Shown here piece by piece: positions 1 to 64,000 of a stretch of 64,000 nt of DNA. Source of the stretch: a virus. Taxonomy: Duplodnaviria > Heunggongvirae > Uroviricota > Caudoviricetes. Numbering within the stretch: position 1 is the first letter of the stretch; every line of letters begins with the position of its first letter. The stretch is taken from IMG/VR virus record IMGVR_UViG_3300037067_027627; one strand, 5' to 3'. The notes below the pieces were generated by a model that made no database searches, had not been told where the DNA came from, and saw only the letters and a program-made list of their open reading frames with translations. The translations under genes and the position numbers were made by a program.

Positions 1-451
1 GCGTTTGTTCCCACTTTGTTATTAATATATCTCTTTTAAACTTGCGATTTCTCTCGACATATGCTACTATAGCCCCGCCCAATGTCATCCCGCGCGGAAT
101 CACGAATATGCAACCGTGACTCGAATCCTCGATTTCCATGCGCGTCCACAAGTTCTGATCCTGCGATATGATACCGTCGATAATGGGTATTTTATACTCG
201 ATCCAAACCCCGCGCACGGTTCCAGATCCGAGTTCTTTGCTCTCCCTAGTGAACATCATAATATCGTCCACGATATGGTCGCATGTGGTGTACGCGCGTA
301 TGGATTTTAATTTCTTTGCGGTACCGATGTTGTCACCCGTGTGATAGACATCCATAAAGCAATCCAGATTTTTCGTCTGAAAAGGTTTTGTTATCGCGTT
401 GCCACAGACCGGGCAACTTACATCCAGAAAGATATAATCAAACATTCCCAT
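1..451 (-). CDS. Hypothetical protein, 5' part only; the ORF starts at the ATG at 451 and runs off the window start. It has a C-x2-C...C...H zinc-finger-like N-terminus.
   Basis: Hand translation of the minus strand from 451 gives MGMFDYIFLDVSCPVCGNAITKPF... with no stop before position 1. It is missing from the ORF track because it is truncated at the window edge. Confidence 0.5.
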   Translation of the reverse strand, partial: MGMFDYIFLDVSCPVCGNAITKPFQTKNLDCFMDVYHTGDNIGTAKKLKSIRAYTTCDHIVDDIMMFTRESKELGSGTVRGVWIEYKIPIIDGIISQDQNLWTRMEIEDSSHGCIFVIPRGMTLGGAIVAYVERNRKFKRDILITKWEQT

Positions 452-470
452 AATTGATCCTCTTTTAAAG

Positions 471-541
471 CGGGCGCGACGGGGGTTGAACCCGCGAAAA
501 CAGATTAAGAGTCTGTCGTGTTGCCACTACACTACGCACCC
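471..541 (-). tRNA. tRNA-Lys (anticodon CTT)
   Basis: Full cloverleaf by eye. Acceptor GGGTGCG/CGCGCCC, D-stem GTGT/ACAC, anticodon stem ACAGA/TCTGT with loop CTCTTAA, T-arm GCGGG-TTCAACC-CCCGT. Discriminator G and no encoded CCA. Confidence 0.8.
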
Positions 542-599
542 ATTGTAGTATAAAAGTTATCAGTGATAAGTATATATAGTTATCACAAATGGGTGATAC

Positions 600-1109
600 T
601 TATGGGGCATGCATGACGTACATGCGCAGCAAGAAATACCCAACCCCTAGAACCCCTGACGTTATTATGGTTGCAGATATTCCGATTGCCCATTTCTTTA
701 TGTTATAATAATCTGTTGCAAGATTTGTTAAGGTAGTTTGGTTTGTAGAAACTGTTTTTTCCATTAGTGCCGCGCGTGTATCATTTGCCAGCACATACGA
801 GTGAAACTCATCCATTGATTCTTTGACAATCACATGTCTGGACATATTGAGTTCGTCTATTTTTGCATAGAACTGGTCACGCGTGATATTCTGTTCGCTG
901 GATCGGATCGATGATTCTGTTAACGCCTTGATGCAATCACTCATTGTAACGGTTACTTGTTTCAAATCGGTAACATCCCGTGTTACGAGTGCGATATCTG
1001 TAACGAGTGATCCTGTTTTGTTAGACAAAATCTTGAATTCGTTTGTCATTTCCTTAAATGATTCATCGCGAATACACTCGTGTACTATAGTGTTTTTATC
1101 CACGGTCAT
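600..1109 (-). CDS. Hypothetical protein with a C-terminal hydrophobic segment
   Basis: 169-aa ORF. The C-terminus AIGISATIITSGVLGVGYFLL is TM-like. No homology recognised. Confidence 0.45.
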   Translation of the reverse strand: MTVDKNTIVHECIRDESFKEMTNEFKILSNKTGSLVTDIALVTRDVTDLKQVTVTMSDCIKALTESSIRSSEQNITRDQFYAKIDELNMSRHVIVKESMDEFHSYVLANDTRAALMEKTVSTNQTTLTNLATDYYNIKKWAIGISATIITSGVLGVGYFLLRMYVMHAP

Positions 1110-1218
1110 TTACAAAACCCCGCGCGCATGCAATTTTCATATGTTCACTGGGCAATGATATTATTTAAAGATGATCTTCGACGGAATATTAACTGTAAAA
1201 TAGTTCGGAAGAATGATA

Positions 1219-1291
1219 TACTCCCTCCGGGATTTGCACCCGGGTCGCCGGGCTGAGAACCCAGCATGATTGGCTGCTACAACAAGGGAGC
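1219..1291 (-). tRNA. tRNA-Glu (anticodon CTC), archaeal type
   Basis: Acceptor GCTCCCT/AGGGAGT and anticodon arm CTGGG-TTCTCAG-CCCGG. The variable region and T-arm ...GCGACCCGGGTGCAAATCCCGG match the archaeal tRNA-Glu pattern. Discriminator A. T-loop has G55 (TGCAAAT). Confidence 0.7.
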
Positions 1292-1299
1292 AATTACTA

Positions 1300-1373
1300 C
1301 GGGCGGGGAGGGATTTGAACCCTCGATCTTGGGTTCGAAGCCCAATGTGTTATCCGGACTATACCACTCGCCC
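1300..1373 (-). tRNA. tRNA-Arg (anticodon TCG)
   Basis: Anticodon arm TTGGG-CTTCGAA-CCCAA and T-arm GAGGG-TTCAAAT-CCCTC. Acceptor GGGCGAG/CCCGCCC has one A-C mismatch at 6:67. The D-arm is non-canonical. Confidence 0.55.
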
Positions 1374-1375
1374 AA

Positions 1376-1435
1376 TGTCCCGACCGGGAATCGAACCCGG
1401 AGCCTCCGCATTACCTGCCGCAAAGGTGTCAGGAC
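1376..1435 (-). ncRNA. tRNA-like minihelix or tRNA fragment: acceptor plus T-arm only, lacking D and anticodon arms
   Basis: GTCCTGA...CCGGG-TTCGATT-CCCGG-TCGGGAC-A. Acceptor strands pair with one G-U. Only 28 nt lie between the acceptor 5' strand and the T-stem. Confidence 0.3.
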
Positions 1436-1622
1436 ATCACCCTGTGTTTTAATCCTATTTTTTCATTCGCCGTGTGGTTGAGTTGCTAGCGTACCACGGA
1501 AGTTGCGGTTGCAGGTGCGGCGTGATCCCAATTTATCACCACCGGGACTCCTGTTACAATGATGCGGAGAGAAGTAATACACTGAGTTGTACAAGTTCAG
1601 GAGGTACTAGTATCCTCTCCTA

Positions 1623-1694
1623 CGGGTACACGGGGAGTCGCACCCCGATCTAGCGAGTGACAGTCGCTCATAATTACTGATATACTATGCACCC
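1623..1694 (-). tRNA. tRNA-Asp (anticodon GTC)
   Basis: Acceptor GGGTGCA/TGTACCC with one G-U. Anticodon arm AGCGA-CTGTCAC-TCGCT. T-arm CGGGG-TGCGACT-CCCCG with G55. Discriminator G, 72 nt. Confidence 0.6.
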
Positions 1695-1731
1695 AATTGC
1701 CTATAAACGTGGGAGTGGGTTAGTTATAAAT

Positions 1732-2154
1732 CTATTCACGTTTTTCCATTTCTCTGTCAAGAATATAGTTATCGCGTGCATGTTCGCGCACTGGTATCAA
1801 CGATTTCATAAAAGTATCTGCAAGTGCTTCGAGTTCATCATCTGATAATTCCATTTTGTCTGCAATTACCAGTTTTCTGAAATTGTTACGCACCTCTTCG
1901 ATTTGATCAAGACCGCGCGCGTACCAAACGTTTACCAGTGCGAACTCGCTCGGTGTCATGATGCCTTTAACAACACGGTGTCCGTGGATTCGTAATGCTT
2001 CGGTGTATTTTGATACGACACCTCTGCAATATTCTTCCACGTCTGTCATATCAGACTCTTTTATTCGCAGGAACCAAGCCTTATCGTGAATCATCCCAAG
2101 ATACGTGCTTGTCCAATGCCACCATTCGTCTGACGGGGTATCCCAATGCACCAT
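1732..2154 (-). CDS. Hypothetical protein
   Basis: The ORF-track entry 1732..2181 is trimmed to the second Met (MVHWDTPSDEWW...) so that it does not overlap tRNA-His. No homology recognised. Confidence 0.45.
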   Translation of the reverse strand: MVHWDTPSDEWWHWTSTYLGMIHDKAWFLRIKESDMTDVEEYCRGVVSKYTEALRIHGHRVVKGIMTPSEFALVNVWYARGLDQIEEVRNNFRKLVIADKMELSDDELEALADTFMKSLIPVREHARDNYILDREMEKRE

Positions 2155-2156
2155 AG

Positions 2157-2228
2157 GTGGATCGGTGGGAGTTGCACCCACCCCAAAACGGTCACAGCGT
2201 TGTATGCTACTGATACACTACGACCCAC
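2157..2228 (-). tRNA. tRNA-His (anticodon GTG) with G-1
   Basis: 5' G(-1)-TGGGTCG pairs with CGATCCA-C73. The anticodon loop CTGTGAC gives GUG. T-arm GTGGG-TGCAACT-CCCAC. G-1:C73 is the His identity element. The anticodon stem has only 4 bp. Confidence 0.6.
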
Positions 2229-2491
2229 ACTTGTTAGAACGGGTAAGGTAAGTCTTCCGCGCGCCGCCTCACCCATCCGGCCACGCAGTCATAGACTTGT
2301 GGTTTCGCGATACCACGTTAGATTGCTGCCTACTCGCATTCACTGTGCGTTGGCATGTCGAGGAAACTCACTCTCGCGGGTTACCCAATTCATCGTCCGT
2401 CCTTCTTTATGCAGTGATGCACGGAACACACTGGGTTTCAATCCTTATGAGATCGGCAACCACCCTCGGGACACTTGTGATTCGTGTCCGA

Positions 2492-2564
2492 TAGTCCCGG
2501 ACAGATTCGAACTGCCGTTCCTGCCTTCAGAGGGCAGAGTGATTGTCCACTACACTACGGGACT
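2492..2564 (-). tRNA. tRNA-Gln (anticodon CTG), archaeal type with A1:U72
   Basis: Acceptor AGTCCCG/CGGGACT. Anticodon arm CTGCC-CTCTGAA-GGCAG. T-arm GGCAG-TTCGAAT-CTGTC. Discriminator A. AGUCCCG...GGGACUA is the archaeal tRNA-Gln signature. Confidence 0.75.
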
Positions 2565-2691
2565 ATATACCGCGAAACGGAGTTGCGCCGTTGCTACAGC
2601 CTTATGAGGGCTGAGTGCTTCTGTTACACCATCGCGATATTACTATTTCTGTCAGCAAAGTTATATAAATGTTTGCGATTAAGTGTGATGT

Positions 2692-3204
2692 ATGGGGCAA
2701 CCGGGGTATTGTAAGGCGTGTAGGCGTCACGACGTAGAGATTCATAATCTGGATCGATTTCCGAATATCAGGGTGCTGATCCGTGGAAAATACGCGCGCC
2801 CGGGCGTAAAAGGTGATGAGTTCCGATGTTCTGGGATATGTACGGATTGCGAACAGCAGACCCGTGTTACCGCAGACGAATTGCTGCAAGTATCCAAATT
2901 GTGGGGGCAAAACGCCGTTCATGAAATGATTGCGATTAACGAGTATCTGAATTCCCTCGATCCCAATTCCAAATATAACGCCGAAGAACTTATATCAGGT
3001 GCTCCGGTTGCTATGCAGATAAACAAAGATCGTCGCGCGTCTATGGAGGGGCTTGTGATGGCAGCGGCACGTGTGCGCATAAGCGATGGAACTCCTCGTG
3101 ATATGAAAATGGCTGCGCGCAGTGTATTCATTCCGTTTTATGAGAACTGGGGGCAGCATGATATGATAAGAAAAGAGTTTACAGAGAAGTGGCGATACTT
3201 TTGA
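2692..3204 (+). CDS. Hypothetical protein
   Basis: 170-aa ORF that opens a run of plus-strand genes. No motif recognised. Confidence 0.45.
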   Translation: MGQPGYCKACRRHDVEIHNLDRFPNIRVLIRGKYARPGVKGDEFRCSGICTDCEQQTRVTADELLQVSKLWGQNAVHEMIAINEYLNSLDPNSKYNAEELISGAPVAMQINKDRRASMEGLVMAAARVRISDGTPRDMKMAARSVFIPFYENWGQHDMIRKEFTEKWRYF

Positions 3205-3268
3205 AGCGATCCTTTTTTAAATACTAGCGTGTCATCGATATATTGCAAAATGCAAATCAGGATAGAAG

Positions 3269-4102
3269 GTGACCAAAATATCAGATTGTGATGAAATCCC
3301 GGTTCTGAAACGGTATCTTCCGGATCTGGACAAAGTTTATGTTTACCCCCTGTGTGATTTACACTTCGGGGAAACGAAATCGTTTGATGAGAAGAAATTC
3401 AGGGGATATCTGAAAGTTATTGCAGATGTTCCGGAAGCATATTGTATTTTTAACGGAGACTTGATCAATTGTGGTCTCCCGGGTGGAACCGGAGGGGAAG
3501 ATTTTTGGACTCAAGATCCACTCACCCCGCAAGATCAGAACGACACTCTTGTAACACTCGTGCAGGAATACGGAATCGAGGATAAGATTCTCGCAATCGT
3601 TGGTGGATCAAATCACCCCGGGCGCGCAATGAAAGCGATTGGGCATAATTATGACAAGCAGTTTGCTCAGAATCTCGGGCTTCTTGATCGTTATGTAGAC
3701 CCCATCTGTTTACTGTTCCTCGGGGTTGGCAAGAGGAAGAAATCTACCGAAACGCATCATAAAGGAACATCGACGTGGTATTCAATTATCACTACGCATG
3801 GATGGGCCGGGGGACGTTTGGCCGGTTCAAGTATCAACTCGACGAGGGAACTCGGAGCTATTTACGCAGCGGATTGCGTGATTACATCGCACAGGCATCT
3901 TGATGCTGGGACGAAGGATGAGTTCTATCTTCCAGATTACCACAACAAGAGTGTAAACAAGATGAAGCGCATCTTTGTAAGTGCCGGAACATTCCTGAAA
4001 TACTCCCCATATGCAGTTCGTAAAGGTATGCGTCCGAACGGGACAGGCACTCCGCGTATCCGTTTCGACGGTACTAAAAAGGATGTGCATGTGAGCATCT
4101 GA
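3269..4102 (+). CDS. Calcineurin-like metallophosphoesterase
   Basis: Metallophosphoesterase motifs in order: CDLHFGE (D-x-H), FNGDLIN (GD), GGSNHP (GNH), ITSHRH. Confidence 0.7.
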   Translation: MTKISDCDEIPVLKRYLPDLDKVYVYPLCDLHFGETKSFDEKKFRGYLKVIADVPEAYCIFNGDLINCGLPGGTGGEDFWTQDPLTPQDQNDTLVTLVQEYGIEDKILAIVGGSNHPGRAMKAIGHNYDKQFAQNLGLLDRYVDPICLLFLGVGKRKKSTETHHKGTSTWYSIITTHGWAGGRLAGSSINSTRELGAIYAADCVITSHRHLDAGTKDEFYLPDYHNKSVNKMKRIFVSAGTFLKYSPYAVRKGMRPNGTGTPRIRFDGTKKDVHVSI

Positions 4103-4103
4103 T

Positions 4104-4514
4104 ATGGTGATCAAAGTAAAAAAGGATCTCCAAAAAAGAATAGAAACTTTTTTGCACACATGGCCTTCTACAGAAGAGTATGGAGGCTTCCTTTTTTCAA
4201 ATCGTATTGGGAACATATCAGAGTTTCTTGTTATCCCCAATGTGCACGATAGTCGTACAAATACGTACCAGATGCCACTTACTGCGAAAGCACTGGCAGA
4301 AAAGTTTGCAAGCGCACGTAAACTCAAGGTTGTTGCACATTGGCACAATCATCCAACGCCATGCGTTTGCAGCGAACAGGATTGCCGCGCGGCGTCTTAC
4401 TGGGAACCACTGTGGTCGGTAATGATATCGCCTACGGAAAGTGGAAGATACAAAAAAGAGTTCATCTGGTATTTCTACAAGGGTATCAAGCCCGAGAAAG
4501 TTACTTTTATATAG
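4104..4514 (+). CDS. JAB/MPN (JAMM) metalloprotease-like protein
   Basis: EYGGFLF...VVAHWHNHPTPCVCSEQD fits the JAMM pattern E-x(n)-H-x-H-x(7-10)-S-x2-D. Confidence 0.55.
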   Translation: MVIKVKKDLQKRIETFLHTWPSTEEYGGFLFSNRIGNISEFLVIPNVHDSRTNTYQMPLTAKALAEKFASARKLKVVAHWHNHPTPCVCSEQDCRAASYWEPLWSVMISPTESGRYKKEFIWYFYKGIKPEKVTFI

Positions 4515-4529
4515 TAGCACTCGTCTTTA

Positions 4530-4820
4530 TTGACTATGAAATTCAACAAGACGGAGTTCATGCTCGGGAATGTCAATCGGGAGGAATTGCTTTCCAATCC
4601 TCATCCTGCGACCGGATATACTATAGGCAACGGGTATGAAGAGTGTCGCCAGTGTGAATTCTGTGGACGGCAACTTCCGTATAAAAACACAGATACAATA
4701 TTCGAGTCGGAAGAATATCCGTGTTGGACTTGGAAGGCGTTGGTTGCTGGATATACTATATGTGATTATTTCCAAGAGAAATCTCAATATGTGATTGAAC
4801 GTATTACGCGACGAAGATAA
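4530..4820 (+). CDS. Small Cys-rich hypothetical protein
   Basis: 96 aa; C-x2-C...C pairs (CRQCEFCG). Confidence 0.4.
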   Translation: MTMKFNKTEFMLGNVNREELLSNPHPATGYTIGNGYEECRQCEFCGRQLPYKNTDTIFESEEYPCWTWKALVAGYTICDYFQEKSQYVIERITRRR

Positions 4821-4831
4821 CTATCAACTAT

Positions 4832-5470
4832 TTAAACCATCTTGGCATTTCGCCACTCTTCCATTTCGATGTGACGATTTTCCTTTGCGCATGCGCGCAG
4901 GTATGCAATGGCAGAGTCGGCATTCCGTTTATAGCTTATGAGATACATGGTAGATATCGCAATACTGTAGTCTTCGGATGGATTTCCGGTGATAGGGTTT
5001 TGTTTCATAATCCATTGCGAAATTTCATATGTCCCGTGCATCCATCCAACAAACGAATCAAATCCGATAATAAGTTCGCGACTTTTTATTGTAAGATCGG
5101 TTTGTGTCATTGCATCGTGAAGATTACGAACAAATGCCGTGTATTTTCTTATTACAGATCCGGAACAGTAATCTGGGTGAGGAAACCCGTGTTTATCTCT
5201 GCCCGGGTATCCTGCGCCCGGAGGGAGCTGCATATTCCTGCGATGATAATCCAAAAAATCACCGCTTTCAATACACTCAAGCAACTCCATCATGATGCCG
5301 GAGCACTTCGGTTCTATTATAGATACGTAATCCTCATGCGACAGTTCACCGTCTTTGAACTTCTTGTAAGTGCGATACAGGAGATCGTATGCTTCCGTTA
5401 TTCGCCATAGAATATGATCCTCGATCTGCATAATATTATATAATGAACAACCCATTATATAACTATGCAC
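4832..5470 (-). CDS. Hypothetical protein
   Basis: 212-aa ORF. No confident motif. Confidence 0.45.
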   Translation of the reverse strand: MHSYIMGCSLYNIMQIEDHILWRITEAYDLLYRTYKKFKDGELSHEDYVSIIEPKCSGIMMELLECIESGDFLDYHRRNMQLPPGAGYPGRDKHGFPHPDYCSGSVIRKYTAFVRNLHDAMTQTDLTIKSRELIIGFDSFVGWMHGTYEISQWIMKQNPITGNPSEDYSIAISTMYLISYKRNADSAIAYLRACAKENRHIEMEEWRNAKMV

Positions 5471-6235
5471 AAGAGAATGGATATTTCGTGCGATGATGCC
5501 ATCACTCGGTATTTATCTGGGTCTTCGATAAAACAAGTTGCAATATCATGCGGTTGTTCGTCAACAACAATAACTCGCAGATTATCCGATAAGGATATTA
5601 CGAAACGTCCAAGCGGGAGGGTCGGGGTTTATAAAGAAATGACCACGGATCTGGAGGGATTCATAATCGGGATGATGATGGGTGATTCTAGCTTTGCAAA
5701 TGCAAGGAAACGAAAACTGATATCGACCGAGCATTCGATAGCTCAAACTGGGTATTTAATGTGGAAATTTGATAAATTAAGTTATATTATAGGAGGTAAA
5801 ATATATTTTCGAGATCGGTTTGATACTCGAACAAACAGAACATATCACCCGATTGCGTACCATTCTGCAACACACCCCGCGATAGATAAAATGCATCGTG
5901 AGTTCTTTAAAACCGGAACAAAACAGATTACGTCAGAGTTACTAGAGAGGATAACACCGGAAGGGATTGCGGTGTGGTATTGCGACGATGGGTGCCTATA
6001 TAGAAATCCGATGCGGTATACGAATCAACCCACCATTGCTACAAATGCATTTGATGACGATTCTCGTAATCTAATGATGGGTATGTTCAAAGAAAAGTAC
6101 GGGTTGATATTCAAGGTAAACCGTTCCAATGGATCAATACGAATGTGTAATATCACGGGAATACAAAAATTCTTCGCATTGTTTGGTCGTTTTATTCCGG
6201 CTTGCATGGAATACAAAAAGGCGAGTGTATTATGA
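5465..6235 (+). CDS. LAGLIDADG homing endonuclease with an N-terminal HTH
   Basis: Two LAGLIDADG-type motifs, GFIIGMMMGDSSF and GIAVWYCDDGCL. The N-terminus ITRYLSGSSIKQVAISCGCSSTTITRRL is HTH-like. Confidence 0.65.
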   Translation: MHKRMDISCDDAITRYLSGSSIKQVAISCGCSSTTITRRLSDKDITKRPSGRVGVYKEMTTDLEGFIIGMMMGDSSFANARKRKLISTEHSIAQTGYLMWKFDKLSYIIGGKIYFRDRFDTRTNRTYHPIAYHSATHPAIDKMHREFFKTGTKQITSELLERITPEGIAVWYCDDGCLYRNPMRYTNQPTIATNAFDDDSRNLMMGMFKEKYGLIFKVNRSNGSIRMCNITGIQKFFALFGRFIPACMEYKKASVL

Positions 6236-7038
6236 AACCTCGCTGCCTATGTATAGGAGACATCCACGGGAGGGTAACCGCGCTCAATGAAGTGCTCGAC
6301 TCCGCAGATTTTCGGAATGATAAGGATCGGCTTATCACTCTCGGAGATGTGTGCGATGGTGGAGATGATACGCGCGGTGTTATCGATCGTCTTCTCCAGA
6401 TAGAAGATCGGACTGATATACTAGGTAATCATGATGTCTGGTTTAATCAATGGGTATCTTGGAACCGTGAGATATCATTGTGCCCGCAGGAGTATTACCA
6501 TTGGCAGTCGCAAGGTGGGATATGGACAGAACGATCATACGATTTCGATGTTAGAAATGTTCCAATAGAGCATCGTAACTTCCTGAACGGTCAGGTTCCG
6601 TATTATATCGATGATGATAACCGTATATTTGTTCATGGCGGGTTCAATCCAAACAAACCGATAGGGTGCCAAACGGTCGAGTATATAACGTGGGATCGCA
6701 CCTTGATAAAGAAAGCAAAATATCGCCCGATAAAGGGGTATAATCATGTGTTTGTTGGTCACTCGTCAACAATGATGTTCAAAGAGAAGATGACAACGAT
6801 TGCGGGTGGGCGGAAAACAGTATCCCACGTGACAATAACGCATCCAGTGACGTGGCATAATCTGACTATGTGCGACTGCGGGGGTGGATGGACTGGAAGG
6901 TTGGCTATGGTAGATGTCTCCAATCCAGACAATTACTACCTTAGCAGTTTCCAGACGGCAAACCCGGCTCCGTCAATTACCCTATTTGGTACTCTCTGTC
7001 CCACTTCTGACGTTCAGACGCAAGAGGATCGTAGGTAG
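6202..7038 (+). CDS. PPP-family serine/threonine phosphatase or ApaH-like metallophosphatase
   Basis: Motifs CIGDIHGR, TLGDVCDGGDD, ILGNHDVW and VHGG are the GDxHG / GDxxDRG / GNHE pattern. Confidence 0.7.
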   Translation: MHGIQKGECIMKPRCLCIGDIHGRVTALNEVLDSADFRNDKDRLITLGDVCDGGDDTRGVIDRLLQIEDRTDILGNHDVWFNQWVSWNREISLCPQEYYHWQSQGGIWTERSYDFDVRNVPIEHRNFLNGQVPYYIDDDNRIFVHGGFNPNKPIGCQTVEYITWDRTLIKKAKYRPIKGYNHVFVGHSSTMMFKEKMTTIAGGRKTVSHVTITHPVTWHNLTMCDCGGGWTGRLAMVDVSNPDNYYLSSFQTANPAPSITLFGTLCPTSDVQTQEDRR

Positions 7039-8188
7039 GATCAATTCCCAACCTGCGAAGATGATCGTCATACGTATCTTCTGCGCCTTTGGTTAAAGTT
7101 TTTGCAGTTGCATGTTTGGTTATCTTCTTCGGAGGGATCACTTTTCCATATGCGTAGAATTCTGCCCATTTTTCGACCAATTCTCTGGGAACTCCAAACG
7201 CAACAGCAGCTATGGCACGATATCCCTTCGCCTTTTCAAGTTCCCACGATACAGCATCCTTCGTCGGGATTACGTCGTGTTCCTCTACGAACTCTGGATC
7301 GGACGCATATAGTTCTTTCATAAGAGCTTTCTCGCATAATCCGTATCGGTGCACGTACTGTTCCCATGTTACGTCTCCGTTTTGTATCAGGCGTTTGACC
7401 GTGTTCATATGGAACTCTATGGATTTCTTCATCCCGCGCGGTTTGGGAAACATATTGGCATCCATTGCTGCATACACTGTGTTCAGGGAAGTACCAATAT
7501 ATTTGGAGATCCAACCTGCGGGTTTACACAATCTCAATTCCCTGCGAAGTTTCTCTATTCCCTGTACATCTATTACCGTCTTTCCGCCAGCAGGACGCCC
7601 GCGCCCGCGTGTTGTTTGTTTCTGTGGTTCTGCACGATACTTTGTCGTAGATACAGGAATTATATTTTCTTCTGCGCACGGCATATCGAGTAACCCGTAT
7701 TTAGCAACGATTTGACTGACAACAGTTGGTTCATATCCTGCGTAAGAAGAATCACATTTTCCACGTTCGCGTATTGCGTTCACATAATACATTTCAATTA
7801 ATCTTTGCAATTCGTAATTAGAAAGACTATTGAGTATTTGTTTCTCATCCGGGAACAATCCAAGCATTTCAAGAGCGCGATCGGGATCCTTTGCAAGAAG
7901 CCCACCGTTTCCAGAATGCAGGAAATCCATCCATTTCCGAATCGTGACTATTTCGTTCTGTGCAAGACTGCGATAAAAAATATCTTCCAGCTCTTTATCC
8001 GGCATCGGCCTGATAATACTCCCGCTTGTATAGAGATCTAATATTATACGTTCTTGAATTTCTGGAACTCTTACGAACGATGACGTATCCATAATATAGA
8101 CATTCTTACGTCCGGACAAACTAGTCCGGCTTGGTTTCTTGGGTCTGCCCCGTTTTCCCGGGTGACTTTTTACTAAATGCGCGGGCAT
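6977..8188 (-). CDS. Hypothetical protein with a basic AT-hook-like N-terminus (GKRGRPKKP)
   Basis: 403-aa ORF. Both GRPKKP and GRGRPAGG motifs suggest DNA binding. No further homology. Confidence 0.5.
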   Translation of the reverse strand: MPAHLVKSHPGKRGRPKKPSRTSLSGRKNVYIMDTSSFVRVPEIQERIILDLYTSGSIIRPMPDKELEDIFYRSLAQNEIVTIRKWMDFLHSGNGGLLAKDPDRALEMLGLFPDEKQILNSLSNYELQRLIEMYYVNAIRERGKCDSSYAGYEPTVVSQIVAKYGLLDMPCAEENIIPVSTTKYRAEPQKQTTRGRGRPAGGKTVIDVQGIEKLRRELRLCKPAGWISKYIGTSLNTVYAAMDANMFPKPRGMKKSIEFHMNTVKRLIQNGDVTWEQYVHRYGLCEKALMKELYASDPEFVEEHDVIPTKDAVSWELEKAKGYRAIAAVAFGVPRELVEKWAEFYAYGKVIPPKKITKHATAKTLTKGAEDTYDDHLRRLGIDPTYDPLASERQKWDREYQIG

Positions 8189-8281
8189 ACAATACAGAAT
8201 ACACGGAAAGATTAATAAAGGTTGCTGTGAATACGGGAATCAAACGATAAATCTTAATATGTAAACCAATGATGATGATAT

Positions 8282-8530
8282 ATGAAGAAGTCTTCCAAGA
8301 AGTCCAGTAAAAAGGACAGGAAACGCAAGCGCAAAGAGGAGGAAGACGAAGACGAAGACGAAGAGGAAGACGACGAGTGCACGTGGATGGAGAAACCGCA
8401 CACGTGTGAATTCCCGCTCGGTGAATCAGAGAACATGCCGTCGTCATGCAATCCAAGATGCCCGGCAAGACAACACATGAAGATGATTGTTGCTCAACGA
8501 GCAATAGATAACAGGAGGATGTATCAATGA
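8282..8530 (+). CDS. Small highly charged (K/E/D-rich) protein
   Basis: MKKSSKKSSKKDRKRKRKEEEDEDEDEEEDDE.... Chosen over the antisense ORF 8121..8558, which looks like a low-complexity artefact. Confidence 0.35.
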   Translation: MKKSSKKSSKKDRKRKRKEEEDEDEDEEEDDECTWMEKPHTCEFPLGESENMPSSCNPRCPARQHMKMIVAQRAIDNRRMYQ

Positions 8531-8587
8531 AACCAGACGAAGAAGAATTAAACCGCAAGCAGGTACAGAATTTCCAGATACCGTGTC

Positions 8588-8836
8588 ATGGGTATATGCC
8601 TTGCCCACGGGATGGTGCGGAGCCGATTCAAAATGGCAATTGATGAAATTTTTCTGGAAAATGATCCGTATCCCGGGAAACAGGAAATTATGGAACGGGT
8701 ATCGAAGGAACTGGATCGATCAACGAATTATACCATACACGTGAACGACAGTGTGAGATACGATCCTTATAAAAATGCATGGGTTCCGCTGCTTGAAATC
8801 CGAATATTCGCGGATACGGAAGTAAAAAATGACTGA
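8588..8836 (+). CDS. Hypothetical protein
   Basis: 82-aa ORF, co-directional with its neighbours. Confidence 0.4.
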   Translation: MGICLAHGMVRSRFKMAIDEIFLENDPYPGKQEIMERVSKELDRSTNYTIHVNDSVRYDPYKNAWVPLLEIRIFADTEVKND

Positions 8837-8851
8837 TGACACCGAAGAGAA

Positions 8852-9052
8852 TTAGTTTTTTCTCGCGTACACAAGATATAATCCTTTCCGCACAACAACC
8901 CGTATCTTTCGATATCCTTTTGTATCTTTAAGCCACTCTTTCAATTTATCTTTACATCGTATCGTGGTAGCAAATGCTTGAAAACTAAATCGCTCGTTCT
9001 CAAACCACCGTGTGCGATCCATCCAGTCTAGCGGATCCAGTGAGTATGCCAT
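8852..9052 (-). CDS. Hypothetical small protein
   Basis: 66-aa ORF. Confidence 0.3.
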   Translation of the reverse strand: MAYSLDPLDWMDRTRWFENERFSFQAFATTIRCKDKLKEWLKDTKGYRKIRVVVRKGLYLVYARKN

Positions 9053-9108
9053 AGATATTACATATCATCACGTGTATTTAAATATTATCACATTCAATTC
9101 TCATCAGT

Positions 9109-9978
9109 ATGTTGATCCAGCCACTCCCTCCAGTGGGTGTTCATTACAAAACTGCGTGGGGAGATTCCTATGATTATTACGGCAATCTCGTTGAACAGAA
9201 CTCCAAGCGATGTGTTGGCGGGAGTTATAACGAGTCGTTAGATGCCGTTTATAATGAGTGGACAGAACTTATTTACTACAGATTTTTCAGGAACCATAAG
9301 CACACGATGGCGTTTGGAGACAAACGTTTTAAAGAATCAGAGATCTCAAACGTGGAAGAGGTTGTCACCCGTTTGTATGGAGGGTTCGGGTTCGATTCTC
9401 TTATGCGAATGATAGGTTCCGATCCGAAATTACTTCACGATTCGCTCGATCATGAACGAAGATTGTGGGCGGATAAACTATATATCGAATTCTTTGACAA
9501 GTTTTGCGCAGAGAACTCCATACGCCCAGACCAGATTCCCTCAAACTCGATGGAGTCCATGCGTGATGTGTTCTACAGGCATGCTCTTGATGGCGATATT
9601 GTTACGCGTGACTGGTCAAGAAAATACATGAGTTACATAATCGGGGTAGAAACATCAAACGGGGAAATTTACGAGATGACTGGTGAACAGATGATGTTCG
9701 GGTGGATATGCGGGCACGCAACGCGAAACCTCGCTGGGTTGGTTGTAGGACTTCAACACGGAATAAATGCAATGAATATGGGAAGAAAACCCGGGTTCTT
9801 TGAGAAATTGTTCTTCAAACGAAGGATCGAACAACGAAAACGTGCGATGGGTTGGAATTTTTACGTATATCCATCATCTGCAAAAGGGGACAAACACGAC
9901 ATACGTGTGAATATATATGATGTCGTTCGGTTTTATCCACCTCCACCCGGGGAACCTGTGAGGAACCCGTTACTATGA
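9109..9978 (+). CDS. Hypothetical protein
   Basis: 289-aa ORF. Its stop overlaps the next ATG (ATGA at 9975). Confidence 0.5.
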   Translation: MLIQPLPPVGVHYKTAWGDSYDYYGNLVEQNSKRCVGGSYNESLDAVYNEWTELIYYRFFRNHKHTMAFGDKRFKESEISNVEEVVTRLYGGFGFDSLMRMIGSDPKLLHDSLDHERRLWADKLYIEFFDKFCAENSIRPDQIPSNSMESMRDVFYRHALDGDIVTRDWSRKYMSYIIGVETSNGEIYEMTGEQMMFGWICGHATRNLAGLVVGLQHGINAMNMGRKPGFFEKLFFKRRIEQRKRAMGWNFYVYPSSAKGDKHDIRVNIYDVVRFYPPPPGEPVRNPLL

Positions 9979-10259
9979 AACGCGGGACTGTTCTGTTTGA
10001 TATACGCGTGCGGATGTTAGATGTAGATCCGACACGCGGGGCTTTTGCGATCGTATTACAGGATTCCGAGGGTGGAATAGAGTGCCCGATTGAAGCATAC
10101 ATGAATACTGTGGATGCTCCGATGGATGATCTGCGTATTAAAATGGCATTCGGTGACATTCGTGATGCAGTTATAGAAGTCATGCGAAAACATTCAGAAG
10201 ACGGAAGCATTGTATACAGGAATAAAAATAAAACGTATGTATCTAGGAAACGCCAGTAG
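9975..10259 (+). CDS. Hypothetical protein
   Basis: 94-aa ORF translationally coupled to the upstream ORF. Its stop codon overlaps the 3' end of tRNA-Asn. Confidence 0.45.
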   Translation: MKRGTVLFDIRVRMLDVDPTRGAFAIVLQDSEGGIECPIEAYMNTVDAPMDDLRIKMAFGDIRDAVIEVMRKHSEDGSIVYRNKNKTYVSRKRQ

Positions 10260-10322
10260 CAGGGCTCGAACCTACGAAACAAGATTAACGGTCTTGCGTG
10301 TTACCAACTACACTATACTGGC
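10251..10322 (-). tRNA. tRNA-Asn (anticodon GTT)
   Basis: Perfect acceptor GCCAGTA/TACTGGC. D-stem GTGT/ACAC. Anticodon arm CAAGA-CCGTTAA-TCTTG (C33 is unusual). T-arm GTAGG-TTCGAGC-CCTGC. Discriminator G. Confidence 0.7.
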
Positions 10323-10325
10323 TCA

Positions 10326-10409
10326 TCGGTGATGCAGGATTTGAACCTGCGAAAGCCCTTCGACAACGGATCTTGAATCCGTCCCGTTTGACCACTCCGG
10401 CAATCACCG
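10326..10409 (-). tRNA. tRNA-Leu (anticodon CAA)
   Basis: Acceptor CGGTGAT/ATCACCG. Anticodon arm ACGGA-TTCAAGA-TCCGT. 15-nt variable arm TGTCGAAGGGCTTTC. T-arm GCAGG-TTCAAAT-CCTGC. Discriminator A. Confidence 0.75.
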
Positions 10410-10411
10410 TA

Positions 10412-10495
10412 TACGCCGGGCAAGATTCGAACTTGCGAAAGCCCTTCGACACCGGGTTCTAAGCCCGGCGGATTTGACCACTCTCCCACCGACGT
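10412..10495 (-). tRNA. tRNA-Leu (anticodon TAG)
   Basis: Acceptor ACGTCGG/CCGGCGT. Anticodon arm CCGGG-CTTAGAA-CCCGG. Same long variable arm as the neighbouring Leu. T-arm GCAAG-TTCGAAT-CTTGC. Discriminator A. Only 2 nt from the next tRNA. Confidence 0.75.
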
Positions 10496-10536
10496 TCTTG
10501 TTAGTTTTGTTATCTTTGTTAGTTCCCTCTCGGGAA

Positions 10537-10619
10537 TGCGTCCGACAGGACTTGAACCTGTATTGTTTCCTCGTGCTCGACTTTAAATCGAGTGCGTTCA
10601 ACCGTTTCGCCACGGACGC
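10537..10619 (-). tRNA. tRNA-Leu (anticodon TAA)
   Basis: Acceptor GCGTCCG/CGGACGC. Anticodon arm CTCGA-TTTAAAG-TCGAG. Long variable region. T-arm ACAGG-TTCAAGT-CCTGT. Discriminator A. Confidence 0.65.
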
Positions 10620-10622
10620 GCA

Positions 10623-10704
10623 TAAGTGGAGCCGGATTCGCACCGGCGACGTTTCCTCGTCCAGAATCTCGATCTGGTGGAGTCGGCTTCTGTCCCATCC
10701 ACTT
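10623..10704 (-). tRNA. tRNA-Leu (anticodon GAG)
   Basis: Acceptor AAGTGGA/TCCACTT. Anticodon arm CCAGA-TCGAGAT-TCTGG. Variable hairpin ACGAGGAAACGTC. T-arm GCCGG-TGCGAAT-CCGGC with G55. Discriminator A. Confidence 0.65.
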
Positions 10705-10738
10705 TCTTTCAACTATCTGGAATTTCCAGACAGTTGAA

Positions 10739-10823
10739 CGATACCGGTAGGAATTGAACCTACAAAGTCTTTCGACCCGGCTGCTTTCAAGGCAGTTTAG
10801 CGCACCACACTACCCACGGTACC
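10739..10823 (-). tRNA. tRNA-Ser (anticodon TGA)
   Basis: Acceptor GGTACCG/CGGTATC. Anticodon loop CTTGAAA. Long variable arm. T-arm GTAGG-TTCAATT-CCTAC. Discriminator G. Confidence 0.55.
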
Positions 10824-10891
10824 ATTTGTTCTGCGAGGCGGTACAGGGGTGTTACCCCGCGACCTTTAGGAGAATCGCCCTACCCCGCATA
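10824..10891. ncRNA. Unresolved 68-nt structured spacer between tRNA-Ser and tRNA-Cys; possibly a non-canonical or degenerate tRNA
   Basis: Contains the GGGGTGTTACCCC hairpin and GGCG...CGCC pairing, but no canonical T-loop could be placed. Confidence 0.2.
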
Positions 10892-10974
10892 AGGACATAA
10901 CAGGATTCGAACCTGTGAAGGGAAATCCCTGTGGATCTGCAATCCACCGCAATTGACCGCTCTGCCATATGCCC
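10892..10974 (-). tRNA. tRNA-Cys (anticodon GCA) with an unusually long (14-nt) variable region
   Basis: Acceptor GGGCATA/TATGTCC. Anticodon arm GTGGA-TTGCAGA-TCCAC. T-arm ACAGG-TTCGAAT-CCTGT. Discriminator U, the universal Cys identity. Extra hairpin AGGGATTTCCCT in the variable position. Confidence 0.55.
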
Positions 10975-11011
10975 ATTTCTTTTCAGGTATTAAGTAATTC
11001 TTAACACCTCA

Positions 11012-11096
11012 CGCCCCGTGCTGGAATCGAACCAACGCCACCCAACGGGTGCACAACGATTAGCAGTCGTGGGGATTACCGCTCTCCCAACGGGGC
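11012..11096 (-). tRNA. tRNA-Ser (anticodon GCT)
   Basis: Acceptor GCCCCGT/ACGGGGC. Anticodon loop CTGCTAA. Long variable arm GTGCACCCGTTGGGTGGC. T-arm GTTGG-TTCGATT-CCAGC. Discriminator G. Confidence 0.65.
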
Positions 11097-11241
11097 AAAA
11101 AACCTATACTAGCCGCTTATAGACTAAGCAAGCGACACGAGGACAGACTATTCAGTAAAGAGACAACCTTAGAAACGTTTCCATCTCTTTCACCGTATCT
11201 GAACATAATAATATGTTGGGCGGGGATCTATATAAAGTTAG

Positions 11242-12366
11242 TTATCGCCGCTCGATTTGTTGTTTTTCTGCATGCATCCGCGTGCTTGAAATTCTTTGCC
11301 CTGTCGCGTCAGTAACCAGTGGTATGAGACAGATGGCAACAGGAGGAAGTGAATACATTTTCCGAAGATCGTTAACGTACTCAGCATTCTCTTTTGTTTC
11401 TTCACTTGCTACGAGAATGTCGTAGAATGGGTTCATTCCGACATCTCCCCACGCATCCACCAGTGGTTTAAACATGTAATCCGCATGATACTTCTTTGAT
11501 TTTATATAGTCTTTTATCTGGTTTATACGAACTTTGTACGGCTGAACCGGATGAGTTTTCTTGCTTGCCATGTGATCGCTTGTAATCCCGATATGTACAG
11601 CTCCCCCGTTCCCAGCAAGAGAGAATGCCGCATCTAATAACGCTCTATGCCCTGCGTGTAAGAGATCGAATGTCCCTCCAACCACAATCTCGGGGCGATT
11701 CATACGAATCATCCCTAGAATATTCTCAACCATTTTATTTCCCAAGAGTTTCTGGATAACCGGGGTATAGAATATCGGATCGCGTCTCATGAGTTTGATA
11801 AGAATATCTTTGCGCGCGCGATAGTATACTGTGGCCGGAACAAAAGCGTATTCTTCCCGTATCCAGTTTTCGATTTCCTCATAATGATGTGACGCCGTGT
11901 AAGCCAAATCAATATCCATAACCAAGGCTTCGTCAGGGTTTCGCGGAGGTTCCACATGTTCTGTCGCCAGAATATACGACTTTATTCGTTCGATAACAAC
12001 GAGATCTGGGGTCTTACCCGATCGGTTGTATAGTTCTGACATTACAGATTCACATCCATCCGCACTTATCCTTACATTTTCATGATCTGTGGAATGGGTG
12101 TCATAAACAATATCGTGGAAGAATAACGCCAGAATTGCTTCGTCCGGGTAATTAAACTCGTGACGGAACCACGCAGCGTTTGATATGCATTCAGTGAGAT
12201 GGTTTATGCTGTGGTATTTACGTGATTTATGCGTATACGGTTTCACTACAGTAATGAAGAAGTAATCGAGACTGTCGTGGAGTCCCAGATTTTCGCATGC
12301 ATCTCGCCACATGTCATATAAATACTGCTGGGATTCCGTTGGTATAGCAATTCTTGAATTTGCCAT
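11242..12366 (-). CDS. HD-domain phosphohydrolase fused to NMN/NaMN adenylyltransferase (NadM/NadD-like cytidylyltransferase fold)
   Basis: The C-terminal half carries the nucleotidyltransferase (H/T)xGH motif, GGTFDLLHAGH. The N-terminal half has HD-like His/Asp residues (HSINHL...FFHDIVYD). Start trimmed to MANSRIAIP at 12366 to remove overlap with the divergent gene. Confidence 0.6.
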   Translation of the reverse strand: MANSRIAIPTESQQYLYDMWRDACENLGLHDSLDYFFITVVKPYTHKSRKYHSINHLTECISNAAWFRHEFNYPDEAILALFFHDIVYDTHSTDHENVRISADGCESVMSELYNRSGKTPDLVVIERIKSYILATEHVEPPRNPDEALVMDIDLAYTASHHYEEIENWIREEYAFVPATVYYRARKDILIKLMRRDPIFYTPVIQKLLGNKMVENILGMIRMNRPEIVVGGTFDLLHAGHRALLDAAFSLAGNGGAVHIGITSDHMASKKTHPVQPYKVRINQIKDYIKSKKYHADYMFKPLVDAWGDVGMNPFYDILVASEETKENAEYVNDLRKMYSLPPVAICLIPLVTDATGQRISSTRMHAEKQQIERR

Positions 12367-12419
12367 AATAACTCTTGATACAGGAAGAATATAAATATAG
12401 CTACTACCATTTTTAATAC

Positions 12420-13580
12420 ATGGATGACATCGCGTGGATGAATGAGCCTGAGGCTGCAAAAGCACTTGTATATAATATGCTCAATGTAACGCGTATTTTG
12501 TCTCCGACAGGAATGGAACGCGAGATGACCGCGTTCTGCAACGAAGAATTAATAAAATGCGGATTTGAAACGCACATCGATACACATGGAAATATAATGG
12601 CAATACGTGGGCGGGATTCCCAAGATAAATTCATTCTTCTTAATTCTCATATGGATACTGTCCCGATAAACAGGCCGCGATCTCGCCTTTCACTTAGAGA
12701 AGAATATGTGAAAAAACGGAACGATATTCTCACTCGCAGGTTTGGTGTAAAATGCAGATATGTATCAGAAGGGAAAGCACTGATAAGAGCGAGAGATCAC
12801 TATGATACATCAGGATCGTTGTCATTTGAAAGTAGGGAAATGCACGAGTTATATGACCAAGAGCACAAGCAATTCCAAGCCGAACTCGAAGATTTAGAAC
12901 GATTTGTGAAAGACAACGAGAAAAACACTGACGTGTGGGTAGAAGAAGTATCAAACCCTTGGGAACCGCAAAGAATAGTATATAATCCAAGTGCTACTGC
13001 CATCGAGATCACCGAAGGACGGGGAGAGATGTATATGGGCGGGGATGATAAAGCCGGGGTTGCGATGATTCTTACTATTGCTCAACTCACGGATTACCCG
13101 TTGAAAATATTATTTACGGTATCAGAGGAAGAATTCGATATACGCGTTCCCGACCCAGACGATTCTGACCGTACTATCCGTGTATCCGGGGTTCACACGA
13201 TTCCCCCCGACTTCTATGACGATGTTGCGTTTGATTTGACACTGGATAAAGGAGAGGGCAATCTGCTTGTTCCAAAAATAAGCGGGAAGTTGTTATGTGG
13301 TGAAGATCTCGTGACTTTCATATTGCATGTATCAGAAATTGCAGATTACCCGCTTAAAGTAGTGGAAGGATTACGATGTGATGCACTTTACATACGTGAC
13401 CATGTTCCAGCCGTGAATATGTCCACGGGATATCACAACCCGCACCGTCCTAACGATTATGTTAATATTATAGAATCGCATAATATGATGGCTCTTGTAC
13501 GCAAAATTATAACAGAATATAATGCAACCAAGCCTGTGTTTGATCGTATTAAGAAAAAGAAACCTAAAACATCCGATTAG
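12420..13580 (+). CDS. M20-family metallopeptidase (ArgE/DapE/peptidase T-like)
   Basis: LNSHMDTV (H-x-D), GGDDKAGVAMILTIAQ (metal-binding Asp) and FTVSEEEFD (EE) form the M20 dinuclear-zinc signature. Confidence 0.65.
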   Translation: MDDIAWMNEPEAAKALVYNMLNVTRILSPTGMEREMTAFCNEELIKCGFETHIDTHGNIMAIRGRDSQDKFILLNSHMDTVPINRPRSRLSLREEYVKKRNDILTRRFGVKCRYVSEGKALIRARDHYDTSGSLSFESREMHELYDQEHKQFQAELEDLERFVKDNEKNTDVWVEEVSNPWEPQRIVYNPSATAIEITEGRGEMYMGGDDKAGVAMILTIAQLTDYPLKILFTVSEEEFDIRVPDPDDSDRTIRVSGVHTIPPDFYDDVAFDLTLDKGEGNLLVPKISGKLLCGEDLVTFILHVSEIADYPLKVVEGLRCDALYIRDHVPAVNMSTGYHNPHRPNDYVNIIESHNMMALVRKIITEYNATKPVFDRIKKKKPKTSD

Positions 13581-13629
13581 TTAATATTATATATGTAAAC
13601 GCGCTATTATCACATGGTGAAAACACACT

Positions 13630-14001
13630 ATGGACATACTAGAATTCTTAGTTGAGAACGAAAGCGCGATCCTGCTCGTTATCTCCGTACTGCTTGCAAT
13701 TGTCGCAAGGTACTTCCAGAACCAGTCGAAGATCCTGTACGACGCTGGGCAAGCAATTGTTGATCTTGAGCAGTTATTCCTCGCAGATATCAAGGATGGA
13801 GTTATCTCGAAGGAAGAGATCGATCTTCTTGTACCGAAGGTAGAAGCAGCAAAGGCAGCAATCCTCGCAGTTGTGGAAGTGTTCACTCAGCCCGTTACAT
13901 TCTCCCAGAGACTCGACATTCTTCTCGGATCTACAGGAGCACGGAATAAGATTGCACAGATCCAGATTAAAACGCAGACAATGCAGATGAAGCGTAGATA
14001 A
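13630..14001 (+). CDS. Hypothetical protein
   Basis: 123-aa ORF; hydrophobic N-terminus. Confidence 0.4.
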   Translation: MDILEFLVENESAILLVISVLLAIVARYFQNQSKILYDAGQAIVDLEQLFLADIKDGVISKEEIDLLVPKVEAAKAAILAVVEVFTQPVTFSQRLDILLGSTGARNKIAQIQIKTQTMQMKRR

Positions 14002-14060
14002 ACGCTTAATTTTTTGGTACCGTGGAAACGCGGTACCACCGAAACAGGTGAAAAAGGAAG

Positions 14061-14342
14061 GTGATTACGATTCCTCTTAGATGTGGCAAGACACAAATTG
14101 GCAACAACATCCGCAAATTGCGAAGAGAAGGGTACCCGCAACGTCAAGCAGTGGCTATTGCAATGAGTCATTCACGGCGATGTAAAACGGGCAAGGTTTC
14201 ATGGAAGACCGGGCGTTCTAAAAAACGCATAGGGTGGGGGTTCAAGAAATGTGCATTATCTGTGATACGAACTTCTCCGATTAATACACCAAAACAGTTC
14301 ACAAGAACAATGTCCAGAGTGCGTAAAATCTGCCGCAAATAA
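14061..14342 (+). CDS. Small basic protein, paralog 1 of a tandem trio
   Basis: 93 aa, K/R-rich. Shares the C-terminal motif KKCALSVIRTSPINTPKQF with the next two ORFs. Confidence 0.5.
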   Translation: MITIPLRCGKTQIGNNIRKLRREGYPQRQAVAIAMSHSRRCKTGKVSWKTGRSKKRIGWGFKKCALSVIRTSPINTPKQFTRTMSRVRKICRK

Positions 14343-14412
14343 TGCAAAATCAAACTTTTTTTGAAACACCTTTAAATACCTTTCTGCGCAATACAGATAT
14401 CGGTGCAACTAC

Positions 14413-14781
14413 ATGAGTAAATGTGTTCGAATCAACGGGCAACTCTGTTGTTCGTGTATGCCGTGTAGTAAACCGAAACGACGGAGAAATATTATGGTTA
14501 AGCGCAGAACTCACAGACGTGTTGGAACGCGGAAGGGATACAACAAGAAATGTGTCATCTCGATCATCCGACGCGCAAAGATCGGAACTGCAAAGCAGTT
14601 CAGTATGGCAATCAAGAAAGCACGGAAGGCTTGCCGGGCTACTAAGGTCAAGGCATCTACCGGTGGACGCCGCAAGGTCGGAACCAGACGCCGGAAGCTG
14701 GGCACACGCAAGTGCAAGTACGGCCACCGCAAGGGTAGCAAGAGATGCCGTAAGACTCCACGCAAAGCATCACGCCGGTAA
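14413..14781 (+). CDS. Small extremely basic protein, paralog 2 (about 40% K+R)
   Basis: Carries the motif KKCVISIIRRAKIGTAKQFSMAIKKARKACRA. Codon usage is consistent with a real gene; it sits in a local high-GC block. Confidence 0.55.
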   Translation: MSKCVRINGQLCCSCMPCSKPKRRRNIMVKRRTHRRVGTRKGYNKKCVISIIRRAKIGTAKQFSMAIKKARKACRATKVKASTGGRRKVGTRRRKLGTRKCKYGHRKGSKRCRKTPRKASRR

Positions 14782-14801
14782 TTCAGTAGGAGTGGATTGA
14801 C

Positions 14802-15182
14802 ATGGTAAGAAAGAGTGGAAGACGAAGAACAACCCGCAGAACAGTCACGAAAGTGGTTGCCGGTAAGAGATGCGTATGCAAATCTGTCCGTGGAAAAGCT
14901 GCGAAGGGCGCATTCAAGAAGTGCCTGATCTCGGCAATCCGTGGAACCAAGGTTACCACACCGAAGTCAGCACGTCGCGCATTCAACGCCGCTGCAAAGC
15001 GGTGCAGTGCACGGGTTCTTGGAAAGCCGGTTGCAACCCGCCGACGCCGCAAGGGTGTTCGCAGGGCTGCACCACGCCGCAGACGATCGGCATCTCCGCG
15101 CATGAGCGCCGGATCGTGGAGTGGAAACATACCACGCCGCGCAGAACGGTTAAGCCACAGCAAATACTGGCTCAACCAGTAA
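14802..15182 (+). CDS. Small extremely basic protein, paralog 3
   Basis: Carries the motif KKCLISAIRGTKVTTPKSARRAFNAAAKRCSA, homologous to paralog 2. Confidence 0.55.
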   Translation: MVRKSGRRRTTRRTVTKVVAGKRCVCKSVRGKAAKGAFKKCLISAIRGTKVTTPKSARRAFNAAAKRCSARVLGKPVATRRRRKGVRRAAPRRRRSASPRMSAGSWSGNIPRRAERLSHSKYWLNQ

Positions 15183-15231
15183 CTTTTTTTAAACGTGAAC
15201 AGGGTTTGACCCCACGGTCACGCGATTGATA

Positions 15232-15837
15232 TCACACGAATTCTGTAGTGGTTTCTGATCCGTGCCCAGACCATGTTGTAAATGTTTTCTGGTAACACTC
15301 CAAGAAGTCTTGTATATCTTCGAGATTATCGAAGAGGGTCATCGAACTATACTCGCTGCATGTGTTCCACGGTTTGCGCAGACCAACCCCGATTTTATTC
15401 TTTGCGAGTGCCGCATTTATCGTGTCTGCGCGGTCGTCTACCACAACAGCAACGCGTGGATTGTCGAACATCGATGTTTTGTCGGAAGATACAACAACCT
15501 CGTCATATACAAGATCGTGTATTTTCAGCCATTCTACGAGTTCCGCACGGTATTCGTCCTTGCGATGAGATGCGATAATCACATGGAACTTCGATTTCAT
15601 GAATTTCAGGAACTGTTCGGCATACGGGTATGGATTATAACTGCACTGGTGAGAATGGACGCGATTAAAAACTTCAATCACCTGATCCTGACCAGAGTAT
15701 TTATATATCGCTTCCCATCCGGTACATTCCCGTCGTTTGGGAATGCGAACCCCCATTTCAGATCCCGTTGCAAAAACAGCATCGTGAAAAGCCCATAGTG
15801 TTTCATCCACATCAACGATTGCGATTGGCTTCGACAT
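15232..15837 (-). CDS. HAD-superfamily hydrolase, 5'(3')-deoxyribonucleotidase-like
   Basis: The N-terminus MSKPIAIVDVDETLW carries the HAD motif I, DxDx(T/V). Confidence 0.55.
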   Translation of the reverse strand: MSKPIAIVDVDETLWAFHDAVFATGSEMGVRIPKRRECTGWEAIYKYSGQDQVIEVFNRVHSHQCSYNPYPYAEQFLKFMKSKFHVIIASHRKDEYRAELVEWLKIHDLVYDEVVVSSDKTSMFDNPRVAVVVDDRADTINAALAKNKIGVGLRKPWNTCSEYSSMTLFDNLEDIQDFLECYQKTFTTWSGHGSETTTEFV

Positions 15838-15840
15838 TTT

Positions 15841-16251
15841 TCACCTGTTGTTCTTTATCTTTGATTCGAGTTCGCGACATTGTGATTTCAATCTGAGCAG
15901 TTCTGCCTGTATGTGGTTGGATTGTTCGTGAAGACCGTTGATCACAGGCTCGTATTTCTTCTCTGACATGTGAATCCCGCTATACGTTCCAATATCTGTC
16001 CCAGCTAAGAACAGCAGTGCAGGTTCATCAACAAACTCTGCATACACCCGATTGAGAAAATCTCCGGTGTTTGCATTGCCATCAACAGGCGCGACATCCG
16101 TAAAGCACTTTTGAATCCTGTTCCTGTACGTTTCATATTCGGTATCGGTCATACCGGCAATGGTTTGCGTGGTGCAATCCACAACCATGCCTACGTCACG
16201 AACCGTCTCAAACTTTGGGAATACTTTTCCCTTTACAAACTTTGTTCTCAT
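15841..16251 (-). CDS. Hypothetical protein
   Basis: 136-aa ORF in a tight co-directional array. Confidence 0.45.
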   Translation of the reverse strand: MRTKFVKGKVFPKFETVRDVGMVVDCTTQTIAGMTDTEYETYRNRIQKCFTDVAPVDGNANTGDFLNRVYAEFVDEPALLFLAGTDIGTYSGIHMSEKKYEPVINGLHEQSNHIQAELLRLKSQCRELESKIKNNR

Positions 16252-16560
16252 TTAATGTCCTCCTCCTTGTTCCATTGCCCACTCCATCTCCAAACGTTTA
16301 TCGGCAACGTTGTTCTTTTCGTCTGATTCCCGTAGTTTCTCGCGGATCTCTGGAACAGTCAACATCTTGTAATCTTTCTGTTCAAGAGATCTTTCATATT
16401 CATTCATAAGAATGAATATAATACGAGAATCCACATTCATCCGTGTGGTGTGCGCCAGAAGTTGTTCATGGTAGAACCGGGCTTTTCGCCGTGCTCGCAC
16501 AACATCCATCACCTCGCAGAATAACTGGGTTACACGCGATTCGTATTCTTTGTTATCCAT
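16252..16560 (-). CDS. Hypothetical protein
   Basis: 102-aa ORF abutting the previous gene. Confidence 0.45.
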   Translation of the reverse strand: MDNKEYESRVTQLFCEVMDVVRARRKARFYHEQLLAHTTRMNVDSRIIFILMNEYERSLEQKDYKMLTVPEIREKLRESDEKNNVADKRLEMEWAMEQGGGH

Positions 16561-16563
16561 ATG

Positions 16564-16974
16564 TTATTCCTTCTGTTTCCATTCTTCGCAATGTATCACA
16601 TGACTGCCTCTGCCCGGGTAAGGGCACTCTGGTCGTCTATACTTCTCACAACTTAGGCAGTATACGAATCCACTGTAATGAATCATCGACGCATCCGTCA
16701 CAATCGGGTGCACTTCTATGAATGGGCGATCTCCGCAGCTACTACCATCCTCATCAATGTTCCCGGGTTTCATCTTGTTCAATTGTTCAGCCATTAATAC
16801 CCAAGATGATGAGTCATATCCTTCTCGAATGTCGTGATCAATCATATCCTTGCATTCTTCGATACATCCTTTGCGAAGAATCTCGAATAGTTCAATAGAC
16901 GTTTCCACCGACATCGTTACAAACTTGACACTATGTGTGTCGTAACCTTTAATCCCCACCAGATATGCTTTCAT
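16564..16974 (-). CDS. Hypothetical protein
   Basis: 136-aa ORF. Confidence 0.45.
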   Translation of the reverse strand: MKAYLVGIKGYDTHSVKFVTMSVETSIELFEILRKGCIEECKDMIDHDIREGYDSSSWVLMAEQLNKMKPGNIDEDGSSCGDRPFIEVHPIVTDASMIHYSGFVYCLSCEKYRRPECPYPGRGSHVIHCEEWKQKE

Positions 16975-16978
16975 GTGT

Positions 16979-17257
16979 TCACCCGCATGGTAATTTTACG
17001 CAGTTATCACCATCATACTCATGTGCAACGAACTTGAACGTGTCCAGACTTATCAGAGACGAGCAGTGAATCCCGCCGATATTGCAAGGGCAACCTTTCA
17101 CATTACACCCGGCGACGTATAACTTCTTCTCAGTTACGTAATACAAAACAGGTATAAGAGAAAGCCCATCTGTGGATTTCCCTTCTTTAGCAATCTCCAT
17201 ACGGCAGTTGCCGCAAAAGAGGTTACCTACCTCTTTTCCACACCGATCGCATTTCAT
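16979..17257 (-). CDS. Zinc-ribbon protein
   Basis: MKCDRCGKEVGNLFCGNCRME plus a later CxxC. Confidence 0.45.
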   Translation of the reverse strand: MKCDRCGKEVGNLFCGNCRMEIAKEGKSTDGLSLIPVLYYVTEKKLYVAGCNVKGCPCNIGGIHCSSLISLDTFKFVAHEYDGDNCVKLPCG

Positions 17258-17577
17258 TTCTTGATCTCTGTTGTCTTTGATCGAGCTTGTTCGATTGATT
17301 TGCGAATCACAGGAGCTGCTTTCTCATACATATCAATCCGTGCGATAATAAACGCAGCGTAATTAATAATGTCGATAAGCTCGTCCCGCTTCTTCTTGTT
17401 GTCGGAAGAGTAAAAAGCCCGCGTGGCTTTATACATCAGGACGCCTTCCAACGCTTCAACCGGGGCAACATCTTTCGGTTCCTGCGTATACAGTGTACCA
17501 CGTTCGATCTTTGTGCTTACGACTTCGCGCATAACCGCAAGATAACTCTCGTCTTTCTTACTGCCATCTTCTGTCAT
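17254..17577 (-). CDS. Hypothetical protein
   Basis: 107 aa; 4-nt overlaps at both ends. Confidence 0.45.
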   Translation of the reverse strand: MTEDGSKKDESYLAVMREVVSTKIERGTLYTQEPKDVAPVEALEGVLMYKATRAFYSSDNKKKRDELIDIINYAAFIIARIDMYEKAAPVIRKSIEQARSKTTEIKK

Positions 17578-18044
17578 GTTTTTCCTAACCTTTTATGTAA
17601 TACTGATTTCACAATTGATATAAAACCATCATACTGTTTCTTTTCCGGGATCGATACAAGATCTCTCCTGTAGTTTTTCCAGTGTTCTTCATATAGTTCT
17701 CGTGTCCGTGTAATTTGAAACTCTTGTATGTGATACGCAAACCCGGCGCGCCCGTTCCCGAGATCCCCGGCTTCACGATATACTACAGAATAGTCTTCAA
17801 GCGCACAGAGTGAGTGCCAAACTTCCGATTTCGTCATTACCCACGCAAGAGAGGATACCATTGTGGAAACCGATATGGGTTTATTTAATATGAAGTTGTA
17901 ATGGTAAATCTCACAAGCAAGCTTCAAATCTTCGGACAGTCGGCAATACATGTTGTCTTCTGCCATCCATCCGTCGATGCATCTTCGCAAATGCCACAAA
18001 CCGTCGTTCCATATGCGTTCACAATTCTCGTTTTCGAATTCCAT
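17574..18044 (-). CDS. Hypothetical protein
   Basis: 156-aa ORF. Confidence 0.45.
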   Translation of the reverse strand: MEFENENCERIWNDGLWHLRRCIDGWMAEDNMYCRLSEDLKLACEIYHYNFILNKPISVSTMVSSLAWVMTKSEVWHSLCALEDYSVVYREAGDLGNGRAGFAYHIQEFQITRTRELYEEHWKNYRRDLVSIPEKKQYDGFISIVKSVLHKRLGKT

Positions 18045-18180
18045 TATACACTTCCGATCATTGACGTGTATGACAAAGCTGCATAGTATATAGATATGAA
18101 TACCAGTATTGTCATAAGAATGATAATCATAAACATATATTCTATGGGAGTTACAAAAATTGTCATCATAATCACCGTTA

Positions 18181-18543
18181 CTATGCGTATTTCAATGATA
18201 ACGTGTATGAAACCCACGTCATGTATTCCGGGTTTGCCGCCTGTATTGCATATACTCCAAACAGAAGACACCCAATGGCCCCAATGATTGCGAATATAAC
18301 GACACCAATCGCGAATCCAATACAGAACTCGGTAAACATCCTATATGTATCCTGTGTTGTTAAGAGACTGACAAATCCGAATACAAATCCCCCGAGTATA
18401 ACCAGAACAAGCCACGCAACAACCATATTCGACCATATAGTTGCTTCAGACATTTGTGCGCTCGTATAAACCGAGAATACGTATTCCTTTGTTACTCCGA
18501 AATAATCCGCGATCTGCGGGATATATCTAATTCCGTCTGTCAT
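18181..18543 (-). CDS. Membrane protein (2-3 TM segments)
   Basis: Hydrophobic segments VVAWLVLVILGGFVFGFVSLL and FCIGFAIGVVIFAIIGAIGCLLFGVY. Confidence 0.45.
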   Translation of the reverse strand: MTDGIRYIPQIADYFGVTKEYVFSVYTSAQMSEATIWSNMVVAWLVLVILGGFVFGFVSLLTTQDTYRMFTEFCIGFAIGVVIFAIIGAIGCLLFGVYAIQAANPEYMTWVSYTLSLKYA

Positions 18544-19151
18544 GGTGCGTCATCACTCCCATAAAAATCATCCACTTCGTCAGATTTCATCTGTGCGAAT
18601 GGATCACCGGCGTTGAATTCTTCAGCCTTGAAAATACTAATATCCGAAACTCGTTTCTTTATTGGATGGAACATCTCGTGCACAGATTCCGGCAACCTGT
18701 CCACATTAGTTACAGACAAGTCACGGATTCCATCTATCTGGTCATTTTGTCTAGATACTTGTCTAGATACCCGTTCGGGTGATTGCCCGGAAGGTTTCTG
18801 GTTGATACGTTTCCACGTGTCACTTTCCTTCACGTCGTGCACTTGAAGATCCGCACGTTCCGTGGAATCCGTATGTTCGGTGGTTGCCTCAAATGTTTTA
18901 CATCCAAGGATTCTCAGCATACGCACTGTACTGGTATAGATGAAGAACGGGGATCGTTCGGATGCGCATGCACATCGTATGAACGCATCTTTCGGAATTG
19001 GTGTGAATGCATACGATTTCGGTTCAAGTTTGTGGATCTCCAATTCGATCTTCCGGAACCATCCCCGGTTGTAAATGCACCCGTTCTCACAGTGATCCTG
19101 TTGCTCTACAAATGACATTGTGTTCTCTCCTTGCTTTCTTTGACTGTTCAT
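18540..19151 (-). CDS. Hypothetical protein
   Basis: 203-aa ORF overlapping its neighbours by 4 nt. Confidence 0.45.
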   Translation of the reverse strand: MNSQRKQGENTMSFVEQQDHCENGCIYNRGWFRKIELEIHKLEPKSYAFTPIPKDAFIRCACASERSPFFIYTSTVRMLRILGCKTFEATTEHTDSTERADLQVHDVKESDTWKRINQKPSGQSPERVSRQVSRQNDQIDGIRDLSVTNVDRLPESVHEMFHPIKKRVSDISIFKAEEFNAGDPFAQMKSDEVDDFYGSDDAP

Positions 19152-19546
19152 TCATGCTGATCCTGACCTGATGTGGTGCTCTTCCGTAGTCGTTCTCTTT
19201 CAATCTTCATAATCAATTCATTATACGCGGAATCAGAGAACATACTGGTGTGCCTCTTGATCCACCTTTCCATAATATCCAGCGTTGCGATCGTGGCGGT
19301 GCGGGCTGATTCCTTTGCTGCAATACCCATCATGTATTTACATTCGTCCTTCGTAATTGGTTTCGGTGCCGGGGTGTGCAGATGGAAACTTAAATTAGGA
19401 CACCCCAGTTCTATTTTCATACATTCAGTACATGATTTATATTTATGGCAAGTCCCTATTCCTTTCATTGTGGTTTCACCGGCTTCCTGCAACACTGGCA
19501 TTTGCTCGAACCGAATCAAGAGTTCGAACCACCCCGAGATACTCAC
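19148..19546 (-). CDS. Hypothetical Cys-rich protein
   Basis: 132-aa ORF. Confidence 0.4.
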   Translation of the reverse strand: MSISGWFELLIRFEQMPVLQEAGETTMKGIGTCHKYKSCTECMKIELGCPNLSFHLHTPAPKPITKDECKYMMGIAAKESARTATIATLDIMERWIKRHTSMFSDSAYNELIMKIERERLRKSTTSGQDQHE

Positions 19547-20171
19547 GGAATATCAACGCGTTTGTTGATTTTGGAAGCTTCGTTCTCGTGTAAGCGGCAT
19601 CGATCATGTCTAATAAAGCATCGATCTCATCTCGGTTCGTTGTTGGTGGTGCGGGTTCGAATGCAACACCTTTCCCGTCCAGAAGATTAATACCAAACTG
19701 GAGAGTGCGGAACGCAGATCGCAATGCTTTCTCTTCTGATACAGATCCTTTCCGTTTTGTGATATCAGCTAGTTGACTTATCGCCATCCCACGGACTGAC
19801 CAGTACGTAGATGCAGCCAGATTCTTCGAAACGATATCACGAAGTTTATCATACTCTACGGATCTTGTGATTACATGCGGGCTCATTACTGCCCAAATCG
19901 CATTACAGTTCCCTTTTATAAGTAAATCTACAAGGTGCCCGATCTCCATGAACTGGAACTCCCATTCCCCAAGATCGTTTTCGTGTTTGCGGAATGGCAT
20001 AGTTTCCGGAATTCGCCACCCTTCCAATATTCTTAACGTAGGATATTGATACACTATCATGATGTCGTGGTCACTATCAGGGGTGTCCATCCCCCACATA
20101 TGCGATCCAATTACAGTTCTGAAAAGTTCTTTCCCGGGTAAATTTTGACCGGGAAAAGTTTTAGTTTCCAT
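19476..20171 (-). CDS. Pol-beta-superfamily nucleotidyltransferase (minimal nucleotidyltransferase fold)
   Basis: GSHMWGMDTPDSDHDIMIVY fits the G[SG]-x9-13-D-x-[DE] signature. Confidence 0.55.
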   Translation of the reverse strand: METKTFPGQNLPGKELFRTVIGSHMWGMDTPDSDHDIMIVYQYPTLRILEGWRIPETMPFRKHENDLGEWEFQFMEIGHLVDLLIKGNCNAIWAVMSPHVITRSVEYDKLRDIVSKNLAASTYWSVRGMAISQLADITKRKGSVSEEKALRSAFRTLQFGINLLDGKGVAFEPAPPTTNRDEIDALLDMIDAAYTRTKLPKSTNALIFREYLGVVRTLDSVRANASVAGSR

Positions 20172-21253
20172 TATCGCGCCTCGTTCCTAATCATTTTCTC
20201 TTGTGACCAGTGTTTACTCGTTGTCACGTGACCCGTACGAACATACTTCGCAACGTTCTGGTCGAATTCATTGAATGGGTACGAATACATACTTCTGACC
20301 ACAATTCCTTCGTGCCCGTGTCTAACAACAAGATCACCCCATGATTTCACTTCGCGTTCTAGGTCTCTTGCAGATGATATCCGCATCGGAACCAGTGGGT
20401 ATCCTTGGTGATGTTCATTATACATCTCGTATAACGTCGGTGTCGTAGAGACGTTCAGTATCTGCGCCCAGTCCTTAACCGATGCCCAGCTCGCCCACTC
20501 TGCATGATTGTGATCATAAACTGCGAAAAGTTGCAGGTATCCCCTGTTGAGGGCAAGATCTCCTATATAATGAATGGAGTGTTTCGCATATAACCACTCC
20601 CCAAATATCTGTACACCGTCCGGAATCAGATCCCGCATCACCGCATGCATAGATTTCACCATCGCAAACGATGGGTGTGGGGCATCGTGCGCATTCCGCG
20701 CAGCAACACCACGATTATCGAACGTGACATTACTCCCATCCATCTTCAAAGTGAATACGATATCCTTGTTGCACAGGGATTCCCACGGCATTATCCCATT
20801 TTCACGTTTCTCTTCAACGTGACCCCCGGGACTATTGCGGAAGAATGGAGTATGCGGGTACTTTATGCGTAGTCCTTTTGCGGAGGACAGATTTGGGATC
20901 GTGTGGGGAACGCCCCACTTGTTAAACTCCGTAAATGGTGACTTCACAACGATCAGTTTCTTCGGGTAGATCGCAGGAGAAATCCCGCACCATTTCCTGA
21001 GTTGATTCGGGGTGATTGCGCCTTTCTCTGCATCCATATGATGATTCTCACACAATGGCGCACCGTTCCCGTACACATACCCGCCATTTTCGGTATGTGC
21101 GTCCCACAATGCCCGTTCGAGTATGTGATGAGCGTCAACCGCCGCGTTCTTACACCACGGTACACAACACTTTCCATTATGTATCGCGAATGTTTCTTCC
21201 CGGAACTTCGCCCTTACCGGGTTCTGTTCCTTTCTGTTTGACATTGTTATCAC
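20171..21253 (-). CDS. HNH endonuclease domain fused to an ATP-dependent RNA ligase (Rnl-like nucleotidyltransferase)
   Basis: N-terminal HNH: CCVPWC...DAHHI...LCENHH. Ligase motif I KxDG in VFTLKMDGSNVTF. Motif IV-like EGIVVRS and motif V-like LYAKHSIHY. The first ~70 nt overlap the upstream ORF, so the true start may be downstream. Confidence 0.6.
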   Translation of the reverse strand: MITMSNRKEQNPVRAKFREETFAIHNGKCCVPWCKNAAVDAHHILERALWDAHTENGGYVYGNGAPLCENHHMDAEKGAITPNQLRKWCGISPAIYPKKLIVVKSPFTEFNKWGVPHTIPNLSSAKGLRIKYPHTPFFRNSPGGHVEEKRENGIMPWESLCNKDIVFTLKMDGSNVTFDNRGVAARNAHDAPHPSFAMVKSMHAVMRDLIPDGVQIFGEWLYAKHSIHYIGDLALNRGYLQLFAVYDHNHAEWASWASVKDWAQILNVSTTPTLYEMYNEHHQGYPLVPMRISSARDLEREVKSWGDLVVRHGHEGIVVRSMYSYPFNEFDQNVAKYVRTGHVTTSKHWSQEKMIRNEAR

Positions 21254-21515
21254 CTTTTTGTAGTTCTTTCTTGCGCGATTCTGCCATACCTATGTAGATC
21301 GATGTATAATCAGTGTTGCAATTAACTATTTCAATCAGATCATCTATCGCAGATAAAGGAATCAATGGCAGAACGCGTTTCATTTTCTCTAACGCCTTCG
21401 CATACTCTTCCGATCCCTCCCAGCACTTCTCACTGCAATACTCGTATTCCCACGAATAGTTCATATCACAGTTCGAACAAGCGTGGAAAACCTTGCCACA
21501 CGTACATCTGGGCAT
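21177..21515 (-). CDS. Cys-rich zinc-finger protein
   Basis: CTCGKVFHACSNCD...CSEKC. Confidence 0.4.
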   Translation of the reverse strand: MPRCTCGKVFHACSNCDMNYSWEYEYCSEKCWEGSEEYAKALEKMKRVLPLIPLSAIDDLIEIVNCNTDYTSIYIGMAESRKKELQKGDNNVKQKGTEPGKGEVPGRNIRDT

Positions 21516-21820
21516 TATGATACACCATCCCCAATGTTCTTAACTCGTTCTTTCCACCGTTTAAGAATATCTGCGCGCACCGCGCAACCGTGCGCATATT
21601 CCTCTTCGTATTCTTTCAGGAATGGTTCTCCTAGAGCGAAACACTTCGGACAATACCATATTATGCCATATTCCCCGTCCGGAGAAACCCCGCACGATGT
21701 GCATACCTCGATGTTGCAAATCTGGCAAGTGTGAATACTGCATTTCAAAACATGGGAGTTGCACACGTCACATACTTTGCGCTCTTTCTTTATCACGACT
21801 TCCTCGATTATAGTACTCAT
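21515..21820 (-). CDS. Cys-rich zinc-binding protein
   Basis: Multiple CxxC pairs: CDVCNS...CQICN...CTSCG...CPKC. Confidence 0.45.
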   Translation of the reverse strand: MSTIIEEVVIKKERKVCDVCNSHVLKCSIHTCQICNIEVCTSCGVSPDGEYGIIWYCPKCFALGEPFLKEYEEEYAHGCAVRADILKRWKERVKNIGDGVS

Positions 21821-21823
21821 AAC

Positions 21824-22294
21824 TCACCGGAAATCAGAATCTTGGTCGTCGTCGTGTTTCGGAATCTGCATATCTATAGAAAACTTCTTAAACCTGTATC
21901 GTTTAACGCAGTGTACCGTTTTCAAATACTCATCGTGAAACTTGGTGAACTCCGCGTCTAATTTCGGACAGATTTCTTCAAGTTTCTTGACAGCACTGTC
22001 GCACCGATCAAAAAATGTCCTCTTGAAGAGTTTGTCCCAAAATGAATCTTCACGATTAACATATATTGCACCAGCATTGTACCTGTAGCTACCAACACCG
22101 TAGTAACCCGGGACACTTGCATATCCATATCGCGGGCTGTTGTCGATATCATTTCTCAGGTTCTCATATGTGATATAAAACACAATCCCACTAGAATCTG
22201 CAACCGGAATCACGAAATGCTTAAATAGTTCTGGATGTTCGTGAAGTTTCAGAAACCGATCCCCATCTGCCTTGTTATACTCGATATCATGCAT
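21824..22294 (-). CDS. Hypothetical protein
   Basis: Start reassigned to MHDIEYNK at 22294, preceded by the SD in GAAGGTGAAAAAAGA-ATG. The ORF-track N-terminal extension is a read-through of repeat copy 1. Confidence 0.5.
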   Translation of the reverse strand: MHDIEYNKADGDRFLKLHEHPELFKHFVIPVADSSGIVFYITYENLRNDIDNSPRYGYASVPGYYGVGSYRYNAGAIYVNREDSFWDKLFKRTFFDRCDSAVKKLEEICPKLDAEFTKFHDEYLKTVHCVKRYRFKKFSIDMQIPKHDDDQDSDFR

Positions 22295-22330
22295 TCTTTT
22301 TTCACCTTCAACATCGCCCCAAAGGGCAGA

Positions 22331-22370
22331 CCGTGAACGGGGCTCGCACCCGTTTGCCTTCTGGTCACGG
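22331..22370 (-). repeat. Intergenic tRNA-like minihelix repeat, copy 1
   Basis: Plus strand CCGTGAACGGGGCTCGCACCCGTTTGCCTTCTGGTCACGG. It lies 9 nt after the stop codon of the 22380..23117 gene. Confidence 0.85.
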
Positions 22371-22379
22371 TTGTTCTGA

Positions 22380-23117
22380 TTACGGTGCTTGTTTTTTCTT
22401 TTGCGGAGACACATGCACGTTGTGGTCTACAGTCAGGTTCTGACCGGTAGGATCTGCCGCAGCTGCATACACTGCTGCGTCGGCAACGGTTCCTGTGGAA
22501 CGGTATGCTGTTGCAGCCATACCATATGCCCTTCCAACAGACTGTCCTCCTGCACGATGATGCCCGAAACAGATTGTATTCGCACTTCCAAGCCCAATAC
22601 TGATCCCATCGGCAAATGCTGTCGGAGAAGCAGACAGATATAGGAATGCCCACTTGAAATCTTTGGTGCACTTCTCAATCGTGTTCAGGATCTGTGTGCG
22701 GGTGTATTCTTTACTGTCGTTCTCGTTACCATCGGTAAGAATAACAACCATAACCCGCGCAGGATCTGCCCCGGGTTTCTCGTAACGTTCACGCACGGTT
22801 GCAATTGCACGACCTATCGCGTCATACAGAGCTGTCCTTCCTCTCGGAACGTATGTGGATCGATCCAATGGTTTCACATCTGCGATCGGAGTCCCGTCAT
22901 GCGCTACAATATACTCGTGGTCAAACAGAACCATCGTGAGGAATGCTGCGCCTTGCAACCCCTGTTGTTCACTCAGGAACGTATTGAATCCTCCGATTGC
23001 ATCGTCCCTGATGTTACTCATTGACCCAGACCTGTCAAGAATACATACGAATTCCGTAGGTACATCTGTTGATGTCTGGATCTGTTTTCCCTTTTTAGAC
23101 TGCTGTTTTTTTGACAT
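22380..23117 (-). CDS. von Willebrand factor A (vWA) domain protein
   Basis: MIDAS motif VCILDRSGSMSN (DxSxS), plus downstream T and D residues. Confidence 0.6.
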   Translation of the reverse strand: MSKKQQSKKGKQIQTSTDVPTEFVCILDRSGSMSNIRDDAIGGFNTFLSEQQGLQGAAFLTMVLFDHEYIVAHDGTPIADVKPLDRSTYVPRGRTALYDAIGRAIATVRERYEKPGADPARVMVVILTDGNENDSKEYTRTQILNTIEKCTKDFKWAFLYLSASPTAFADGISIGLGSANTICFGHHRAGGQSVGRAYGMAATAYRSTGTVADAAVYAAAADPTGQNLTVDHNVHVSPQKKKQAP

Positions 23118-23138
23118 ACAAACCCCTGTAAAAATAGA

Positions 23139-23543
23139 TTAGATTTTGAAGATAACGTTCTTCACCGGGGTATCATGCGATGTCGCATCCTCGCGCCGCT
23201 TGCGCAGGGTATCTGCAACCTGCGATTTAAGTCGCTTCCCAGCTTCCTCAACCTGCTTCGCACGGTACGCTTCCTGATTGATCCTGTGCAATCTGTTCCC
23301 GGCGATTTTAATCGTGTTCATGATCTTGAAGATCACTGCCGATTTATACTCCCCGTTAACGCACAGGGTTGTCCCATCAAATAATCTGATGGTTTTGTGA
23401 GAGTCCGTTAGCCAGAACGAAGGATTCGACTCCACATACTGTGGATTCATCTTATCCTTTGTAAGTACTCCGCGAATACTCAACACACGATACATCCGGA
23501 CACCGTTCCTGAGGAACTCTTGTGTCTTGATCCGAACTGTCAT
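23139..23543 (-). CDS. Hypothetical protein
   Basis: 134-aa ORF with SD GGAGGAAAC upstream. Confidence 0.45.
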   Translation of the reverse strand: MTVRIKTQEFLRNGVRMYRVLSIRGVLTKDKMNPQYVESNPSFWLTDSHKTIRLFDGTTLCVNGEYKSAVIFKIMNTIKIAGNRLHRINQEAYRAKQVEEAGKRLKSQVADTLRKRREDATSHDTPVKNVIFKI

Positions 23544-23788
23544 GTTTTTGTTTCCTCCATTTTACTTTACTTAATCCCCTCTTCGGGGAAACGTGAGTAG
23601 CGGGGGATCGAACCCCGCGCAAGTGCTGCCACACTTTTCCTGATGGTGATTCATCCAGACGTACAGAAATCCGGAAGCGGATGCCCTGTTCGGGAAACAT
23701 CCCATTATCCTTCCCACTCACACAATCACGACCCGGACGGCAAGCTCCGGTTCACGCCTCGGGGTTGTACGATCCTCAATCGTGAAAT

Positions 23789-23828
23789 GTCGTGAACGGG
23801 GCTCGCACCCGTTTGCCGCTCGACACGA
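23789..23828 (-). repeat. Intergenic tRNA-like minihelix repeat, copy 2; outer stem variant TCGTG/CACGA
   Basis: GTCGTGAACGGGGCTCGCACCCGTTTGCCGCTCGACACGAC. Compensatory change in the outer stem. Lies directly after the stop of 23838..24044. Confidence 0.8.
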
Positions 23829-23837
23829 CGGATAATC

Positions 23838-24044
23838 TCATCTAAGTATTATCACCGCTAACACAACAACTACTACAAATAATACGAATAGTGCTGGCAA
23901 CCAAACCAACCACCACGGCATGATAATGTTAAATCCATAAAACAATACAAGAAGCGCAATCTGCGCAACAAACAGCAATCCTACTGTAAAGTTAGACATG
24001 TTAGTTTCACTTCTGTTCGCAACATCCGCAAGCACCGTGTGCAT
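23838..24044 (-). CDS. Small membrane protein
   Basis: 68 aa, almost entirely hydrophobic. Confidence 0.4.
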   Translation of the reverse strand: MHTVLADVANRSETNMSNFTVGLLFVAQIALLVLFYGFNIIMPWWLVWLPALFVLFVVVVVLAVIILR

Positions 24045-24237
24045 GCGTGTTCATATACGCAATGTGATCTGCAAGATCATCGGCAATTGTTTGTGTGTAC
24101 CACGGTTTGATCAATGCAAGAATAGATTCGATCTGCTCTTCGGTGAGATCGTTGATCTCGATGTTGTACCAAACCGTATCTCTTCCGATACCATCTGGGT
24201 TGTGACATTCCGTTCTGTTATAATTCATTTGTACCAC
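24007..24237 (-). CDS. Hypothetical protein
   Basis: 76-aa ORF. Confidence 0.35.
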   Translation of the reverse strand: MVQMNYNRTECHNPDGIGRDTVWYNIEINDLTEEQIESILALIKPWYTQTIADDLADHIAYMNTHAHGACGCCEQK

Positions 24238-24417
24238 TTTAAAGTTATATGTGCGTGATATTAATCTTTTCCCATATCTTCCAACAAATCATCCAAGGGT
24301 TTTCGGTCGCCATATCTTTTCCCAGCGTTGCAGACAAAGCGATCGGTGAATAGATGCGATTCATACCATAGCAATGTCTGTATAATAGCAACAACTGGGC
24401 ATGTCATACGCCAACAC

Positions 24418-24789
24418 CTACTGATCTTCTTTTCTACGTAACTGGTCGCACGTTCTGAATCGTTTTACTGACAAAACCTGCCCCCGCCCGTCTCGTTTGG
24501 CTCCATTTGCACCTTTGGTATCTGGTGAAATAAAATCCGGTCGCGCCATTATCTGCGTCACCTGACTCGGGACTATGTACCACGTGTCTTTTGATGGCGA
24601 TGGAATGATATCATCTGCGGGCTCATAATATACCCGCTGGATAATTGGATTATCATCTATGGTTTTAATAACATCGTCCATCATTTCCAGCCGTAAAACT
24701 CGCCCATCCGGAGGATATTCATAAACACTTCCATCGGATCGTTCAACGATAATCGGATGCGAATTCAAGTTTATAATACGCGTGCTCAT
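24418..24789 (-). CDS. Hypothetical protein
   Basis: 123-aa ORF. Confidence 0.45.
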   Translation of the reverse strand: MSTRIINLNSHPIIVERSDGSVYEYPPDGRVLRLEMMDDVIKTIDDNPIIQRVYYEPADDIIPSPSKDTWYIVPSQVTQIMARPDFISPDTKGANGAKRDGRGQVLSVKRFRTCDQLRRKEDQ

Positions 24790-24815
24790 CGAATAACACC
24801 ATCAAACAGCGAGGA

Positions 24816-25139
24816 TTAATCCTCGCTGCCATCATCTTCGTCTTCGTCGTCTTCGTCGTCATCCTCATCGTCGTCTTCGTCCTCGCATTCGTCCTCGTCT
24901 TCGTCGTCACAAGGGCAATCGTCTTCGGGCTGTGTGAAATCAAGAATCTTGTCTTTCACGACCTCAACGTTGAAAATGTCTGATAATGCAACAGAGTCAT
25001 CCTCAATCAAATCGGTCATTGCTTCGTCGGCGATATCAATTGCTTCGCGCGGGTTCTTTGCTTCGACAATGGTAAATGCCGAATATTTTACTACGAACCT
25101 CTTTAGTACTGGTGCTTTACGTTTTCCCATAAGTATCAC
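24816..25139 (-). CDS. Hypothetical protein with a poly-acidic (D/E) C-terminal tail
   Basis: C-terminus PCDDEDEDECEDEDDDEDDDEDDEDEDDGSED. Confidence 0.45.
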   Translation of the reverse strand: MILMGKRKAPVLKRFVVKYSAFTIVEAKNPREAIDIADEAMTDLIEDDSVALSDIFNVEVVKDKILDFTQPEDDCPCDDEDEDECEDEDDDEDDDEDDEDEDDGSED

Positions 25140-25504
25140 TTCGTATTGGATTGTGTTTTTTCCACTGTGTCAAATATTCGCATCACATCATTTATATCTG
25201 TTTCGGTGAGCTTACAATCGCGAATCAGGAGATCTCCAAGTGAAGATAAGATCCGCTGACCATTCGTAAGAACAGCGCTCGTTGTTTTCGGGTCTACCTG
25301 CCCCTCGGATATCCCACGTAATGCCCCGGTAAGAGCAAAGATGTCAACAAGAAGTGCCTTTGCAGTGTTGTGATCGGCGCAGAAAATCGTAGGAACAGGG
25401 TTAAGAGTCTGCGCAACAGGATCCGGGTCTGATTGCACGTCTGTTTTTGATTTCTCAAGTACAATCTCGAAGTCGTTTTGTTTGTCCTTGTTTGTATCTG
25501 CCAT
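25136..25504 (-). CDS. Hypothetical protein
   Basis: 122-aa ORF. Confidence 0.45.
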   Translation of the reverse strand: MADTNKDKQNDFEIVLEKSKTDVQSDPDPVAQTLNPVPTIFCADHNTAKALLVDIFALTGALRGISEGQVDPKTTSAVLTNGQRILSSLGDLLIRDCKLTETDINDVMRIFDTVEKTQSNTK

Positions 25505-25505
25505 G

Positions 25506-25703
25506 TTATATTACCTCTAGTTTCTTCTGTGTCTTTGTTATTATACGTTTGTTTTCCCCGATACGCGTAAACGATCCTTCGACCAGTTCACTGATGCGAT
25601 GGCAATCCGGGCATTCTACCGTTTCGTGAATATCACTCATTGATTTCTTGGTAAATACCCCATGTTCACGGCATTTGTATATGCATGTAAATCGCAGTTT
25701 CAA
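25506..25703 (-). CDS. Zinc-ribbon protein
   Basis: CIYKCREHG...CPDCHR. Confidence 0.4.
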   Translation of the reverse strand: MKLRFTCIYKCREHGVFTKKSMSDIHETVECPDCHRISELVEGSFTRIGENKRIITKTQKKLEVI

Positions 25704-25728
25704 ATGGCAACACCACCAATAAAATTAG

Positions 25729-26169
25729 TTATGAGTATTCGTCCCCATACACTTCCTTAATATAAGGATCCGGATCCTCGATGCACATTACTTTTTTCTT
25801 CTCGGGTATCGTCATGTTCTGGTCTTCCATAATACTCTTACGTAAAGACTCCCGTGAAGATTTTAATTGCGTAAGTATAGACATCCGCGCAACTATTTTC
25901 TTTGCACCATTGTTAATTTCACCCTGCGATATCTCCCCGCTAAGAGAGAATACCGAAGATAATGAATCGTAATTCGCAATTGCTGCTGTGATTGCTGCTA
26001 GTTCACTACTTGTAAACCGATCATTACCAGTAACAATTGACTCCAACCCTCGCGCAGCCAGTTCAATTTCCGACAACATATCAACTAAATCACTTCGTAA
26101 CATCCCGAAAGTTACAACTAGATCACCATCGATATCGTCATCATCGTTTGAAAACCGTCCGGATACCAT
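25729..26169 (-). CDS. Hypothetical protein
   Basis: 146-aa ORF. Confidence 0.45.
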   Translation of the reverse strand: MVSGRFSNDDDDIDGDLVVTFGMLRSDLVDMLSEIELAARGLESIVTGNDRFTSSELAAITAAIANYDSLSSVFSLSGEISQGEINNGAKKIVARMSILTQLKSSRESLRKSIMEDQNMTIPEKKKVMCIEDPDPYIKEVYGDEYS

Positions 26170-26238
26170 GATCTGCCAAATACCTATTCCATTATCAATT
26201 CATATATAGGTTTCGGAACGACGGTGTGAGGGATAAAT

Positions 26239-26412
26239 TTACCTGAATCTGTGCTTATCGACAGGACGCTTTTTTTCTTCAAACGCCATAAATCGTTCAT
26301 GCTTCGCACATTTTTCCGAGAACGGGTTAAATGCAGATGGGCAGGTTAGTTCCCCGTTCTCATTTGTTGTATCCGCACATCCTTCGCAAAACTTATACTT
26401 TGAGCATACCAT
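26239..26412 (-). CDS. Small Cys-rich protein (57 aa), below the ORF-track length cut-off
   Basis: Hand translation gives MVCSKYKFCEGCADTTNENGELTCPSAFNPFSEKCAKHERF.... SD GAGGTAAAA lies upstream. Confidence 0.35.
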   Translation of the reverse strand: MVCSKYKFCEGCADTTNENGELTCPSAFNPFSEKCAKHERFMAFEEKKRPVDKHRFR

Positions 26413-26435
26413 GATTTTACCTCACATCCGGTTTC

Positions 26436-26750
26436 TTACTCTGCATCTTCGTCTTCGTCTGGGAGACCAAGGAAGATACGTGTGCCTTCAATCACGTGTT
26501 CGTAATCGATTTTGTTCTCGTTAAGTTTTCGCATCACGTCGTTCACAGTGAACGTTGCATTCGATTTCACCTGCAAATCCCTCACAGACTTGACTGCGAC
26601 CCCGAATTTAGAAACAGGTATCAAAAAGAAATCCTCAGTAACGTCTGCATTCAATCTGTTCTCGTTCGTAATACGCACTACAAGAAGTGCCTTGTCAGTA
26701 TCTTTCTCTGTCATGTTATACCTCTTTTTTCTTGAATCCCATGCACCCAA
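26436..26750 (-). CDS. Hypothetical protein
   Basis: 104-aa ORF. Confidence 0.45.
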   Translation of the reverse strand: MGAWDSRKKRYNMTEKDTDKALLVVRITNENRLNADVTEDFFLIPVSKFGVAVKSVRDLQVKSNATFTVNDVMRKLNENKIDYEHVIEGTRIFLGLPDEDEDAE

Positions 26751-26895
26751 TCTCTGGTTTAAGTCCCGGGATTATATCATCATACATGGGTATGTCCTTT
26801 GTTGTATTTATAACTCTTCCGAGAACGCGGCACCAGTTCGGAGAACGTTCCCCGTATCCCCCAGTGCTGCAATCTCTGCAAGGTAATTCTGGCAT
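26716..26895 (-). CDS. Small Cys-rich protein
   Basis: ORF-track entry 26716..26964 trimmed to MPELPCRDCSTGG so that it abuts the upstream gene. Confidence 0.35.
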   Translation of the reverse strand: MPELPCRDCSTGGYGERSPNWCRVLGRVINTTKDIPMYDDIIPGLKPEIGCMGFKKKEV

Positions 26896-26896
26896 G

Positions 26897-27247
26897 TTAT
26901 GATTCCTTCTTTGGATCACGTTCTTCGATAATCGCCGATAGTAAGATGAGGTAATTTCGGGCATCCGAAACTCGTTGTGAGAACCCTTCTGTAGCTCCAG
27001 TCCCGCCCCACCCCAGCCGTGTTCCGGGTCTCATCGCAGCCTTGGCAATAGCTTGGATATGCTTCATCATAAAAACAAGGCATACTTCTTCCGGGGTGAT
27101 CCCAAGTTGATTCGCGGTTGTCTTGAAGTTAACCAATACATCAGTATCGGCAGCATATTCAGATCGCTTTGTTATGAGGAGACTACGTTCAGCCCCCTCG
27201 AACATATTGTAGAGATTTTCAAAAGATTGTTTATCCATGATCTTCAC
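26897..27247 (-). CDS. Hypothetical protein
   Basis: 116-aa ORF. Confidence 0.45.
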   Translation of the reverse strand: MKIMDKQSFENLYNMFEGAERSLLITKRSEYAADTDVLVNFKTTANQLGITPEEVCLVFMMKHIQAIAKAAMRPGTRLGWGGTGATEGFSQRVSDARNYLILLSAIIEERDPKKES

Positions 27248-28674
27248 ACCTGCGCGTTTCTCCGTACCTGATCAAACGTCCAGTCACGGATAATACTCCC
27301 GTTCAGGAACACCGTGTTCAGGACATTATATCCCGGGACACATACTTCGTTTACAGTTGCATAGTGACCATCCTCACACGTGAGGATAAGCCGCCCGCGT
27401 TTGGAGGCTTTTCGCGCGTCTGATACCGGGCGTTTGTAAACGTCGTGCCATACCCCGTCAATATCGATCGCACTGCACTTGAATGCAAAACTCTGGGTAT
27501 CACGATTGACTTTCTGGAGAAGAGCACCGCCCATCCCGAACACGATATTGGACGGGGCGAACCGATACTTTCCGACAACCTCGTATAAAATCTGACTGAT
27601 CATATCGAGGCTGATGTAATCGCCATAGATAACACTGACGTGTGGATCGAGAACACGATACCCGCGTTCATTAACAGTCCCACCGTAGTGCTTCCACAAA
27701 AGTTCGAGAACCTGCAACGACATCCAAACCGGGTCGCCACTGTCTGGGCGGAGGACAACTTTGCCTTTACGCGCGATGATTTGGTCTTTCAGTAACTCAC
27801 CGAAATATTTGTCTGCTGCACGAATTGCATCGTATGAATCAATAACAACAGATGCAATCGCATCGTCCGGAGCACGACCGATGATCTCACGGTACGCTTC
27901 CTCCTCGTTCCCTTCCCCGTAACTGGTCACAGTTGAATGTTCTGCCGCATAAACGGAAAGGAGAATCGGATCGCGACTCATCTTGGCACTGTAATACTTG
28001 TTTGCATACCGTTTCGCAAGTAGATTGTCGCTCCCGGCGAAGTTCACTAAGTGTGCCATCCCGCCAATACCTGCGGTTTCTACAGATGATGCGCCACGGA
28101 ACCCAAAATCGTTCAGGTGCACAATCGATGCATGTTCACCGGCTTTTACTGCCCACCCTTCGATCACTTTACGAACTTCGCGACTCATTGTGGCTACGGT
28201 AATAGGATACCATACCAATTCAAGAAGTCCCTCGTAGAAGTTTGGAAGCCAGAAAGAATCGGGATCCGTGTTCTCAACGGTCATTAACACATTTTTGACC
28301 GGAACGACCATACCCTCTGGTACAGTCTTGATTTGCAGCGGAAGTTTCCCATCAAGATCGTTCGCAATGTGGCGAAAACCCTTCTCGTTGAAAAACTTAA
28401 ACCCGAATATCTCTTCGCTATCTGCAATAGCCTCGTCAATGGTTTCGTTTGTGATAACCTTCCCGGCGAGATATTTCTTCAAGTAATATTGAGTGCCGAA
28501 GCATACCGTTTCCGGGAACATACCCCCGCGACTCTCTAAATACGAGAACACAGTTCTGGTATTCTTTGGATACTGCATCCAGTGAGTTAATTTATATGCG
28601 TCAGTCGCTTCTTCCATGATGCAATCTGCCAAGATTGCCGCAGTGATAGGATTTTCTTTATTTACTTTGTCCAC
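27244..28674 (-). CDS. Nicotinamide phosphoribosyltransferase (NAMPT / NadV-like)
   Basis: 476 aa. The motifs GIGGMAHLVNFAGSDN and NIVFGMGGALLQ match NAMPT-family signatures; the overall length also fits. Confidence 0.7.
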   Translation of the reverse strand: MDKVNKENPITAAILADCIMEEATDAYKLTHWMQYPKNTRTVFSYLESRGGMFPETVCFGTQYYLKKYLAGKVITNETIDEAIADSEEIFGFKFFNEKGFRHIANDLDGKLPLQIKTVPEGMVVPVKNVLMTVENTDPDSFWLPNFYEGLLELVWYPITVATMSREVRKVIEGWAVKAGEHASIVHLNDFGFRGASSVETAGIGGMAHLVNFAGSDNLLAKRYANKYYSAKMSRDPILLSVYAAEHSTVTSYGEGNEEEAYREIIGRAPDDAIASVVIDSYDAIRAADKYFGELLKDQIIARKGKVVLRPDSGDPVWMSLQVLELLWKHYGGTVNERGYRVLDPHVSVIYGDYISLDMISQILYEVVGKYRFAPSNIVFGMGGALLQKVNRDTQSFAFKCSAIDIDGVWHDVYKRPVSDARKASKRGRLILTCEDGHYATVNEVCVPGYNVLNTVFLNGSIIRDWTFDQVRRNAQV

Positions 28675-28678
28675 TGTT

Positions 28679-28930
28679 TCACCTCTTTATTATAAGTTTC
28701 CTTCCCAAGTCAATACCCAGTGCGTCCTGCATCTCGCAATCGTTGTTCTTCGAGCAGGAGTCGCAATTCCCTGTTTCTTCACCGCACAACGTAGTTGCTG
28801 GCAAAACGATATTAACCGCATTCCCACTAGTATCAGTGCAGCGAAGTTCCATGAAACGCCGTCCGTCCGGACACGACATCCCGACAATCATCTGGATCAG
28901 TAAAACTTCCTCTGTCATTTCCTTTTTCAC
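28679..28930 (-). CDS. Small Cys-rich protein
   Basis: CPDGRRFMELRCTD...CGEETGNCDSCSKNNDC. The listed first codon is GTG. The true ATG is probably MTEEV, preceded by GGTGGGTGAAAAAGGAA. Confidence 0.4.
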   Translation of the reverse strand: MKKEMTEEVLLIQMIVGMSCPDGRRFMELRCTDTSGNAVNIVLPATTLCGEETGNCDSCSKNNDCEMQDALGIDLGRKLIIKR

Positions 28931-29135
28931 CCACCTGCAATGCAGGTAATATGAACGGCAGGGAATCGACCCCCGCGCATTTACTCGCTTGTGGTGTTCG
29001 CGAATGCAAACGCGACTTTCCGTGCTTTCACCTTTCGTTCATACCCAACGTTCCCGGATACAAACTCCCCACGGTCTAGGAGTGTCTGAACAGTTTTTGC
29101 AGCAACGTGTACACTTCTTTCTGAAACGTTGGATG

Positions 29136-29176
29136 CCGTGAACGGGGCTTGCACCCGTTCAGCCGCTAGTTCACGG
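29136..29176 (-). repeat. Intergenic tRNA-like minihelix repeat, copy 3; T-loop variant GCTTGCA
   Basis: CCGTGAACGGGGCTTGCACCCGTTCAGCCGCTAGTTCACGG. It abuts the stop of 29177..29632 with a 0-nt gap. Confidence 0.8.
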
Positions 29177-29632
29177 TTACTTGGAGTTCATCATATCTTC
29201 CCATGCGCCATCCGGAATCGTTTCGAGTTTTTTAATAAACCCCAACTCATTCTGTGTTACGTCGCATGGCTGCGGGACTTGATCTATTCCCGGCAATCTC
29301 TCCATCATTTCGCAATCCTTTTCAAACGTAATCGTGTGCCCGTTTAGTTCAACAAGAATAACCCTGTTGAATACCTGTTGCGCAATGAACCAGTTAAACG
29401 TGCGAAAAACGGTTTCACACATCCCTTCTCCAAGGATCCCACCAGCGAAAACAGTGTGTGTTCCGGAATGGAGTATTCTTGTTGTTGCACTGAGGACTGC
29501 AAGAACCGCATTCCTGTCATGGCGATCTATCGTCATCATCCCTTCCACGGTTATTCCGTTACTGCGTGCCGTTATCATTCGTCCCACATTCCCGTTCCAC
29601 TTTGAATTTCGCATCGAGATACATTGTCGCAA
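29177..29632 (-). CDS. Hypothetical protein
   Basis: 151-aa ORF. Confidence 0.45.
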   Translation of the reverse strand: MRQCISMRNSKWNGNVGRMITARSNGITVEGMMTIDRHDRNAVLAVLSATTRILHSGTHTVFAGGILGEGMCETVFRTFNWFIAQQVFNRVILVELNGHTITFEKDCEMMERLPGIDQVPQPCDVTQNELGFIKKLETIPDGAWEDMMNSK

Positions 29633-30092
29633 CTGGATTGAGTTCTATGCGACCCTGATTTTTAAGATAAAACTCTCTGGCACCTTCCAATGGATTCGGG
29701 TGTCCTTGTGCAGCACTCGCGCCAACCATGTCACAATACATCTCTGTCATTGCATCCCATGTCGGGCGTATTGCTCTTACGGGTCTGTAGAAATGTGATC
29801 CGTGCGTTTCCATCACCCAGAATTGCCAGTGATGATCATTCATGTGTTGGTGATGACACCATGCACGGTTAAACGCTTCGTTTTGACGGCTCAACGGGGG
29901 TTCTGTATCGAGATCCCGCCGTTTCCCATTCGGATGGAAGAAATAATTCGCGTATGCAGAGAATTCCGTAAGAGAGAATTTACTCATATCATGGAAAACG
30001 CCACGCCAGAATATCCCTTCGTGCATGCACAACCAGAACACATACCATTTGTGTATCATTGTATACTTGAAGTGCTCCCAGTATTGCCACAT
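29559..30092 (-). CDS. Hypothetical His-rich protein
   Basis: 177-aa ORF (WCHHQHMNDHHWQFW). Confidence 0.45.
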   Translation of the reverse strand: MWQYWEHFKYTMIHKWYVFWLCMHEGIFWRGVFHDMSKFSLTEFSAYANYFFHPNGKRRDLDTEPPLSRQNEAFNRAWCHHQHMNDHHWQFWVMETHGSHFYRPVRAIRPTWDAMTEMYCDMVGASAAQGHPNPLEGAREFYLKNQGRIELNPVATMYLDAKFKVERECGTNDNGTQ

Positions 30093-30650
30093 TTATCTCA
30101 CTGCCTTTTTCCCGAGTTTTAACGGTTTCGGCTTCCGCACGACTTCATACGTGGTTTTCACTGGGAGTACACCAGTATATTCGGTCACAACTGCCTTTCC
30201 GAGTATATCATCGGCGATGCCAAGCGGTATTTCTGAATCTTTCACCATCTTGAGTGATTTGTTATAATCATCGTTCAAATTTTCAAGTTGCTTCAGCCGT
30301 ATCTTCGTATAAGCATCCGGGAACTTCGCCTTGAATGTCGGGATATCTGTAATATGATTACGCATTTGTTTCCCGTATTTTTCCGCAATCATTGCATCAT
30401 CGTCAGATGTTATTTTCTCATTTATAGCTCGTTTTAACAACGTCTCGCGCTGTTTGCTAAGACTCGTCAGATATGGCATAATTTCGTCGTTTATGCGGTT
30501 CATCTCGTCGTCGATCAGTAGAATGCGGGTCAAAACCAACGATGAAGGGCACCCGGTAACATAATCAACATTGGATACTGATTTAATATCAGACGATTGA
30601 ACGGGCAACGGGTTCTCTTTCAGATCTTCTCTTTCATCTTGTGTACTCAT
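30093..30650 (-). CDS. Hypothetical protein
   Basis: 185-aa ORF. Confidence 0.45.
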   Translation of the reverse strand: MSTQDEREDLKENPLPVQSSDIKSVSNVDYVTGCPSSLVLTRILLIDDEMNRINDEIMPYLTSLSKQRETLLKRAINEKITSDDDAMIAEKYGKQMRNHITDIPTFKAKFPDAYTKIRLKQLENLNDDYNKSLKMVKDSEIPLGIADDILGKAVVTEYTGVLPVKTTYEVVRKPKPLKLGKKAVR

Positions 30651-30654
30651 ACTA

Positions 30655-30891
30655 TCATCTTATCCTAAGGCAATTGCAGCATCGCGCGCAAACAATATCG
30701 ACAAGTCCACACCTTGGACATATTCGTAGCGAATAGTCATTACAGTTTTCACCTGCGGGACACTCAAGCCCTGTAGAAATAACCCATAGATGACCCCGTT
30801 TTTTGCATACATTTTCGCGGTTCCATAACTGGATTGACTTCCGCACATGGGCCTTAGTTTTGCGTATCAAATTACGTGTCTGTTCAAACAT
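30655..30891 (-). CDS. Cys-rich zinc-binding protein
   Basis: CPAGENCNDYSLRICPRCGLVDIVCARCCNC. Confidence 0.4.
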   Translation of the reverse strand: MFEQTRNLIRKTKAHVRKSIQLWNRENVCKKRGHLWVISTGLECPAGENCNDYSLRICPRCGLVDIVCARCCNCLRIR

Positions 30892-30912
30892 TCTTTATCC
30901 CTCCGGGATCGA

Positions 30913-31230
30913 TTATAGGAATATTGAATCGGTGTAATCGATGTTATGAACAATCGACTTTCTTATAACACGATATCCCCATTCCTTGAGAGCATTATAT
31001 ACAATCTGTTCCTGCTCTACATAACGTTGTGAAATATCCTTGTATTTCGTTCGTTCATGAGTTTCTAACATCACTTTTAAACGCATGGTATGATGCGATG
31101 ATACGTTTCCTTCTACGAGAATGCAAGTCCAATCGAATATTTTGTTATCAGAGAGCAGCTTGCCATCATAAATAACCAATGCAGTAACAATTAGATCACT
31201 TACACTTTTTTCATCCGTCAATGCCACCAT
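30913..31230 (-). CDS. Hypothetical protein
   Basis: ORF-track entry 30913..31326 trimmed to MVALTDEK. The upstream extension overlaps a tRNA-like T-arm element. Confidence 0.4.
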   Translation of the reverse strand: MVALTDEKSVSDLIVTALVIYDGKLLSDNKIFDWTCILVEGNVSSHHTMRLKVMLETHERTKYKDISQRYVEQEQIVYNALKEWGYRVIRKSIVHNIDYTDSIFL

Positions 31231-31428
31231 ATATCCCACCCGGGAATGTGAATGCCGGGAATCGAACCCGGTAAATTCGTGACGTGAATCACGCCCGCGT
31301 GTTACCATTACACTCTGCTTCCACACCCACAGTGCCCGTTATTCCCCATCCATCTCCGTTCGGTCTTGGAGTACGGTTAATAGGGTATTGATCTGTTGAA
31401 CATCGATAAGTCAGACCCACTGTGGATT

Positions 31429-31468
31429 CCGTGAACGGGGCTCGCACCCATTCGATTTCTGGTCACGG
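31429..31468 (-). repeat. Intergenic tRNA-like minihelix repeat, copy 4
   Basis: CCGTGAACGGGGCTCGCACCCATTCGATTTCTGGTCACGG. The G-to-A change gives a U-G wobble only in the minus-strand RNA. Lies 10 nt after the stop of 31479..32504. Confidence 0.8.
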
Positions 31469-31478
31469 ATATGAAAAA

Positions 31479-32504
31479 TTATGAAGATTGTTTTACCGGC
31501 AGCATGATTGGCATCTGCATTCCAGATCCTGTGGTAGTCCCAGTGGATCCGGTGCCCATCTCTGATGGTGCTACGATAATGAGGTTGCCTTTTGCCCCGA
31601 TACTCTCCAGTGCCTCGATGTATTTCCACTCAATGAGCTGCTGAGAAATACCTTCGGATACTGTATTCTGGAAGTCACGGATACCGTTTGCTTCCGCACG
31701 TTTACGATCTGCTTCTGCTTCTGCCACAGACACTTCAAACCGCTTCTTCTGGATATCCTGTTCCATGTTGAGCTTGGAAGTGATCGAGTCTTTGAGAGAC
31801 TGCGGCGGGTCGATATTGCGGATGTATACCTGTTCAATAACGATCGCGTCTTTAACGCCAACGTTGCTTACACTGTTTCTGATTCCAGTGTCAATCTCTT
31901 TCTCGATTGCCACGCGATCCGAACTGTCCGTTGTTTCTTCGTCAGAGTAGAGTTTCTTTACCTCATACTTGGCAATAACATCACGCGGGACTGCATGCAT
32001 TGGGTTTGTGATGATTGTGTTCTGGTAATCAACACCGACGTGCTTGTATACCTCAACCGCTTTAAGTGGATCGAGATGATAGTTTGCCGCTATGCCTACG
32101 GTAACCGGGAGACCCTCATTCGAGAGTGCCTGAATTGTTGCAGTATCTGACGTCCCGTAATCCATATACCGCTGCGTCTGTACATTCATAGAAATGACAG
32201 ATACCCACGGTGCTTTAAGATGAAGCCCGGGTTGAAGAACGTTGTCGTCAACATTTCCAAACGAATCCTGAATACCCACGTTCCCTGCTGGAACCTGCGC
32301 AATCATTGTCAATGCCAGCACAAGAAGTGCTACAACTGATACACCGATTACTTTTAACATGATAGACCATTTCCCACTAGATTTCACAACTGCGGCTGCA
32401 AGTTCCCAGAGATTGATATCTCCATTGGAGATACATCGAAGTGTTGGTGGTAATAACAAGAACACCCCGACTGCAACTAGCAGAATAGTGCTTACAAATA
32501 CCAT
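31479..32504 (-). CDS. SPFH/band-7 (stomatin/prohibitin/HflK/C-like) membrane protein
   Basis: N-terminal TM helix, then a region typical of the SPFH fold (...AEAEADRKRAEANGIRDFQ...LIEWKYIEALESI). Confidence 0.6.
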   Translation of the reverse strand: MVFVSTILLVAVGVFLLLPPTLRCISNGDINLWELAAAVVKSSGKWSIMLKVIGVSVVALLVLALTMIAQVPAGNVGIQDSFGNVDDNVLQPGLHLKAPWVSVISMNVQTQRYMDYGTSDTATIQALSNEGLPVTVGIAANYHLDPLKAVEVYKHVGVDYQNTIITNPMHAVPRDVIAKYEVKKLYSDEETTDSSDRVAIEKEIDTGIRNSVSNVGVKDAIVIEQVYIRNIDPPQSLKDSITSKLNMEQDIQKKRFEVSVAEAEADRKRAEANGIRDFQNTVSEGISQQLIEWKYIEALESIGAKGNLIIVAPSEMGTGSTGTTTGSGMQMPIMLPVKQSS

Positions 32505-32527
32505 AGAATTTCCACCGCGTTACCCGA

Positions 32528-33004
32528 TTACTTCTGAGAAGTCGTCGTGACACTCATCTTCGACCTGAACAATTCAAGCGTGTCCTTCTGCACCTTGAGA
32601 GAATCGTTCATGATGCTGATGATAATCGCATTCTGGTCAATTACATGCGTGAGAAGTGTCTCGACATCCGGCATCGACTTGGTAGTTGCGTGCTCAATAC
32701 GAACACCTCGCAGGAGAGGATGATTTGAATTCGGCACTTTGATCTTGCTGATGTAGAACGAACGGCTTGCCCAGATTGAAGTCATGCGCTGTAAATCAAC
32801 ACTGTCTTCGTGAAGTTTCCTGTATCTGTCAATGAACTCGTTTGCAGAAAACGAAGTAACTGCCATCAGTTTCTCTTCGTCCGTGACCGAGTACTTGGAC
32901 ACGTAATTCGACTGCTCAAACTCAATGTCCGAAAGTTTAACTCCTTTCGGAATCTGTTTTAGGTGGTTTTTCCCAACCACGCTTGTTCCGGCAAGTTTGC
33001 CCAT
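32528..33004 (-). CDS. Hypothetical protein
   Basis: Start reassigned to MGKLAGTS at 33004, preceded by the SD AGGTGA. The ORF-track N-terminal extension reads through repeat copy 5. Confidence 0.45.
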   Translation of the reverse strand: MGKLAGTSVVGKNHLKQIPKGVKLSDIEFEQSNYVSKYSVTDEEKLMAVTSFSANEFIDRYRKLHEDSVDLQRMTSIWASRSFYISKIKVPNSNHPLLRGVRIEHATTKSMPDVETLLTHVIDQNAIIISIMNDSLKVQKDTLELFRSKMSVTTTSQK

Positions 33005-33042
33005 GCATTTCACCTGTTTTGCCCGCCAACACAGACGGGAAA

Positions 33043-33082
33043 CCGTTAACGGGGCTCGCACCCGTTTGCCTTCTGGTAACGG
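33043..33082 (-). repeat. Intergenic tRNA-like minihelix repeat, copy 5; compensatory outer-stem variant CCGTTA/TAACGG
   Basis: CCGTTAACGGGGCTCGCACCCGTTTGCCTTCTGGTAACGG. The paired double substitution preserves the stem. The variant also creates the stop codon of 33046..33333. Confidence 0.85.
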
Positions 33083-33333
33083 TTGGGTAACCAATTCTTG
33101 TTCACCCATCGCTTACAATTTATGCTCCCGGCTCTTACAAACCCTTCTCTCTTAAGCCACGCTGTAATAGTTTCGTTGAACAATCCTCCGGTTTCCAATT
33201 GTAGTTCGTCACGGTAGACTGCACCGAATTTGTCAATCAACTTTGATGTTGCAGACGTTAGAACCTCGTGGTGAATATTAACCTTCAACTGTGATTCCGG
33301 AATTCTCTTGTAAACCATAGATTCACTCCTCAT
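33046..33333 (-). CDS. Hypothetical protein whose last ~13 codons lie in repeat copy 5
   Basis: 95 aa. The C-terminus ...RYQKANGCEPR is the translated repeat. Confidence 0.45.
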   Translation of the reverse strand: MRSESMVYKRIPESQLKVNIHHEVLTSATSKLIDKFGAVYRDELQLETGGLFNETITAWLKREGFVRAGSINCKRWVNKNWLPNRYQKANGCEPR

Positions 33334-33691
33334 ACTTATTGTTCATTACTCGTAAAACACCTAGTAATGTTACTTGCGCCTGTTCAATTCTTTCAAGAGT
33401 TACCGTGTCTTTCCAATCCGGGCACTGCTTATCCTGAACCAATGTCACGCAGTGATCAATATCTATCGGTATATCCTCACTTTTCAAGTTCTTTCTGAGT
33501 TCCTGAACCGTATGAACAGGGCATCTAGGAAATTCTCGCGTTGGTGGATACCCGTGTAACTGAACCTTTGCATCAAATAAGAAACTAGATGTCTCGAACA
33601 ACTCGAACATGATATCTGTGCGAGTCTGCTTAAGTTGCCGATGAAACTCATGTCTCCACGAATACATAATGATACACCTATTATCATGCAA
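33323..33691 (-). CDS. Hypothetical protein
   Basis: 122-aa ORF. Confidence 0.45.
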   Translation of the reverse strand: MHDNRCIIMYSWRHEFHRQLKQTRTDIMFELFETSSFLFDAKVQLHGYPPTREFPRCPVHTVQELRKNLKSEDIPIDIDHCVTLVQDKQCPDWKDTVTLERIEQAQVTLLGVLRVMNNKYEE

Positions 33692-33708
33692 TCAATGCCG
33701 CGATCGCG

Positions 33709-33921
33709 TCATAGAGATGTTCCTAATACGAAGAATACCGAAAACGCAATAGCCAATGGGTATTTCATAATATGATCTTCTGGGAGTTTCGCAAACCCCA
33801 CTGTGAAAAAGCAAGACACCCCAAAGCAAATCGTTGCAACCGTAGAAGTCATGGCATAATCACCAGTTTCGGCAGATACGGAATCAATCCGAATACGGCA
33901 ACCAATATTCCAAAAACGCAA
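33709..33921 (-). CDS. Small membrane protein
   Basis: 70 aa, hydrophobic. Confidence 0.35.
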   Translation of the reverse strand: MRFWNIGCRIRIDSVSAETGDYAMTSTVATICFGVSCFFTVGFAKLPEDHIMKYPLAIAFSVFFVLGTSL

Positions 33922-34064
33922 ACCGCGAATGATGCAAGAGCATCGGCATCATAATAATGTATAACGAACACCGACTCCAGCACCGTCGAATAGAAGTATA
34001 ATGCAAAGATGACCGCGATCACGAAACCTATCGGTATGAAAACCCATTGCGAAATTACAACCAT
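33849..34064 (-). CDS. Small membrane protein
   Basis: 71 aa with two hydrophobic helices. Overlaps the previous ORF, so only one of the two may be real. Confidence 0.35.
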   Translation of the reverse strand: MVVISQWVFIPIGFVIAVIFALYFYSTVLESVFVIHYYDADALASFAVCVFGILVAVFGLIPYLPKLVIMP

Positions 34065-34091
34065 GTAATCACCAGAAAAATAGTGCGGTGA

Positions 34092-35589
34092 TTATCTCAC
34101 CGCGTTGATGTCAATCCTCTCGACTTCATCGACAAGTGTAGTTCCATTCATCTCGTAAAGATTCAGGAACCGCAGAGAGTTGTCTGCCCACCCGCCAACT
34201 GTGCAGTGCTTCCGCTCGCCCTCTGGGAACTGCGTGGTTCCGTAGTGCGCCAGATCGAACGTGTACACGAACGGGTTGTTTCCGGTCTTGATACGGAACG
34301 ACCTGAAAGCATCGTAGCAACTTGGTCGCCCGTATCCCTGCTCGTCCGTGAAGAAGATAATCCGGTCTACATCAGGCATATCCTTTGCGACTGCGCTAAT
34401 ACACAGTCCGGTGTGGGTTGATCCGCCGGTTCTATCTCCAGCATCACGTATCTTGTCTACGTTTGTGAGGATACTGTCCCGTGGGTTTGCCCGAACAATC
34501 GACACGCTTGTACCGAATGCGTATACCTTGCAATCATCAGCGCGCGATGCAACCATAGCTCCGAAGACGTTTCCGATATCCTTGTGAGTTACCATAGACT
34601 TCTCGTGGATACTACTGTTCATCGATCCGCTGTTATCACAGAATACCGCAGTTTTCCCCGGGATGCAAGTCATATTCTCTGCGCTAACCGCCATTGCGTC
34701 TGACAGTGCCGCCTTGATCTTCTCTACCCCGTTGTAGTTAAGGCTCTCGATCTGTCTGTATGCAGTGTAGTACTGCACCGGGATCATTCGTGATCTACGC
34801 ACACGATCTTCATCTGCAACTTCTGCACAAACATCACTGATGTTGACACCGCGCTTCATAAGGTTGCGAAGGTTTCGGATGATACCAAGGTATCCCATTG
34901 CATCAAGGATGTGTGTCCAGTTCTTCTTTGTGGAACCGTTGACCATGATATAGTTCTCCCATGTCTCCGGAAGAGGCAGAGTGCCACCGATAATGTTCTG
35001 GAACATTGTCTCCTGCCCATCGCGTGGCTTTGGGTGTGTCAGGAACATAACGTCCCGTGGCTTGATCATCATGTCATCCTTCGTATACTTGGCAAACTGG
35101 TAACTGTCGAAGCTCACGAACGCCTTCGCAAGACCGCGCTTGATCGCCATTGGCAGGTAAGTTCTCTCCATCTTGTACTGCTTGTTCAGCATCATACAAT
35201 ATGCAAGAAGCTCTGTCATGTCGTCCACACGCTTGATCGACTTCGCAACGTAGTTCGAACCATTCGGGATGTCCTTTGCCCCTGCGTAGATCGCCTCAGC
35301 GAGAATCACCGTTGTGGGTGTTCTCATGTTGAACCGGTTACGCGTGTACCAAGCACCTTTGAGTGCGAGTTCCGGGTCATCCGATCTCGAAATGTTCCGG
35401 ATAAGATCGACAAATCTCTTGTTCGATGCCTCTCCCGACTCGTAAAACGTATTCATCTTCGCAACGGTTGTTGCCGCGCGCAGGATGAACTCCAGCTTCT
35501 CGGATGGCTTGAATGCCTCTCCACCCTCGTAGTTCACGGTGACCTTTGCAGCCACCTTTCTCTTTCCAACTGTCTTGTTAAACTGCATG
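34092..35589 (-). CDS. rsr: Ro60-like TROVE-domain protein with a C-terminal vWA domain (Rsr ortholog)
   Basis: ~500 aa, alpha-helical repeat N-terminal region plus C-terminal MIDAS FCDNSGSM; this architecture and length match Ro60/Rsr. Start placed at MQFNK, which has SD GAGGTGA 6 nt upstream. Confidence 0.65.
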
Positions 35590-35633
35590 TTTCTCACCTC
35601 ATGAGATTGTATTCGCATCACGATACGGTGAAA

Positions 35634-35686
35634 GCGGAATGGCGGGGTTGCACCGCAGCGCGCAAGGCTTCAAGCCCTTATTCCGC
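35634..35686 (-). ncRNA. tRNA-like mini-RNA: acceptor-like stem GCGGAAU/AUUCCGC enclosing a T-arm-like hairpin (UGCAACC loop) and a second hairpin
   Basis: Perfect 7-bp inverted repeat closes two internal hairpins. Same strand as rsr and 45 nt upstream of it. Confidence 0.35.
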
Positions 35687-35877
35687 ATTGATCGAAAGTG
35701 GGGTTATCATGTGGATCTGGTTTAATATTTGTTTCAGATCGTTTGTGACACTTCGGGAAACGACCAAACCCGGACGGAGTTGAACCGCCTAATTTTAGTT
35801 CCGTAGACTAATGTGTAACCGAAGTAACCATTTCCAATCGCATCCCCACCAAATTTACATGAGACCTGAATGGAACG

Positions 35878-35980
35878 TGGAGAGATTGTGCGGGTCAGGC
35901 TTTGCCCTTTCGGGCGAGTTACGGATTCATGTGTAGTGAAATATAACGATGAAACCTTCCCCTGTCGCAACTCCACTGTG
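35878..35980 (-). ncRNA. Y-RNA-like structured RNA, unit A
   Basis: Minus-strand RNA. Terminal helices GUGGAG..CUCCAC and UGCG..CGCA around an internal loop. Internal hairpin UCGCCC-GAAA-GGGCAA (GNRA loop). Conserved block GCGACAGGGGAAGGUUUCAUCGUU shared with unit B. Confidence 0.45.
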
Positions 35981-35996
35981 TAAACATAATAGCAAT

Positions 35997-36090
35997 GGTG
36001 CGTTATTATGCGGGTCTCGCAGCCCTCCCCGAAGGGAGGAATTGTTAACCTAGATGTAAACGATGAAACGATTCCCTGTCGCATCGCACC
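35997..36090 (-). ncRNA. Y-RNA-like structured RNA, unit B (tandem paralog of A)
   Basis: Terminal helices GGUGCG..CGCACC and AUGCG..CGCAU. Hairpin CUCCC-UUCG-GGGAG (UNCG loop). T-arm-like GGGC-UGCGAGA-CCCG. Tetraloops are canonical only in the minus sense. Confidence 0.45.
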
Positions 36091-36154
36091 TATTGCATTG
36101 TGTTCTTGTTATTACTTATGTATGTTCGATTCTGTATATATAACTTGTCACAAA

Positions 36155-36418
36155 TCACCCATCATCAGGATCTTTGCGTTCACATTCTGCACATTTTGTG
36201 TAGATTTTGCTGCGTATGTCCAGTATTACATTTGCAACCGCGCATGCTTGCGTAAACGTCAACGGAATTTCCGTGGTGTTTACTGGGTCTTCTATGACCA
36301 TCACGTAGTCACGGAACCACCCACGCTTCAGCAGAAGACCAGACAACTTACTGTTAAGCTTCGTCAATGAAACCGTTGTGTTGTTCGTAGTGCATTCTAT
36401 AATCACTCTCTGCAACAT
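36155..36418 (-). CDS. Hypothetical protein
   Basis: Start at MLQRVIIE, preceded by GAGGTGAAAAGA-ATG. The ORF-track start is a GTG inside the leader. Confidence 0.45.
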   Translation of the reverse strand: MLQRVIIECTTNNTTVSLTKLNSKLSGLLLKRGWFRDYVMVIEDPVNTTEIPLTFTQACAVANVILDIRSKIYTKCAECERKDPDDG

Positions 36419-36671
36419 TCTTTTCACCTCGTAAAATTCAATGTGCCTAACACGGGGGTATGAGCCCCGCGTGTTGTAATGGCGATTCGAATCCTGTTTG
36501 GACTCAGGACTCCGACTTACGTGTATGATGTCCCCGCGTTTAACGCAGGGAAATTCCGGATACGACGTTTGACCATCGTATCCGGTACCTGATATGAAGT
36601 AAATCCGATCCTAACGTGTCGGGCGCGGGTCAATAGTGTCAACCACCACCCCAAGTCAATACTTGGGAAGA

Positions 36672-36712
36672 CCGTGAACGGGGCTCGCACCCGTCATGCC
36701 GCTAGTCCACGG
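36672..36712 (-). repeat. Intergenic tRNA-like minihelix repeat, copy 6
   Basis: CCGTGAACGGGGCTCGCACCCGTCATGCCGCTAGTCCACGG. Lies 5 nt after the stop of 36718..36987. Confidence 0.8.
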
Positions 36713-36717
36713 TTGCC

Positions 36718-36987
36718 TCATCTTTCTATCGTATACACGCCCTCTGCCAGTTTTTCAACTGCACGAATTACATCGCTTCTTTTTGGGAACATAAACCCCT
36801 TGGGATGCCGTAGAAATGCTTTTACAAACCCGGGCAATTCCCACCCTTCCATGACATTCGCGTCTACTGCAAGCAGATAATCTGCCAATTCGTCAAAGCA
36901 CTCGTCGCAGATATACCCAAACTTCGGATTATATCTATGGCACAACACGTGATGACACCCTTCGCGATTGCAATCCTTTACACTCAT
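36718..36987 (-). CDS. Cys/His-rich small protein
   Basis: CNREGCHHVLCHRYNPKFGYICDECFDE. Confidence 0.45.
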   Translation of the reverse strand: MSVKDCNREGCHHVLCHRYNPKFGYICDECFDELADYLLAVDANVMEGWELPGFVKAFLRHPKGFMFPKRSDVIRAVEKLAEGVYTIER

Positions 36988-37001
36988 TTCTCACCTCTCT
37001 G

Positions 37002-37499
37002 TCATTGTTCTGATCTGGTTTGCAACCATGATATGACACTGATCTCGTATGAAACCGTATCGATATTTTTTCTACGATCTCTGATAGCTGTATCGAAGTC
37101 TCCGCCGGGTTTCAAATTTAATTTCTCGATCCATGTCTTCGCGACTTCGTAATCGATTATTAGGAACATATGCCCGGGATCACGCATTGGGGGGAATTTC
37201 GATATTTCAAGTCCCTTTGCAATCTTGAATGGCTGGAAATCATCAACCGGGATAAGATTCATAAGTTTCCATTCATCGCCCCGTTTTACAGGTGTAACGA
37301 ACTGGAGTTTTCCGGGATATCCACACTCATCTGCGAGAACCCACTCGTAATCAGAAAGGAGATTGTGATCCATTACAGCCGACCGCAAATCCTCGCGAAG
37401 AATCCTGTTAAGCGACTTCAATTGCTTTTCTTTATCCCGAATTTGACGTACCACTTCATTTCTCTCATCAAATGCTTCCTGACTATTCATTGAAATCAC
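37002..37499 (-). CDS. Hypothetical protein
   Basis: 165-aa ORF. Confidence 0.45.
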   Translation of the reverse strand: MISMNSQEAFDERNEVVRQIRDKEKQLKSLNRILREDLRSAVMDHNLLSDYEWVLADECGYPGKLQFVTPVKRGDEWKLMNLIPVDDFQPFKIAKGLEISKFPPMRDPGHMFLIIDYEVAKTWIEKLNLKPGGDFDTAIRDRRKNIDTVSYEISVISWLQTRSEQ

Positions 37500-38080
37500 C
37501 TCTTATACTTGCATTTCCAGAACATGGGTTGGATCGATTCGACAACGCCGCCATATCCATCATGAGTATGACACATCAGTCGTAACATCGTTTCAACATC
37601 ATCACATCCGAGTGGGTTATGACGCGGTTTTCTGGGGAAGTTGCAAAAGAACAACCCTCCATCTTTCAGCAAACCCTGTATATCTAACAGAATCTCTGTA
37701 ATTGAACCCCCGTCCGGTTGAACGTTCAGAACATTGCTTGCGAACACCACATCGTAATCATGATCGATCGCGTGATAATCGTGAAGACCAACGACAAAGT
37801 TATTCCCGATCTCCCACGCGGTGCAATCAAATCCTGCGTCTCGTAGAAGTTTCGTTCCCAAAGCATCCTTCCCGGCACCAAAATCTAAAATTTTATCAGT
37901 TTTGTTGACGTGTTCCATCACGATCTTTGGTAACGCCTGTCGTATCGAGAACGATTTGGAATACGTCGCATTCACAAATTTAGTATAATTCGGGTTGTCA
38001 ATCATCATCCACCCATTGTCGTATGGTTGTGCGTGCAAATACTTTATCCCCCTTTGTATAAAACGATCCTTGCGATCCAA
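37496..38080 (-). CDS. Class I SAM-dependent methyltransferase
   Basis: Motif I ILDFGAGKDALG, followed by acidic and aromatic post-I/II residues (AGFDC, VVFASNVL). Confidence 0.6.
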   Translation of the reverse strand: MDRKDRFIQRGIKYLHAQPYDNGWMMIDNPNYTKFVNATYSKSFSIRQALPKIVMEHVNKTDKILDFGAGKDALGTKLLRDAGFDCTAWEIGNNFVVGLHDYHAIDHDYDVVFASNVLNVQPDGGSITEILLDIQGLLKDGGLFFCNFPRKPRHNPLGCDDVETMLRLMCHTHDGYGGVVESIQPMFWKCKYKR

Positions 38081-38399
38081 ATCCTAAGTCTGGAACCCAC
38101 CCCTCCGGGCAAATGGATTTGACTTTCTCCCTTGCTTCCTCTTCATCTCGGTACTTCTTTACCTCGAATGAAAACGATTTCATCACCATTTTCTTTCCGA
38201 CAAGATCCAGATATCGCACTGTCATCTTTTTTACGTTCGAGCTTGCAAGACGATTCATCGTAGCGTTCACGAATTGTTCGCGCGTGAGCTCGATATCGAC
38301 AAACGTAACTCCAGATGTTTTATCTTCTATGGTGATGCGTATTGAATCGTCATAAGACGACAATATACTTATTCGCCCATCAATATCTTTAATAGTCAC
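37998..38399 (-). CDS. Hypothetical protein
   Basis: 133-aa ORF. Overlaps the upstream gene by ~80 nt, so the true start may be later. Confidence 0.4.
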   Translation of the reverse strand: MTIKDIDGRISILSSYDDSIRITIEDKTSGVTFVDIELTREQFVNATMNRLASSNVKKMTVRYLDLVGKKMVMKSFSFEVKKYRDEEEAREKVKSICPEGWVPDLGFGSQGSFYTKGDKVFARTTIRQWVDDD

Positions 38400-38943
38400 A
38401 CTCTATCCCCGCCTTGTTGCATACATCACGCCAGAATCCCTTAAACCCAATTTTGGATTTAAAGTGTGGATCTGCTGCAATCATTCTTTTGATGATCTCG
38501 TTGCTTTCCCAGAGTTCGGATCTGATCTTTGATGCTGCAAAATCGAAATCCGCCATATCCGGCATAACCATCATCCACTTGTGATGATATACTGGGGAGG
38601 AATCCCCGGAATATTCACGAATGGATACCTCGCTTGTTTTTGGTTTGTAGTTTAAAGACGCATACAGAACCGGCTCGCGGTATTTGCGCCACCCTTCTAC
38701 ATAAAGGAATGAAATCGCATCGATAACCCCACCATGCACGGTAAGTTTTACCAGTTGGTAGTCATATGGATCCGGAATCTTATGCGTTTTTACCCGGGCA
38801 AGAATTCTTGTGAGTCTTACGAACTCATCGAAGAACGGCTTTGGTTCCAGATAAATGGTCGATTCCTTGTGGATATACCAGTTGTCAACAACCACCTTCC
38901 CACGGAACGACTTCATCCTTTCAATTGACTTGATTTGTACCAT
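38389..38943 (-). CDS. Hypothetical protein
   Basis: 184-aa ORF. Confidence 0.45.
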   Translation of the reverse strand: MVQIKSIERMKSFRGKVVVDNWYIHKESTIYLEPKPFFDEFVRLTRILARVKTHKIPDPYDYQLVKLTVHGGVIDAISFLYVEGWRKYREPVLYASLNYKPKTSEVSIREYSGDSSPVYHHKWMMVMPDMADFDFAASKIRSELWESNEIIKRMIAADPHFKSKIGFKGFWRDVCNKAGIECDY

Positions 38944-39080
38944 ACCTTCTTACCCCCGATTTCAATACAGAACTCTTTACTCGAACCATACCCGCGAACA
39001 TCTTCTATGGTCACGTATCCCTGTGTTGGGGAAAATAACCTGTCGCCTTTCTTGAATGTGACAATTTCATGCTTAGTCAT
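38913..39080 (-). CDS. Small hypothetical protein (~55 aa)
   Basis: Start placed at MTKHEIV after the SD GGAGGA. The longer ORF-track version reads through repeat copy 7. Confidence 0.35.
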   Translation of the reverse strand: MTKHEIVTFKKGDRLFSPTQGYVTIEDVRGYGSSKEFCIEIGGKKVWYKSSQLKG

Positions 39081-39117
39081 TTGTCCTCCATTCTTCAACA
39101 TTGCCCAAACGGGCAGA

Positions 39118-39156
39118 CCGTGAACGGGGCTCGCACCCGTTTGCCGCTCGACACGG
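39118..39156 (-). repeat. Intergenic tRNA-like minihelix repeat, copy 7
   Basis: CCGTGAACGGGGCTCGCACCCGTTTGCCGCTCGACACGG. Its extended upstream flank TTCAACATTGCCCAAACGGGCAGA is shared with copy 8. Confidence 0.8.
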
Positions 39157-39177
39157 AATCCTAGATGACGTGCGTTA

Positions 39178-39381
39178 TTATTTACCTTCTGCATTTTTAA
39201 CCAGTGCACTAAGAGCAGACCCCACCACAATCATGGACAATGCCATTACCCACAATACCCACATGAACGTTGTTGCATTGATCGTATGCATTATCAAAAA
39301 TGAATTACAGTAAGATGATGTAATCCCGACAAACAACAAAATCGTTCCGATAACTTTGACTCCGGTGCCGTTCATTATCAT
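39178..39381 (-). CDS. Small membrane protein
   Basis: 67 aa with two hydrophobic helices. Confidence 0.4.
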   Translation of the reverse strand: MIMNGTGVKVIGTILLFVGITSSYCNSFLIMHTINATTFMWVLWVMALSMIVVGSALSALVKNAEGK

Positions 39382-39722
39382 TATGTTGGCCTCCCTTTGA
39401 TCCGGGTTGAATCTTCTTCATCCATTTGCTTGATCTTATCCGCACGTTCCTGAGCCTCACGTGCCGACATCATGATCGACTCTTCGATCTCGTGAAGACC
39501 ATCCGCGCAATAATCAAGCGTTACGTTACACCGCTTTGCACGTTTGTCCCACAAAGTCATCGTTCCTTCAAACGTTGCCTTCACTTCTGAACAAGTTAAT
39601 GGTTTGCGGCAATGTGCGCAAACAGTGATCGGGGTTTCAGGAATAGGCATATCGTTTGCAATTGATACAATGTCACCCGGAAAATCCGGGTGCCATACGC
39701 CTTCTTTGTCGATAATTCCCAT
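39381..39722 (-). CDS. Hypothetical Cys-containing protein
   Basis: 113-aa ORF. Confidence 0.45.
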   Translation of the reverse strand: MGIIDKEGVWHPDFPGDIVSIANDMPIPETPITVCAHCRKPLTCSEVKATFEGTMTLWDKRAKRCNVTLDYCADGLHEIEESIMMSAREAQERADKIKQMDEEDSTRIKGRPT

Positions 39723-39725
39723 ACT

Positions 39726-40721
39726 CTACACCCGTATTTCCATGAGGAGAGCCTGCGATCTCTGAACAACATCATGCCCGTCAACAACCCGCAGAAACCG
39801 GTTTGCTTGCCAGTTCTGGGTCTTGCGGAATGGGTCAACATGGTTAACGACATCCACGACGCTGTTATAGAGTGCCCACGCGGTTCCTTTGAATCTTGCT
39901 AAGTCTGCCGATTTCTCAAACCGGTTCAGCACAATATCCTTCAGATACTGACGATTCGCCATGCGCCGCGCAGTGTCCCCAACTTCAGGAGCCGGGAAGA
40001 GATCATCCAAGAACTTCGTAACTTCATCAGCGTAAAGATTGATCGCGAGAAGTTTCTCGGCTGCTTCCGGGAATCCAGCGACATAATCATCCACCAGACC
40101 AAGAACCTGCTGAGCTTCCTTGACTTTGCTCTGAATATCCCCGGTGTGTTCAATGAAACACACGCGCTTCGCCCCACCGAGTGCCATCGTCAATGTATTT
40201 TGACAAACAACACGCGTTGTTACCATTGCGGCAATCATAGAAGATTTGCCATCAAACGAGTTTACGAAGCACACATACGGGGCGATCTTATCTCCGAATA
40301 TATCGAAGTCCTTGTTTGACTTTGCAAGAATCCACGTTTTACATGCTCCGTTGTATGGGGATATGAGAACACCGCCGGTCTCATACCGCACATCTCCGCC
40401 CCCGAGCAGTTCATCTGTGAATGCGAACGCCTCGCTATTCTGAACAATGCGGTAATCATCGGAGACAATCCCAAGAATACGGAGATCTGTATCCCTGACG
40501 ACTGCGAACTGATGCGGGATCTTTTTCCTTACATCTACCCCAAGAGTTGCTGCACTGAAATCTGCTGGGATACACGCCTCGAACGGGACAAACTTTGCCT
40601 TAAAGTTCATACCGCCCATCTCCATCGCGACCGTACTATTCGGGGCTTCGGAAAGAACATTCCCAAGACCATGCCATGCCGGTTTTTGATACAAGAAACA
40701 CTGTTCAATATCGTGTGACAT
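39726..40721 (-). CDS. Hypothetical 331-aa protein, possibly an abundant structural protein
   Basis: Start at MSHDIEQ after AAGGTGGAAAAAGA-ATG. The ORF-track N-terminus is a TTG-initiated read-through of the conserved leader. No fold recognised; the structural guess rests only on the strong conserved leader. Confidence 0.45.
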   Translation of the reverse strand: MSHDIEQCFLYQKPAWHGLGNVLSEAPNSTVAMEMGGMNFKAKFVPFEACIPADFSAATLGVDVRKKIPHQFAVVRDTDLRILGIVSDDYRIVQNSEAFAFTDELLGGGDVRYETGGVLISPYNGACKTWILAKSNKDFDIFGDKIAPYVCFVNSFDGKSSMIAAMVTTRVVCQNTLTMALGGAKRVCFIEHTGDIQSKVKEAQQVLGLVDDYVAGFPEAAEKLLAINLYADEVTKFLDDLFPAPEVGDTARRMANRQYLKDIVLNRFEKSADLARFKGTAWALYNSVVDVVNHVDPFRKTQNWQANRFLRVVDGHDVVQRSQALLMEIRV

Positions 40722-40757
40722 TCTTTTTCCACCTTCAACATTGCCCAAACGGGCAGA

Positions 40758-40797
40758 CCGTGAACGGGGCTCGCACCCGTTCGCTTGCTAGTCACGG
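40758..40797 (-). repeat. Intergenic tRNA-like minihelix repeat, copy 8
   Basis: CCGTGAACGGGGCTCGCACCCGTTCGCTTGCTAGTCACGG. Abuts the stop codon of 40798..41226. Confidence 0.8.
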
Positions 40798-41226
40798 TTA
40801 TGGATTGTTTGATCCCCAAAGTTCATCGGTCACGGATACAAGAATCTTCCGTACAACTTCCCGATCCACGTGTTCGTATAAAATCATGCGGTGTTCTCCA
40901 CATAGTTGCGCGTCAGCTTCGTATTGGTCGCATGCAGGTTTCTGATAACCAAAGGCAAACCGCACGACTGCAACCCAGTATTGATTCTGATCCGGTTCGT
41001 GTGATAACGGTTTAAACCCCTGATGAATAAATCCACCCAGATATTCACTCTTGTGAAAAAACGCTTCGTCGCCATCCTGCGCCAGTAACCGGTATCTTCC
41101 GTCTGGGAGTCTTCGCAGTAACGTTGCAGTACCCGGTACTTCTCCGGTGTTGGTTGTAATTAATATCCCATTATCAGACTTTTCGTTTTCCGTCATATCC
41201 GGGTTCCCCCATTTTTGTATGATCAC
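40798..41226 (-). CDS. Hypothetical protein
   Basis: 142-aa ORF. Confidence 0.45.
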   Translation of the reverse strand: MIIQKWGNPDMTENEKSDNGILITTNTGEVPGTATLLRRLPDGRYRLLAQDGDEAFFHKSEYLGGFIHQGFKPLSHEPDQNQYWVAVVRFAFGYQKPACDQYEADAQLCGEHRMILYEHVDREVVRKILVSVTDELWGSNNP

Positions 41227-41440
41227 GCCCGATGTGCCAAGATCGGCAGTTGCTACAAAAGTATGCGTTGAAATCGTAACCGGTCTTAACTTTCATTGCA
41301 GATGCTGCTTCTTTCGCCATTACCTCATCCACATGCCGGACTTTGTTGCCGCACGATCGTGCTCTCTTCAAAGCTTCCCAAAAAACGCGCCCGCCATATG
41401 TAATTTTCTGAGGCTTGTTTTTAGTCTTCATGAAAATCAC
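41174..41440 (-). CDS. Hypothetical Cys-containing protein
   Basis: 88 aa. Overlaps the previous ORF, so the true start is possibly later. Confidence 0.35.
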   Translation of the reverse strand: MIFMKTKNKPQKITYGGRVFWEALKRARSCGNKVRHVDEVMAKEAASAMKVKTGYDFNAYFCSNCRSWHIGRDHTKMGEPGYDGKRKV

Positions 41441-41446
41441 AACGGG

Positions 41447-41749
41447 TTAATCGTTTACAGTTACCAGTCCGTGCCGCTTCAGCACGTCTTGAAGTTCATT
41501 TGTGAACTGAACATCCGGAATACGATCTTTCTTGTTTCCGCCATCAATCGCGTTGATGTGTTTCCCTGTTGTAGTGCCCCACACGTTCACAGATACTCTG
41601 GGCAGTTTCCCGGGTTCACAGAATGCAACAACCGTATTGTATGAGAACCAAAGCGACAGTTCCCCAATATCAACACGTTGCGCATGCACTCCATAATTAT
41701 CATTTGCGTAATTCGCATACCCGCGAATCTTAATGTTTCCAACTTGCAT
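41447..41749 (-). CDS. Hypothetical protein
   Basis: 100 aa, preceded by the conserved leader GAAGGTGAAAAAAGA-ATG. Confidence 0.45.
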   Translation of the reverse strand: MQVGNIKIRGYANYANDNYGVHAQRVDIGELSLWFSYNTVVAFCEPGKLPRVSVNVWGTTTGKHINAIDGGNKKDRIPDVQFTNELQDVLKRHGLVTVND

Positions 41750-41794
41750 TCTTTTTTCACCTTCGTTTAGTTCAAATTACCGGATTCCCGGAAC

Positions 41795-41830
41795 ACCGAT
41801 CCCCGACTCGCACGGGTTGTATGCGTTATT
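41795..41830 (-). repeat. Degenerate ninth copy of the repeat: T-arm-like hairpin CCCG-UGCGAGU-CGGG plus the conserved leader
   Basis: Minus strand ACCCGTGCGAGTCGGGG followed by ...CGAAGGTGAAAAAAGAATG. The outer stem is not conserved. Confidence 0.4.
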
Positions 41831-42530
41831 ACTATTTGGAATTCGTTTCGGCCTAATTTAATGTGGTGAATTCGACATTTAACGGCAGTCGATGCCAGTA
41901 TAACCAAATACATTCTACATACTCTAAATATAACACTCTGTTCAAAACAATTCCAAATACGCGGGGTTACACCGCAGGTATATTACATAATCGGTGGTTC
42001 TCTGTGTTGGGCGCACACATCATCGTATCATGCGGATACATGAGGGGATTCGTAACAAAGAAACAAAATGAGTAAGTTAAAGCCTACAACGGGCACGATC
42101 GCAGATAACGCGCGCCAATAACTGTGCACACGCCCGGAGATCTTCCCCCGTGTAGTATTCAAACTTCCATCCGCACCAGTGACTCTTCAAGCGCGGGTTC
42201 ACTATTCCCCCGCTCCAGTTTTACGGTGTCAACATGTTCATCGTGGCACATTGTGCTTAATAGTTCTGTCCTGTTGCTCGATGGCGTTGGACTGTCGGTG
42301 TGGTAGACTGAACACGTTTACGTTACCGCGTATAGTATTGCGGATGTGCATCGGATAACGGCATAACGGGGCTTCTCCACCGAGAACGGGGTTTTAGGGA
42401 CGCCGTAGCGAACCTCTTTCCCGTCGTTCTGGGTTTCGGGTGTCCGTTTTGCCATGATCAATCTAGGATGGGGTTCTATTTAAACCTTCTCCACTTAATG
42501 GGAATTAAGTGTTAATCCGTCCGAATGTTG

Positions 42531-42590
42531 ACCTAGTGAAATACTACGTAGTATACTACGTAGTATTCTATAACTAGGGAACCATCGGGA
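42531..42590. promoter_or_regulatory. Nested palindrome cluster: two overlapping ATACTACGTAGTAT palindromes flanked by CCTAGT/ACTAGG
   Basis: Direct reading of the sequence at 42531-42590. Further palindromes nearby at 42622 (GCGCGC-A-GCGCGC), 42685 (CCCGGG-TGAT-CCCGGG) and 42721 (GACCGTT-TAT-AACGGTC). Confidence 0.5.
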
Positions 42591-42872
42591 TTCCGGGGTT
42601 CTGCAAAGGATTACAGGGATGGCGCGCAGCGCGCGATATTGGGGTTCTGGGCGGGTTTTTGACCTTTTACGGAGAAACACACACCCGGGTGATCCCGGGC
42701 AACGGAAGCCCTATATTAAAGACCGTTTATAACGGTCTGCCTATAGGATGTTGCTCCAGTGTCTTACCCAACTCATCATAGTAGCACCATTCACATACCG
42801 GTTTGCCGTTAATGCAATGGGGTTCATCATCGGAACACTGTAACTTGATCTCTTCCCCGCACAATGTACACT

Positions 42873-43205
42873 TCATAAGAACTTCTCGTGATTTGGTGAC
42901 AGCCGATAATACGTTGTGCCAAACAATCTTTCACGCTCGTTCTTTGGTGCTGGTTTCGGAAGCGCGATCAGAAATCCATCATCTTTCATTTTCCACACAG
43001 CGCGCCTAAACCCGGCATAACTACACACCCTGCGATATTTCAATACGAACTGTTTATACACATTCCAGTTTTTAAACATAAAGTATGGTGTTACCTTATC
43101 ATTACGGTCTAATAACCACTTTATGAAAGCGCGTTGTGACATCGCATCTGATTTCCGAGGCGATAACAACATCACCTCTTCATCAATACCACCTTGCATT
43201 GCCAT
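42873..43205 (-). CDS. Winged-helix DNA-binding protein (putative transcriptional regulator)
   Basis: 110 aa. The start codon overlaps the near-palindrome ATACTAATACGTAGTAT, related to the 42541 palindromes. A TTTAAATA TATA-like box sits ~35 nt upstream on the minus strand. Confidence 0.4.
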   Translation of the reverse strand: MAMQGGIDEEVMLLSPRKSDAMSQRAFIKWLLDRNDKVTPYFMFKNWNVYKQFVLKYRRVCSYAGFRRAVWKMKDDGFLIALPKPAPKNERERLFGTTYYRLSPNHEKFL

Positions 43206-43278
43206 ACTAATACGTAGTATTCAAAAAAGATAAAGATGTCGGATCCCCGTTCTAGGTTTTCTCATCATAAAATCGAAT

Positions 43279-43656
43279 CTATTTAAAATAAAAGTTTGGT
43301 TTGGAACGTACACGCACTGATTCGAGCCTTTCTTCCGCGCGTGCAATATCTATATCGACAATACTATCCCGGCCATCTAGGACATTTGCGATCTCCAATA
43401 AGTCATTCGCCATAGTACGCAGATCGTTTGCGATTGGGTGGAACCGTTCTTTCGACTTCTTGAGATCGAATATCGCATATGTTAACCAGTTGGAAGAGAT
43501 ATCACCGCTTGTCATCAGTTCACGGCACTCTGGATATTTATTCCCCATCACGTATACCTCCGGCTCCCCATTCTTAATCTGATTGAGAAGTTCGCGCACT
43601 TCCTGTTCTACGATCATGAGTTGCGCTTCAACCGGTAACTTCCTGCGTGATGCCAT
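43279..43656 (-). CDS. Hypothetical protein
   Basis: 125-aa ORF. Confidence 0.45.
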   Translation of the reverse strand: MASRRKLPVEAQLMIVEQEVRELLNQIKNGEPEVYVMGNKYPECRELMTSGDISSNWLTYAIFDLKKSKERFHPIANDLRTMANDLLEIANVLDGRDSIVDIDIARAEERLESVRVRSKPNFYFK

Positions 43657-43881
43657 ACTATATTGGAAGTTTCACTACTATTTAAATCAAACCCGGGTAA
43701 TGCAGATGTTTATAAAGATCCCCGTTCAACAATTTTATATGAAACCCGCATTAGTCCACAACAGGGGTGTCAAAAAATTTCGTAGAACAACCGCAACTGT
43801 ACAGTTTGGATGGTTGATCAAATCCGGTTTGGTGCTAATCGTACTTCTCGCTACTATCGTTGCCGTATCTGGTGTAATATC

Positions 43882-44505
43882 ATGAATGATAAAAAATACC
43901 GCGTCTTAGTATCAGATCCTCCGTGGGCATACTCGGATCACAACACAGGTGGATCATTCAAGTCTGGAAGTGGGCAGCATTACACAACTATGAAACCAGA
44001 GACTGTTGCAAAAATACGTGTTCAAGAGATTATGCAAGACGACTCTATTTGTTTACTGTGGATCACAACCCCGCTTCTCGATAAAGGATTCGATGTTCTG
44101 CGCGCGTGGGGTTACGATTACAAGACAACCATCACTTGGTATAAGGTTGATCGTCAAACTATGCGCGGAAGACTCGGACTTGGAAGATATTTCCGTGGAA
44201 TGACTGAGCACGTTCTTGTTGGAATACGTGGAAAAATCAAACCATTTGCTTGCCAGAGCCAGAACGTTATCATAGAAAAGCCCCGTGGTCATTCGCAGAA
44301 ACCCGAAGACTTCTGGAGACTTGTGGATCACGCGATGGGTGACATTAATCCACACCGGGATTTGCAATTCGTAGATCACACACTCGTTGATATCAACCCA
44401 GAACCCAGCATCGAACTATTCTGTCGTGGGGAACCCCGTCCTTACTGGGATGGTTGGGGAAACGAATGCGCCGGGAAACGAAAAGTAGAACTGGATATTT
44501 TATAA
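43882..44505 (+). CDS. MT-A70-family N6-adenine DNA methyltransferase
   Basis: DPPW catalytic motif in YRVLVSDPPWAYSD. Start placed at the MNDKKYR Met. Confidence 0.6.
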   Translation: MNDKKYRVLVSDPPWAYSDHNTGGSFKSGSGQHYTTMKPETVAKIRVQEIMQDDSICLLWITTPLLDKGFDVLRAWGYDYKTTITWYKVDRQTMRGRLGLGRYFRGMTEHVLVGIRGKIKPFACQSQNVIIEKPRGHSQKPEDFWRLVDHAMGDINPHRDLQFVDHTLVDINPEPSIELFCRGEPRPYWDGWGNECAGKRKVELDIL

Positions 44506-44507
44506 TT

Positions 44508-45356
44508 TTATATTGGTTGTGTACAACTCCGACACAACGGGATTATATCTTTGCATCCATTCGCATGTGCAAACCTGTATTTCTTTGCAAGATTACTGTT
44601 TACTGCTTCAAGCATAGACGTTTTGGTGACATCCCCCACATACAACTCACATTCCACATCAAAGCAGCAAATCCCAACTTTCCCATCACAATAAACTACG
44701 GCATTCGTGAACGGAACAGGGCACGGTTCCCTGTTCTCGCCCGTTCTCGTATGAACCCCATGCTGATTATTAAATGAGATTGGATGGAATGAAACGATAT
44801 CCCCACCAAATCTACGTATGAGTTCGTCACAATCTGGTTGTGTCACAAACCGCCCATCGTCTGTAGCCCCAATACATAGAATAACATTGGGCTTTCGCTT
44901 CCGGAACTGGTCTACCGCATACGCAACTTTATCAAGATTCTCGTATTTGAGCCCCATGACAGATTCGTATGTCTCCTTTGTCCCTGCGTATAGACTAAAG
45001 TTCAGGAAGTATAAGGTCTTAATGTTCAGTAATTTCTCCGTGTTCTCCGGTGTAAGGAGAGAACAATTCGTGGAAATCGATATCTTAGCATTCGGAGCGT
45101 GTTCAGAGATGTAATCACAAACCTCAAACAGACGGGGGTTCATCAAAGGTTCCCCATAGTAATATGGCATGATTTCATTGTACTCTCCAGCGGATCCAAC
45201 CTCGTCAATTATCTTCTTCCAGATAGATTCCGGCATTGGATGTACCGATCTCTTCCTGTGGTGGTAACTACAGAATTTGCATTTAGCATTACAATACGGG
45301 TATAAATCAAGCAGAATATTCGGGTAACGACTCTCCATCTGACACCTCTGTTTCAA
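44508..45356 (-). CDS. Radical SAM enzyme
   Basis: CxxxCxxC in YPYCNAKCKFCSY. A C-terminal Cys cluster (CDGKVGICCFDVEC) suggests an auxiliary Fe-S (SPASM/twitch-like) domain. Confidence 0.6.
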   Translation of the reverse strand: MKQRCQMESRYPNILLDLYPYCNAKCKFCSYHHRKRSVHPMPESIWKKIIDEVGSAGEYNEIMPYYYGEPLMNPRLFEVCDYISEHAPNAKISISTNCSLLTPENTEKLLNIKTLYFLNFSLYAGTKETYESVMGLKYENLDKVAYAVDQFRKRKPNVILCIGATDDGRFVTQPDCDELIRRFGGDIVSFHPISFNNQHGVHTRTGENREPCPVPFTNAVVYCDGKVGICCFDVECELYVGDVTKTSMLEAVNSNLAKKYRFAHANGCKDIIPLCRSCTQPI

Positions 45357-45708
45357 GTTTCACATATTTCGTAAGATACGCCATAGCAAGCGCATTTTGA
45401 CCCTGATATCTATATGCAATCGCAGCATCGTGCCATTTGGCTGACACATCTGCCATTTGTTTTATAGTATAGCACCCGCTATCTTCCATAGCAAAAAGTA
45501 GATACGCATACCCATAGGGGTTGTCAGGATCAAGTTGAATAACTCTTTCAAATAATTTGACCGGATCTTGCCCATTCAGTTTTGCCACCTCTCTGTCGCA
45601 CTTATCTTCAATCAATGATTTACCCTTTAAGAAGTCTATCACCGCAGAGTAATGATGAAACCCATATCGGCGCATCATTAATTCGGTGTAGGATCTTGTA
45701 TCATTCAT
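45307..45708 (-). CDS. Hypothetical protein
   Basis: 133-aa ORF. Confidence 0.4.
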   Translation of the reverse strand: MNDTRSYTELMMRRYGFHHYSAVIDFLKGKSLIEDKCDREVAKLNGQDPVKLFERVIQLDPDNPYGYAYLLFAMEDSGCYTIKQMADVSAKWHDAAIAYRYQGQNALAMAYLTKYVKLETEVSDGESLPEYSA

Positions 45709-45714
45709 TTAACA

Positions 45715-45942
45715 CTACCACTCTTTAAACATCCACCTGTTCAGGGAATGCCCCGATGGTATCTGAGCGCATACAAATATAAACACAATTGCCCCCAGAT
45801 ACCCATAAACTAACCAAATCAGTGCAACGATCGGATCCGGCTTTATATAAAACGATACTCCGATCAACCCAAATACCAAAACAATTATAGATTGGATCAC
45901 TTGGTATCTATATACAGTGCATTTAAATTTTGTCATGGTCAA
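45715..45942 (-). CDS. Small membrane protein
   Basis: 75 aa with two TM helices. Confidence 0.4.
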   Translation of the reverse strand: MTMTKFKCTVYRYQVIQSIIVLVFGLIGVSFYIKPDPIVALIWLVYGYLGAIVFIFVCAQIPSGHSLNRWMFKEW

Positions 45943-46288
45943 CCACGTTGTTTATACTCGATTCTATAGATTTGATCATACGCTGCGCAAACATCTGTTC
46001 GTTGTAATTCTCTGCAATACACGCATCGGATTCCCATTTGCGCAAATACGACTTCACATCTTCTAGGTTTCTTCCATTCTTTATCATAGATGGAATCAGG
46101 TATCGATATATCGGAATTGTGTTGTGACACATGTTGTCTGATAGAAGTGTCATAAATTCGCGTTCGGCGCGTGATGTGTCCCCGGATTCAAAACACATTA
46201 ATCCGACGTAGAACATCTCGAATGCCGGGTCGTTCTTATCGAACTTATACACCATCCGAACTTGTTCTTTATCATCAAACAGTCCCAT
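45923..46288 (-). CDS. Hypothetical protein
   Basis: 121-aa ORF. Confidence 0.4.
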   Translation of the reverse strand: MGLFDDKEQVRMVYKFDKNDPAFEMFYVGLMCFESGDTSRAEREFMTLLSDNMCHNTIPIYRYLIPSMIKNGRNLEDVKSYLRKWESDACIAENYNEQMFAQRMIKSIESSINNVVDHDKI

Positions 46289-46324
46289 TAATAAGTGTAC
46301 AGTGTATAATTTTAAATACCTTCG

Positions 46325-47089
46325 CTACCTAGTTAAAAATATCAGTAACAGAACCCCGGCTGCAATATATAAATTCTTATTATTTCCGTTACCGGCGTCT
46401 TCATATAAAACATACAACGGATTCTGCGGGGTAACAACAACCTCTGGAGTGACAACTTCTGGAGTAACGACTTCCGGGGTAACAACCTCTGGAATAACAA
46501 CCTCTGGAGTAACATTGCATCCTATTCCATAGCAATCACACCCCAGATAAGTGTTTACAAGATACGCATAATACTCTACAAGTATCGCGGTGTGATTCGA
46601 TCCACTACTATACCCGGATGCATCATTTGCGAACCCGGGGTAATGCGCAGAACCCGATGTACGCAAGTATTCGGTAAATCCGGCACGTTCGTTGCTCAGC
46701 ATATCATCAGCAGGGATATAGGAGCCAGTTGGAGTCCGATAGCAATGTATAATTTCATGCCACATGCGTGCGCCAGCTTCCCCGGGAGTATCATAACTCC
46801 AATGCCCAATCGAAGCCTGATACAACTCTCTTACTGCAATCCCTCCGATGTTCCATATAAATCGAGAATCCGATTGCGAAGAGATGATAATTGTATTGGG
46901 TGATACCGGAAACGGAACGGTGGAATTATTCGATGTCTTGTACACCCACATATTATCAAACGGCGTTTGAAAAACGAAATGTATACATGATGGAATGCCA
47001 GCGGATCCTATCCATCCACGTATTGTAGATTCCGTTATCGATGGATCAAGATTTATAACCGTCCACAAATTTTGAAACGCCATGTGCAA
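46325..47089 (-). CDS. Membrane-anchored putative zinc metalloprotease (HExxH) with a PEVV(T) tandem-repeat stalk and a C-terminal TM anchor
   Basis: HEIIH motif. (TPEVV)x5 is encoded by a 15-nt tandem repeat at ~46425-46500. Terminal hydrophobic segment LYIAAGVLLLIFL. Confidence 0.5.
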   Translation of the reverse strand: MHMAFQNLWTVINLDPSITESTIRGWIGSAGIPSCIHFVFQTPFDNMWVYKTSNNSTVPFPVSPNTIIISSQSDSRFIWNIGGIAVRELYQASIGHWSYDTPGEAGARMWHEIIHCYRTPTGSYIPADDMLSNERAGFTEYLRTSGSAHYPGFANDASGYSSGSNHTAILVEYYAYLVNTYLGCDCYGIGCNVTPEVVIPEVVTPEVVTPEVVTPEVVVTPQNPLYVLYEDAGNGNNKNLYIAAGVLLLIFLTR

Positions 47090-47145
47090 CGTTTCAGTAT
47101 AGCGCGTGGGTTATATTTAAATATATCCGGCGCACTCCTTATAGT

Positions 47146-47829
47146 ATGGCAACCCTTGCATGGAATATAAAGTTACTCGGTAACCTTACGGAGAGGGATT
47201 TTGCAGCATGGGCGAAAGCTGCTAATATCCCAACAATTTATAACTTCAATGTTACCACCGAGGATACTAAACGGGATACGTCTTACTGGGAGGATGAGCA
47301 TCAACCAAATACCATACTAGTTCCGGAAGACAACAATACGATCATCGTAGGAAGCAAAGAAAGCGCAGTGAGTTTCGAACCATATTGTTATGCTGGCAAC
47401 CGATGTATCATGATGGCCCAGCGCGATGATTTCACCACTGGGACAGAACTACTCGCGCTGATTCTTATATGCGATGGTCTTCTTAGCAAAGACGTTCTTA
47501 ACAAGCTAATGGATAACGTCGATCTCGGTACATGGATCCAGAAAAATCAACCTGACGCTCTCAACGCATATAACCATCGCGACACACTCGTTGCTTCCGA
47601 TGGGTATATAGACGAAAGCAATACAGAAGGAGAAAAGTTAAAGAACGCAACATGCCAATATGTTGTGAAGGTGCTAGGATTAGGGAAACCTGCGACAACG
47701 ACAACAACGACGACAACTACAACAACCACTCCGACAACGAAAACTTCGACGATGATGTATGTGCTTGGGGGTGGGGCACTTGTGGCTGCTCTCTTGGCGT
47801 ATTATGCTCACAAGAAATCCAGTCAGTAA
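47146..47829 (+). CDS. Membrane-anchored protein with a poly-Thr stalk and C-terminal TM anchor; distant paralog of 46325..47089
   Basis: TTTTTTTTTTTPTTKTS stalk, then MMYVLGGGALVAALLAYYAHKK. The N-terminal regions of the two align loosely (NIPTIYNF vs GIPSCIHF; NTIIVGSK vs NTIIISSQ). Confidence 0.5.
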   Translation: MATLAWNIKLLGNLTERDFAAWAKAANIPTIYNFNVTTEDTKRDTSYWEDEHQPNTILVPEDNNTIIVGSKESAVSFEPYCYAGNRCIMMAQRDDFTTGTELLALILICDGLLSKDVLNKLMDNVDLGTWIQKNQPDALNAYNHRDTLVASDGYIDESNTEGEKLKNATCQYVVKVLGLGKPATTTTTTTTTTTTPTTKTSTMMYVLGGGALVAALLAYYAHKKSSQ

Positions 47830-48008
47830 TATCCAACGGTATATACAATAATTCTCTTTTATCATTGATATACGTAAATCATATAACAGCGTACCAAGAA
47901 AGTCGCGCTGCTCTTACCAAATCAGAGATTTCAAAAACAAGAATGTGGGAAGATATGTACCGCAGACTGTCCCACCCAACAGAATGCGGAATGATAACAA
48001 TGGATTAG

Positions 48009-48452
48009 TTATTTTGTTCCAACGTTCTTTCCGCTTCTCCACAGATCCCAAGTATTCCACACTGCCCTCTGTTCTGCGATATTTAGAAACACCTGATAAA
48101 AGAACGGCTCGTCTTCTCCGAGATCAACGGTCGTCATATGATCTCCACGCATATTAACAAACTGCGACAAGAAAACTGAAAGAAGGCGATTATATTCTGT
48201 ATATAGGCACTCGGTATAACAATCTTTGACACGCGGGATAAGAGTCATCACATAATCCGGTTCGAAATTGTTCGACTCTATCATCTTCTGCAAATCACAT
48301 GTACACCCTTTCCCGAACATATCGCTCTTAATAATTTTAAACGCATTCAGCTCGGAGTGAACGAATTGCTTCCACTGGTCTAATAAGTCGTCGATATCGG
48401 TGAACCCGTTCGCGATCGTAGGATCATCTTCCATATCTGTGTACAATACCAT
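48009..48452 (-). CDS. Hypothetical protein
   Basis: 147-aa ORF. Confidence 0.45.
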   Translation of the reverse strand: MVLYTDMEDDPTIANGFTDIDDLLDQWKQFVHSELNAFKIIKSDMFGKGCTCDLQKMIESNNFEPDYVMTLIPRVKDCYTECLYTEYNRLLSVFLSQFVNMRGDHMTTVDLGEDEPFFYQVFLNIAEQRAVWNTWDLWRSGKNVGTK

Positions 48453-48515
48453 ACAAACATCCCTAGATAATTATGATGGATCGTCTTCGTTTAAAAATGT
48501 ATCTACGGGGGTATC

Positions 48516-49040
48516 TCATATCCCCATACTGAAATCGGCGCATATCTTAACCGTTCCTGATTTTGTTCCCTGTACACGAGCTGTTATAGGGTCGGTAGAC
48601 TGCGTTCCTCCAGCAATAATGGGTGGCGTTGTCACGTCAGCTATCCATTTCCCGGTCTCGTCTGTAATTCGCAATGTAGCCGCGCCAGCCCCGTTCCCTG
48701 TATTTTTAACAGTAACCACGATGGATGCCCAATCTGTCAAGCTGATTGTTGGAGGGGTTATCGTAATCCCAGTAATAACAAACGATGGTGATGTCACCGG
48801 CGCTTGCACATATACCGTCATATATAACGTCTCTGTAGAACGCCAAAGCATCACTGTGTAATTACCAGTGCTCGAATAAATATGACTGACACTCGCTGCA
48901 TCTTTCTGTGTTAATCCATCTCCAAAATCCCACCTGCGGTATGAGGTGTCCTGACTAGTATCAGTAAACGATACCACAGATTGTGCCGGTATGCCAACTA
49001 GTGGGTTTGTTGCTTGTGCAGGATTAACAATCAATGTCAT
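48516..49040 (-). CDS. PKD-domain protein
   Basis: WDFGDG motif in YRRWDFGDGLTQKDAASVSHIYSSTGNYTV. Confidence 0.55.
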   Translation of the reverse strand: MTLIVNPAQATNPLVGIPAQSVVSFTDTSQDTSYRRWDFGDGLTQKDAASVSHIYSSTGNYTVMLWRSTETLYMTVYVQAPVTSPSFVITGITITPPTISLTDWASIVVTVKNTGNGAGAATLRITDETGKWIADVTTPPIIAGGTQSTDPITARVQGTKSGTVKICADFSMGI

Positions 49041-49117
49041 GTTATCTTGTCACCTTAATTGAAATCGGCGGGATTGCGCCCGCCGAAACCGTTCGATTTT
49101 CACCGAAAATAATAAAT

Positions 49118-49552
49118 TTATTGGTTGATGTTGGTATCAGCCGTGTACTTGGGATCTTTTACCCAAACGGAGCAAGCCTTCTGGTTGTTGTGGTTCAATG
49201 TCTTGATCGCACCAACCTTCGTCTTGATAGTTACATCTGGATAGAATGTGTGCCCGTAGTACTTGGTGCTGCCCTGCGCATACTTGTAGGTATGTGAGAC
49301 AACCTCGTGCGCCTCTCCACCAACAAACGTGTCGAATGTTCCCTTGATCACATTCCCGTCGTCAGTCTTGAGTGCATATTCGGTCACAACCTGATCCCCG
49401 GATCCGGGGGTTGCCACGATTGTGAATGTTACTGTCAGCGGGGATAATCCACCAACATACGTCGGAAGAATATATACACCCGGTTCTACTGCCCCTGCGG
49501 GGACGATGTTTGTGCCTTCTGGCATGTAGTCAACCATTTGTCGATTCACCAA
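49118..49552 (-). CDS. Hypothetical protein
   Basis: 144-aa ORF. Confidence 0.45.
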   Translation of the reverse strand: MVNRQMVDYMPEGTNIVPAGAVEPGVYILPTYVGGLSPLTVTFTIVATPGSGDQVVTEYALKTDDGNVIKGTFDTFVGGEAHEVVSHTYKYAQGSTKYYGHTFYPDVTIKTKVGAIKTLNHNNQKACSVWVKDPKYTADTNINQ

Positions 49553-49609
49553 TCAGGTATATAGCATTCTTACATATTTAAAGATACCGTGCGGCAGGTA
49601 TATGAATTT

Positions 49610-49798
49610 TTATTCTGAATCCCCGGGATATGCGGTAATTCCAATAATTGCGAAAAGCGATAATATTATTATAAGCTTTCTGATGTTTTCTGAAAAATGC
49701 ATCGTTGAATAATGCACAGCAATAGCTATTGAGAATGCAGCAATGATAACAAAAATTGTATACCAATACAACCCGTACATGCAATGTTGCATTGACAC
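49610..49798 (-). CDS. Small membrane protein
   Basis: 62 aa with two hydrophobic helices. Confidence 0.35.
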   Translation of the reverse strand: MSMQHCMYGLYWYTIFVIIAAFSIAIAVHYSTMHFSENIRKLIIILSLFAIIGITAYPGDSE

Positions 49799-49804
49799 AT
49801 CTTC

Positions 49805-50677
49805 CTATATAATGTTTTCCTGTATCATGTAATGCTTGTTTACCATCACATCCCGTATACGTGCATCAAACTGCTCAAAATCGGTATACACATCACCGAT
49901 CTTTGAACTTCTCGATGAGTGTCCCAGAATCATATCAATTATCATGTCGTCGATTCCGCGAAGCCTGAATTGCGTCTGCAAGGTTTTTCTTCCTGTTTTT
50001 GCTGTAACCTTCATCCCGTCAACGGAGTAATGACCAAGACGGCGGGTTATCCATTTCCCATTCTCGGATACAGGAAGAGCAGAATACCATTTGTTCAAGT
50101 GCGGGGTTATCTTTTCATGCCATGCCAGAAACCGTTCCCGGTGCGTCTTGCACGTCATAATTACCATAGACCGCTTCTCCCAGTTTATATTGGCAGATCG
50201 CAACCACACTGCAAGCTCAGATGGACGAGCTCCAAAATAAAACTGCACAACCGCCCCGGAATATACCAGATCATTCTTTTCATTCTTTTCAATTGTTTGC
50301 AGCAGCGATCGTAATTCGTCTGGGGTGAGTGATACCTTTTCTCGTTTTGGCTTGACCTGCTTTGCACGCAGAATATTGATCTGATTAAATCGTTGTGTTT
50401 CACGCATCACATTCCCGCTATCTACCGGGAGGGAAGCGCACCTGAACTTCATATACCCTTTCAACGCGGCCAGAAATGCATTGTATGTGTTTTCATTTGC
50501 AATCGTATGCAAATACGATTCGGCATCAACCGTAGTAAACGTTGAAAAGTCACGTTTGGAATGCTTCAACCAGAACGAAAACTTCCCAAGCATTGATGCG
50601 TATAACTTCCCTGCGGAAATTCTATCAGTCCCAGCAAGATGAGCCGTATAATTCAGAATTTCAATTCTATCGTCCAT
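49805..50677 (-). CDS. Tyrosine recombinase / integrase
   Basis: C-terminal catalytic region ...MILGHSSRSSKIGDVYTD (H-x-x-R ... Y) with an upstream R. The size of 290 aa fits. Confidence 0.55.
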   Translation of the reverse strand: MDDRIEILNYTAHLAGTDRISAGKLYASMLGKFSFWLKHSKRDFSTFTTVDAESYLHTIANENTYNAFLAALKGYMKFRCASLPVDSGNVMRETQRFNQINILRAKQVKPKREKVSLTPDELRSLLQTIEKNEKNDLVYSGAVVQFYFGARPSELAVWLRSANINWEKRSMVIMTCKTHRERFLAWHEKITPHLNKWYSALPVSENGKWITRRLGHYSVDGMKVTAKTGRKTLQTQFRLRGIDDMIIDMILGHSSRSSKIGDVYTDFEQFDARIRDVMVNKHYMIQENII

Positions 50678-50725
50678 TTAATAGATGTAGACAAGATACA
50701 TTTAAAAAAGGGTAGTATGTGAGTA

Positions 50726-53032
50726 TTATGCCCCTTCCCATTCGTCGCGGGGGTACTTTGGATTATCGTCGTAATTGTGTTTGTAATTATCACGAATCAC
50801 GAATCTCCCGGAGAGTGTCCCGTGCGAATCATAGTAATTACGCTCGTTAATACCAGCACGATATACAGACTTTGATATGACACGATTCGTATACAGATCT
50901 GTCCACATATTCAGCGTTGTCAATCCGAGGGCAAGATCCACTATTGCCCTCTTATCTTTGATAGACAAGGTTTCGATTTTATCATCACACCGCTTGCAAG
51001 ATTGTGCCGGTTTTGTGTCTGGAATTAACCCTTCTCCATAGTTATTCAGCATCTTTCCGTATTCTTTGAAATATGCACGTACTTGTAACCCGAGAGTATA
51101 TGTGAAGTTGTCAATCACACCTTCGTCAAATAAATATCTCCAGTTCTCCGGTGTTGTATTTCCCATCGCGTACTTCACGACCATCAACTTCTCTTTTGAC
51201 GGGGTTGTATTGATAACATACTGAGTATCTACGCCATTGATAAACCCGGCGCTGATGCGTTTATTAGCAGTATATTCAGATTCCTCCTGCTTTTCCTCCT
51301 CATATACTTCGCGCATGTGCTGCATACGAAGATCTGCTTCATATTCTATACGCGATTCTTTCGCGTTGTCGTAAAACCACTCGCTTATCAAACCTTGTTC
51401 CAGATAAGACGTGAGATCTGATACCGATATTGCGCCGGTTATAAAATCTACAAATATCGAGTGTTCTACTGTTCCCACCATATATCCGGATTTAACACCG
51501 AGATCTTCGATATCTTCGATTGCATCTCTGTCAATGTAATCATCGCGCGCGTCGCGAATGATCTCGCGCCCTTCTGCATCAAACGAAGGTACTTCTTCAC
51601 CTTCTCCTTGTTCATACCCTTCGAATAGTGATGTTTCCCGATGTGACTGTTTTAATGTAGACAGTGCCTCGCGCATTCTAGCATGCTTCTCTTCGACTGT
51701 CAACTCACCAGTGATGGCATGACGGTATTTGGCACGACCGTTGATGCCAATACGATGAACGAATGGTTGTATCCGCCCATCCATAAGCATATCATCCCAA
51801 TCACCATCCGATATCTTAAAGTCGTTATACTGTGCAAGCAACCTGCCTTCATCGTATGACATAATCGACGATGTAAGATGCCCTTCAATGTCTGTTTGCA
51901 CAGTCGGGGATCCACTCTTGCCGGATACGAAATCGTCTCTGCCAAGATTCTTATATTTCACTCGGCATTTCTGCCCGGTGATTTTCGGAATTTTCTGGTG
52001 GTGCTTCGGTTTTTTAACTCCTTGCACGCTTGGGGTTCCCAAATATTCGTATTCCCAATCAGTGCCGAACCCACCCCCGAACGTGTATGTTGTTGGGTAT
52101 ATATACTTACCACGGTGGTAATTTGGGTTACCTGCAAACTTATCGTGTCTCCAATCCATCGGGGCCGATGCAATTGCCAATTCGAGTTCACTTGCGTTTT
52201 CTATCGCAGCCTTAACTGCGATCATCACCGTGTATAATTCATTTACATCTACGAAATCTGTGCTCGTATGCGCGTTGTAATACCCAGCCGATAAGTTAAC
52301 GCACGGGGTATACTGTGAGATCACGTAGGTGTCTGCATATGATCCGCCAACATCGACAAACTTCAAGTTAGCAGACCTCTGCGAAATTACGTTAAACGCG
52401 TCAACAAATTCTTTTGGAGCACACGTTCTTCCACAATACTCTGATATGAGATCATTTCCACCACGTCGATCTATAGTGAAACAGCAAAGGATATTGTTAA
52501 AATCTCCAGATGTTAACGCTTCTGCACCCTTTCCTCCGATTTCCTCGCTCGCGGTGAAAATTATTTTCATCGGCAAGTTGGTATGCACTGCAAGTGTAAG
52601 TGCTACTGCAATCCCACACTTGTCGTCTCCACCAAGCATCTTACCATTTCCGGTAAATACATCGTCAAGCCATCGGTATTGGACATATTTTGCGATATCC
52701 GCGTCTTCTTTTCCCTGAACTGTATCTGTATGCGCATTTATACAAACAAGTTTATGCCCGTCAACCCCGCGTGCTGCATATACGTTTTTCACAGCGTCTG
52801 TATGCACCAGAAACCCGGCCTTCTTCAACGTGGATATACAGTATTCTACAACCTCGTCTTCACTCCCTGTTGGAGAGTACATCTTAAACAAGTCTTCCAG
52901 TATAAGTATGAGTTCTTGCTTGAGTGGTTTGCTGTACACGGTGCGTTGAAGCACGCTCTGCATCCATGTTGAAACACGATCCTTGAAATCGGACTTCTCC
53001 GGGGCAATAATATTTTTACGCTTACTGGGCAT
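50726..53032 (-). CDS. 768-aa protein: N-terminal M20-family metallopeptidase domain fused to a ~480-aa C-terminal region of unknown function
   Basis: CINAHTDTV, GGDDKCGIAVALTLA and FTASEEIGGKG form the M20 signature, paralogous to 12420..13580. Confidence 0.6.
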   Translation of the reverse strand: MPSKRKNIIAPEKSDFKDRVSTWMQSVLQRTVYSKPLKQELILILEDLFKMYSPTGSEDEVVEYCISTLKKAGFLVHTDAVKNVYAARGVDGHKLVCINAHTDTVQGKEDADIAKYVQYRWLDDVFTGNGKMLGGDDKCGIAVALTLAVHTNLPMKIIFTASEEIGGKGAEALTSGDFNNILCCFTIDRRGGNDLISEYCGRTCAPKEFVDAFNVISQRSANLKFVDVGGSYADTYVISQYTPCVNLSAGYYNAHTSTDFVDVNELYTVMIAVKAAIENASELELAIASAPMDWRHDKFAGNPNYHRGKYIYPTTYTFGGGFGTDWEYEYLGTPSVQGVKKPKHHQKIPKITGQKCRVKYKNLGRDDFVSGKSGSPTVQTDIEGHLTSSIMSYDEGRLLAQYNDFKISDGDWDDMLMDGRIQPFVHRIGINGRAKYRHAITGELTVEEKHARMREALSTLKQSHRETSLFEGYEQGEGEEVPSFDAEGREIIRDARDDYIDRDAIEDIEDLGVKSGYMVGTVEHSIFVDFITGAISVSDLTSYLEQGLISEWFYDNAKESRIEYEADLRMQHMREVYEEEKQEESEYTANKRISAGFINGVDTQYVINTTPSKEKLMVVKYAMGNTTPENWRYLFDEGVIDNFTYTLGLQVRAYFKEYGKMLNNYGEGLIPDTKPAQSCKRCDDKIETLSIKDKRAIVDLALGLTTLNMWTDLYTNRVISKSVYRAGINERNYYDSHGTLSGRFVIRDNYKHNYDDNPKYPRDEWEGA

Positions 53033-56000
53033 TCAGAACATCTCCTCGTCCTCTGATTGTTGAGAGGTCTTTCACCTTTATCACAGACATCAGATCCTGC
53101 ATACGATGGAGTGTCTGTCCGTCTATTTCGTCCAATTTGTGGTTTACAGTACCTCCGTCGTAGGATATCCAGTTGTCTGAAAACCGGATATTATACGCCA
53201 GATCTTTTGTAATAAGACCGCTTCCAAACAATCCCATTGCCATGTGTGGAGACATCTCCTGATAGAATCCACCCGGGCGCGCATCTTCGGATGTTAGATA
53301 CGATTTACAATCGCCTTCGTTACGCATCGAGTACGAATCCTCCGGATTACGCGGATCTTCTATCACGAGTATCGATTCCCCAGCTGAAGTACGTTCTATG
53401 CAGTTTTTGATTGCCATCTGACGAGCTTCATGCGAAAGTTCGCTAAGTCGTATTCCACCAAATCCCCCATCATCGTTCGGGGACAACCCACCACGCCGCG
53501 TTGCCTTCATCGCTGGAGTGAGGTCACTGCGCATGTATAGTTTGTTATCATTAAATACGTAATTTCCCGGGCTTCTACCGGCATGGGCGTCTGGATTGTA
53601 TGACCCGACACCATTGTATCCGTGTTCCCGAAGTATTACTCCGAGCGCAGAATTAATAGCACCCTCGTATTGCGGAAGTCCATATAACTGATCTACGATA
53701 AACGCAGAGTCTCTTTCGCCGGGTTTCTCCATCGCAGGGGTCATGAGCATACGTCCCATCCACGACGGGGATAGTTCGTCTGATGCAACGTATGCTACAT
53801 ATCCACCCATGTTCATTTTTGTAAGAAGACTGCGGTTCAATCCACTCTTACCGGGATAAGAACGGAATCCCATACAGGATGTCCACTGTTGGCACGTAGA
53901 CGACCTTAGGAAATCCGCAGGGCGGTTGCTAATTACCATTGTGAGTTTTCCACCGGCTTTCTTGACAGTTTTCATTGTAGCAATCTTCTTAATTGCGTTT
54001 TCTATATGCTTGTACTTTACAGCTTTGCCACGGACATCTTCAGCTCCAAGAAGCCGCCCCTTCGTGAATATCTCTGATACTGGTATTGACTCCGACCAGT
54101 CTACTTCGGAATTACTTCCGTCGTATCCGTGTAAATACGCCGTTACAGCCCAGTCATTATCGACATCTGTGTTCAGGATCACATCTTTGATTACAACGTT
54201 ATTCAGGTTCTTGAACTTCTTGAATTTAGTTCCAATTGTTCTTCTTATCGCCGGGAAGATATCCTCCTCAACCACTTTCGCGTAATCGAACCGTTCTACG
54301 TTATTAACAACCCCGAGTCGTGCGGGATCGAACGTTATGTCGTATACTCCGGATAACCCAAACAGATCGTCTTCCCCACGGTATTTGAAATGGCTCATCG
54401 AAAACTCAGGATCCTTCGCATACGCTGTTGCCCAGTTGTCAACCAGTATATTATATCCACCATACGACTCGCCTTTCTCATTTGTAAGGCTGTGCTCCAG
54501 TTCCGTGTCTGCAATAAATCCTTTAAAGCAATCAGAGTCCACGCATACCCGCTTGTCGAGAGGATCTTTAACCTTGTCACACCCCGAACATGTCGAGTGT
54601 AGAGCCAATGCTAAATGATCGTATCTGGGTCTGCGATCACCAACGTTGTGGTGAGACCCTTTCGAAGTCATGAGATAATGCGATAGATGAAACAAATCAA
54701 CGCGGGAACATACCAGACTGCGTAACGTCTCTTCTTTCCCATCTGCGGTTTTTATAACCGAATCTGCATATTTGGGGAATTCTTTATTGGACATCATCGC
54801 AACATACATTCCCATGTTGTTTTTAAGCTGTCTGGGAACAACGGTATTGTAATGCGTCATTGCATACTCAAGACACGATATCTTATTATTATCTCCGAGA
54901 TCACACATCTTGGGCTTGTACATGTCTCTCAATGAGAACAATCGCTGGAATTCATCAGATTTCTGACTTTCTCCGGACTCTGCACGGTATATGTACATTG
55001 CAGGAACCATATCCACGATCTTCTGAACACATGATATTGTCTTCCCTTCGCCATTCTTACACTCGAATGTGTTTAAAGATACAGATTCCATACGATCCGG
55101 AGATATTATGTCTGGAATTCCTATGGCAATGTAATCAGCAAATGTATTTATATACTGCTGATTAATGTCGTATAATTTGAGTAATCGTGGCGCAATCAGG
55201 TATTCACGACGCGCTTCCCCATCGATGGACTTGATCAATTCACGAACGTATGTATTGTGTTCCCTGTCGAATGAAATATCCGGAAGCATAGGAAGATATT
55301 TTGAATACACTTCAAGATCATCTACGAGAACCTGCCGGAACAACGGTGTGGAATATGACACAGAATGCGATTTCATACTTCCTATGTCGTAATCTTCTGA
55401 TACCGATTGGAAACCACTGTACCCGGTTATATTCATTTCTTTGGAAGCTACCGACAGATTCGCCATCATCTTGCTAACGTTATCAATCTCCGCAGCAAGT
55501 GATTCGCGTTCTCTAGAATCCCGCGATGCTTGCAGTTTACGGGTCAATCCATCTACAACTTTACGAAGGAACCGTGCTTGGAACTTTGCATAAACCCACA
55601 CTTCGTGCCGCTGCATCATCTTGTCAACGCATGTAATAGCATTCCCACTAGAATCTGTACAATCGGGAAGGTTTAGCAATACACCCCGCTTTCGCAGTGC
55701 TATGATCGGAGTTGCATTTGCAGATTCCCCAACGAGTTTGTCGAGACAATTTGTAGTTAAACCGGAGAATCTCTCGTCGGTACATGTGAGATCTGATAAT
55801 GGGACATCTTTCACGATCGAGTCTAATATACGTCCCGCCCCGGTGACCTCACCAGATAATGAGTCTATAAGAACATCCATACATGTAATGGGGGTTTGTG
55901 ATTTTCCACGAAGTAGAGAGCAATCCCCATTGAGTAAACCATGTTGCATCGTATCAATATATGATGGCTGTTGCTCAGAAAGATTGTTCAGGTATTGGAA

Positions 56001-57407
56001 GAAGTCCGTAGACGATATAGACGATCCTTCCACATCTGGGCCACGAGTTGCCCATCGCATCCGTGTATTGTCTATCAACCTTGCGAAACACGACTGCGTT
56101 TCCTCGTATCCGGCGTACCTGCACAATGGCTGATCTACAATCATTTCACGTCCCATTACAGATTCTGACAAGTAAGATAACAAAATCCCGGTTCTTACCA
56201 TGTAGTCAATCCCATTGATGGTACTATATCCATCAGATGGGCGAATTGATCGTTCAAACGCGGATACGTTTCTAAAATTGTAATCTCGCGTAAGTATATC
56301 AAAAAATCCAGATCTGAGATCTCCCGGCGCAGTTTTAAGAAGATACTGCCCAATTCTCGCTGCGCGAGTCCCATATCCCCCATCTCCAACAGTCTTAGCA
56401 CTGCAACGATTCAGGAACTCTTGAATCATTGGCAATCCTATATCTGTTTTGACAGACCAGTCGTATTCATCCATACGCGTGATAAATGGATATGAACTGT
56501 CCGGACTGTACACCCCACCCATGTTTTCAACAGATGATGTTGCCATTGCTATAAGCTTCTGCAAGCAAGGCATTGTTTTAAACTTGCCGTTACCACGTGG
56601 CTTGTGATGCGCACACACCATGCCGTTGTTGATTTTATTTATGATTTCAGGAACTGTTTCCAAGTATACGGTTGAACCCGTGGCAGAGTCGTATATTCCC
56701 TCGTCATTTGCAATTATATCAAGTACATCTGATATACACGAATACGAATCACCAGTTGCACCATCAATACCAGATACCTTACAGTATCCCTGTTCCGGAG
56801 ATGCTTTGTCATTCAGCACGAAGAACTTCAATATTGCTTCTTCGAATGACATTGCATATCCGTAAGTGTTTAGTATATCGTAGTAGGTGTACCCATGATA
56901 TAGCAAGTTATCGAGTGTCTGGTTTTTTGGCAATGCATATTTACGACTCTCATCAAACACCGGGTTTGTGAGAAGTTCCCGTATTGCATCATTATTCCCA
57001 GAATACATATCGGGTTTCACAATCACCCGTATAGATTTCCCATGATTCTTCCTATATGCAACTTCTTTGAGAATGATATCCAAACAAGTGCGGTCTTCTT
57101 CTCCCCCCGCCATTGTCGCCATACTCCCGGTTGTCTCTATATATTCAAGGCATCGCATTAAAATACGACCGAGCCGTTCTGGACGATCGTAGGTACCACT
57201 ATCTGGAACTTTAAACTCCTCTTGTTTTCTCCTTCGCGGGTGCTCAGAGGCAGGTTTCTTTGGAACCCTATATGTTTTAAAAATATCTACAGGGGGACGA
57301 CGCGGAGTGTAACCCCATGAACGATTCGCTTCATCGCCATCGCTGTACTCGGTTTCCTCCTCAATAACGTAATCTTCGTAATCTTCGTAATCCTCATCAT
57401 CAGGCAC
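53022..57407 (-). CDS. 1461-aa protein of unknown function with an acidic DYEDYEDY N-terminus
   Basis: One uninterrupted ORF with no polymerase, helicase or capsid motifs recognised by eye. Its 11-nt overlap with the downstream M20 fusion gene suggests co-translation. Confidence 0.55.
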   Translation of the reverse strand: MPDDEDYEDYEDYVIEEETEYSDGDEANRSWGYTPRRPPVDIFKTYRVPKKPASEHPRRRKQEEFKVPDSGTYDRPERLGRILMRCLEYIETTGSMATMAGGEEDRTCLDIILKEVAYRKNHGKSIRVIVKPDMYSGNNDAIRELLTNPVFDESRKYALPKNQTLDNLLYHGYTYYDILNTYGYAMSFEEAILKFFVLNDKASPEQGYCKVSGIDGATGDSYSCISDVLDIIANDEGIYDSATGSTVYLETVPEIINKINNGMVCAHHKPRGNGKFKTMPCLQKLIAMATSSVENMGGVYSPDSSYPFITRMDEYDWSVKTDIGLPMIQEFLNRCSAKTVGDGGYGTRAARIGQYLLKTAPGDLRSGFFDILTRDYNFRNVSAFERSIRPSDGYSTINGIDYMVRTGILLSYLSESVMGREMIVDQPLCRYAGYEETQSCFARLIDNTRMRWATRGPDVEGSSISSTDFFQYLNNLSEQQPSYIDTMQHGLLNGDCSLLRGKSQTPITCMDVLIDSLSGEVTGAGRILDSIVKDVPLSDLTCTDERFSGLTTNCLDKLVGESANATPIIALRKRGVLLNLPDCTDSSGNAITCVDKMMQRHEVWVYAKFQARFLRKVVDGLTRKLQASRDSRERESLAAEIDNVSKMMANLSVASKEMNITGYSGFQSVSEDYDIGSMKSHSVSYSTPLFRQVLVDDLEVYSKYLPMLPDISFDREHNTYVRELIKSIDGEARREYLIAPRLLKLYDINQQYINTFADYIAIGIPDIISPDRMESVSLNTFECKNGEGKTISCVQKIVDMVPAMYIYRAESGESQKSDEFQRLFSLRDMYKPKMCDLGDNNKISCLEYAMTHYNTVVPRQLKNNMGMYVAMMSNKEFPKYADSVIKTADGKEETLRSLVCSRVDLFHLSHYLMTSKGSHHNVGDRRPRYDHLALALHSTCSGCDKVKDPLDKRVCVDSDCFKGFIADTELEHSLTNEKGESYGGYNILVDNWATAYAKDPEFSMSHFKYRGEDDLFGLSGVYDITFDPARLGVVNNVERFDYAKVVEEDIFPAIRRTIGTKFKKFKNLNNVVIKDVILNTDVDNDWAVTAYLHGYDGSNSEVDWSESIPVSEIFTKGRLLGAEDVRGKAVKYKHIENAIKKIATMKTVKKAGGKLTMVISNRPADFLRSSTCQQWTSCMGFRSYPGKSGLNRSLLTKMNMGGYVAYVASDELSPSWMGRMLMTPAMEKPGERDSAFIVDQLYGLPQYEGAINSALGVILREHGYNGVGSYNPDAHAGRSPGNYVFNDNKLYMRSDLTPAMKATRRGGLSPNDDGGFGGIRLSELSHEARQMAIKNCIERTSAGESILVIEDPRNPEDSYSMRNEGDCKSYLTSEDARPGGFYQEMSPHMAMGLFGSGLITKDLAYNIRFSDNWISYDGGTVNHKLDEIDGQTLHRMQDLMSVIKVKDLSTIRGRGDVLNAQ

Positions 57408-57413
57408 TGTAAT

Positions 57414-57605
57414 TCACCGTCTTCGCGTTTTTCCACGAAGTTCCTCGTCAACAGTAGGAACATGTGGTTCTATTATCGTATCGCTCGTTATAAGAACGTC
57501 TTTAAAAGCGTTCACTATCTCGTCGGTTTCAGTTTTCCCACGCGGGCGTGTTAACGGGTACAAACATGATGCCGTAGATTTTGAAGAAGAACGCCGTTTA
57601 ACCAT
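57414..57605 (-). CDS. Small hypothetical protein
   Basis: 63-aa ORF. Confidence 0.3.
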   Translation of the reverse strand: MVKRRSSSKSTASCLYPLTRPRGKTETDEIVNAFKDVLITSDTIIEPHVPTVDEELRGKTRRR

Positions 57606-59079
57606 GATATATCCTTATCGCATCTGGTATAAAAACATACCTACCATAAGGTATATTAACCACAGTGGACATGTAATATTTATGTCTAGTGTTATAAAAC
57701 AAGTACTCAAATACTTAAAGGAAAACGGTGGATCCACACTTGAAGAGATCTCGAACGGCACCGGGGTTCCGCAAACGGATCTGCTAGTTGCAGTTGGGCA
57801 TATCATCGAGGATGGGTATGTTGTATTCAACGAAACCAACAAAACATATAAAATAAAGTTTGTGCTTAACCCAGTAATATCAGCAGAACGTCTTTCAGAA
57901 AAAACAGCGTGGGACTACAATAAAATACAAGAAAAACTTGCGACCGTCACCCCGCAAACAACCAGAACAATTCCAGAGAAATGGCGAAATCCATACCTGA
58001 GTTACCTTCCAGATAGAATTGATCAGGGTGATCGAGGAACATGTGTTGGATTCTCTTCTGCCATCGGAGCAACTTTATTATATTACCAAATTACCAAAGA
58101 CCTGCCTACCCCGGAGGAAGTTGCCGCAGAAAAGCGAAATGTGGAGTACAAACTGTGTTCCAGCAGCAAACCACTCATTTGCGACCAGTTTAACAAGAGA
58201 TGGAAAAGTCCACAGTTTATATACATGATGAGCCGCCTTGTTGGGAATGTCACTTCTCCGGAAGGATCGTATGTGAGTGCCGCAGTGAAAGCATTGAATA
58301 AGTATGGATCTGTTTTCGAAACTGAATGCACAACATCAAAAACACCATACTGTGTGGCGGAATGGTATCCCACGTTAAACGGAGAATCCACAGAAGATGC
58401 AAAATGCAGAATCATGCTCAGTGGTCTCAGTCATCTCACAGAAGGATATGCGCAGGTAGGCACATTCGACGCTATTTGCGACGCCGTATATACGCATGGA
58501 TTCGCTCTCATCGCGATAAATATCTACGAGAACTATACCCGTGACAACTGTGAAGGAAACTATCCGGATCCAAACGGATCGGTTGTTGGATCACACGCAC
58601 AGTGTGTTGTTGGATACGATAAGATCGCCCGCACTCTCGAATTCCGTCAATCGTGGGGAAATTCGTGGACAAACGAAGGCGGAATATCAGAGCGATACTT
58701 CGAGGAAGCTGCATCCGAAGCATTTATTATTCTGGATGAGAACGAAACCAAAGTCGGGCAAACCATATACACGAAAGTTGCAGTAACGTCGAATGTGAAC
58801 TGCACGTATAAAGTTGACAATGATAATGCCACTGTATCAAACGGGGTTGTCGCACTTGAACGTGGTGTACGTCATACTATTACTGCTACAGCTGTTGATG
58901 CATCCACCGTAACCGAACCTACAATGTCCGTAACGTTCACCCCATTGAATGAAACACACGAAGTTGATTTCACATTTACTAAAGTTGATATCCCATCTCC
59001 TGTAGTAAAAAAAAGCCTGATCAGAGCAATCTATGATCTTATTATAGCATTTTTATCTGCGTTTAAACGATCTGCGTGA
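57604..59079 (+). CDS. Papain-like (C1-family) cysteine protease with an N-terminal winged-helix-like segment
   Basis: DQGDRGTCVGFSSAIG (Q...C), VVGSHAQCVVGYD (H) and RQSWGNSWTNEGG (N-S-W-G) form the papain-like catalytic set. The start may instead be MSSVIKQV at ~57682. Confidence 0.55.
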   Translation: MIYPYRIWYKNIPTIRYINHSGHVIFMSSVIKQVLKYLKENGGSTLEEISNGTGVPQTDLLVAVGHIIEDGYVVFNETNKTYKIKFVLNPVISAERLSEKTAWDYNKIQEKLATVTPQTTRTIPEKWRNPYLSYLPDRIDQGDRGTCVGFSSAIGATLLYYQITKDLPTPEEVAAEKRNVEYKLCSSSKPLICDQFNKRWKSPQFIYMMSRLVGNVTSPEGSYVSAAVKALNKYGSVFETECTTSKTPYCVAEWYPTLNGESTEDAKCRIMLSGLSHLTEGYAQVGTFDAICDAVYTHGFALIAINIYENYTRDNCEGNYPDPNGSVVGSHAQCVVGYDKIARTLEFRQSWGNSWTNEGGISERYFEEAASEAFIILDENETKVGQTIYTKVAVTSNVNCTYKVDNDNATVSNGVVALERGVRHTITATAVDASTVTEPTMSVTFTPLNETHEVDFTFTKVDIPSPVVKKSLIRAIYDLIIAFLSAFKRSA

Positions 59080-59126
59080 TTCGGGTAATCCCATCACCTA
59101 CTATTTTTGTAAATCAAAAAAAATAA

Positions 59127-60584
59127 TTAGATATTATCACTATATCCGCCCGGATATGCGTTCACATCCCACATTGTAACTACAATGTGATCCGTAGGTT
59201 CTGATGATACCCCACCAATATTATAAACGTCACCCGATGCAGCGGTAGTGATAATCGAACCAGAGTTCCAATTCACTGTATAATTCCACGCGTCCTGCTG
59301 GAACCCGTCACCTACCATCAAAATACTTCCGTCTCGAAGCCCGCATACTTTCGAGTTATATCGATCTCCCCATGTAGCATTTGATGTTACACAACTCCAT
59401 GTCGCTCCCATATCTACAGATTTCCATATTTCTGCGCTTCCGGGTTGCCCCCCAACCATAAAGACGATGTTGCCAGATCCCTCTACTCCCGCACACCCTG
59501 CTCTTCCTTCCCACTCTGTAGTTGACGTTTGGCATAACCAAGTTGCTCCGTCATCTGTGGATCTCCAGACATCTCTCATGTATGAATAATCGACAAGGTT
59601 CTGACCTCCAAACAAAAGAATGCTATTATCTGACAATGGTACCATAGTCGGGGAATATCTTCCTTCTGTTCCCATCCATACCGCACTGGATGTCTGACAT
59701 GTCCATGTTACCCCATCGTTTGTAGATTTCCAAATGGCATTTGACAAACCAGCACATATAATATTCCCACTTGTTGTTATCAAAGCCGCATCCGGGGATT
59801 TCATAACGAGATTAGAAGTCTGCGCTGTCCACGTAATCCCATCTGTGGATTTCCAAACGTCTTTAGGATAATTCCAATCATTACGCCCTCCTATAAGAAC
59901 CACGATATCGTTTGCACCATCAAATCTCGATACAAGCCCTGCGTACCTACGCCCGCTACTCCACGATGCTGATGAAGTAAGGCAAGTCCAGTTAGCCCCC
60001 TTGTTAACAGATTTCCAAACAATAGGCGGATACTTAGTTCCAGTATATCCGCCTGCTGTTATTATAGAACCGTCATGCAAAACCGTATACTGATGATCAA
60101 ACAGAAGACCATATTCGGCTTGAGAAGTCAAACAGGTTGGGCCAATGCCCCCACCACTTTGCCCGCCCACGACTACGATTTTCGCAGTGTTCCCTACTAT
60201 AATTCCGGTTTTCCCATCGTCTACCCCATTCATCATGGTAAATATTCGTCCAGATAAAATATCCGGAGTGAACGATTTTACAGAATCCGTGATATAGGAT
60301 AACTCCCCAATCATGGATACTCCATCGGTGAGAGATCCGCTGATCACGACAGACCCGTCGTATCGTGTTGCGAATTTTGGGATTGAGATCGTAGAGTTCT
60401 TATATCCGTCTGCGTTCACAGACAAGAGATCCAGAATTACATTTGCTGAGGTATAGAAATATCCACTCTCGTTAGTAACAACACTCCACCCAGATCCTTG
60501 CGTAAGAACAGCACCGGATATGTATACATCTTGTGATTCGGTACTCTTTTTTGCGTCGCGAACGTTTCCTCTTAGAACAACCAT
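59127..60584 (-). CDS. Beta-propeller-like repeat protein
   Basis: At least five repeats of W-[TLS]-C-x-T-S-x-A-x-W spaced ~45-50 aa apart (WTCLTSSASW, WTAQTS, WTCQTSSAVW, WLCQTSTTEW, WSCVTSNATW). Confidence 0.5.
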   Translation of the reverse strand: MVVLRGNVRDAKKSTESQDVYISGAVLTQGSGWSVVTNESGYFYTSANVILDLLSVNADGYKNSTISIPKFATRYDGSVVISGSLTDGVSMIGELSYITDSVKSFTPDILSGRIFTMMNGVDDGKTGIIVGNTAKIVVVGGQSGGGIGPTCLTSQAEYGLLFDHQYTVLHDGSIITAGGYTGTKYPPIVWKSVNKGANWTCLTSSASWSSGRRYAGLVSRFDGANDIVVLIGGRNDWNYPKDVWKSTDGITWTAQTSNLVMKSPDAALITTSGNIICAGLSNAIWKSTNDGVTWTCQTSSAVWMGTEGRYSPTMVPLSDNSILLFGGQNLVDYSYMRDVWRSTDDGATWLCQTSTTEWEGRAGCAGVEGSGNIVFMVGGQPGSAEIWKSVDMGATWSCVTSNATWGDRYNSKVCGLRDGSILMVGDGFQQDAWNYTVNWNSGSIITTAASGDVYNIGGVSSEPTDHIVVTMWDVNAYPGGYSDNI

Positions 60585-60586
60585 AA

Positions 60587-61126
60587 TTACTCTCCAAACG
60601 CAGATTTTATAAACTGTGAAACTATGTCATCGGGATTTGATATAAAACTATGTTCTCTTAACGCGCCTATCATGAATTCGGCGAACATCTCTTCTGTATG
60701 GAAACGATGCAATATCATGTTCAAAAGAACACCATCCCGTTTCACAGCCCACTCGTAAATCACATGCCCGTATTCATGAAGCAGCGAATCCTCAATAAGA
60801 TCCGTAACTGTGTTCTCTGCAAGTGCACCATGCACTTTCGCAATTGATATAAACTTTGGATTTATCCAGAATATTATATTTCCAGTAAATTGTGACATAC
60901 TCCTGTATATAGCCACATCTTTTTTATGTTGTGGCGTGAACGCATGTATTTTTACCTGAAACGTATCCGATATCCCGGCCTGTTGCAGTAACTGCGCAAC
61001 ACTGGAACTTGCTTCACGAACGCCCCGTTCTAGCATTGGATCGTACTTCACAGTTTTACGACCGTCTGGTTTTTTCACGTAACACCTCTGATATATACCC
61101 TTCAAGTTCAAGATCAAAATCGACAA
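60587..61126 (-). CDS. Zincin-like metalloprotease (HExxH)
   Basis: LLHEYGHVIYEW. Confidence 0.5.
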   Translation of the reverse strand: MSILILNLKGIYQRCYVKKPDGRKTVKYDPMLERGVREASSSVAQLLQQAGISDTFQVKIHAFTPQHKKDVAIYRSMSQFTGNIIFWINPKFISIAKVHGALAENTVTDLIEDSLLHEYGHVIYEWAVKRDGVLLNMILHRFHTEEMFAEFMIGALREHSFISNPDDIVSQFIKSAFGE

Positions 61127-61427
61127 GTTCTTGGTTATACTCGATATACGGATCGTTTACCATACTCGTCCCAACTAACGATTCGAACCAATGTGCCGTT
61201 TTCCGGGCAGACCCCCATCTCGTATCTGCAAGCCCGGAATCATTAAATATTTTGTTGTGCAGCCGCGCACGCTCGTCCTCATAACCTTGGTATCCATACC
61301 TTCTCACAAGTATCCGGGATCCGCGCAAAAAATTAGCATAATCGGTTATAGAATCTTTCGGAACCACGCGCCCCGCGATACGAACATATTCCATGCATAT
61401 CACCGGCAGTGATGGCACTTGGAGCAT
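61056..61427 (-). CDS. Hypothetical protein
   Basis: 123 aa. Its 3' end overlaps the previous gene by 70 nt in another frame. Confidence 0.35.
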   Translation of the reverse strand: MLQVPSLPVICMEYVRIAGRVVPKDSITDYANFLRGSRILVRRYGYQGYEDERARLHNKIFNDSGLADTRWGSARKTAHWFESLVGTSMVNDPYIEYNQELVDFDLELEGYISEVLREKTRRS

Positions 61428-61591
61428 GTAATCGTGTATTTCCCATTGTTAAGTATTTCAAGCTGCTTAAGAGCATAATCCGGATCCCGCATCTCCGGAG
61501 TTATCATAGACGGATCTACGAACATCGGGACGCTCGACTTAGATACGTCTGGTAGTGTGGTTGCCATGAATATGAATCAATGAACAAGTAT

Positions 61592-61960
61592 TTAAACTTG
61601 TTCTGGCATTACGAGCTTGATCAACGCATAAAGGCACTCGATGACAATATCTTCTTTGGTTTGACCATCGCATACGATTATACTTTCATCAGAGAACCCG
61701 GTGATGATATCAGATAGTTTTTCTGCGCACAATGCGTGAAGCCCATCGTCTATAAAAATAGGTTGCGGGAAGTAGTTATACCCATCTTTTATAACAAGCC
61801 CGCATGATACAAGTTGCGGAAGATGATATGAAACACGCTGCTGATCCATTTTTACACGTTTAGATATATCTGATAACGTCAGCATCTTCTTGCTAAGTAC
61901 GATTGCCTTGAATATCTCGTACCGCGCGTCCATACCTTTCTGTGCCATATCACTCGTCAA
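61592..61960 (-). CDS. Winged-helix transcriptional regulator (ArsR/TrmB-like)
   Basis: LTLSDISKRVKMDQQRVSYHLPQLVSCGLV is a recognition-helix region. Confidence 0.5.
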   Translation of the reverse strand: MTSDMAQKGMDARYEIFKAIVLSKKMLTLSDISKRVKMDQQRVSYHLPQLVSCGLVIKDGYNYFPQPIFIDDGLHALCAEKLSDIITGFSDESIIVCDGQTKEDIVIECLYALIKLVMPEQV

Positions 61961-62291
61961 CTATAAATTTCACCCCACTCGGGTGTCCGGGCTTTAATTC
62001 TACTACGAATACCGGAACTTCTGTAAGCCCAAGTTCGGTGATGATTTCAAACCCTTTGTCTTCGCCAACATCGATCGGTTTTATCTTGCCAGACTTGAAT
62101 TCCTTTTTGAAATCACGTTTGGCTTCAGCACATGTTGGGCACCCTTCGGTCGTAACCAACCACCGCTGGAGAATGTCGCTCTCTTTGAACGATATTATGG
62201 TGGTGTTCTTACTTTCGTTTCCTGCTTTTCGGTTTGCCTTTTTGGGGCTTTCTCGCGGCGACTTTTTTGCGCCCTGTGGTTTGTATGCCAT
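61950..62291 (-). CDS. Hypothetical protein with a basic N-terminus
   Basis: 113-aa ORF. Confidence 0.4.
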   Translation of the reverse strand: MAYKPQGAKKSPRESPKKANRKAGNESKNTTIISFKESDILQRWLVTTEGCPTCAEAKRDFKKEFKSGKIKPIDVGEDKGFEIITELGLTEVPVFVVELKPGHPSGVKFIVDE

Positions 62292-62925
62292 GCGTTGTTT
62301 CCTCCTCGTTGATTTCTGGTGATCCCTGTTTCAGCGGATGGTATTGCTCAACAACCTCAGATACAAGTTCCTTCTGGTTTTTGTCAAGATCATCCCACTT
62401 CGCATCCGGGGGTAACTCCCCGACATCTTTTAGTTTTTGCATTGCAAGCACTTTTTCACTTGCATCAAGAATTTCACTGGTTGCTTCCCCGACAAAATCA
62501 ATTGTCTCGTTGAGTGTTCCTTTGCACACTCCGCATTTTGACAGATCCCGCGCTTTTTTCAGTTCATCAAGTGCAGTGCGTATGTGATCATTCGAATCAC
62601 GAACGTCTTTCTCGATCTTTTCGCGCGGAGATATTGTCATCGCGACTCGCGGTGGTGTGACTGGAGTTTTTTGTACAATTGCAAGTAGTCGATCATGATG
62701 TTCATTCATCTCTTTGCGCTTGTCTTCGGATGTCTCTCCGAACAATGCGTTTAAAAGACCATTCACCATCATGTCTACGCCTTTGGTTACCTGAAAACCA
62801 ACCGCATTGCCAGCACTTGTAGTTGCAGATTCGGCTATCGTAGCACGTATATCATCTATTTGCATTTTGAACACCGTCCAACACGTCATACACCTGCTTC
62901 TTAAGCCATGCCGTTCCTGCACCAT
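62209..62925 (-). CDS. Hypothetical protein
   Basis: 238 aa with a basic C-terminal tail. Confidence 0.45.
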   Translation of the reverse strand: MVQERHGLRSRCMTCWTVFKMQIDDIRATIAESATTSAGNAVGFQVTKGVDMMVNGLLNALFGETSEDKRKEMNEHHDRLLAIVQKTPVTPPRVAMTISPREKIEKDVRDSNDHIRTALDELKKARDLSKCGVCKGTLNETIDFVGEATSEILDASEKVLAMQKLKDVGELPPDAKWDDLDKNQKELVSEVVEQYHPLKQGSPEINEEETTHGIQTTGRKKVAARKPQKGKPKSRKRK

Positions 62926-63250
62926 CTGGAATATTCACAACGATATTGTAATACACTGGATGATCTTCTTTCAACCAGTTCAGTACCAGAATATCAAATC
63001 CGCCATATTGCGTCTCTACAATCTTTCTCGCATCTTCGATACCAACGGCAATTGGGTGGGGAAGGGTTTTGGCATAAGCCATGATATCCCCTTCCGCATT
63101 TCCCCACAACGACGTATTATCGTGTATCGCAGCAACGAGTTGTTTTGGCGTTGTCTCTTTTAGAGCACGATTTAACATTCCACGTATGACATCTTTCACC
63201 ATCGTGGTCATAAACCCGCCCGCCAACGCATCCTTATCAAACAACCCCAT
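62852..63250 (-). CDS. Hypothetical protein
   Basis: 132-aa ORF. Confidence 0.4.
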   Translation of the reverse strand: MGLFDKDALAGGFMTTMVKDVIRGMLNRALKETTPKQLVAAIHDNTSLWGNAEGDIMAYAKTLPHPIAVGIEDARKIVETQYGGFDILVLNWLKEDHPVYYNIVVNIPDGAGTAWLKKQVYDVLDGVQNANR

Positions 63251-63275
63251 GATATCTCCTATTACTGCGATGCCA

Positions 63276-64000
63276 TTAAATATCTTTCGGCTTGTTCTCC
63301 GTGTTTTCGGAGGATTCTACAGATCCAGATCCCCAGTCATCGCGAGTTTCGCCGGGGGTTTGCTCATTATCTCCAGACTCATTTCCTTCGGAGGGGCTTT
63401 CGTAGACTGGAAAGTCGTACTTTGGTTTTTTACTATCTCCTGATGGTTTTTGATCTGTGACACCTGATTTCGATTCTACCGGTTTTTCAGTAGAGTCGTC
63501 ATCCACATGCGTTATCTTAGGGGTAATCGCATTATACGAAGTCCCACAGGTTCCACACTTCACATGTGTATCGCCGATCTTTGAGAACATGTCGGATCCG
63601 CAAGTGGGACATGCCATCTTCACAGTTCCGTCATCCGCTTTAATACCACGCACTTTGTGCATGTCCGATTGATCCGCAGATACCGGTGCTGCTGGAGTTG
63701 TTTGAACGTCCGGAGATTGCAATATCTGTGGAGATGCTGCCGCAGATGCTGCCATTGCTGCCTGACGTGCTGCAATATCTTTTGCTGCTTCTGCTTGTAT
63801 CCGCTGAGTCTCTATGTATGCCGCAGCAACAGATTCTCCGATTTTACTTAATGCCTGTCCTGCGAGATCTCGTGTGAAAGCGCGACCCTCCTGCTTGTCC
63901 TTAAACTCAGCTTGCGAAATTTCCAGATCGTTAGCTAGTCTTTGGAGCTGGATCCTCTGTGATAATTCCTCTGAGGTATTCGCTAGTGGGGGTGCGCTGG
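63276..64000 (-). CDS. Zinc-ribbon-containing protein, N-terminus beyond the window end
   Basis: The ORF-track entry 63276..63755 starts at an internal Met. The minus-strand frame stays open from 63755 to position 64000. CPTCGSDMF...CGTCGTSY is a zinc ribbon. Confidence 0.45.
   Translation of the reverse strand, partial: SAPPLANTSEELSQRIQLQRLANDLEISQAEFKDKQEGRAFTRDLAGQALSKIGESVAAAYIETQRIQAEAAKDIAARQAAMAASAAASPQILQSPDVQTTPAAPVSADQSDMHKVRGIKADDGTVKMACPTCGSDMFSKIGDTHVKCGTCGTSYNAITPKITHVDDDSTEKPVESKSGVTDQKPSGDSKKPKYDFPVYESPSEGNESGDNEQTPGETRDDWGSGSVESSENTENKPKDI

What the first reader, a model, noticed from the sequence alone, without database searches (positions are those of the whole stretch)
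23560..36671. Second family of T-arm-bearing long leaders between a repeat copy and the next start codon
At four places the gap between the upstream signal and the next start codon is 190-245 nt, not ~40 nt: 23544-23788, 28931-29135, 31231-31428 and 36419-36671. Each long leader contains a near-perfect T-arm:
- GCGGGG-UUCGAUC-CCCCGC at ~23609-23631;
- GCGCGGGGGUCGAUUCCCUGCC at ~28955-28978, clearly homologous to the first;
- CCGGG-UUCGAUU-CCCGG at ~31252-31270, with a D-arm-like GUGU-AAUGGUA-ACAC ~35 nt upstream;
- a 10-bp bulged hairpin AACACGCGGGG-CUCAUA-CCCCCGUGUU at 36437-36466, 10 nt upstream of the SD.

For 23560-23700 a 5' acceptor-like strand TGAGTGG pairs with CTACTCA at the 3' side of the T-arm, about 140 nt apart. 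This could be a tRNA with a ~65-nt intron, or a larger tRNA-like leader.

These might be additional unannotated tRNAs with introns, or cis-regulatory tRNA mimics in 5' UTRs (T-box-like or RNase P-dependent).
Basis: seen in the sequence. Interest (0 to 1): 0.55.

Follow-up and report, generated by a model that had tools for sequence, protein, structure and literature searches.

The report
tRNA-mimic elements punctuating viral genes
Three of the four long leaders are anticodon-less tRNA look-alikes and the short repeat before them is a mini-tRNA, so this probably archaeal virus seems to use tRNA mimics as cut marks between genes, an inference with no transcript data yet.

Summary

- **T-arms.** Leaders 1-3 each carry a genuine T-arm flush against an acceptor-like stem. 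Leader 4 has only plain hairpins.
- **Not tRNA genes.** ARAGORN and Rfam reject them, BHB intron motifs occur at chance level, and in the leader-3 family a free-varying hairpin (4-9 bp) replaces the anticodon arm.
- **Leader 3.** It is conserved in four related viruses as a two-part RNA: a near-invariant ~95-nt 5' domain ("domain A", no Rfam match) plus an ~85-nt tRNA mimic. The mimic keeps invariant D and T arms and covarying acceptor and hairpin stems.
- **The upstream "repeat".** It is a 42-nt acceptor/T-arm minihelix (7+5 bp) with eight copies, all on the minus strand. Seven of its 12 pairs show compensatory changes.
- **Context.** The elements sit in a gene block with Ro60, three tandem Y-RNA-like units, an RNA ligase and RlaP. 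BRE/TATA boxes suggest an archaeal host.

Best reading: these are t-element-like signals for RNase P and tRNase Z that cut polycistronic transcripts and may release stable mimic RNAs. They lack the local Y-RNA signature. Cleavage is inferred, not shown.

The parts
23789..23829 (-). Minihelix repeat copy upstream of leader 1: acceptor GUCGUGU/UCACGAC, T arm ACGGG-UGCGAGC-CCCGU.
   Evidence: Covariance model R1 scores it 56.7 bits. Structure and covariation were tested.
23722..23788 (-). Leader 1, 5' domain. It is closed by UCACGAUU/GGUCGUGA and only loosely resembles domain A of leader 3.
   Evidence: MFE fold; alignment A8. The homology to domain A is tentative.
23593..23721 (-). Leader 1 tRNA-like element, 129 nt. 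It has a 7-bp acceptor-like stem (GUGAGUG/UACUCAC), a D-like hairpin whose loop contains AAUGGGA, two further hairpins, a small variable-arm-like hairpin, and the T arm at 23600-23618.
   Evidence: The MFE fold recovers the closing stem and the T arm. T-arm scan; acceptor search. ARAGORN and Rfam do not call a tRNA.
23576..23588 (-). Small hairpin CCCC-GAAGA-GGGG between the tRNA-like element and the SD GGAGG (23554-23558). The start codon is ATG 23543.
   Evidence: Sequence; start-codon table.
29135..29177 (-). Minihelix repeat copy upstream of leader 2.
   Evidence: R1 scores it 49.5 bits.
29044..29134 (-). Leader 2, 5' domain. It is closed by CCAACGUUUC/GGGAACGUUGG and contains the hairpin ACUCC-UAGACCGUGG-GGAGU, which resembles P3 of domain A.
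   Evidence: MFE fold, z = -2.5 for the whole leader; alignment A8.
28950..29043 (-). Leader 2 tRNA-like element, 94 nt. It has an 8-bp acceptor-like stem (UAUGAACG/CGUUCAUA), an internal 5-bp/7-nt-loop hairpin UCGCG-UUUGCAU-UCGCGA, and the T arm GCGGGG-GUCGAUU-CCCUGC at 28958-28976. No D arm is recognisable.
   Evidence: The MFE fold recovers the closing stem and T arm. Relaxed T-arm scan. No Rfam match.
28933..28947 (-). Small hairpin ACCUGCA-UU-GCAGGU ahead of the SD and the start codon ATG 28918.
   Evidence: Sequence. The start agrees with the public gene call on contig L001.
31428..31469 (-). Minihelix repeat copy upstream of leader 3.
   Evidence: R1 scores it 50.3 bits.
31332..31427 (-). 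Leader 3 domain A, a conserved three-way junction. P1 is CACAGUG/CACUGUG, P1a is a variable hairpin, P2 is CCC/GGG, and P3 is CCGU-A-CUCC/GGAG-AUGG with loop AAGACCGAAC. The joining strand reads GGGGAAUAACGGG.
   Evidence: It is almost invariant in L032, L074, L077 and L031. RNAalifold finds 3 covarying pairs in P1. A diverged copy lies in L033 at 12417-12470. No Rfam match.
31247..31331 (-). Leader 3 domain B, an anticodon-less tRNA mimic. It has an 8-bp acceptor stem, D arm GUGU-AAUGGUA-ACAC, hairpin CGUGA-UUCACG-UCACG in the anticodon position, a 6-nt variable region, and T arm CCGGG-UUCGAUU-CCCGG.
   Evidence: All four homologues parse the same way, with covarying acceptor and hairpin stems and invariant D and T arms. 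The Rfam tRNA match is partial at 18 bits. ARAGORN calls the L032 homologue 'tRNA-???' with a 2-nt anticodon.
31234..31245 (-). Small hairpin UCCC-GGGU-GGGA ahead of the start codon ATG 31230.
   Evidence: Sequence. The JGI gene call gives a 105-aa product from this start.
36671..36713 (-). Minihelix repeat copy upstream of leader 4.
   Evidence: R1 scores it 50.3 bits.
36419..36670 (-). Leader 4, a strongly structured leader without a T-loop. Its hairpins lie at 36556-36585, 36532-36550, 36489-36512 and 36449-36475.
   Evidence: MFE z = -5.6. The 3' ~100 nt are conserved in L031. Only the last hairpin survives in L029, which keeps the downstream gene.
22330..22371 (-). Minihelix repeat copy with a short (37-nt) leader.
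   Evidence: R1 scores it 60.8 bits; leader length.
33042..33083 (-). Minihelix repeat copy with a short leader. Its acceptor shows a compensatory change, ACCGUUA/UAACGGU.
39117..39158 (-). Minihelix repeat copy with a short leader.
   Evidence: R1 scores it 58 bits.
40757..40798 (-). Minihelix repeat copy with a short leader.
   Evidence: R1 scores it 56.8 bits.

Best explanation
The long leaders, and the 42-nt repeat in front of them, are tRNA-derived 't-elements'. These are RNA structures that keep the part of a tRNA read by the tRNA end-processing enzymes: the acceptor stem stacked on the T arm, plus in leader 3 the D/T elbow. They have lost the anticodon arm.

Proposed mechanism (inferred, not shown):
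1. The 22-41 kb gene block is transcribed as long polycistronic RNA from a few BRE/TATA promoters.
2. RNase P cuts at the 5' side of each element and tRNase Z cuts after its discriminator base.
3. The upstream mRNA therefore ends just after its stop codon.
4. The downstream mRNA begins with a small protective hairpin followed by the SD and start codon.
5. At the four long leaders the same cuts would also release a 90-190-nt tRNA-mimic RNA. For leader 3 this would be domain A plus domain B, with both ends defined by tRNase Z-type sites. That RNA may have a function of its own.

Shown here: the structures, their covariation, their positions relative to genes, and their independence from any particular downstream gene.
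For: **The repeat is a tRNA minihelix.**
- It has a 7-bp acceptor and a 5-bp T stem, 12 stacked bp as in tRNA, with a 7-nt loop.
- Across 20 copies from the window and eight related loci, 95% of cells pair and 7 of 12 pairs show double-sided changes. None of 500 shuffles reaches these values, and slid controls collapse to 23-47% paired.
- Its loop UGCGAGC matches the UGCRANY T-loops of this virus's own tRNAs, for example those with T arms ending at 10647, 2181, 1647 and 1243. Some relatives have UUCAAGC instead.

**The layout is stereotyped.** The order is stop codon, 0-25 nt, minihelix, 1-2 nt, small hairpin, SD, start codon.

**The long leaders keep the same recognition module.**
- Leaders 1-3 each have a T arm abutting an acceptor-like stem.
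- The leader-3 mimic is conserved in L032, L074 and L077, with invariant D and T arms. Its acceptor stem and the hairpin in the anticodon position show compensatory changes.

**Position is conserved while form changes.**
- The homologue of the leader-1 gene in L033 is preceded by a 38-nt minihelix, GGGCUG-CGA-AGGGG-UUCGACA-CCCCU-CAGCUC.
- NAMPT in L075 is preceded by another minihelix.

**The elements are not tied to one gene.** Domain A precedes a DUF5662 gene in L031 and a different small gene in L033.

**The distribution fits one transcribed block.** There are exactly 8 minihelices, all on the coding strand between 22.3 and 40.8 kb. Outside the window they occur only in the close clade.

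**Precedent exists.** t-elements are cut by RNase Z and RNase P in plant mitochondria (PMC1920247). A tRNA-like element upstream of the Haloferax 5S rRNA is processed by tRNase Z and RNase P (PMC4326828, citing Holzle 2008 and 2012).
Against: - There are no transcript data, so no cleavage site is demonstrated.
- In leaders 1 and 2 the T stem can extend to 6 bp. In leader 3 the acceptor has 8 bp, and its three homologues carry a bulged U. The stack is therefore 13-14 bp, not the canonical 12.
- In leader 3, helix P1 of domain A abuts or overlaps the 5' acceptor strand. A structured leader is a poor RNase P substrate.
- Whether the (unknown) host's tRNase Z accepts minihelices is not known.
- A pure processing role does not explain the near-invariant domain A, nor why four sites need 150-200 extra nucleotides when 42 nt suffice at the other four.
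- Leader 4 has no T-arm.
- Some relatives keep the downstream gene without the long leader: L002 for the leader-3 gene and L029 for the leader-4 gene. The long forms are therefore dispensable for expressing those genes.
Confidence: 0.5

Rival explanations
1. The long leaders are stand-alone non-coding RNA genes. They would be stable tRNA-mimic RNAs whose main job is done in trans. Examples are partners of the viral Ro60/RNA-repair proteins, or decoys for host tRNA-targeting nucleases. Processing would be only how they mature.
For: - Domain A is more conserved than the neighbouring proteins. Rsr protein identity among the same viruses is only 69-83%.
- The composite travels as a cassette in front of different genes.
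- The neighbourhood encodes Ro60, three Y-RNA-like units, an RNA ligase and RlaP.
- Bacterial Y RNAs are known tRNA mimics that RNase P cleaves (PMC4201824).
Against: - The leaders lack the signature GCGAYWG-N(3-14)-TWCWTCG. That signature matches only the three Y-RNA-like units of the window, and in 21 other Rsr-anchored loci, excluding L001/L006 (same virus) and L005 and HGTV-1 (exceptions noted in the full report), it lies within a few hundred nt upstream of rsr on the same strand.
- No BRE/TATA box lies in front of them.
- Their order is tRNA-like, not the permuted T-AS-D order of YrlA.
- Binding partners cannot be tested here.
- This rival overlaps the best explanation rather than excluding it.
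Confidence: 0.22
2. The leaders are gene-specific cis-regulators in 5' UTRs, riboswitch- or T-box-like. Domain A would sense a ligand or a tRNA and control the downstream gene.
For: Domain A is a compact three-way junction with invariant loop and junction nucleotides. A loop-junction pseudoknot (CCG with CGG) is possible. It sits shortly upstream of an SD.
Against: - Downstream genes differ among relatives: the leader-3 gene, DUF5662 and other small ORFs.
- No expression platform is evident. There is no terminator and no SD-sequestering alternative.
- Rfam gives no match even when filters are relaxed on short windows.
Confidence: 0.1
3. The leaders are decaying tRNA pseudogenes or recombination scars with no present function. 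The repeat would act at the DNA level as a cassette boundary or recombination hot spot.
For: - Gene content between repeat copies is shuffled among relatives.
- A TnpB/Cas12f-like gene with a CRISPR-like array sits right after a repeat copy in L032.
- Leaders 1 and 2 have no close homologues in the data fetched.
Against: - Compensatory changes preserve both helices of the minihelix and the stems of domain B, while the loops keep T-loop and D-loop identity.
- All copies are on the transcribed strand, at a fixed distance from the SD and start codon.
Confidence: 0.08
4. The leaders are functional tRNA genes interrupted by archaeal (BHB) introns or long insertions.
For: - The host looks archaeal.
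- HGTV-1 carries an annotated 132-nt 'tRNA-Asp + intron' near its TROVE gene.
- Leader 2 contains a hairpin with a 7-nt loop, UUUGCAU.
Against: - ARAGORN and Rfam give no call.
- BHB motifs are at chance level and are not placed at an anticodon loop.
- Homologues of leader 3 have hairpins of varying length with 4-8-nt loops where the anticodon arm should be.
- ARAGORN also fails to call the HGTV-1 'tRNA-Asp + intron'. That sequence carries the Y-RNA signature inside its 'intron'.
Confidence: 0.03

Closest known systems
t-elements: tRNA-like processing signals of plant mitochondrial mRNAs and of the Haloferax volcanii 5S rRNA precursor (PMC1920247; PMC4326828, citing Holzle et al. 2008 and 2012)
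   Same: They are non-decoding tRNA-like folds built around a conserved T arm and an acceptor-like stem. They lie directly at mRNA or rRNA borders. Some are simple acceptor-like stem-loops. The excised element can persist as a small RNA.
   Different: - Here they are carried by a virus.
- They form a high-copy sequence family, with 8 near-identical 42-nt minihelices in 18.5 kb.
- Three larger versions are fused to an extra 5' domain.
- Cleavage has not been demonstrated.
Bacterial and phage Y RNAs of the YrlA type (Chen et al. 2014, PMC4201824)
   Same: They are tRNA mimics with T and D arms, encoded within a few kb of a Ro60/TROVE gene on the same strand. RNase P and CCA-adding enzyme act on them.
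   Different: - YrlA has the permuted order 5' stem, V, T, acceptor hairpin, D, 3' stem, and carries a Ro-binding motif near its 5' end.
- The leaders have the normal tRNA order with an open acceptor.
- The leaders lack the signature GCGAYWG...TWCWTCG that marks the window's three Y-RNA-like units at 35698-36090.
tRNA punctuation of animal mitochondrial transcripts, and mascRNA released from MALAT1 (my own knowledge; the Rfam mascRNA model gives only a weak 13-17-bit T-arm match)
   Same: tRNA or tRNA-like folds embedded in long transcripts are used by RNase P and RNase Z to define the ends of neighbouring RNAs.
   Different: Mitochondrial punctuation uses real tRNAs. mascRNA is a single eukaryotic case. 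Here a dedicated family of degenerate mimics sits inside a viral gene block.
HGTV-1 'tRNA-Asp (gtc) + intron' (NC_021328.1, 70440-70571)
   Same: It is a 132-nt tRNA-like element with acceptor, D and T arms and a long insertion. It lies on the same strand as the TROVE gene, about 2.8 kb upstream, in an archaeal tailed virus. Its size matches leader 1 (129 nt).
   Different: Its insertion carries the Y-RNA signature GCGAUUGG...GUUACUUCG. The window's leaders do not. There is no sequence homology to leaders 1-3.

Membership tests
Canonical decoding tRNA | Called by tRNA gene finders, or reaches the Rfam RF00005 gathering score | tested here: not met
   ARAGORN finds 14 tRNAs, none in the leaders. 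The best Rfam tRNA match is leader 3 at 18 bits against a gathering score of 29. Leaders 1 and 2 give no tRNA match.
Canonical decoding tRNA | 5-bp anticodon stem with a 7-nt loop (U33, purine 37) | tested here: not met
   In the leader-3 family the arm is 4-9 bp with loops of 4-8 nt that differ in every homologue. Leader 1 has a long interrupted hairpin with a tetraloop. Leader 2 does have a 5-bp/7-nt hairpin, UCGCG-UUUGCAU-UCGCGA, but no D arm and no tRNA call.
Canonical decoding tRNA | T arm (5-bp stem, loop UUCRANY) directly followed by the 3' acceptor strand | tested here: met
   for leaders 1-3. Leader 2 has G at loop position 1.
Archaeal intron-containing pre-tRNA | Bulge-helix-bulge motif (3-nt bulge, 4-bp helix, 3-nt bulge) whose excision restores a cloverleaf | tested here: not met
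   My own strict hBHBh' scan gives 4, 3, 2 and 0 hits against shuffle means of 3.1, 2.1, 2.1 and 3.1. None flanks an anticodon-like loop. tRNAscan-SE in archaeal mode was not available.
t-elements (tRNA-like processing signals) | Non-canonical cloverleaf or stem-loop that keeps the T-arm motif and an acceptor-like stem | tested here: met
   Minihelix. Leaders 1-3.
t-elements (tRNA-like processing signals) | Located at the border between transcribed units, on the transcribed strand | tested here: met
   All 8 minihelices and all long leaders lie between a stop codon and the next SD/start codon, on the coding strand.
t-elements (tRNA-like processing signals) | RNA ends coincide with the element's borders (cleavage by RNase P and RNase Z) | not testable with these tools
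   This needs transcript end mapping or in-vitro cleavage.
Y RNA / YrlA | Encoded near Ro60 (within about 4 kb) on the same strand | tested here: inconclusive
   All four are on the same strand as rsr (34092-35588). Leader 4 lies 0.8 kb upstream. Leaders 3, 2 and 1 lie about 2.7, 5 and 10.4 kb downstream.
Y RNA / YrlA | Conserved Ro-associated 5' motif. Chen et al. give GNCGAAN0-1G. In this viral group the signature is GCGAYWG-N(3-14)-TWCWTCG. | tested here: not met
   The pattern matches only 35820-35841, 35947-35968 and 36061-36082 in the window. In 21 other Rsr-anchored loci, excluding L001/L006 (same virus) and L005 and HGTV-1 (exceptions noted in the full report), the match lies within a few hundred nt upstream of rsr on the same strand. 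No leader matches.
Y RNA / YrlA | Permuted tRNA-like module (T arm, acceptor hairpin, D arm) nested in a 5'/3' stem | tested here: not met
   Leader 3 has the order acceptor 5', D, hairpin, T, acceptor 3'. The YrlA order is taken from PMC4201824.
T-box riboswitch or any other Rfam cis-regulator | Match to a curated covariance model | tested here: not met
   Nothing reaches gathering scores in the leaders. E-value scans of 14.5 kb and of four short windows give only chance-level hits.

The most novel reading that the evidence does not exclude
The ~185-nt composite of leader 3 would be a new class of viral non-coding RNA. It joins a near-invariant pseudoknotted three-way junction (domain A) to an anticodon-less tRNA mimic. 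Both of its ends would be cut by the host's tRNA-processing enzymes, out of a transcript punctuated by mini-tRNAs. Its 'head' (domain A) would bind a protein or small molecule. Its tRNA 'body' would recruit or divert tRNA-handling machinery, for example as a decoy for tRNA-targeting defence nucleases or as a cofactor of the viral Ro60/RNA-ligase/RlaP repair set. Leaders 1 and 2 would be diverged members.
Probability: 0.25. Interest if true: 0.8.

Novelty: new variant of a known kind. Interest (0 to 1): 0.6.

Why it matters
If the model holds, this virus group has turned tRNA fragments into a punctuation system for a roughly 20-kb block of genes. Such punctuation is so far known from organelles and from one archaeal rRNA precursor, not from viruses.

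It would also give three things:
- A compact, portable 42-nt processing tag for archaeal genetics. t-elements have already been used this way in Haloferax (PMC4326828).
- A new conserved RNA domain (domain A) with no Rfam family.
- A caution for annotation. 'tRNA + intron' calls near TROVE genes in archaeal viruses, such as the one in HGTV-1, may be tRNA-mimic regulatory RNAs rather than tRNAs.

The co-location with Ro60, Y-RNA-like units, an RNA ligase and RlaP makes the locus a natural test bed. It could show how viruses manipulate tRNA-like RNAs during conflict with host RNA-targeting defences.

Tried and rejected
- **Megablast against cultured phages.** Query 23000-31500 gave no match.
- **IMG/VR scans.** Scans with the Rsr protein, the leader-1 gene product, the repeat and a domain A pattern found nothing. 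An alignment-based Rsr scan returned only about 30%-identical viruses, which lack the minihelix.
- **GTDB genome scan with the repeat.** It returned 9 single hits, all in 63-69% GC bacterial contigs and none in a tRNA.
- **Homologue search with the 105-aa leader-3 gene product.** It returned only itself.
- **P0087 contig (220 kb).** The DNA could not be fetched.
- **Domain A loop as a Ro60-binding motif.** The loop GACCGAAC resembles vertebrate GGUCCGAAG. I rejected the idea as unsupported. The GACCGAA seen in distant Rsr viruses lies in a covarying stem (CCGA/UCGG against CUGA/UCAG). The real local Y-RNA signature is different.
- **Mini-ORF in domain A.** AUG GAU GGG GAA UAA is not conserved in L077 or L033.
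- **82-aa ORF in leader 1 (23700-23452).** It has no family match, it has no counterpart upstream of the L033 homologue, and it overlaps the next gene.
- **Repeat as a promoter.** This is unlikely. The promoters in front of the tRNA and Y-RNA genes are BRE/TATA type, and the repeat shows RNA-type covariation.
- **NAD+ (nadA) riboswitch.** The ACAACCCC in leader 1 resembles it, but there is no Rfam match.

Full report
**1. What is there**

All genes and all 14 ARAGORN tRNAs in this part of the window are on the minus strand. The finding's sequences read correctly only as reverse complement.

The "upstream signal" ACGGGTGCGAGCCCCGTTCACG occurs eight times, always on the minus strand, between 22.3 and 40.8 kb. 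A covariance model built later finds exactly these eight copies and nothing else.

The distance from the repeat to the best SD-preceded start codon is 37-39 nt at four copies. At the other four it is 247, 218, 199 and 254 nt. So the "long leader" observation holds. For leader 2 the start is ATG 28918, as in the public gene call on the 99.99%-identical contig L001.

**2. The T-arms**

A strict scan (5-bp stem plus loop TTCRANY) finds 14 sites in 64 kb, all on the minus strand, against about 0.5 expected from mononucleotide shuffles.
- Ten sites lie in called tRNAs.
- The others are leader 1 (23601-23617), leader 3 (31255-31271), a site upstream of the Ro60 gene (35773-35789) and a tRNA-like element at 1384-1400.
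- Leader 2 (28959-28975, loop GUCGAUU) appears with a relaxed loop pattern.

In each of leaders 1-3 the strand directly 3' of the T stem pairs with a strand 52-96 nt upstream of the T arm, giving a 7-8-bp acceptor-like stem (for leader 2 the adjacent pairing is the one in the fold). Unconstrained MFE folds of leaders 1 and 2 recover this closing stem and the T arm.

Leader 4 has no T-loop. Its UUCGAAU is the 3' strand of a conserved hairpin. It is simply a very structured leader, with z = -5.6.

**3. They are not tRNA genes**

- ARAGORN and Rfam at gathering thresholds call nothing in the leaders.
- E-value scans of 14.5 kb and of each leader separately give only a partial tRNA match for leader 3. 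It scores 18 bits against a gathering score of 29, and the D and T arms align while the anticodon arm is skipped.
- A strict bulge-helix-bulge scan gives chance-level counts, and none is placed at an anticodon loop.
- The decisive evidence is comparative (section 4).

**4. Relatives and the anatomy of leader 3**

No cultured phage and no IMG/VR contig is close. I reached relatives in two ways:
- Through homologues of the Ro60-like protein encoded at 34092-35588.
- Through a DUF5662 protein.

Leader 3 has homologues in L032, L074 and L077. Its 5' half also has a homologue in L031. It consists of two domains.

*Domain A (31332-31427).* It is nearly invariant from GAUCAAUACCC to GGGGAAUAACGG across these viruses, whose Rsr proteins are only 69-83% identical to the window's.
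- RNAalifold folds it as a three-way junction.
- P1 has 3 covarying pairs.
- P1a is a variable hairpin.
- P2-P3 carries the loop AAGACCGAAC.
- A diverged copy (CUUCC-AAACCGAAC-GGAAG...GGGGAAUAUCGG) precedes another tRNA-like element in L033.
- It has no Rfam match.

*Domain B (31247-31331).* All four viruses parse into the same scheme:
- an 8-bp acceptor stem with compensatory changes;
- an invariant D arm, GUGU-AAUGGUA(A)-ACAC;
- an invariant T arm;
- a 6-nt variable region;
- in the anticodon position, a hairpin that differs in every virus: CGUGA/UCACG, CGUA/UACG, CGUUUCA/UGAAACG and CCUGCCAAC/GUUGGUGCGG, with loops of 4-8 nt.

ARAGORN labels the L032 copy "tRNA-???" with a 2-nt anticodon. 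Domain B is therefore a tRNA mimic that keeps the acceptor/T stack and the D/T elbow but cannot decode.

Leaders 1 and 2 share the T-arm segment UGCGCGGGG(U/G)UCGAU(C/U)CCC with each other. They have the same overall layout: a 5' closed domain, then an acceptor-closed multi-helix domain ending in the T arm. Their similarity to domain A is loose, and I found no close homologues of either.

**5. The repeat is a mini-tRNA**

Read as RNA, the repeat is ACCGUGA-(8-15 nt)-ACGGG-UGCGAGC-CCCGU-UCACGGU. That is a 7-bp acceptor stem plus a 5-bp T stem with a 7-nt loop, the 12-bp stack of a tRNA.
- In 20 copies from the window and eight related loci, 95% of cells pair and 7 of 12 pairs show double-sided changes. 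Examples are ACCGUUA/UAACGGU, ACCGAGA/UCUCGGU, AUCGCGC/GCGCGAU and GCGGG/CCCGC.
- No shuffle out of 500 reaches the observed values, and slid controls fall to 23-47% paired.
- The loop UGCGAGC looks unlike a T-loop. However, several of the virus's own tRNAs have UGCRANY T-loops, and relatives carry UUCAAGC.
- The minihelix occurs only in the close clade and always on the strand of rsr.

The intergenic layout is stereotyped: stop codon, 0-25 nt, minihelix, 1-2 nt, small hairpin (for example GCCC-GUUU-GGGC), SD, start codon. The long leaders insert their 150-200 nt between the minihelix and the small hairpin.

**6. Independence from the downstream gene**

- Domain A precedes DUF5662 in L031 and a 60-aa ORF in L033. 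The composite precedes the leader-3 gene homologue in L032.
- The leader-3 gene homologue in L002 has no such leader.
- The leader-4 gene homologue in L029 keeps only the last hairpin.
- The leader-1 gene homologue in L033 is preceded by a different, 38-nt minihelix.
- NAMPT in L075 is preceded by yet another minihelix.

So position is conserved (a tRNA-like element before the hairpin and SD), but form and partner gene are not. This argues against gene-specific riboswitch or T-box control. It favours a generic RNA-processing or RNA-stability role, or cassette-like non-coding RNAs.

**7. Context**

The block encodes the following:
- RlaP (19476-20171);
- an RNA ligase (20171-21253);
- NAMPT (27244-28674);
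- DUF5662;
- a Band-7 protein;
- a TROVE/Ro60-vWA protein.

The 570-nt gap upstream of rsr holds three tandem Y-RNA-like units (about 36090-35997, 35974-35879 and 35850-35698). They are conserved in five relatives and preceded by a conserved AAAG-N-TTTATATA box.

The signature GCGAYWG-N(3-14)-TWCWTCG matches only these three units in the window (0.07 matches expected). Among the fetched loci it matches 27. Two of these (L001, L006) are the window's own virus. In 21 other Rsr-anchored loci the match lies within a few hundred nt upstream of rsr on the same strand. The exceptions are:
- L005, where the match lies about 220 nt upstream of the tblastn match to Rsr;
- HGTV-1, where it lies about 2.8 kb upstream, inside the annotated "tRNA-Asp + intron".

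The four leaders lack the signature, so they are not Y RNAs of this family.

*Host.* Several features point to an archaeal host, without proving it:
- BRE/TATA boxes lie 24 nt upstream of the tRNA at 2638 and upstream of the Y-RNA-like units.
- CCA is not encoded in the two tRNA genes inspected.
- tRNA-Gln is of the A1-U72 type (my reading).
- The best cultured-virus matches of both Rsr and the RNA ligase include the haloarchaeal virus HGTV-1.

**8. Interpretation**

The closest known things are t-elements, tRNA-like folds that RNase P and tRNase Z use as cut marks.
- In plant mitochondrial mRNAs they were found by screening for GGTTCRANYCC, and some are mere acceptor-like stem-loops (PMC1920247).
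- A tRNA-like element lies upstream of the Haloferax 5S rRNA. It has been reused experimentally to release a crRNA (PMC4326828).

I propose that the minihelices and the long-leader mimics punctuate polycistronic transcripts of this block. Cleavage after the discriminator base would leave the downstream mRNA with a 5' hairpin plus SD. At the long leaders the same cuts would free tRNA-mimic RNAs. For leader 3 this would be a ~185-nt A+B RNA with both ends set by tRNase Z-type sites.

The structures, covariation and placement are shown here. Cleavage, the enzymes involved and any trans function are inferred. The invariant domain A is not explained by processing alone. It is the most interesting open point.

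**9. Novelty**

I found no paper describing virus-borne t-elements or this domain in the searchable library. Rfam has no matching family. I therefore class it as a new variant of a known kind (t-elements, or tRNA punctuation). An additional uncharacterised RNA domain is attached to it.

Noticed in passing
window 34092-35588 (-) and 35698-36090 (-): A TROVE/Ro60-vWA (Rsr) gene is preceded by three tandem Y-RNA-like units at about 36090-35997, 35974-35879 and 35850-35698. The third has a T arm, GGCGG-UUCAACU-CCGUC. All three carry the signature GCGAYWG...TWCWTCG and sit behind a conserved BRE/TATA box at 36135-36146. The signature recurs upstream of rsr on the same strand in 21 other Rsr-anchored loci.
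   Followed up: partly
L087 (HGTV-1, NC_021328.1 70440-70571): The annotated 132-nt 'tRNA-Asp (gtc) + intron' lies about 2.8 kb upstream of the HGTV-1 TROVE gene. ARAGORN does not call it. Its 'intron' contains the Y-RNA signature GCGAUUGGAAGCGUUACUUCG. It is probably a tRNA-shaped Y RNA rather than a tRNA.
   Followed up: partly
L032 4069-6030: In a relative, a 453-aa TnpB/Cas12f1-like gene sits exactly where the window has leader 2 and its 79-aa gene, after a repeat copy and before NAMPT. It is followed by a CRISPR-like array of about 11 copies of GTGACAGGGAGAGTTCTGGTATAACTTGCATTGTGAC, with spacers of about 20-35 nt. The gene caller placed a minus-strand ORF over the array.
   Followed up: no
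window 1375-1440 (-): A D-armless tRNA-like element lies next to tRNA-Arg. Its acceptor is GUCCUGA/UCGGGAC, it has a 4-bp arm with loop UUGCGGC, and its T arm is identical to that of leader 3. Neither ARAGORN nor Rfam calls it. A similar D-armless element lies in L002 at 1268-1335.
   Followed up: partly
window 2568-2638 (-) and 2662-2673 (-): Rfam finds a fifteenth tRNA (47 bits; anticodon loop CUCAUAA) that ARAGORN misses. A TTTATATA box lies 24 nt upstream of it, an archaeal-type promoter spacing. No CCA is encoded after this tRNA or the next one.
   Followed up: partly
window tRNAs with T arms ending at 10647, 2181, 1647 and 1243 (-): Several of the virus's own tRNAs (Leu-GAG, His, Asp, Glu) have T-loops reading UGCRANY, with G at position 55 instead of the near-universal U. 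The minihelix repeat has the same loop type.
   Followed up: no
window 19476-21253 (-), 27244-28674 (-), 11242-12465 (-): RlaP and an RNA ligase are adjacent, which suggests an RNA-repair pair. NAMPT and a cytidylyltransferase-like protein suggest possible NAD+ salvage. The RNA ligase and Rsr both have HGTV-1 among their best cultured-virus matches.
   Followed up: no
window 5465-6235 (+): A LAGLIDADG_2 homing-endonuclease ORF lies on the opposite strand, between the two tRNA clusters.
   Followed up: no
L002 1400-1497: ARAGORN calls a 92-nt 'tRNA-Thr (tgt)'. Its anticodon arm is a 9-bp hairpin with a 21-nt U-rich loop. It is followed by a small hairpin, an SD and a start codon. This is another anticodon-less tRNA mimic used as a leader in a more distant relative.
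   Followed up: partly
L031 1770-1809: The L031 homologue of leader 4 contains a degenerate minihelix (CGGG-UUCGAGU-CCCG; R1 scores it 24 bits). The window's leader 4 has a different sequence at that place.
   Followed up: no

What the first reader, a model, noticed from the sequence alone, without database searches (positions are those of the whole stretch)
34092..36112. Ro60/TROVE (Rsr) homolog with an upstream ~520-nt non-coding block holding two tandem Y-RNA-like paralogs and a tRNA-like mini-RNA
The 498-aa ORF at 34092..35589 has the Ro60 architecture: a long helical N-terminal region plus a C-terminal vWA domain with the DNSGSM MIDAS motif.

Directly upstream on the same minus strand, 35590-36150 has no credible ORF. 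The ORF-track entry 35734..36084 runs straight through obviously structured, duplicated sequence.

Read in the minus sense, the block contains two adjacent ~95-105-nt units, A (35878-35980) and B (35997-36090). They share:
- the block GCGACAGGG(G)AA..GUUUCAUCGUU;
- a 3' strand ..GACCCGCA..;
- long terminal helices formed by the 5' and 3' ends (A: GUGGAG/CUCCAC plus UGCG/CGCA; B: GGUGCG/CGCACC plus AUGCG/CGCAU), each interrupted by an asymmetric internal loop on the 3' side (CAAU vs AAUAA);
- an internal hairpin at the same relative position, but with different sequence and different stable tetraloops (A: UCGCCC-GAAA-GGGCAA; B: CUCCC-UUCG-GGGAG).

GNRA and UNCG tetraloops appear only in the minus sense, which fixes the strand. 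A terminal stem with a bulged helix plus internal stem-loops is the defining architecture of Y RNAs, the Ro60 ligands.

Bacterial Y RNAs (Salmonella YrlA, Deinococcus Yrn1, mycobacteriophage Y RNAs) are encoded next to rsr and often carry tRNA-like T/D-arm modules. Here unit B has a T-arm-like GGGC-UGCGAGA-CCCG. A separate 53-nt element (35634-35686) has a perfect 7-bp acceptor-like stem GCGGAAU/AUUCCGC enclosing a UGCAACC T-loop-like hairpin. A canonical T-arm GGCGG-UUCAACU-CCGUC sits at ~35770-35790.

This is a strong candidate for an archaeal-type (virus-borne) Ro60 / Y-RNA ribonucleoprotein module. Rsr/Y RNA has been described in bacteria and in a few bacteriophages, but to my knowledge not in an archaeal-virus context.
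Basis: partly seen in the sequence, partly recalled or inferred. Interest (0 to 1): 0.9.

Follow-up and report, generated by a model that had tools for sequence, protein, structure and literature searches.

The report
Ro60 gene with three Y RNAs
A mobile element or virus that uses archaeal-style promoters carries a Ro60 RNA-binding protein gene preceded by three small structured Y RNAs, which extends a module known from bacteria and phages to an archaeal setting.

Summary
The core of the finding is real. The ORF 34092-35588 (-) is a full-length Ro60/TROVE protein. It hits Pfam TROVE and vWA_Ro60, the AlphaFold2 model has pLDDT 91.5, and the 13 best PDB fold matches are all Ro60.

The 566-nt gene-free block upstream holds three tandem Y-RNA-like genes, not two:
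- B: 35996-36091.
- A: 35876-35977.
- C: 35697-35850.

Nineteen homologous units from 10 loci (the window and 9 related metagenomic loci) share one fold: 96.7% of cells are paired and 15 of 19 pairs show compensatory changes. A covariance model built from them gave 126 hits at E<=1 across the window and 163 TROVE loci, every one on the TROVE strand, including canonical bacterial YrlA. A model built only from bacterial YrlA has unit C as its best hit in the window.

TTTAWATA boxes lie exactly 30-32 nt before start codons, which marks an archaeal transcription system.

The "T arm" in unit B is not one. The 53-nt "mini-tRNA" is lineage-specific and unsupported. TROVE proteins were already noted in archaeal viruses.

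Verdict: a new member of a known kind, moderately interesting. A conserved Y-like half-site in the mRNA leader, next to the ribosome-binding site, suggests autoregulation; this is untested.

The parts
36135..36142 (-). TATA box (TATATATA; TTTATATA in relatives) of the Y-RNA/Ro60 transcription unit. The predicted start is near 36112, about 22 nt downstream.
   Evidence: An exact TTTATATA lies 33-55 nt before the first unit in 9 related loci. The same box-to-start spacing (22-24 nt) is seen at six leaderless genes and one tRNA gene of the window. No sigma-70-type site is found here.
35996..36091 (-). Y RNA unit B. It has terminal stem P1 (GGUGCG/CGCACC), a 3' loop AAUAA, the motif AUGCGACAG, helices P3 and P4, the motif UCAUCG, and a P5 hairpin with a UUCG loop.
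   Evidence: Model R1 scores it 84.1 bits. The fold has z -3.4. Covariation is shown on alignment A3.
35876..35977 (-). Y RNA unit A. It has the same architecture, with P1 GUGGAG/CUCCAC and a P5 hairpin with a GAAA loop.
   Evidence: Model R1 scores it 70.9 bits. The fold has z -2.9. Covariation is shown on alignment A3.
35697..35850 (-). Y RNA unit C, YrlA-like. It has the Y stem plus a partial tRNA-like module:
- V hairpin at 35795-35811, with a 7-nt loop CUACGGA.
- T arm at 35773-35789.
- Tentative H-type pseudoknot at 35737-35772.
- No D arm.
   Evidence: It was not in R1's training set, yet scores 46.9 bits at E 8e-12. It is the best window hit of model R2, built from bacterial YrlA only: 25.9 bits, E 1e-4. 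On four homologues 96.6% of cells are paired and 14 of 37 pairs are compensatory. Rfam gives a partial tRNA match of 17 bits over 35773-35830.
35634..35686 (-). 53-nt insertion specific to this lineage. It has a 7-bp closing stem and a hairpin GCGG-UGCAACC-CCGC whose loop matches the G55 T-loop variant of this genome's own tRNAs. Its status is unresolved.
   Evidence: The fold has z -0.87. No homologue other than the identical contig L005 was found, and ARAGORN is negative. It is absent from L107, L109, L110 and L111. The T-loop variant is seen in window tRNAs.
35594..35631 (-). Conserved mRNA leader hairpin UCACC-GUA-UCGUG-[AUGCGAAUACAAUCU]-CAUGA-GGUGA. It carries a Y-RNA-like half-site (GUGAUGCGAAUA, 35610-35621) and pairs the Shine-Dalgarno GGUGA (35594-35598).
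   Evidence: The 12-mer GTGWTGCGAAYA is present ~30-40 nt before the ATG in all 10 loci of the 51-100% protein-identity clade and in no other of 165 loci. The same fold is predicted in 4 of 5 loci, but its stability is not above shuffles.
34092..35588 (-). Ro60/TROVE (Rsr-like) protein gene, 498 aa: HEAT-repeat ring plus a vWA domain with a complete MIDAS motif.
34075..34103 (-). Terminator-like hairpin overlapping the stop codon, followed by the first T5 run of the unit.
   Evidence: Found. There is no run of four or more T between the TATA box and the ATG.

Best explanation
This is a self-contained Ro60-Y RNA ribonucleoprotein cassette of an archaeal virus or other large archaeal mobile element.

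**Transcription and processing (inferred).**
- One TATA-box promoter (36135-36142) drives a single transcript that starts near 36112.
- It runs through three tandem Y RNAs (B, A, C), a short leader and the Ro60 mRNA.
- It ends at a hairpin plus T5 run just after the stop codon.
- The Y RNAs are presumably cut out of this precursor.

**Assembly (inferred by homology to X. laevis Ro60-Y3, D. radiodurans Rsr-Yrn1 and phage phiLo Ro60-Yrl2).**
- Each Y RNA binds the outer face of the Ro60 ring through its base.
- The base is the covarying terminal stem, the conserved 5' strand (A/U)UGCGA(U/C)AG with a bulge, and the 3' loop (G/A)AU(A/C)(A/U)C.
- The apical parts point away and act as adaptors.
- Units A and B carry only a tetraloop hairpin, like YrlB.
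- Unit C carries a partial tRNA mimic that would recruit a tRNA-binding factor.

**Likely role (inferred).**
- The RNP probably gates or redirects RNA surveillance, decay or repair during infection.
- It would act together with the element's own RNA ligase/RlaP pair and its many tRNA genes.
- Archaea lack PNPase, so the effector must differ from that of the bacterial RYPER complex.

**Shown here.** The protein's identity, the RNA folds and their conservation, linkage and co-orientation with TROVE genes, homology to bacterial YrlA, and the archaeal promoter geometry.
For: **Protein**
- Pfam TROVE and vWA_Ro60 hits.
- Phage phiLo Ro60 (PDB 9KOP/9L5Y) at E 5e-36 over residues 17-479.
- AlphaFold2 pLDDT 91.5; the top 13 PDB fold hits are all Ro60.
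- MIDAS residues are invariant.

**RNA**
- Nineteen units from 10 loci (window plus 9 relatives) give 96.7% paired cells, against 72.5% in shuffles and at most 49% when the partner is slid. Fifteen of 19 pairs have compensatory changes.
- R1 hits the window only at the three units.
- R1 gives 126 hits at E<=1 in the window plus 163 TROVE loci. All are on the TROVE strand, either just upstream or just downstream of the gene.
- The hits include canonical bacterial YrlA with T arm, acceptor-like stem and D arm.
- The reciprocal model R2, built from 12 bacterial YrlA, has unit C as its best window hit.
- The unit C fold is supported on four homologues.

**Layout**
- It equals that of phage phiLo, where two Y-like RNAs upstream of Ro60 bind the protein in vitro (PMC12135203).
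- Y RNAs near rsr on the same strand are the rule in bacteria and phages (PMC4201824).

**Archaeal transcription**
- TTTAWATA is 5-fold enriched in intergenic DNA.
- Six of 12 boxes lie exactly 30-32 nt before a start codon with no Shine-Dalgarno. Two pairs are palindromic divergent promoters.
- One box lies 31 nt before a tRNA gene.
- TTTATATA is conserved before the first Y RNA in 9 relatives.

**Context**
- RNA ligase and RlaP, at least 14 tRNA genes, and an NAD salvage gene.
Against: - There are no expression data: no RNA ends, and no proof of processing or of binding.
- Rfam finds no Y RNA family here. However, it also fails on canonical bacterial YrlA.
- R1 does not detect the experimentally validated phiLo Yrl1/2, nor anything significant in HGTV-1.
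- The Ro-binding motif differs from the published GNCGAAN0-1G / CGAA at one position.
- Unit C lacks the D arm that makes the YrlA elbow.
- The pseudoknot rests on only three independent sequences.
- The host is inferred from promoters, not identified.
- No virion genes were found in the window.
Confidence: 0.82

Rival explanations
1. The 520-nt block is a structured cis-acting 5' UTR of the Ro60 mRNA, made of tandem regulatory domains, and does not yield separate trans-acting RNAs.
For: There is one promoter-like box, and no T run of four or more and no terminator between the units and the ORF. The leader next to the Shine-Dalgarno repeats the 5' motif of the units.
Against: Homologous RNAs lie downstream of TROVE in at least nine other loci, for example L026, L030, L037, L039, L040, L052, L066, L067 and L080. 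A 5' UTR role therefore cannot be the conserved function. Bacterial Y RNAs are known to be processed from operon transcripts (PMC4201824). The units end in closed terminal stems typical of stable RNAs.
Confidence: 0.1
2. The units are decayed tRNA genes or remnants of a tRNA array with no present function.
For: The genome is rich in tRNA genes. Unit C holds a T arm and gives a partial Rfam tRNA match. Y RNAs are thought to derive from tRNA (bioRxiv 10.1101/312249).
Against: Units A and B have no tRNA features. A non-tRNA fold is maintained by compensatory changes across loci whose proteins are only 45-83% identical. ARAGORN finds no tRNA here.
Confidence: 0.04
3. The block encodes a protein, the 116-aa ORF 35734-36084.
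For: An ATG-initiated ORF exists there.
Against: Gene callers left the equivalent gap empty in five related contigs. Homologous units differ by indels that are not multiples of three, and substitutions come in paired, helix-preserving form. The ORF spans two paralogous RNA units and part of a third.
Confidence: 0.01

Closest known systems
Thermus phage phiLo Ro60 with Yrl1/Yrl2 (PDB 9KOP, 9L5Y; PMC12135203)
   Same: It is the best solved sequence homologue of the window protein (E 5e-36). It has the same layout, with tandem Y-like RNA genes directly upstream of Ro60 on the same strand. Each RNA has a stem-bulge-stem with a CGA(A) motif.
   Different: - phiLo has two RNAs rather than three, and a bacterial host that supplies PNPase.
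- The phiLo Yrls are not detected by the model built from this family.
- No tRNA-like module is reported there, and no archaeal promoters.
Bacterial YrlA / YrlB Y RNAs encoded next to rsr (Salmonella, Mycobacterium, Rhizobium and others; PMC4201824; bioRxiv 10.1101/312249)
   Same: - The shared core is ..GCG(A)UAG.. / ..GG(U/A)UACUUCG.. / ..CGCnnG(A)UCUC...
- Both have a terminal stem with a 3' asymmetric loop.
- The module order is Y stem, then V hairpin, T arm and acceptor-like hairpin.
- Covariance models detect each other's members in both directions.
- Units A and B resemble the short YrlB type.
   Different: - Unit C has no D stem-loop, so the D/T elbow that defines YrlA cannot form in the usual way.
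- The acceptor-like hairpin may be pseudoknotted.
- The motif has one extra base (GCGAUAG against GCGUAG or GCGAAG).
- Transcription is of the archaeal type.
Deinococcus radiodurans Yrn1 with Rsr and PNPase (the RYPER complex)
   Same: Yrn1 is a Y RNA with a T-arm-like stem-loop but without a full D arm (PMC4201824). It is encoded upstream of rsr.
   Different: The PNPase partner is not expected in archaea (own knowledge). There is no sequence-level link beyond the shared motif.
TROVE proteins of archaeal mobile elements: HGTV-1 gene 129, Asgard 'Nidhogg' viruses, and Borgs
   Same: These are Ro60/TROVE genes in archaeal viruses or elements. HGTV-1 is 29% identical to the window protein.
   Different: No Y RNAs are described for them in the papers found. 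In HGTV-1 only a weak, non-significant resemblance lies upstream of the gene (4.5 bits).

Membership tests
Ro60 / TROVE (Rsr) protein | N-terminal HEAT-repeat TROVE ring | tested here: met
   Pfam TROVE at 2.5e-22. AlphaFold2 pLDDT is 91.5. Foldseek gives TM 0.75-0.78 to X. laevis and human Ro60 and also hits D. radiodurans Rsr and phiLo Ro60; the top 13 hits are all Ro60.
Ro60 / TROVE (Rsr) protein | C-terminal vWA domain with MIDAS (DxSxS...T...D) | tested here: met
   Pfam vWA_Ro60 at 1.4e-6. D318, S320, S322, T391 and D415 are invariant in 63 homologues.
Ro60 / TROVE (Rsr) protein | Binds Y RNA on the outer surface and misfolded RNA in the central hole | not testable with these tools
   This needs EMSA, RIP or a structure.
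Y RNA (bacterial/phage type) | Encoded close to the Ro60 gene and on the same strand | tested here: met
   All three units lie 109-503 nt upstream of the ATG on the minus strand. All 126 R1 hits are on the TROVE strand.
Y RNA (bacterial/phage type) | 5' and 3' ends form a long stem interrupted by a bulge or asymmetric loop | tested here: met
   P1, P2, a 4-nt bulge, P3 and P4 are present. Fifteen of 19 pairs are compensatory and 96.7% of cells are paired.
Y RNA (bacterial/phage type) | Ro-binding motif GNCGAAN0-1G (CGAA) near the 5' end, followed by YUAY | tested here: inconclusive
   The units have (A/U)UGCGA(U/C)AG. This matches CGA and the final G but has U or C where the consensus has A. 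The YUAY motif is present as UUAC, GUAC or AUAC in ..UACUUCG.
Y RNA (bacterial/phage type) | Recognised by a model built from accepted members | tested here: met
   R2, built from 12 bacterial YrlA, gives unit C 25.9 bits at E 1e-4 as the best hit in 64 kb. Units A and B are not hit by R2. Rfam has no model that detects even bacterial YrlA.
YrlA subfamily (tRNA-mimicking Y RNA) | T stem-loop with UUCRANY loop | tested here: met
   GGCGG-UUCAACU-CCGUC lies at 35773-35789. Two of its five pairs are compensatory across four homologues.
YrlA subfamily (tRNA-mimicking Y RNA) | D stem-loop whose GG pairs with the T loop to form the tRNA elbow | tested here: not met
   Unit C and its three homologues have no D arm. 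R2 aligns that segment poorly. Unit C is therefore YrlA-like, closer to Yrn1, and not a full YrlA.
Y RNA (any) | Stable RNA bound by Ro60 in vivo | not testable with these tools
   No expression or binding data are available.
Metazoan Y_RNA (Rfam RF00019) | Scores with the Rfam model | tested here: not met
   No hit at E<=10 in 35500-36300.
tRNA (for the 53-nt element 35634-35686) | Cloverleaf recognised by tRNA finders | tested here: not met
   ARAGORN in standard, relaxed and mitochondrial modes finds nothing. Rfam finds nothing. The fold is not better than shuffles.
Archaeal transcription unit | TATA box about 22-24 nt upstream of the transcription start, and leaderless mRNAs | tested here: met
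   This is inferred from sequence geometry; no transcription-start mapping exists.

The most novel reading that the evidence does not exclude
The Ro60 mRNA leader is itself a minimal Y-RNA mimic. Its hairpin (35594-35631) presents the 5' Ro-binding strand GUGAUGCGAA and a 3' AAUCU loop, and its closing helix contains the Shine-Dalgarno sequence. Free Ro60, not titrated by the three co-transcribed Y RNAs, would bind its own leader and shut off translation. This would set the protein-to-Y-RNA ratio from a single transcript. Taken together with a D-arm-less, pseudoknotted tRNA mimic in a host domain that lacks PNPase, the cassette would be the first archaeal Ro-Y RNP, with a new effector and a new feedback loop.
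Probability: 0.25. Interest if true: 0.65.

Novelty: new member of a known kind. Interest (0 to 1): 0.52.

Why it matters
Ro60-Y RNA particles are studied in animals (as a lupus autoantigen), bacteria and a few phages. In the papers I could search, only the protein has been noted in archaeal viruses and Borgs.

This locus and its roughly ten relatives offer three things:
- Concrete, covariation-supported Y RNA genes in an archaeal transcription setting.
- A ready covariance model that also finds bacterial YrlA, which Rfam 15 misses.
- A testable question: what does a Ro-Y RNP tether to in organisms without PNPase?

The finding also adds to the picture of large viruses and mobile elements that carry RNA-repair kits, here tRNA genes, an RNA ligase with RlaP, and Ro60 with Y RNAs.

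Tried and rejected
- **Rfam.** The whole window at gathering thresholds and the block at E<=10 gave no Y RNA family. The only hits were a chance mir-2822 match and a sub-threshold tRNA match. This proved uninformative, because Rfam also misses canonical bacterial YrlA.
- **Nucleotide search of phage records.** Megablast of the locus found nothing.
- **IMG/VR with the single protein.** Nothing was found.
- **R1 on phiLo and HGTV-1.** No significant hit. The resemblance I saw by eye upstream of HGTV-1 gene 129 remains only a lead.
- **Naming the host.** An integrase homologue sits on a 1.7-Mb contig of an unbinned metagenome. GTDB hits are ambiguous: a 'Saccharibacteria' MAG contig at 45% identity, probably mis-binned, and a Methanobacteriota MAG at 32%.
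- **Virion genes.** Pfam or PHROGs on about 50 ORFs, and tblastn of two large ORFs, found none.
- **Extra copies of the leader 12-mer.** They lie inside ORFs at 25175, 24014 and 26526, so I judged them chance.
- **53-nt element as a tRNA or a repeat.** Rejected.
- **Leader hairpin stability.** It is not above shuffles, so the autoregulation idea rests on sequence conservation only.
Full report
**1. The observation**

The minus-strand ORF runs from the ATG at 35588 to the stop at 34092 and encodes 498 aa. The gene upstream ends at 36155, which leaves 566 nt (35589-36154) without a credible gene.

The listed ORF 35734-36084 crosses the repeated, structured sequence. Gene callers left the equivalent ~500-740-nt gap empty in five related contigs.

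They have the motifs, terminal helices, 3'-side loop and GAAA/UUCG hairpins described.

**2. The protein**

- Pfam gives TROVE (2.5e-22) and the Ro60-type vWA domain (1.4e-6).
- The best solved relative is the Ro60 of Thermus phage phiLo, at E 5e-36 over residues 17-479.
- An AlphaFold2 model built on 63 homologues has mean pLDDT 91.5.
- Its 13 best PDB fold matches are all Ro60. They include X. laevis 1YVP and 2I91, human Ro60, D. radiodurans Rsr 2NVO and phiLo, with TM up to 0.78 over the full length.
- The MIDAS residues D318, S320, S322, T391 and D415 are invariant.

**3. The RNAs: three units, not two**

The protein database holds close relatives at 45-83% identity, from metagenomes only. 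I fetched DNA for them (L001-L003, L005, L107-L113).

Their upstream regions align with the window and share one plan:
- an exact TTTATATA box;
- two or three tandem units, each beginning stem + (A/U)UGCG(A/C/U)UAG and ending CGCnnGAU(A/C)(A/U)C + stem;
- a conserved leader.

An alignment of 19 simple units from 10 loci (window plus 9 relatives; A3) gives a common fold:
- a 6-bp terminal stem P1;
- an invariant GC/CG pair step P2;
- a 4-nt bulge (G-A-Y-A);
- P3 of 3 bp and P4 of 4 bp;
- a tetraloop hairpin P5.

In this fold 96.7% of cells are paired, against 72.5% after shuffling and at most 49% when partners are slid. Fifteen of 19 pairs carry compensatory double changes.

**4. Specificity and linkage**

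The covariance model R1 built from A3 finds exactly three hits in the 64-kb window. These are B (84 bits), A (71 bits) and C (47 bits, E 8e-12). Unit C was not in the training set.

Across 163 TROVE loci R1 gives 123 further hits at E<=1. The loci come from metagenomes, IMG/VR, GTDB genomes and two phage records. Every hit is on the TROVE-coding strand, mostly within 500 nt upstream or just downstream of the gene.

**5. Relation to known Y RNAs**

R1's hits in named bacterial genomes are canonical YrlA RNAs with T arm, closed acceptor-like stem and D arm. The genomes include Hoeflea, Rhizobiaceae, Dehalococcoidia, Moraxella and Acidobacteriota.

The shared core is GCG(A)UAG, GG(U/A)UACUUCG and CGCnnG(A)UCUC. 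The first motif corresponds to the published GNCGAAN0-1G, with one differing position in this family. UUAC, GUAC and AUAC correspond to the published YUAY (PMC4201824).

In the reciprocal test, a model made only from 12 bacterial YrlA (A6/R2) has unit C as its best window hit. The hit is at the identical coordinates, 25.9 bits, E about 1e-4. The other hits are tRNA-tRNA junctions, which are expected false positives for a permuted tRNA shape.

Rfam 15 finds no Y family in the window. It also misses these bacterial YrlA, so that negative result carries no weight.

R1 does not detect the experimentally validated phiLo Yrl1/2.

**6. Unit C**

On four homologues (A5) the Y stem plus three further elements give 96.6% paired cells and 14 of 37 compensatory pairs:
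- a V hairpin with a 7-nt CUNNNRA loop;
- a 5-bp T arm;
- two interlocked helices, CGGG/CCCG and GGUCGUUU/AAACGAUC, which form an H-type pseudoknot.

The module order (V, T, acceptor-like hairpin) is that of YrlA, but there is no D stem-loop. The D/T elbow defines YrlA (bioRxiv 10.1101/312249). Unit C is therefore YrlA-like rather than a full member, and is nearer to D. radiodurans Yrn1.

The pseudoknot rests on three independent sequences and is tentative.

**7. Other elements of the block**

- **53-nt element (35634-35686).** It is an insertion found only in this lineage. It has no homologue beyond the identical contig L005, no tRNA call, and a fold z of -0.87. Its hairpin loop UGCAACC matches an unusual G55 T-loop variant of the element's own tRNAs. 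That is suggestive but unproven.
- **Leader (35594-35631).**
  - It is conserved in the whole clade. The 12-mer GTGWTGCGAAYA occurs ~30-40 nt before the ATG in 10 of 10 loci and nowhere else among 165 loci.
  - It repeats the units' 5' strand and a 3' AAUCU loop. Its predicted hairpin pairs the Shine-Dalgarno GGUGA.
  - Its stability is not above shuffles, and only one-sided changes (G-C to G-U) occur. The autoregulation idea is therefore a hypothesis.
- **End of the unit.** A hairpin plus T5 run directly follows the stop codon. No run of four or more T occurs between the TATA box and the ATG. This fits a single transcription unit.

**8. What kind of genome this is**

TTTAWATA boxes are five times denser in intergenic than in coding DNA. 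Six of the 12 boxes that lie upstream of ORFs start exactly 30-32 nt before a start codon, with no Shine-Dalgarno. Two pairs are palindromic divergent promoters. Another box sits 31 nt before a tRNA gene.

This is the geometry of archaeal TATA promoters with leaderless mRNAs (own knowledge of methanogen and haloarchaeal promoters). No sigma-70-type site lies at the Y-RNA promoter.

More distant relatives point the same way:
- L006-L010 carry an archaeal RNase P RNA.
- L014 has a class I tRNA-Tyr.
- L119 is binned as Methanobacteriota.

The window also holds at least 14 tRNA genes, an RNA ligase next to RlaP, NAMPT, an integrase, a LAGLIDADG endonuclease and a DUF932 protein. No capsid or terminase gene was found. 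'Archaeal mobile element, probably a virus' is as far as the evidence goes.

**9. Mechanism**

By homology, Ro60 binds the base of each Y RNA (P1, the motif with its bulge, and the 3' loop). The apical modules act as adaptors. This mirrors Rsr-Yrn1-PNPase in Deinococcus and the phiLo Ro60-Yrl-PNPase complex.

Archaea lack PNPase (own knowledge). The effector recruited by unit C's tRNA-like module is therefore unknown. tRNA-processing or tRNA-modifying enzymes, or the element's own RNA-repair enzymes, are the natural candidates.

All of this is inferred, since nothing is known about expression.

**10. Novelty**

Y RNAs next to Ro60 are well known in bacteria and phages. TROVE proteins have been noted in HGTV-1, in Asgard viruses and in Borgs. 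I found no paper describing Y RNAs in an archaeal setting. That library is incomplete.

I rate this a new member of a known kind with some variant features: three tandem units, a D-arm-less and possibly pseudoknotted tRNA mimic, and a Y-like leader. Interest is moderate.

Noticed in passing
L004 436-560; L017 412-533; L014 1999-2124; L099 101-226 (and probably 2804-2942): In distant TROVE loci there are natural-order, tRNA-shaped RNAs with a free acceptor stem, D arm, V region and T arm. Their anticodon arm is replaced by a loop-closed, circularly permuted Ro-binding Y stem (..CGCnUGUUCUCC-loop-GGUUGCG(A)UAG..GUUACUUCG). Rfam's tRNA model scores them 41-47 bits; ARAGORN does not call them. They look like un-permuted counterparts of YrlA and would fit the idea that Y RNAs arose from tRNA. 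I did not find them described.
   Followed up: partly
L006 1414-1678 (also L007-L010): An archaeal-type RNase P RNA (RF00373, 169.5 bits) sits inside a dense tRNA array, about 1.3 kb upstream of a TROVE gene with Y-like RNAs, on soil metagenome contigs of GC 0.62. An RNase P RNA on what looks like a mobile tRNA island or virus would be unusual.
   Followed up: no
window 1218-1292, 1622-1695, 2156-2227, 2568-2638, 10623-10704 (all -): Several of the element's tRNAs (Glu, Asp, His, Leu-GAG and one found only by Rfam) have T loops reading UGCRA or CGCAA. That is G in place of the near-universal U55. The same variant loop occurs in the 53-nt element and in the Y RNA of L002.
   Followed up: no
window 10892-10974 (-); L099 1816-1901: tRNA-Cys(GCA) genes of 83 and 86 nt with a long variable arm, a class II shape that is not normal for tRNA-Cys.
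   Followed up: no
window 8852-9140, 43656-43700, 46325-47180, 49552-49600: TTTAAATA boxes lie exactly 22-24 nt before ATG with no Shine-Dalgarno. Two are palindromic boxes serving divergent gene pairs (8852-9052/9109-9978 and 46325-47089/47146-47829). This indicates leaderless, archaeal-type transcription units.
   Followed up: yes
window 19476-21253 (-): An RNA ligase (PF09414) lies directly next to an RlaP (RNA repair pathway Pol-beta family) gene, about 13 kb from the Ro60 cassette. NAMPT (27244-28674) and an NMNAT-like cytidylyltransferase (11242-12465) suggest NAD salvage. Together they look like an RNA-repair and counter-defence kit.
   Followed up: partly
L163 (HGTV-1, NC_021328) ~2400-2490, upstream of gene 129: By eye there is a Y-like stem (GGUGCGA-GGGAGUCGG-AUACUUC ... 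CCGACUUCC-AAUUUC-AACCG) just before the TROVE gene of this cultured haloarchaeal virus. The covariance model gives only 4.5 bits (E 0.49 in 321 nt), so this is a lead and not a finding. HGTV-1 would be an experimentally tractable system.
   Followed up: partly
L115 (CAZNOW010000005.1, 60.9 kb): A contig binned as Candidatus Saccharibacteria carries the same TROVE gene and Y RNAs as metagenome locus L002 (45% identity to the window protein). The binning is probably wrong, and the contig likely belongs to this family of elements.
   Followed up: no
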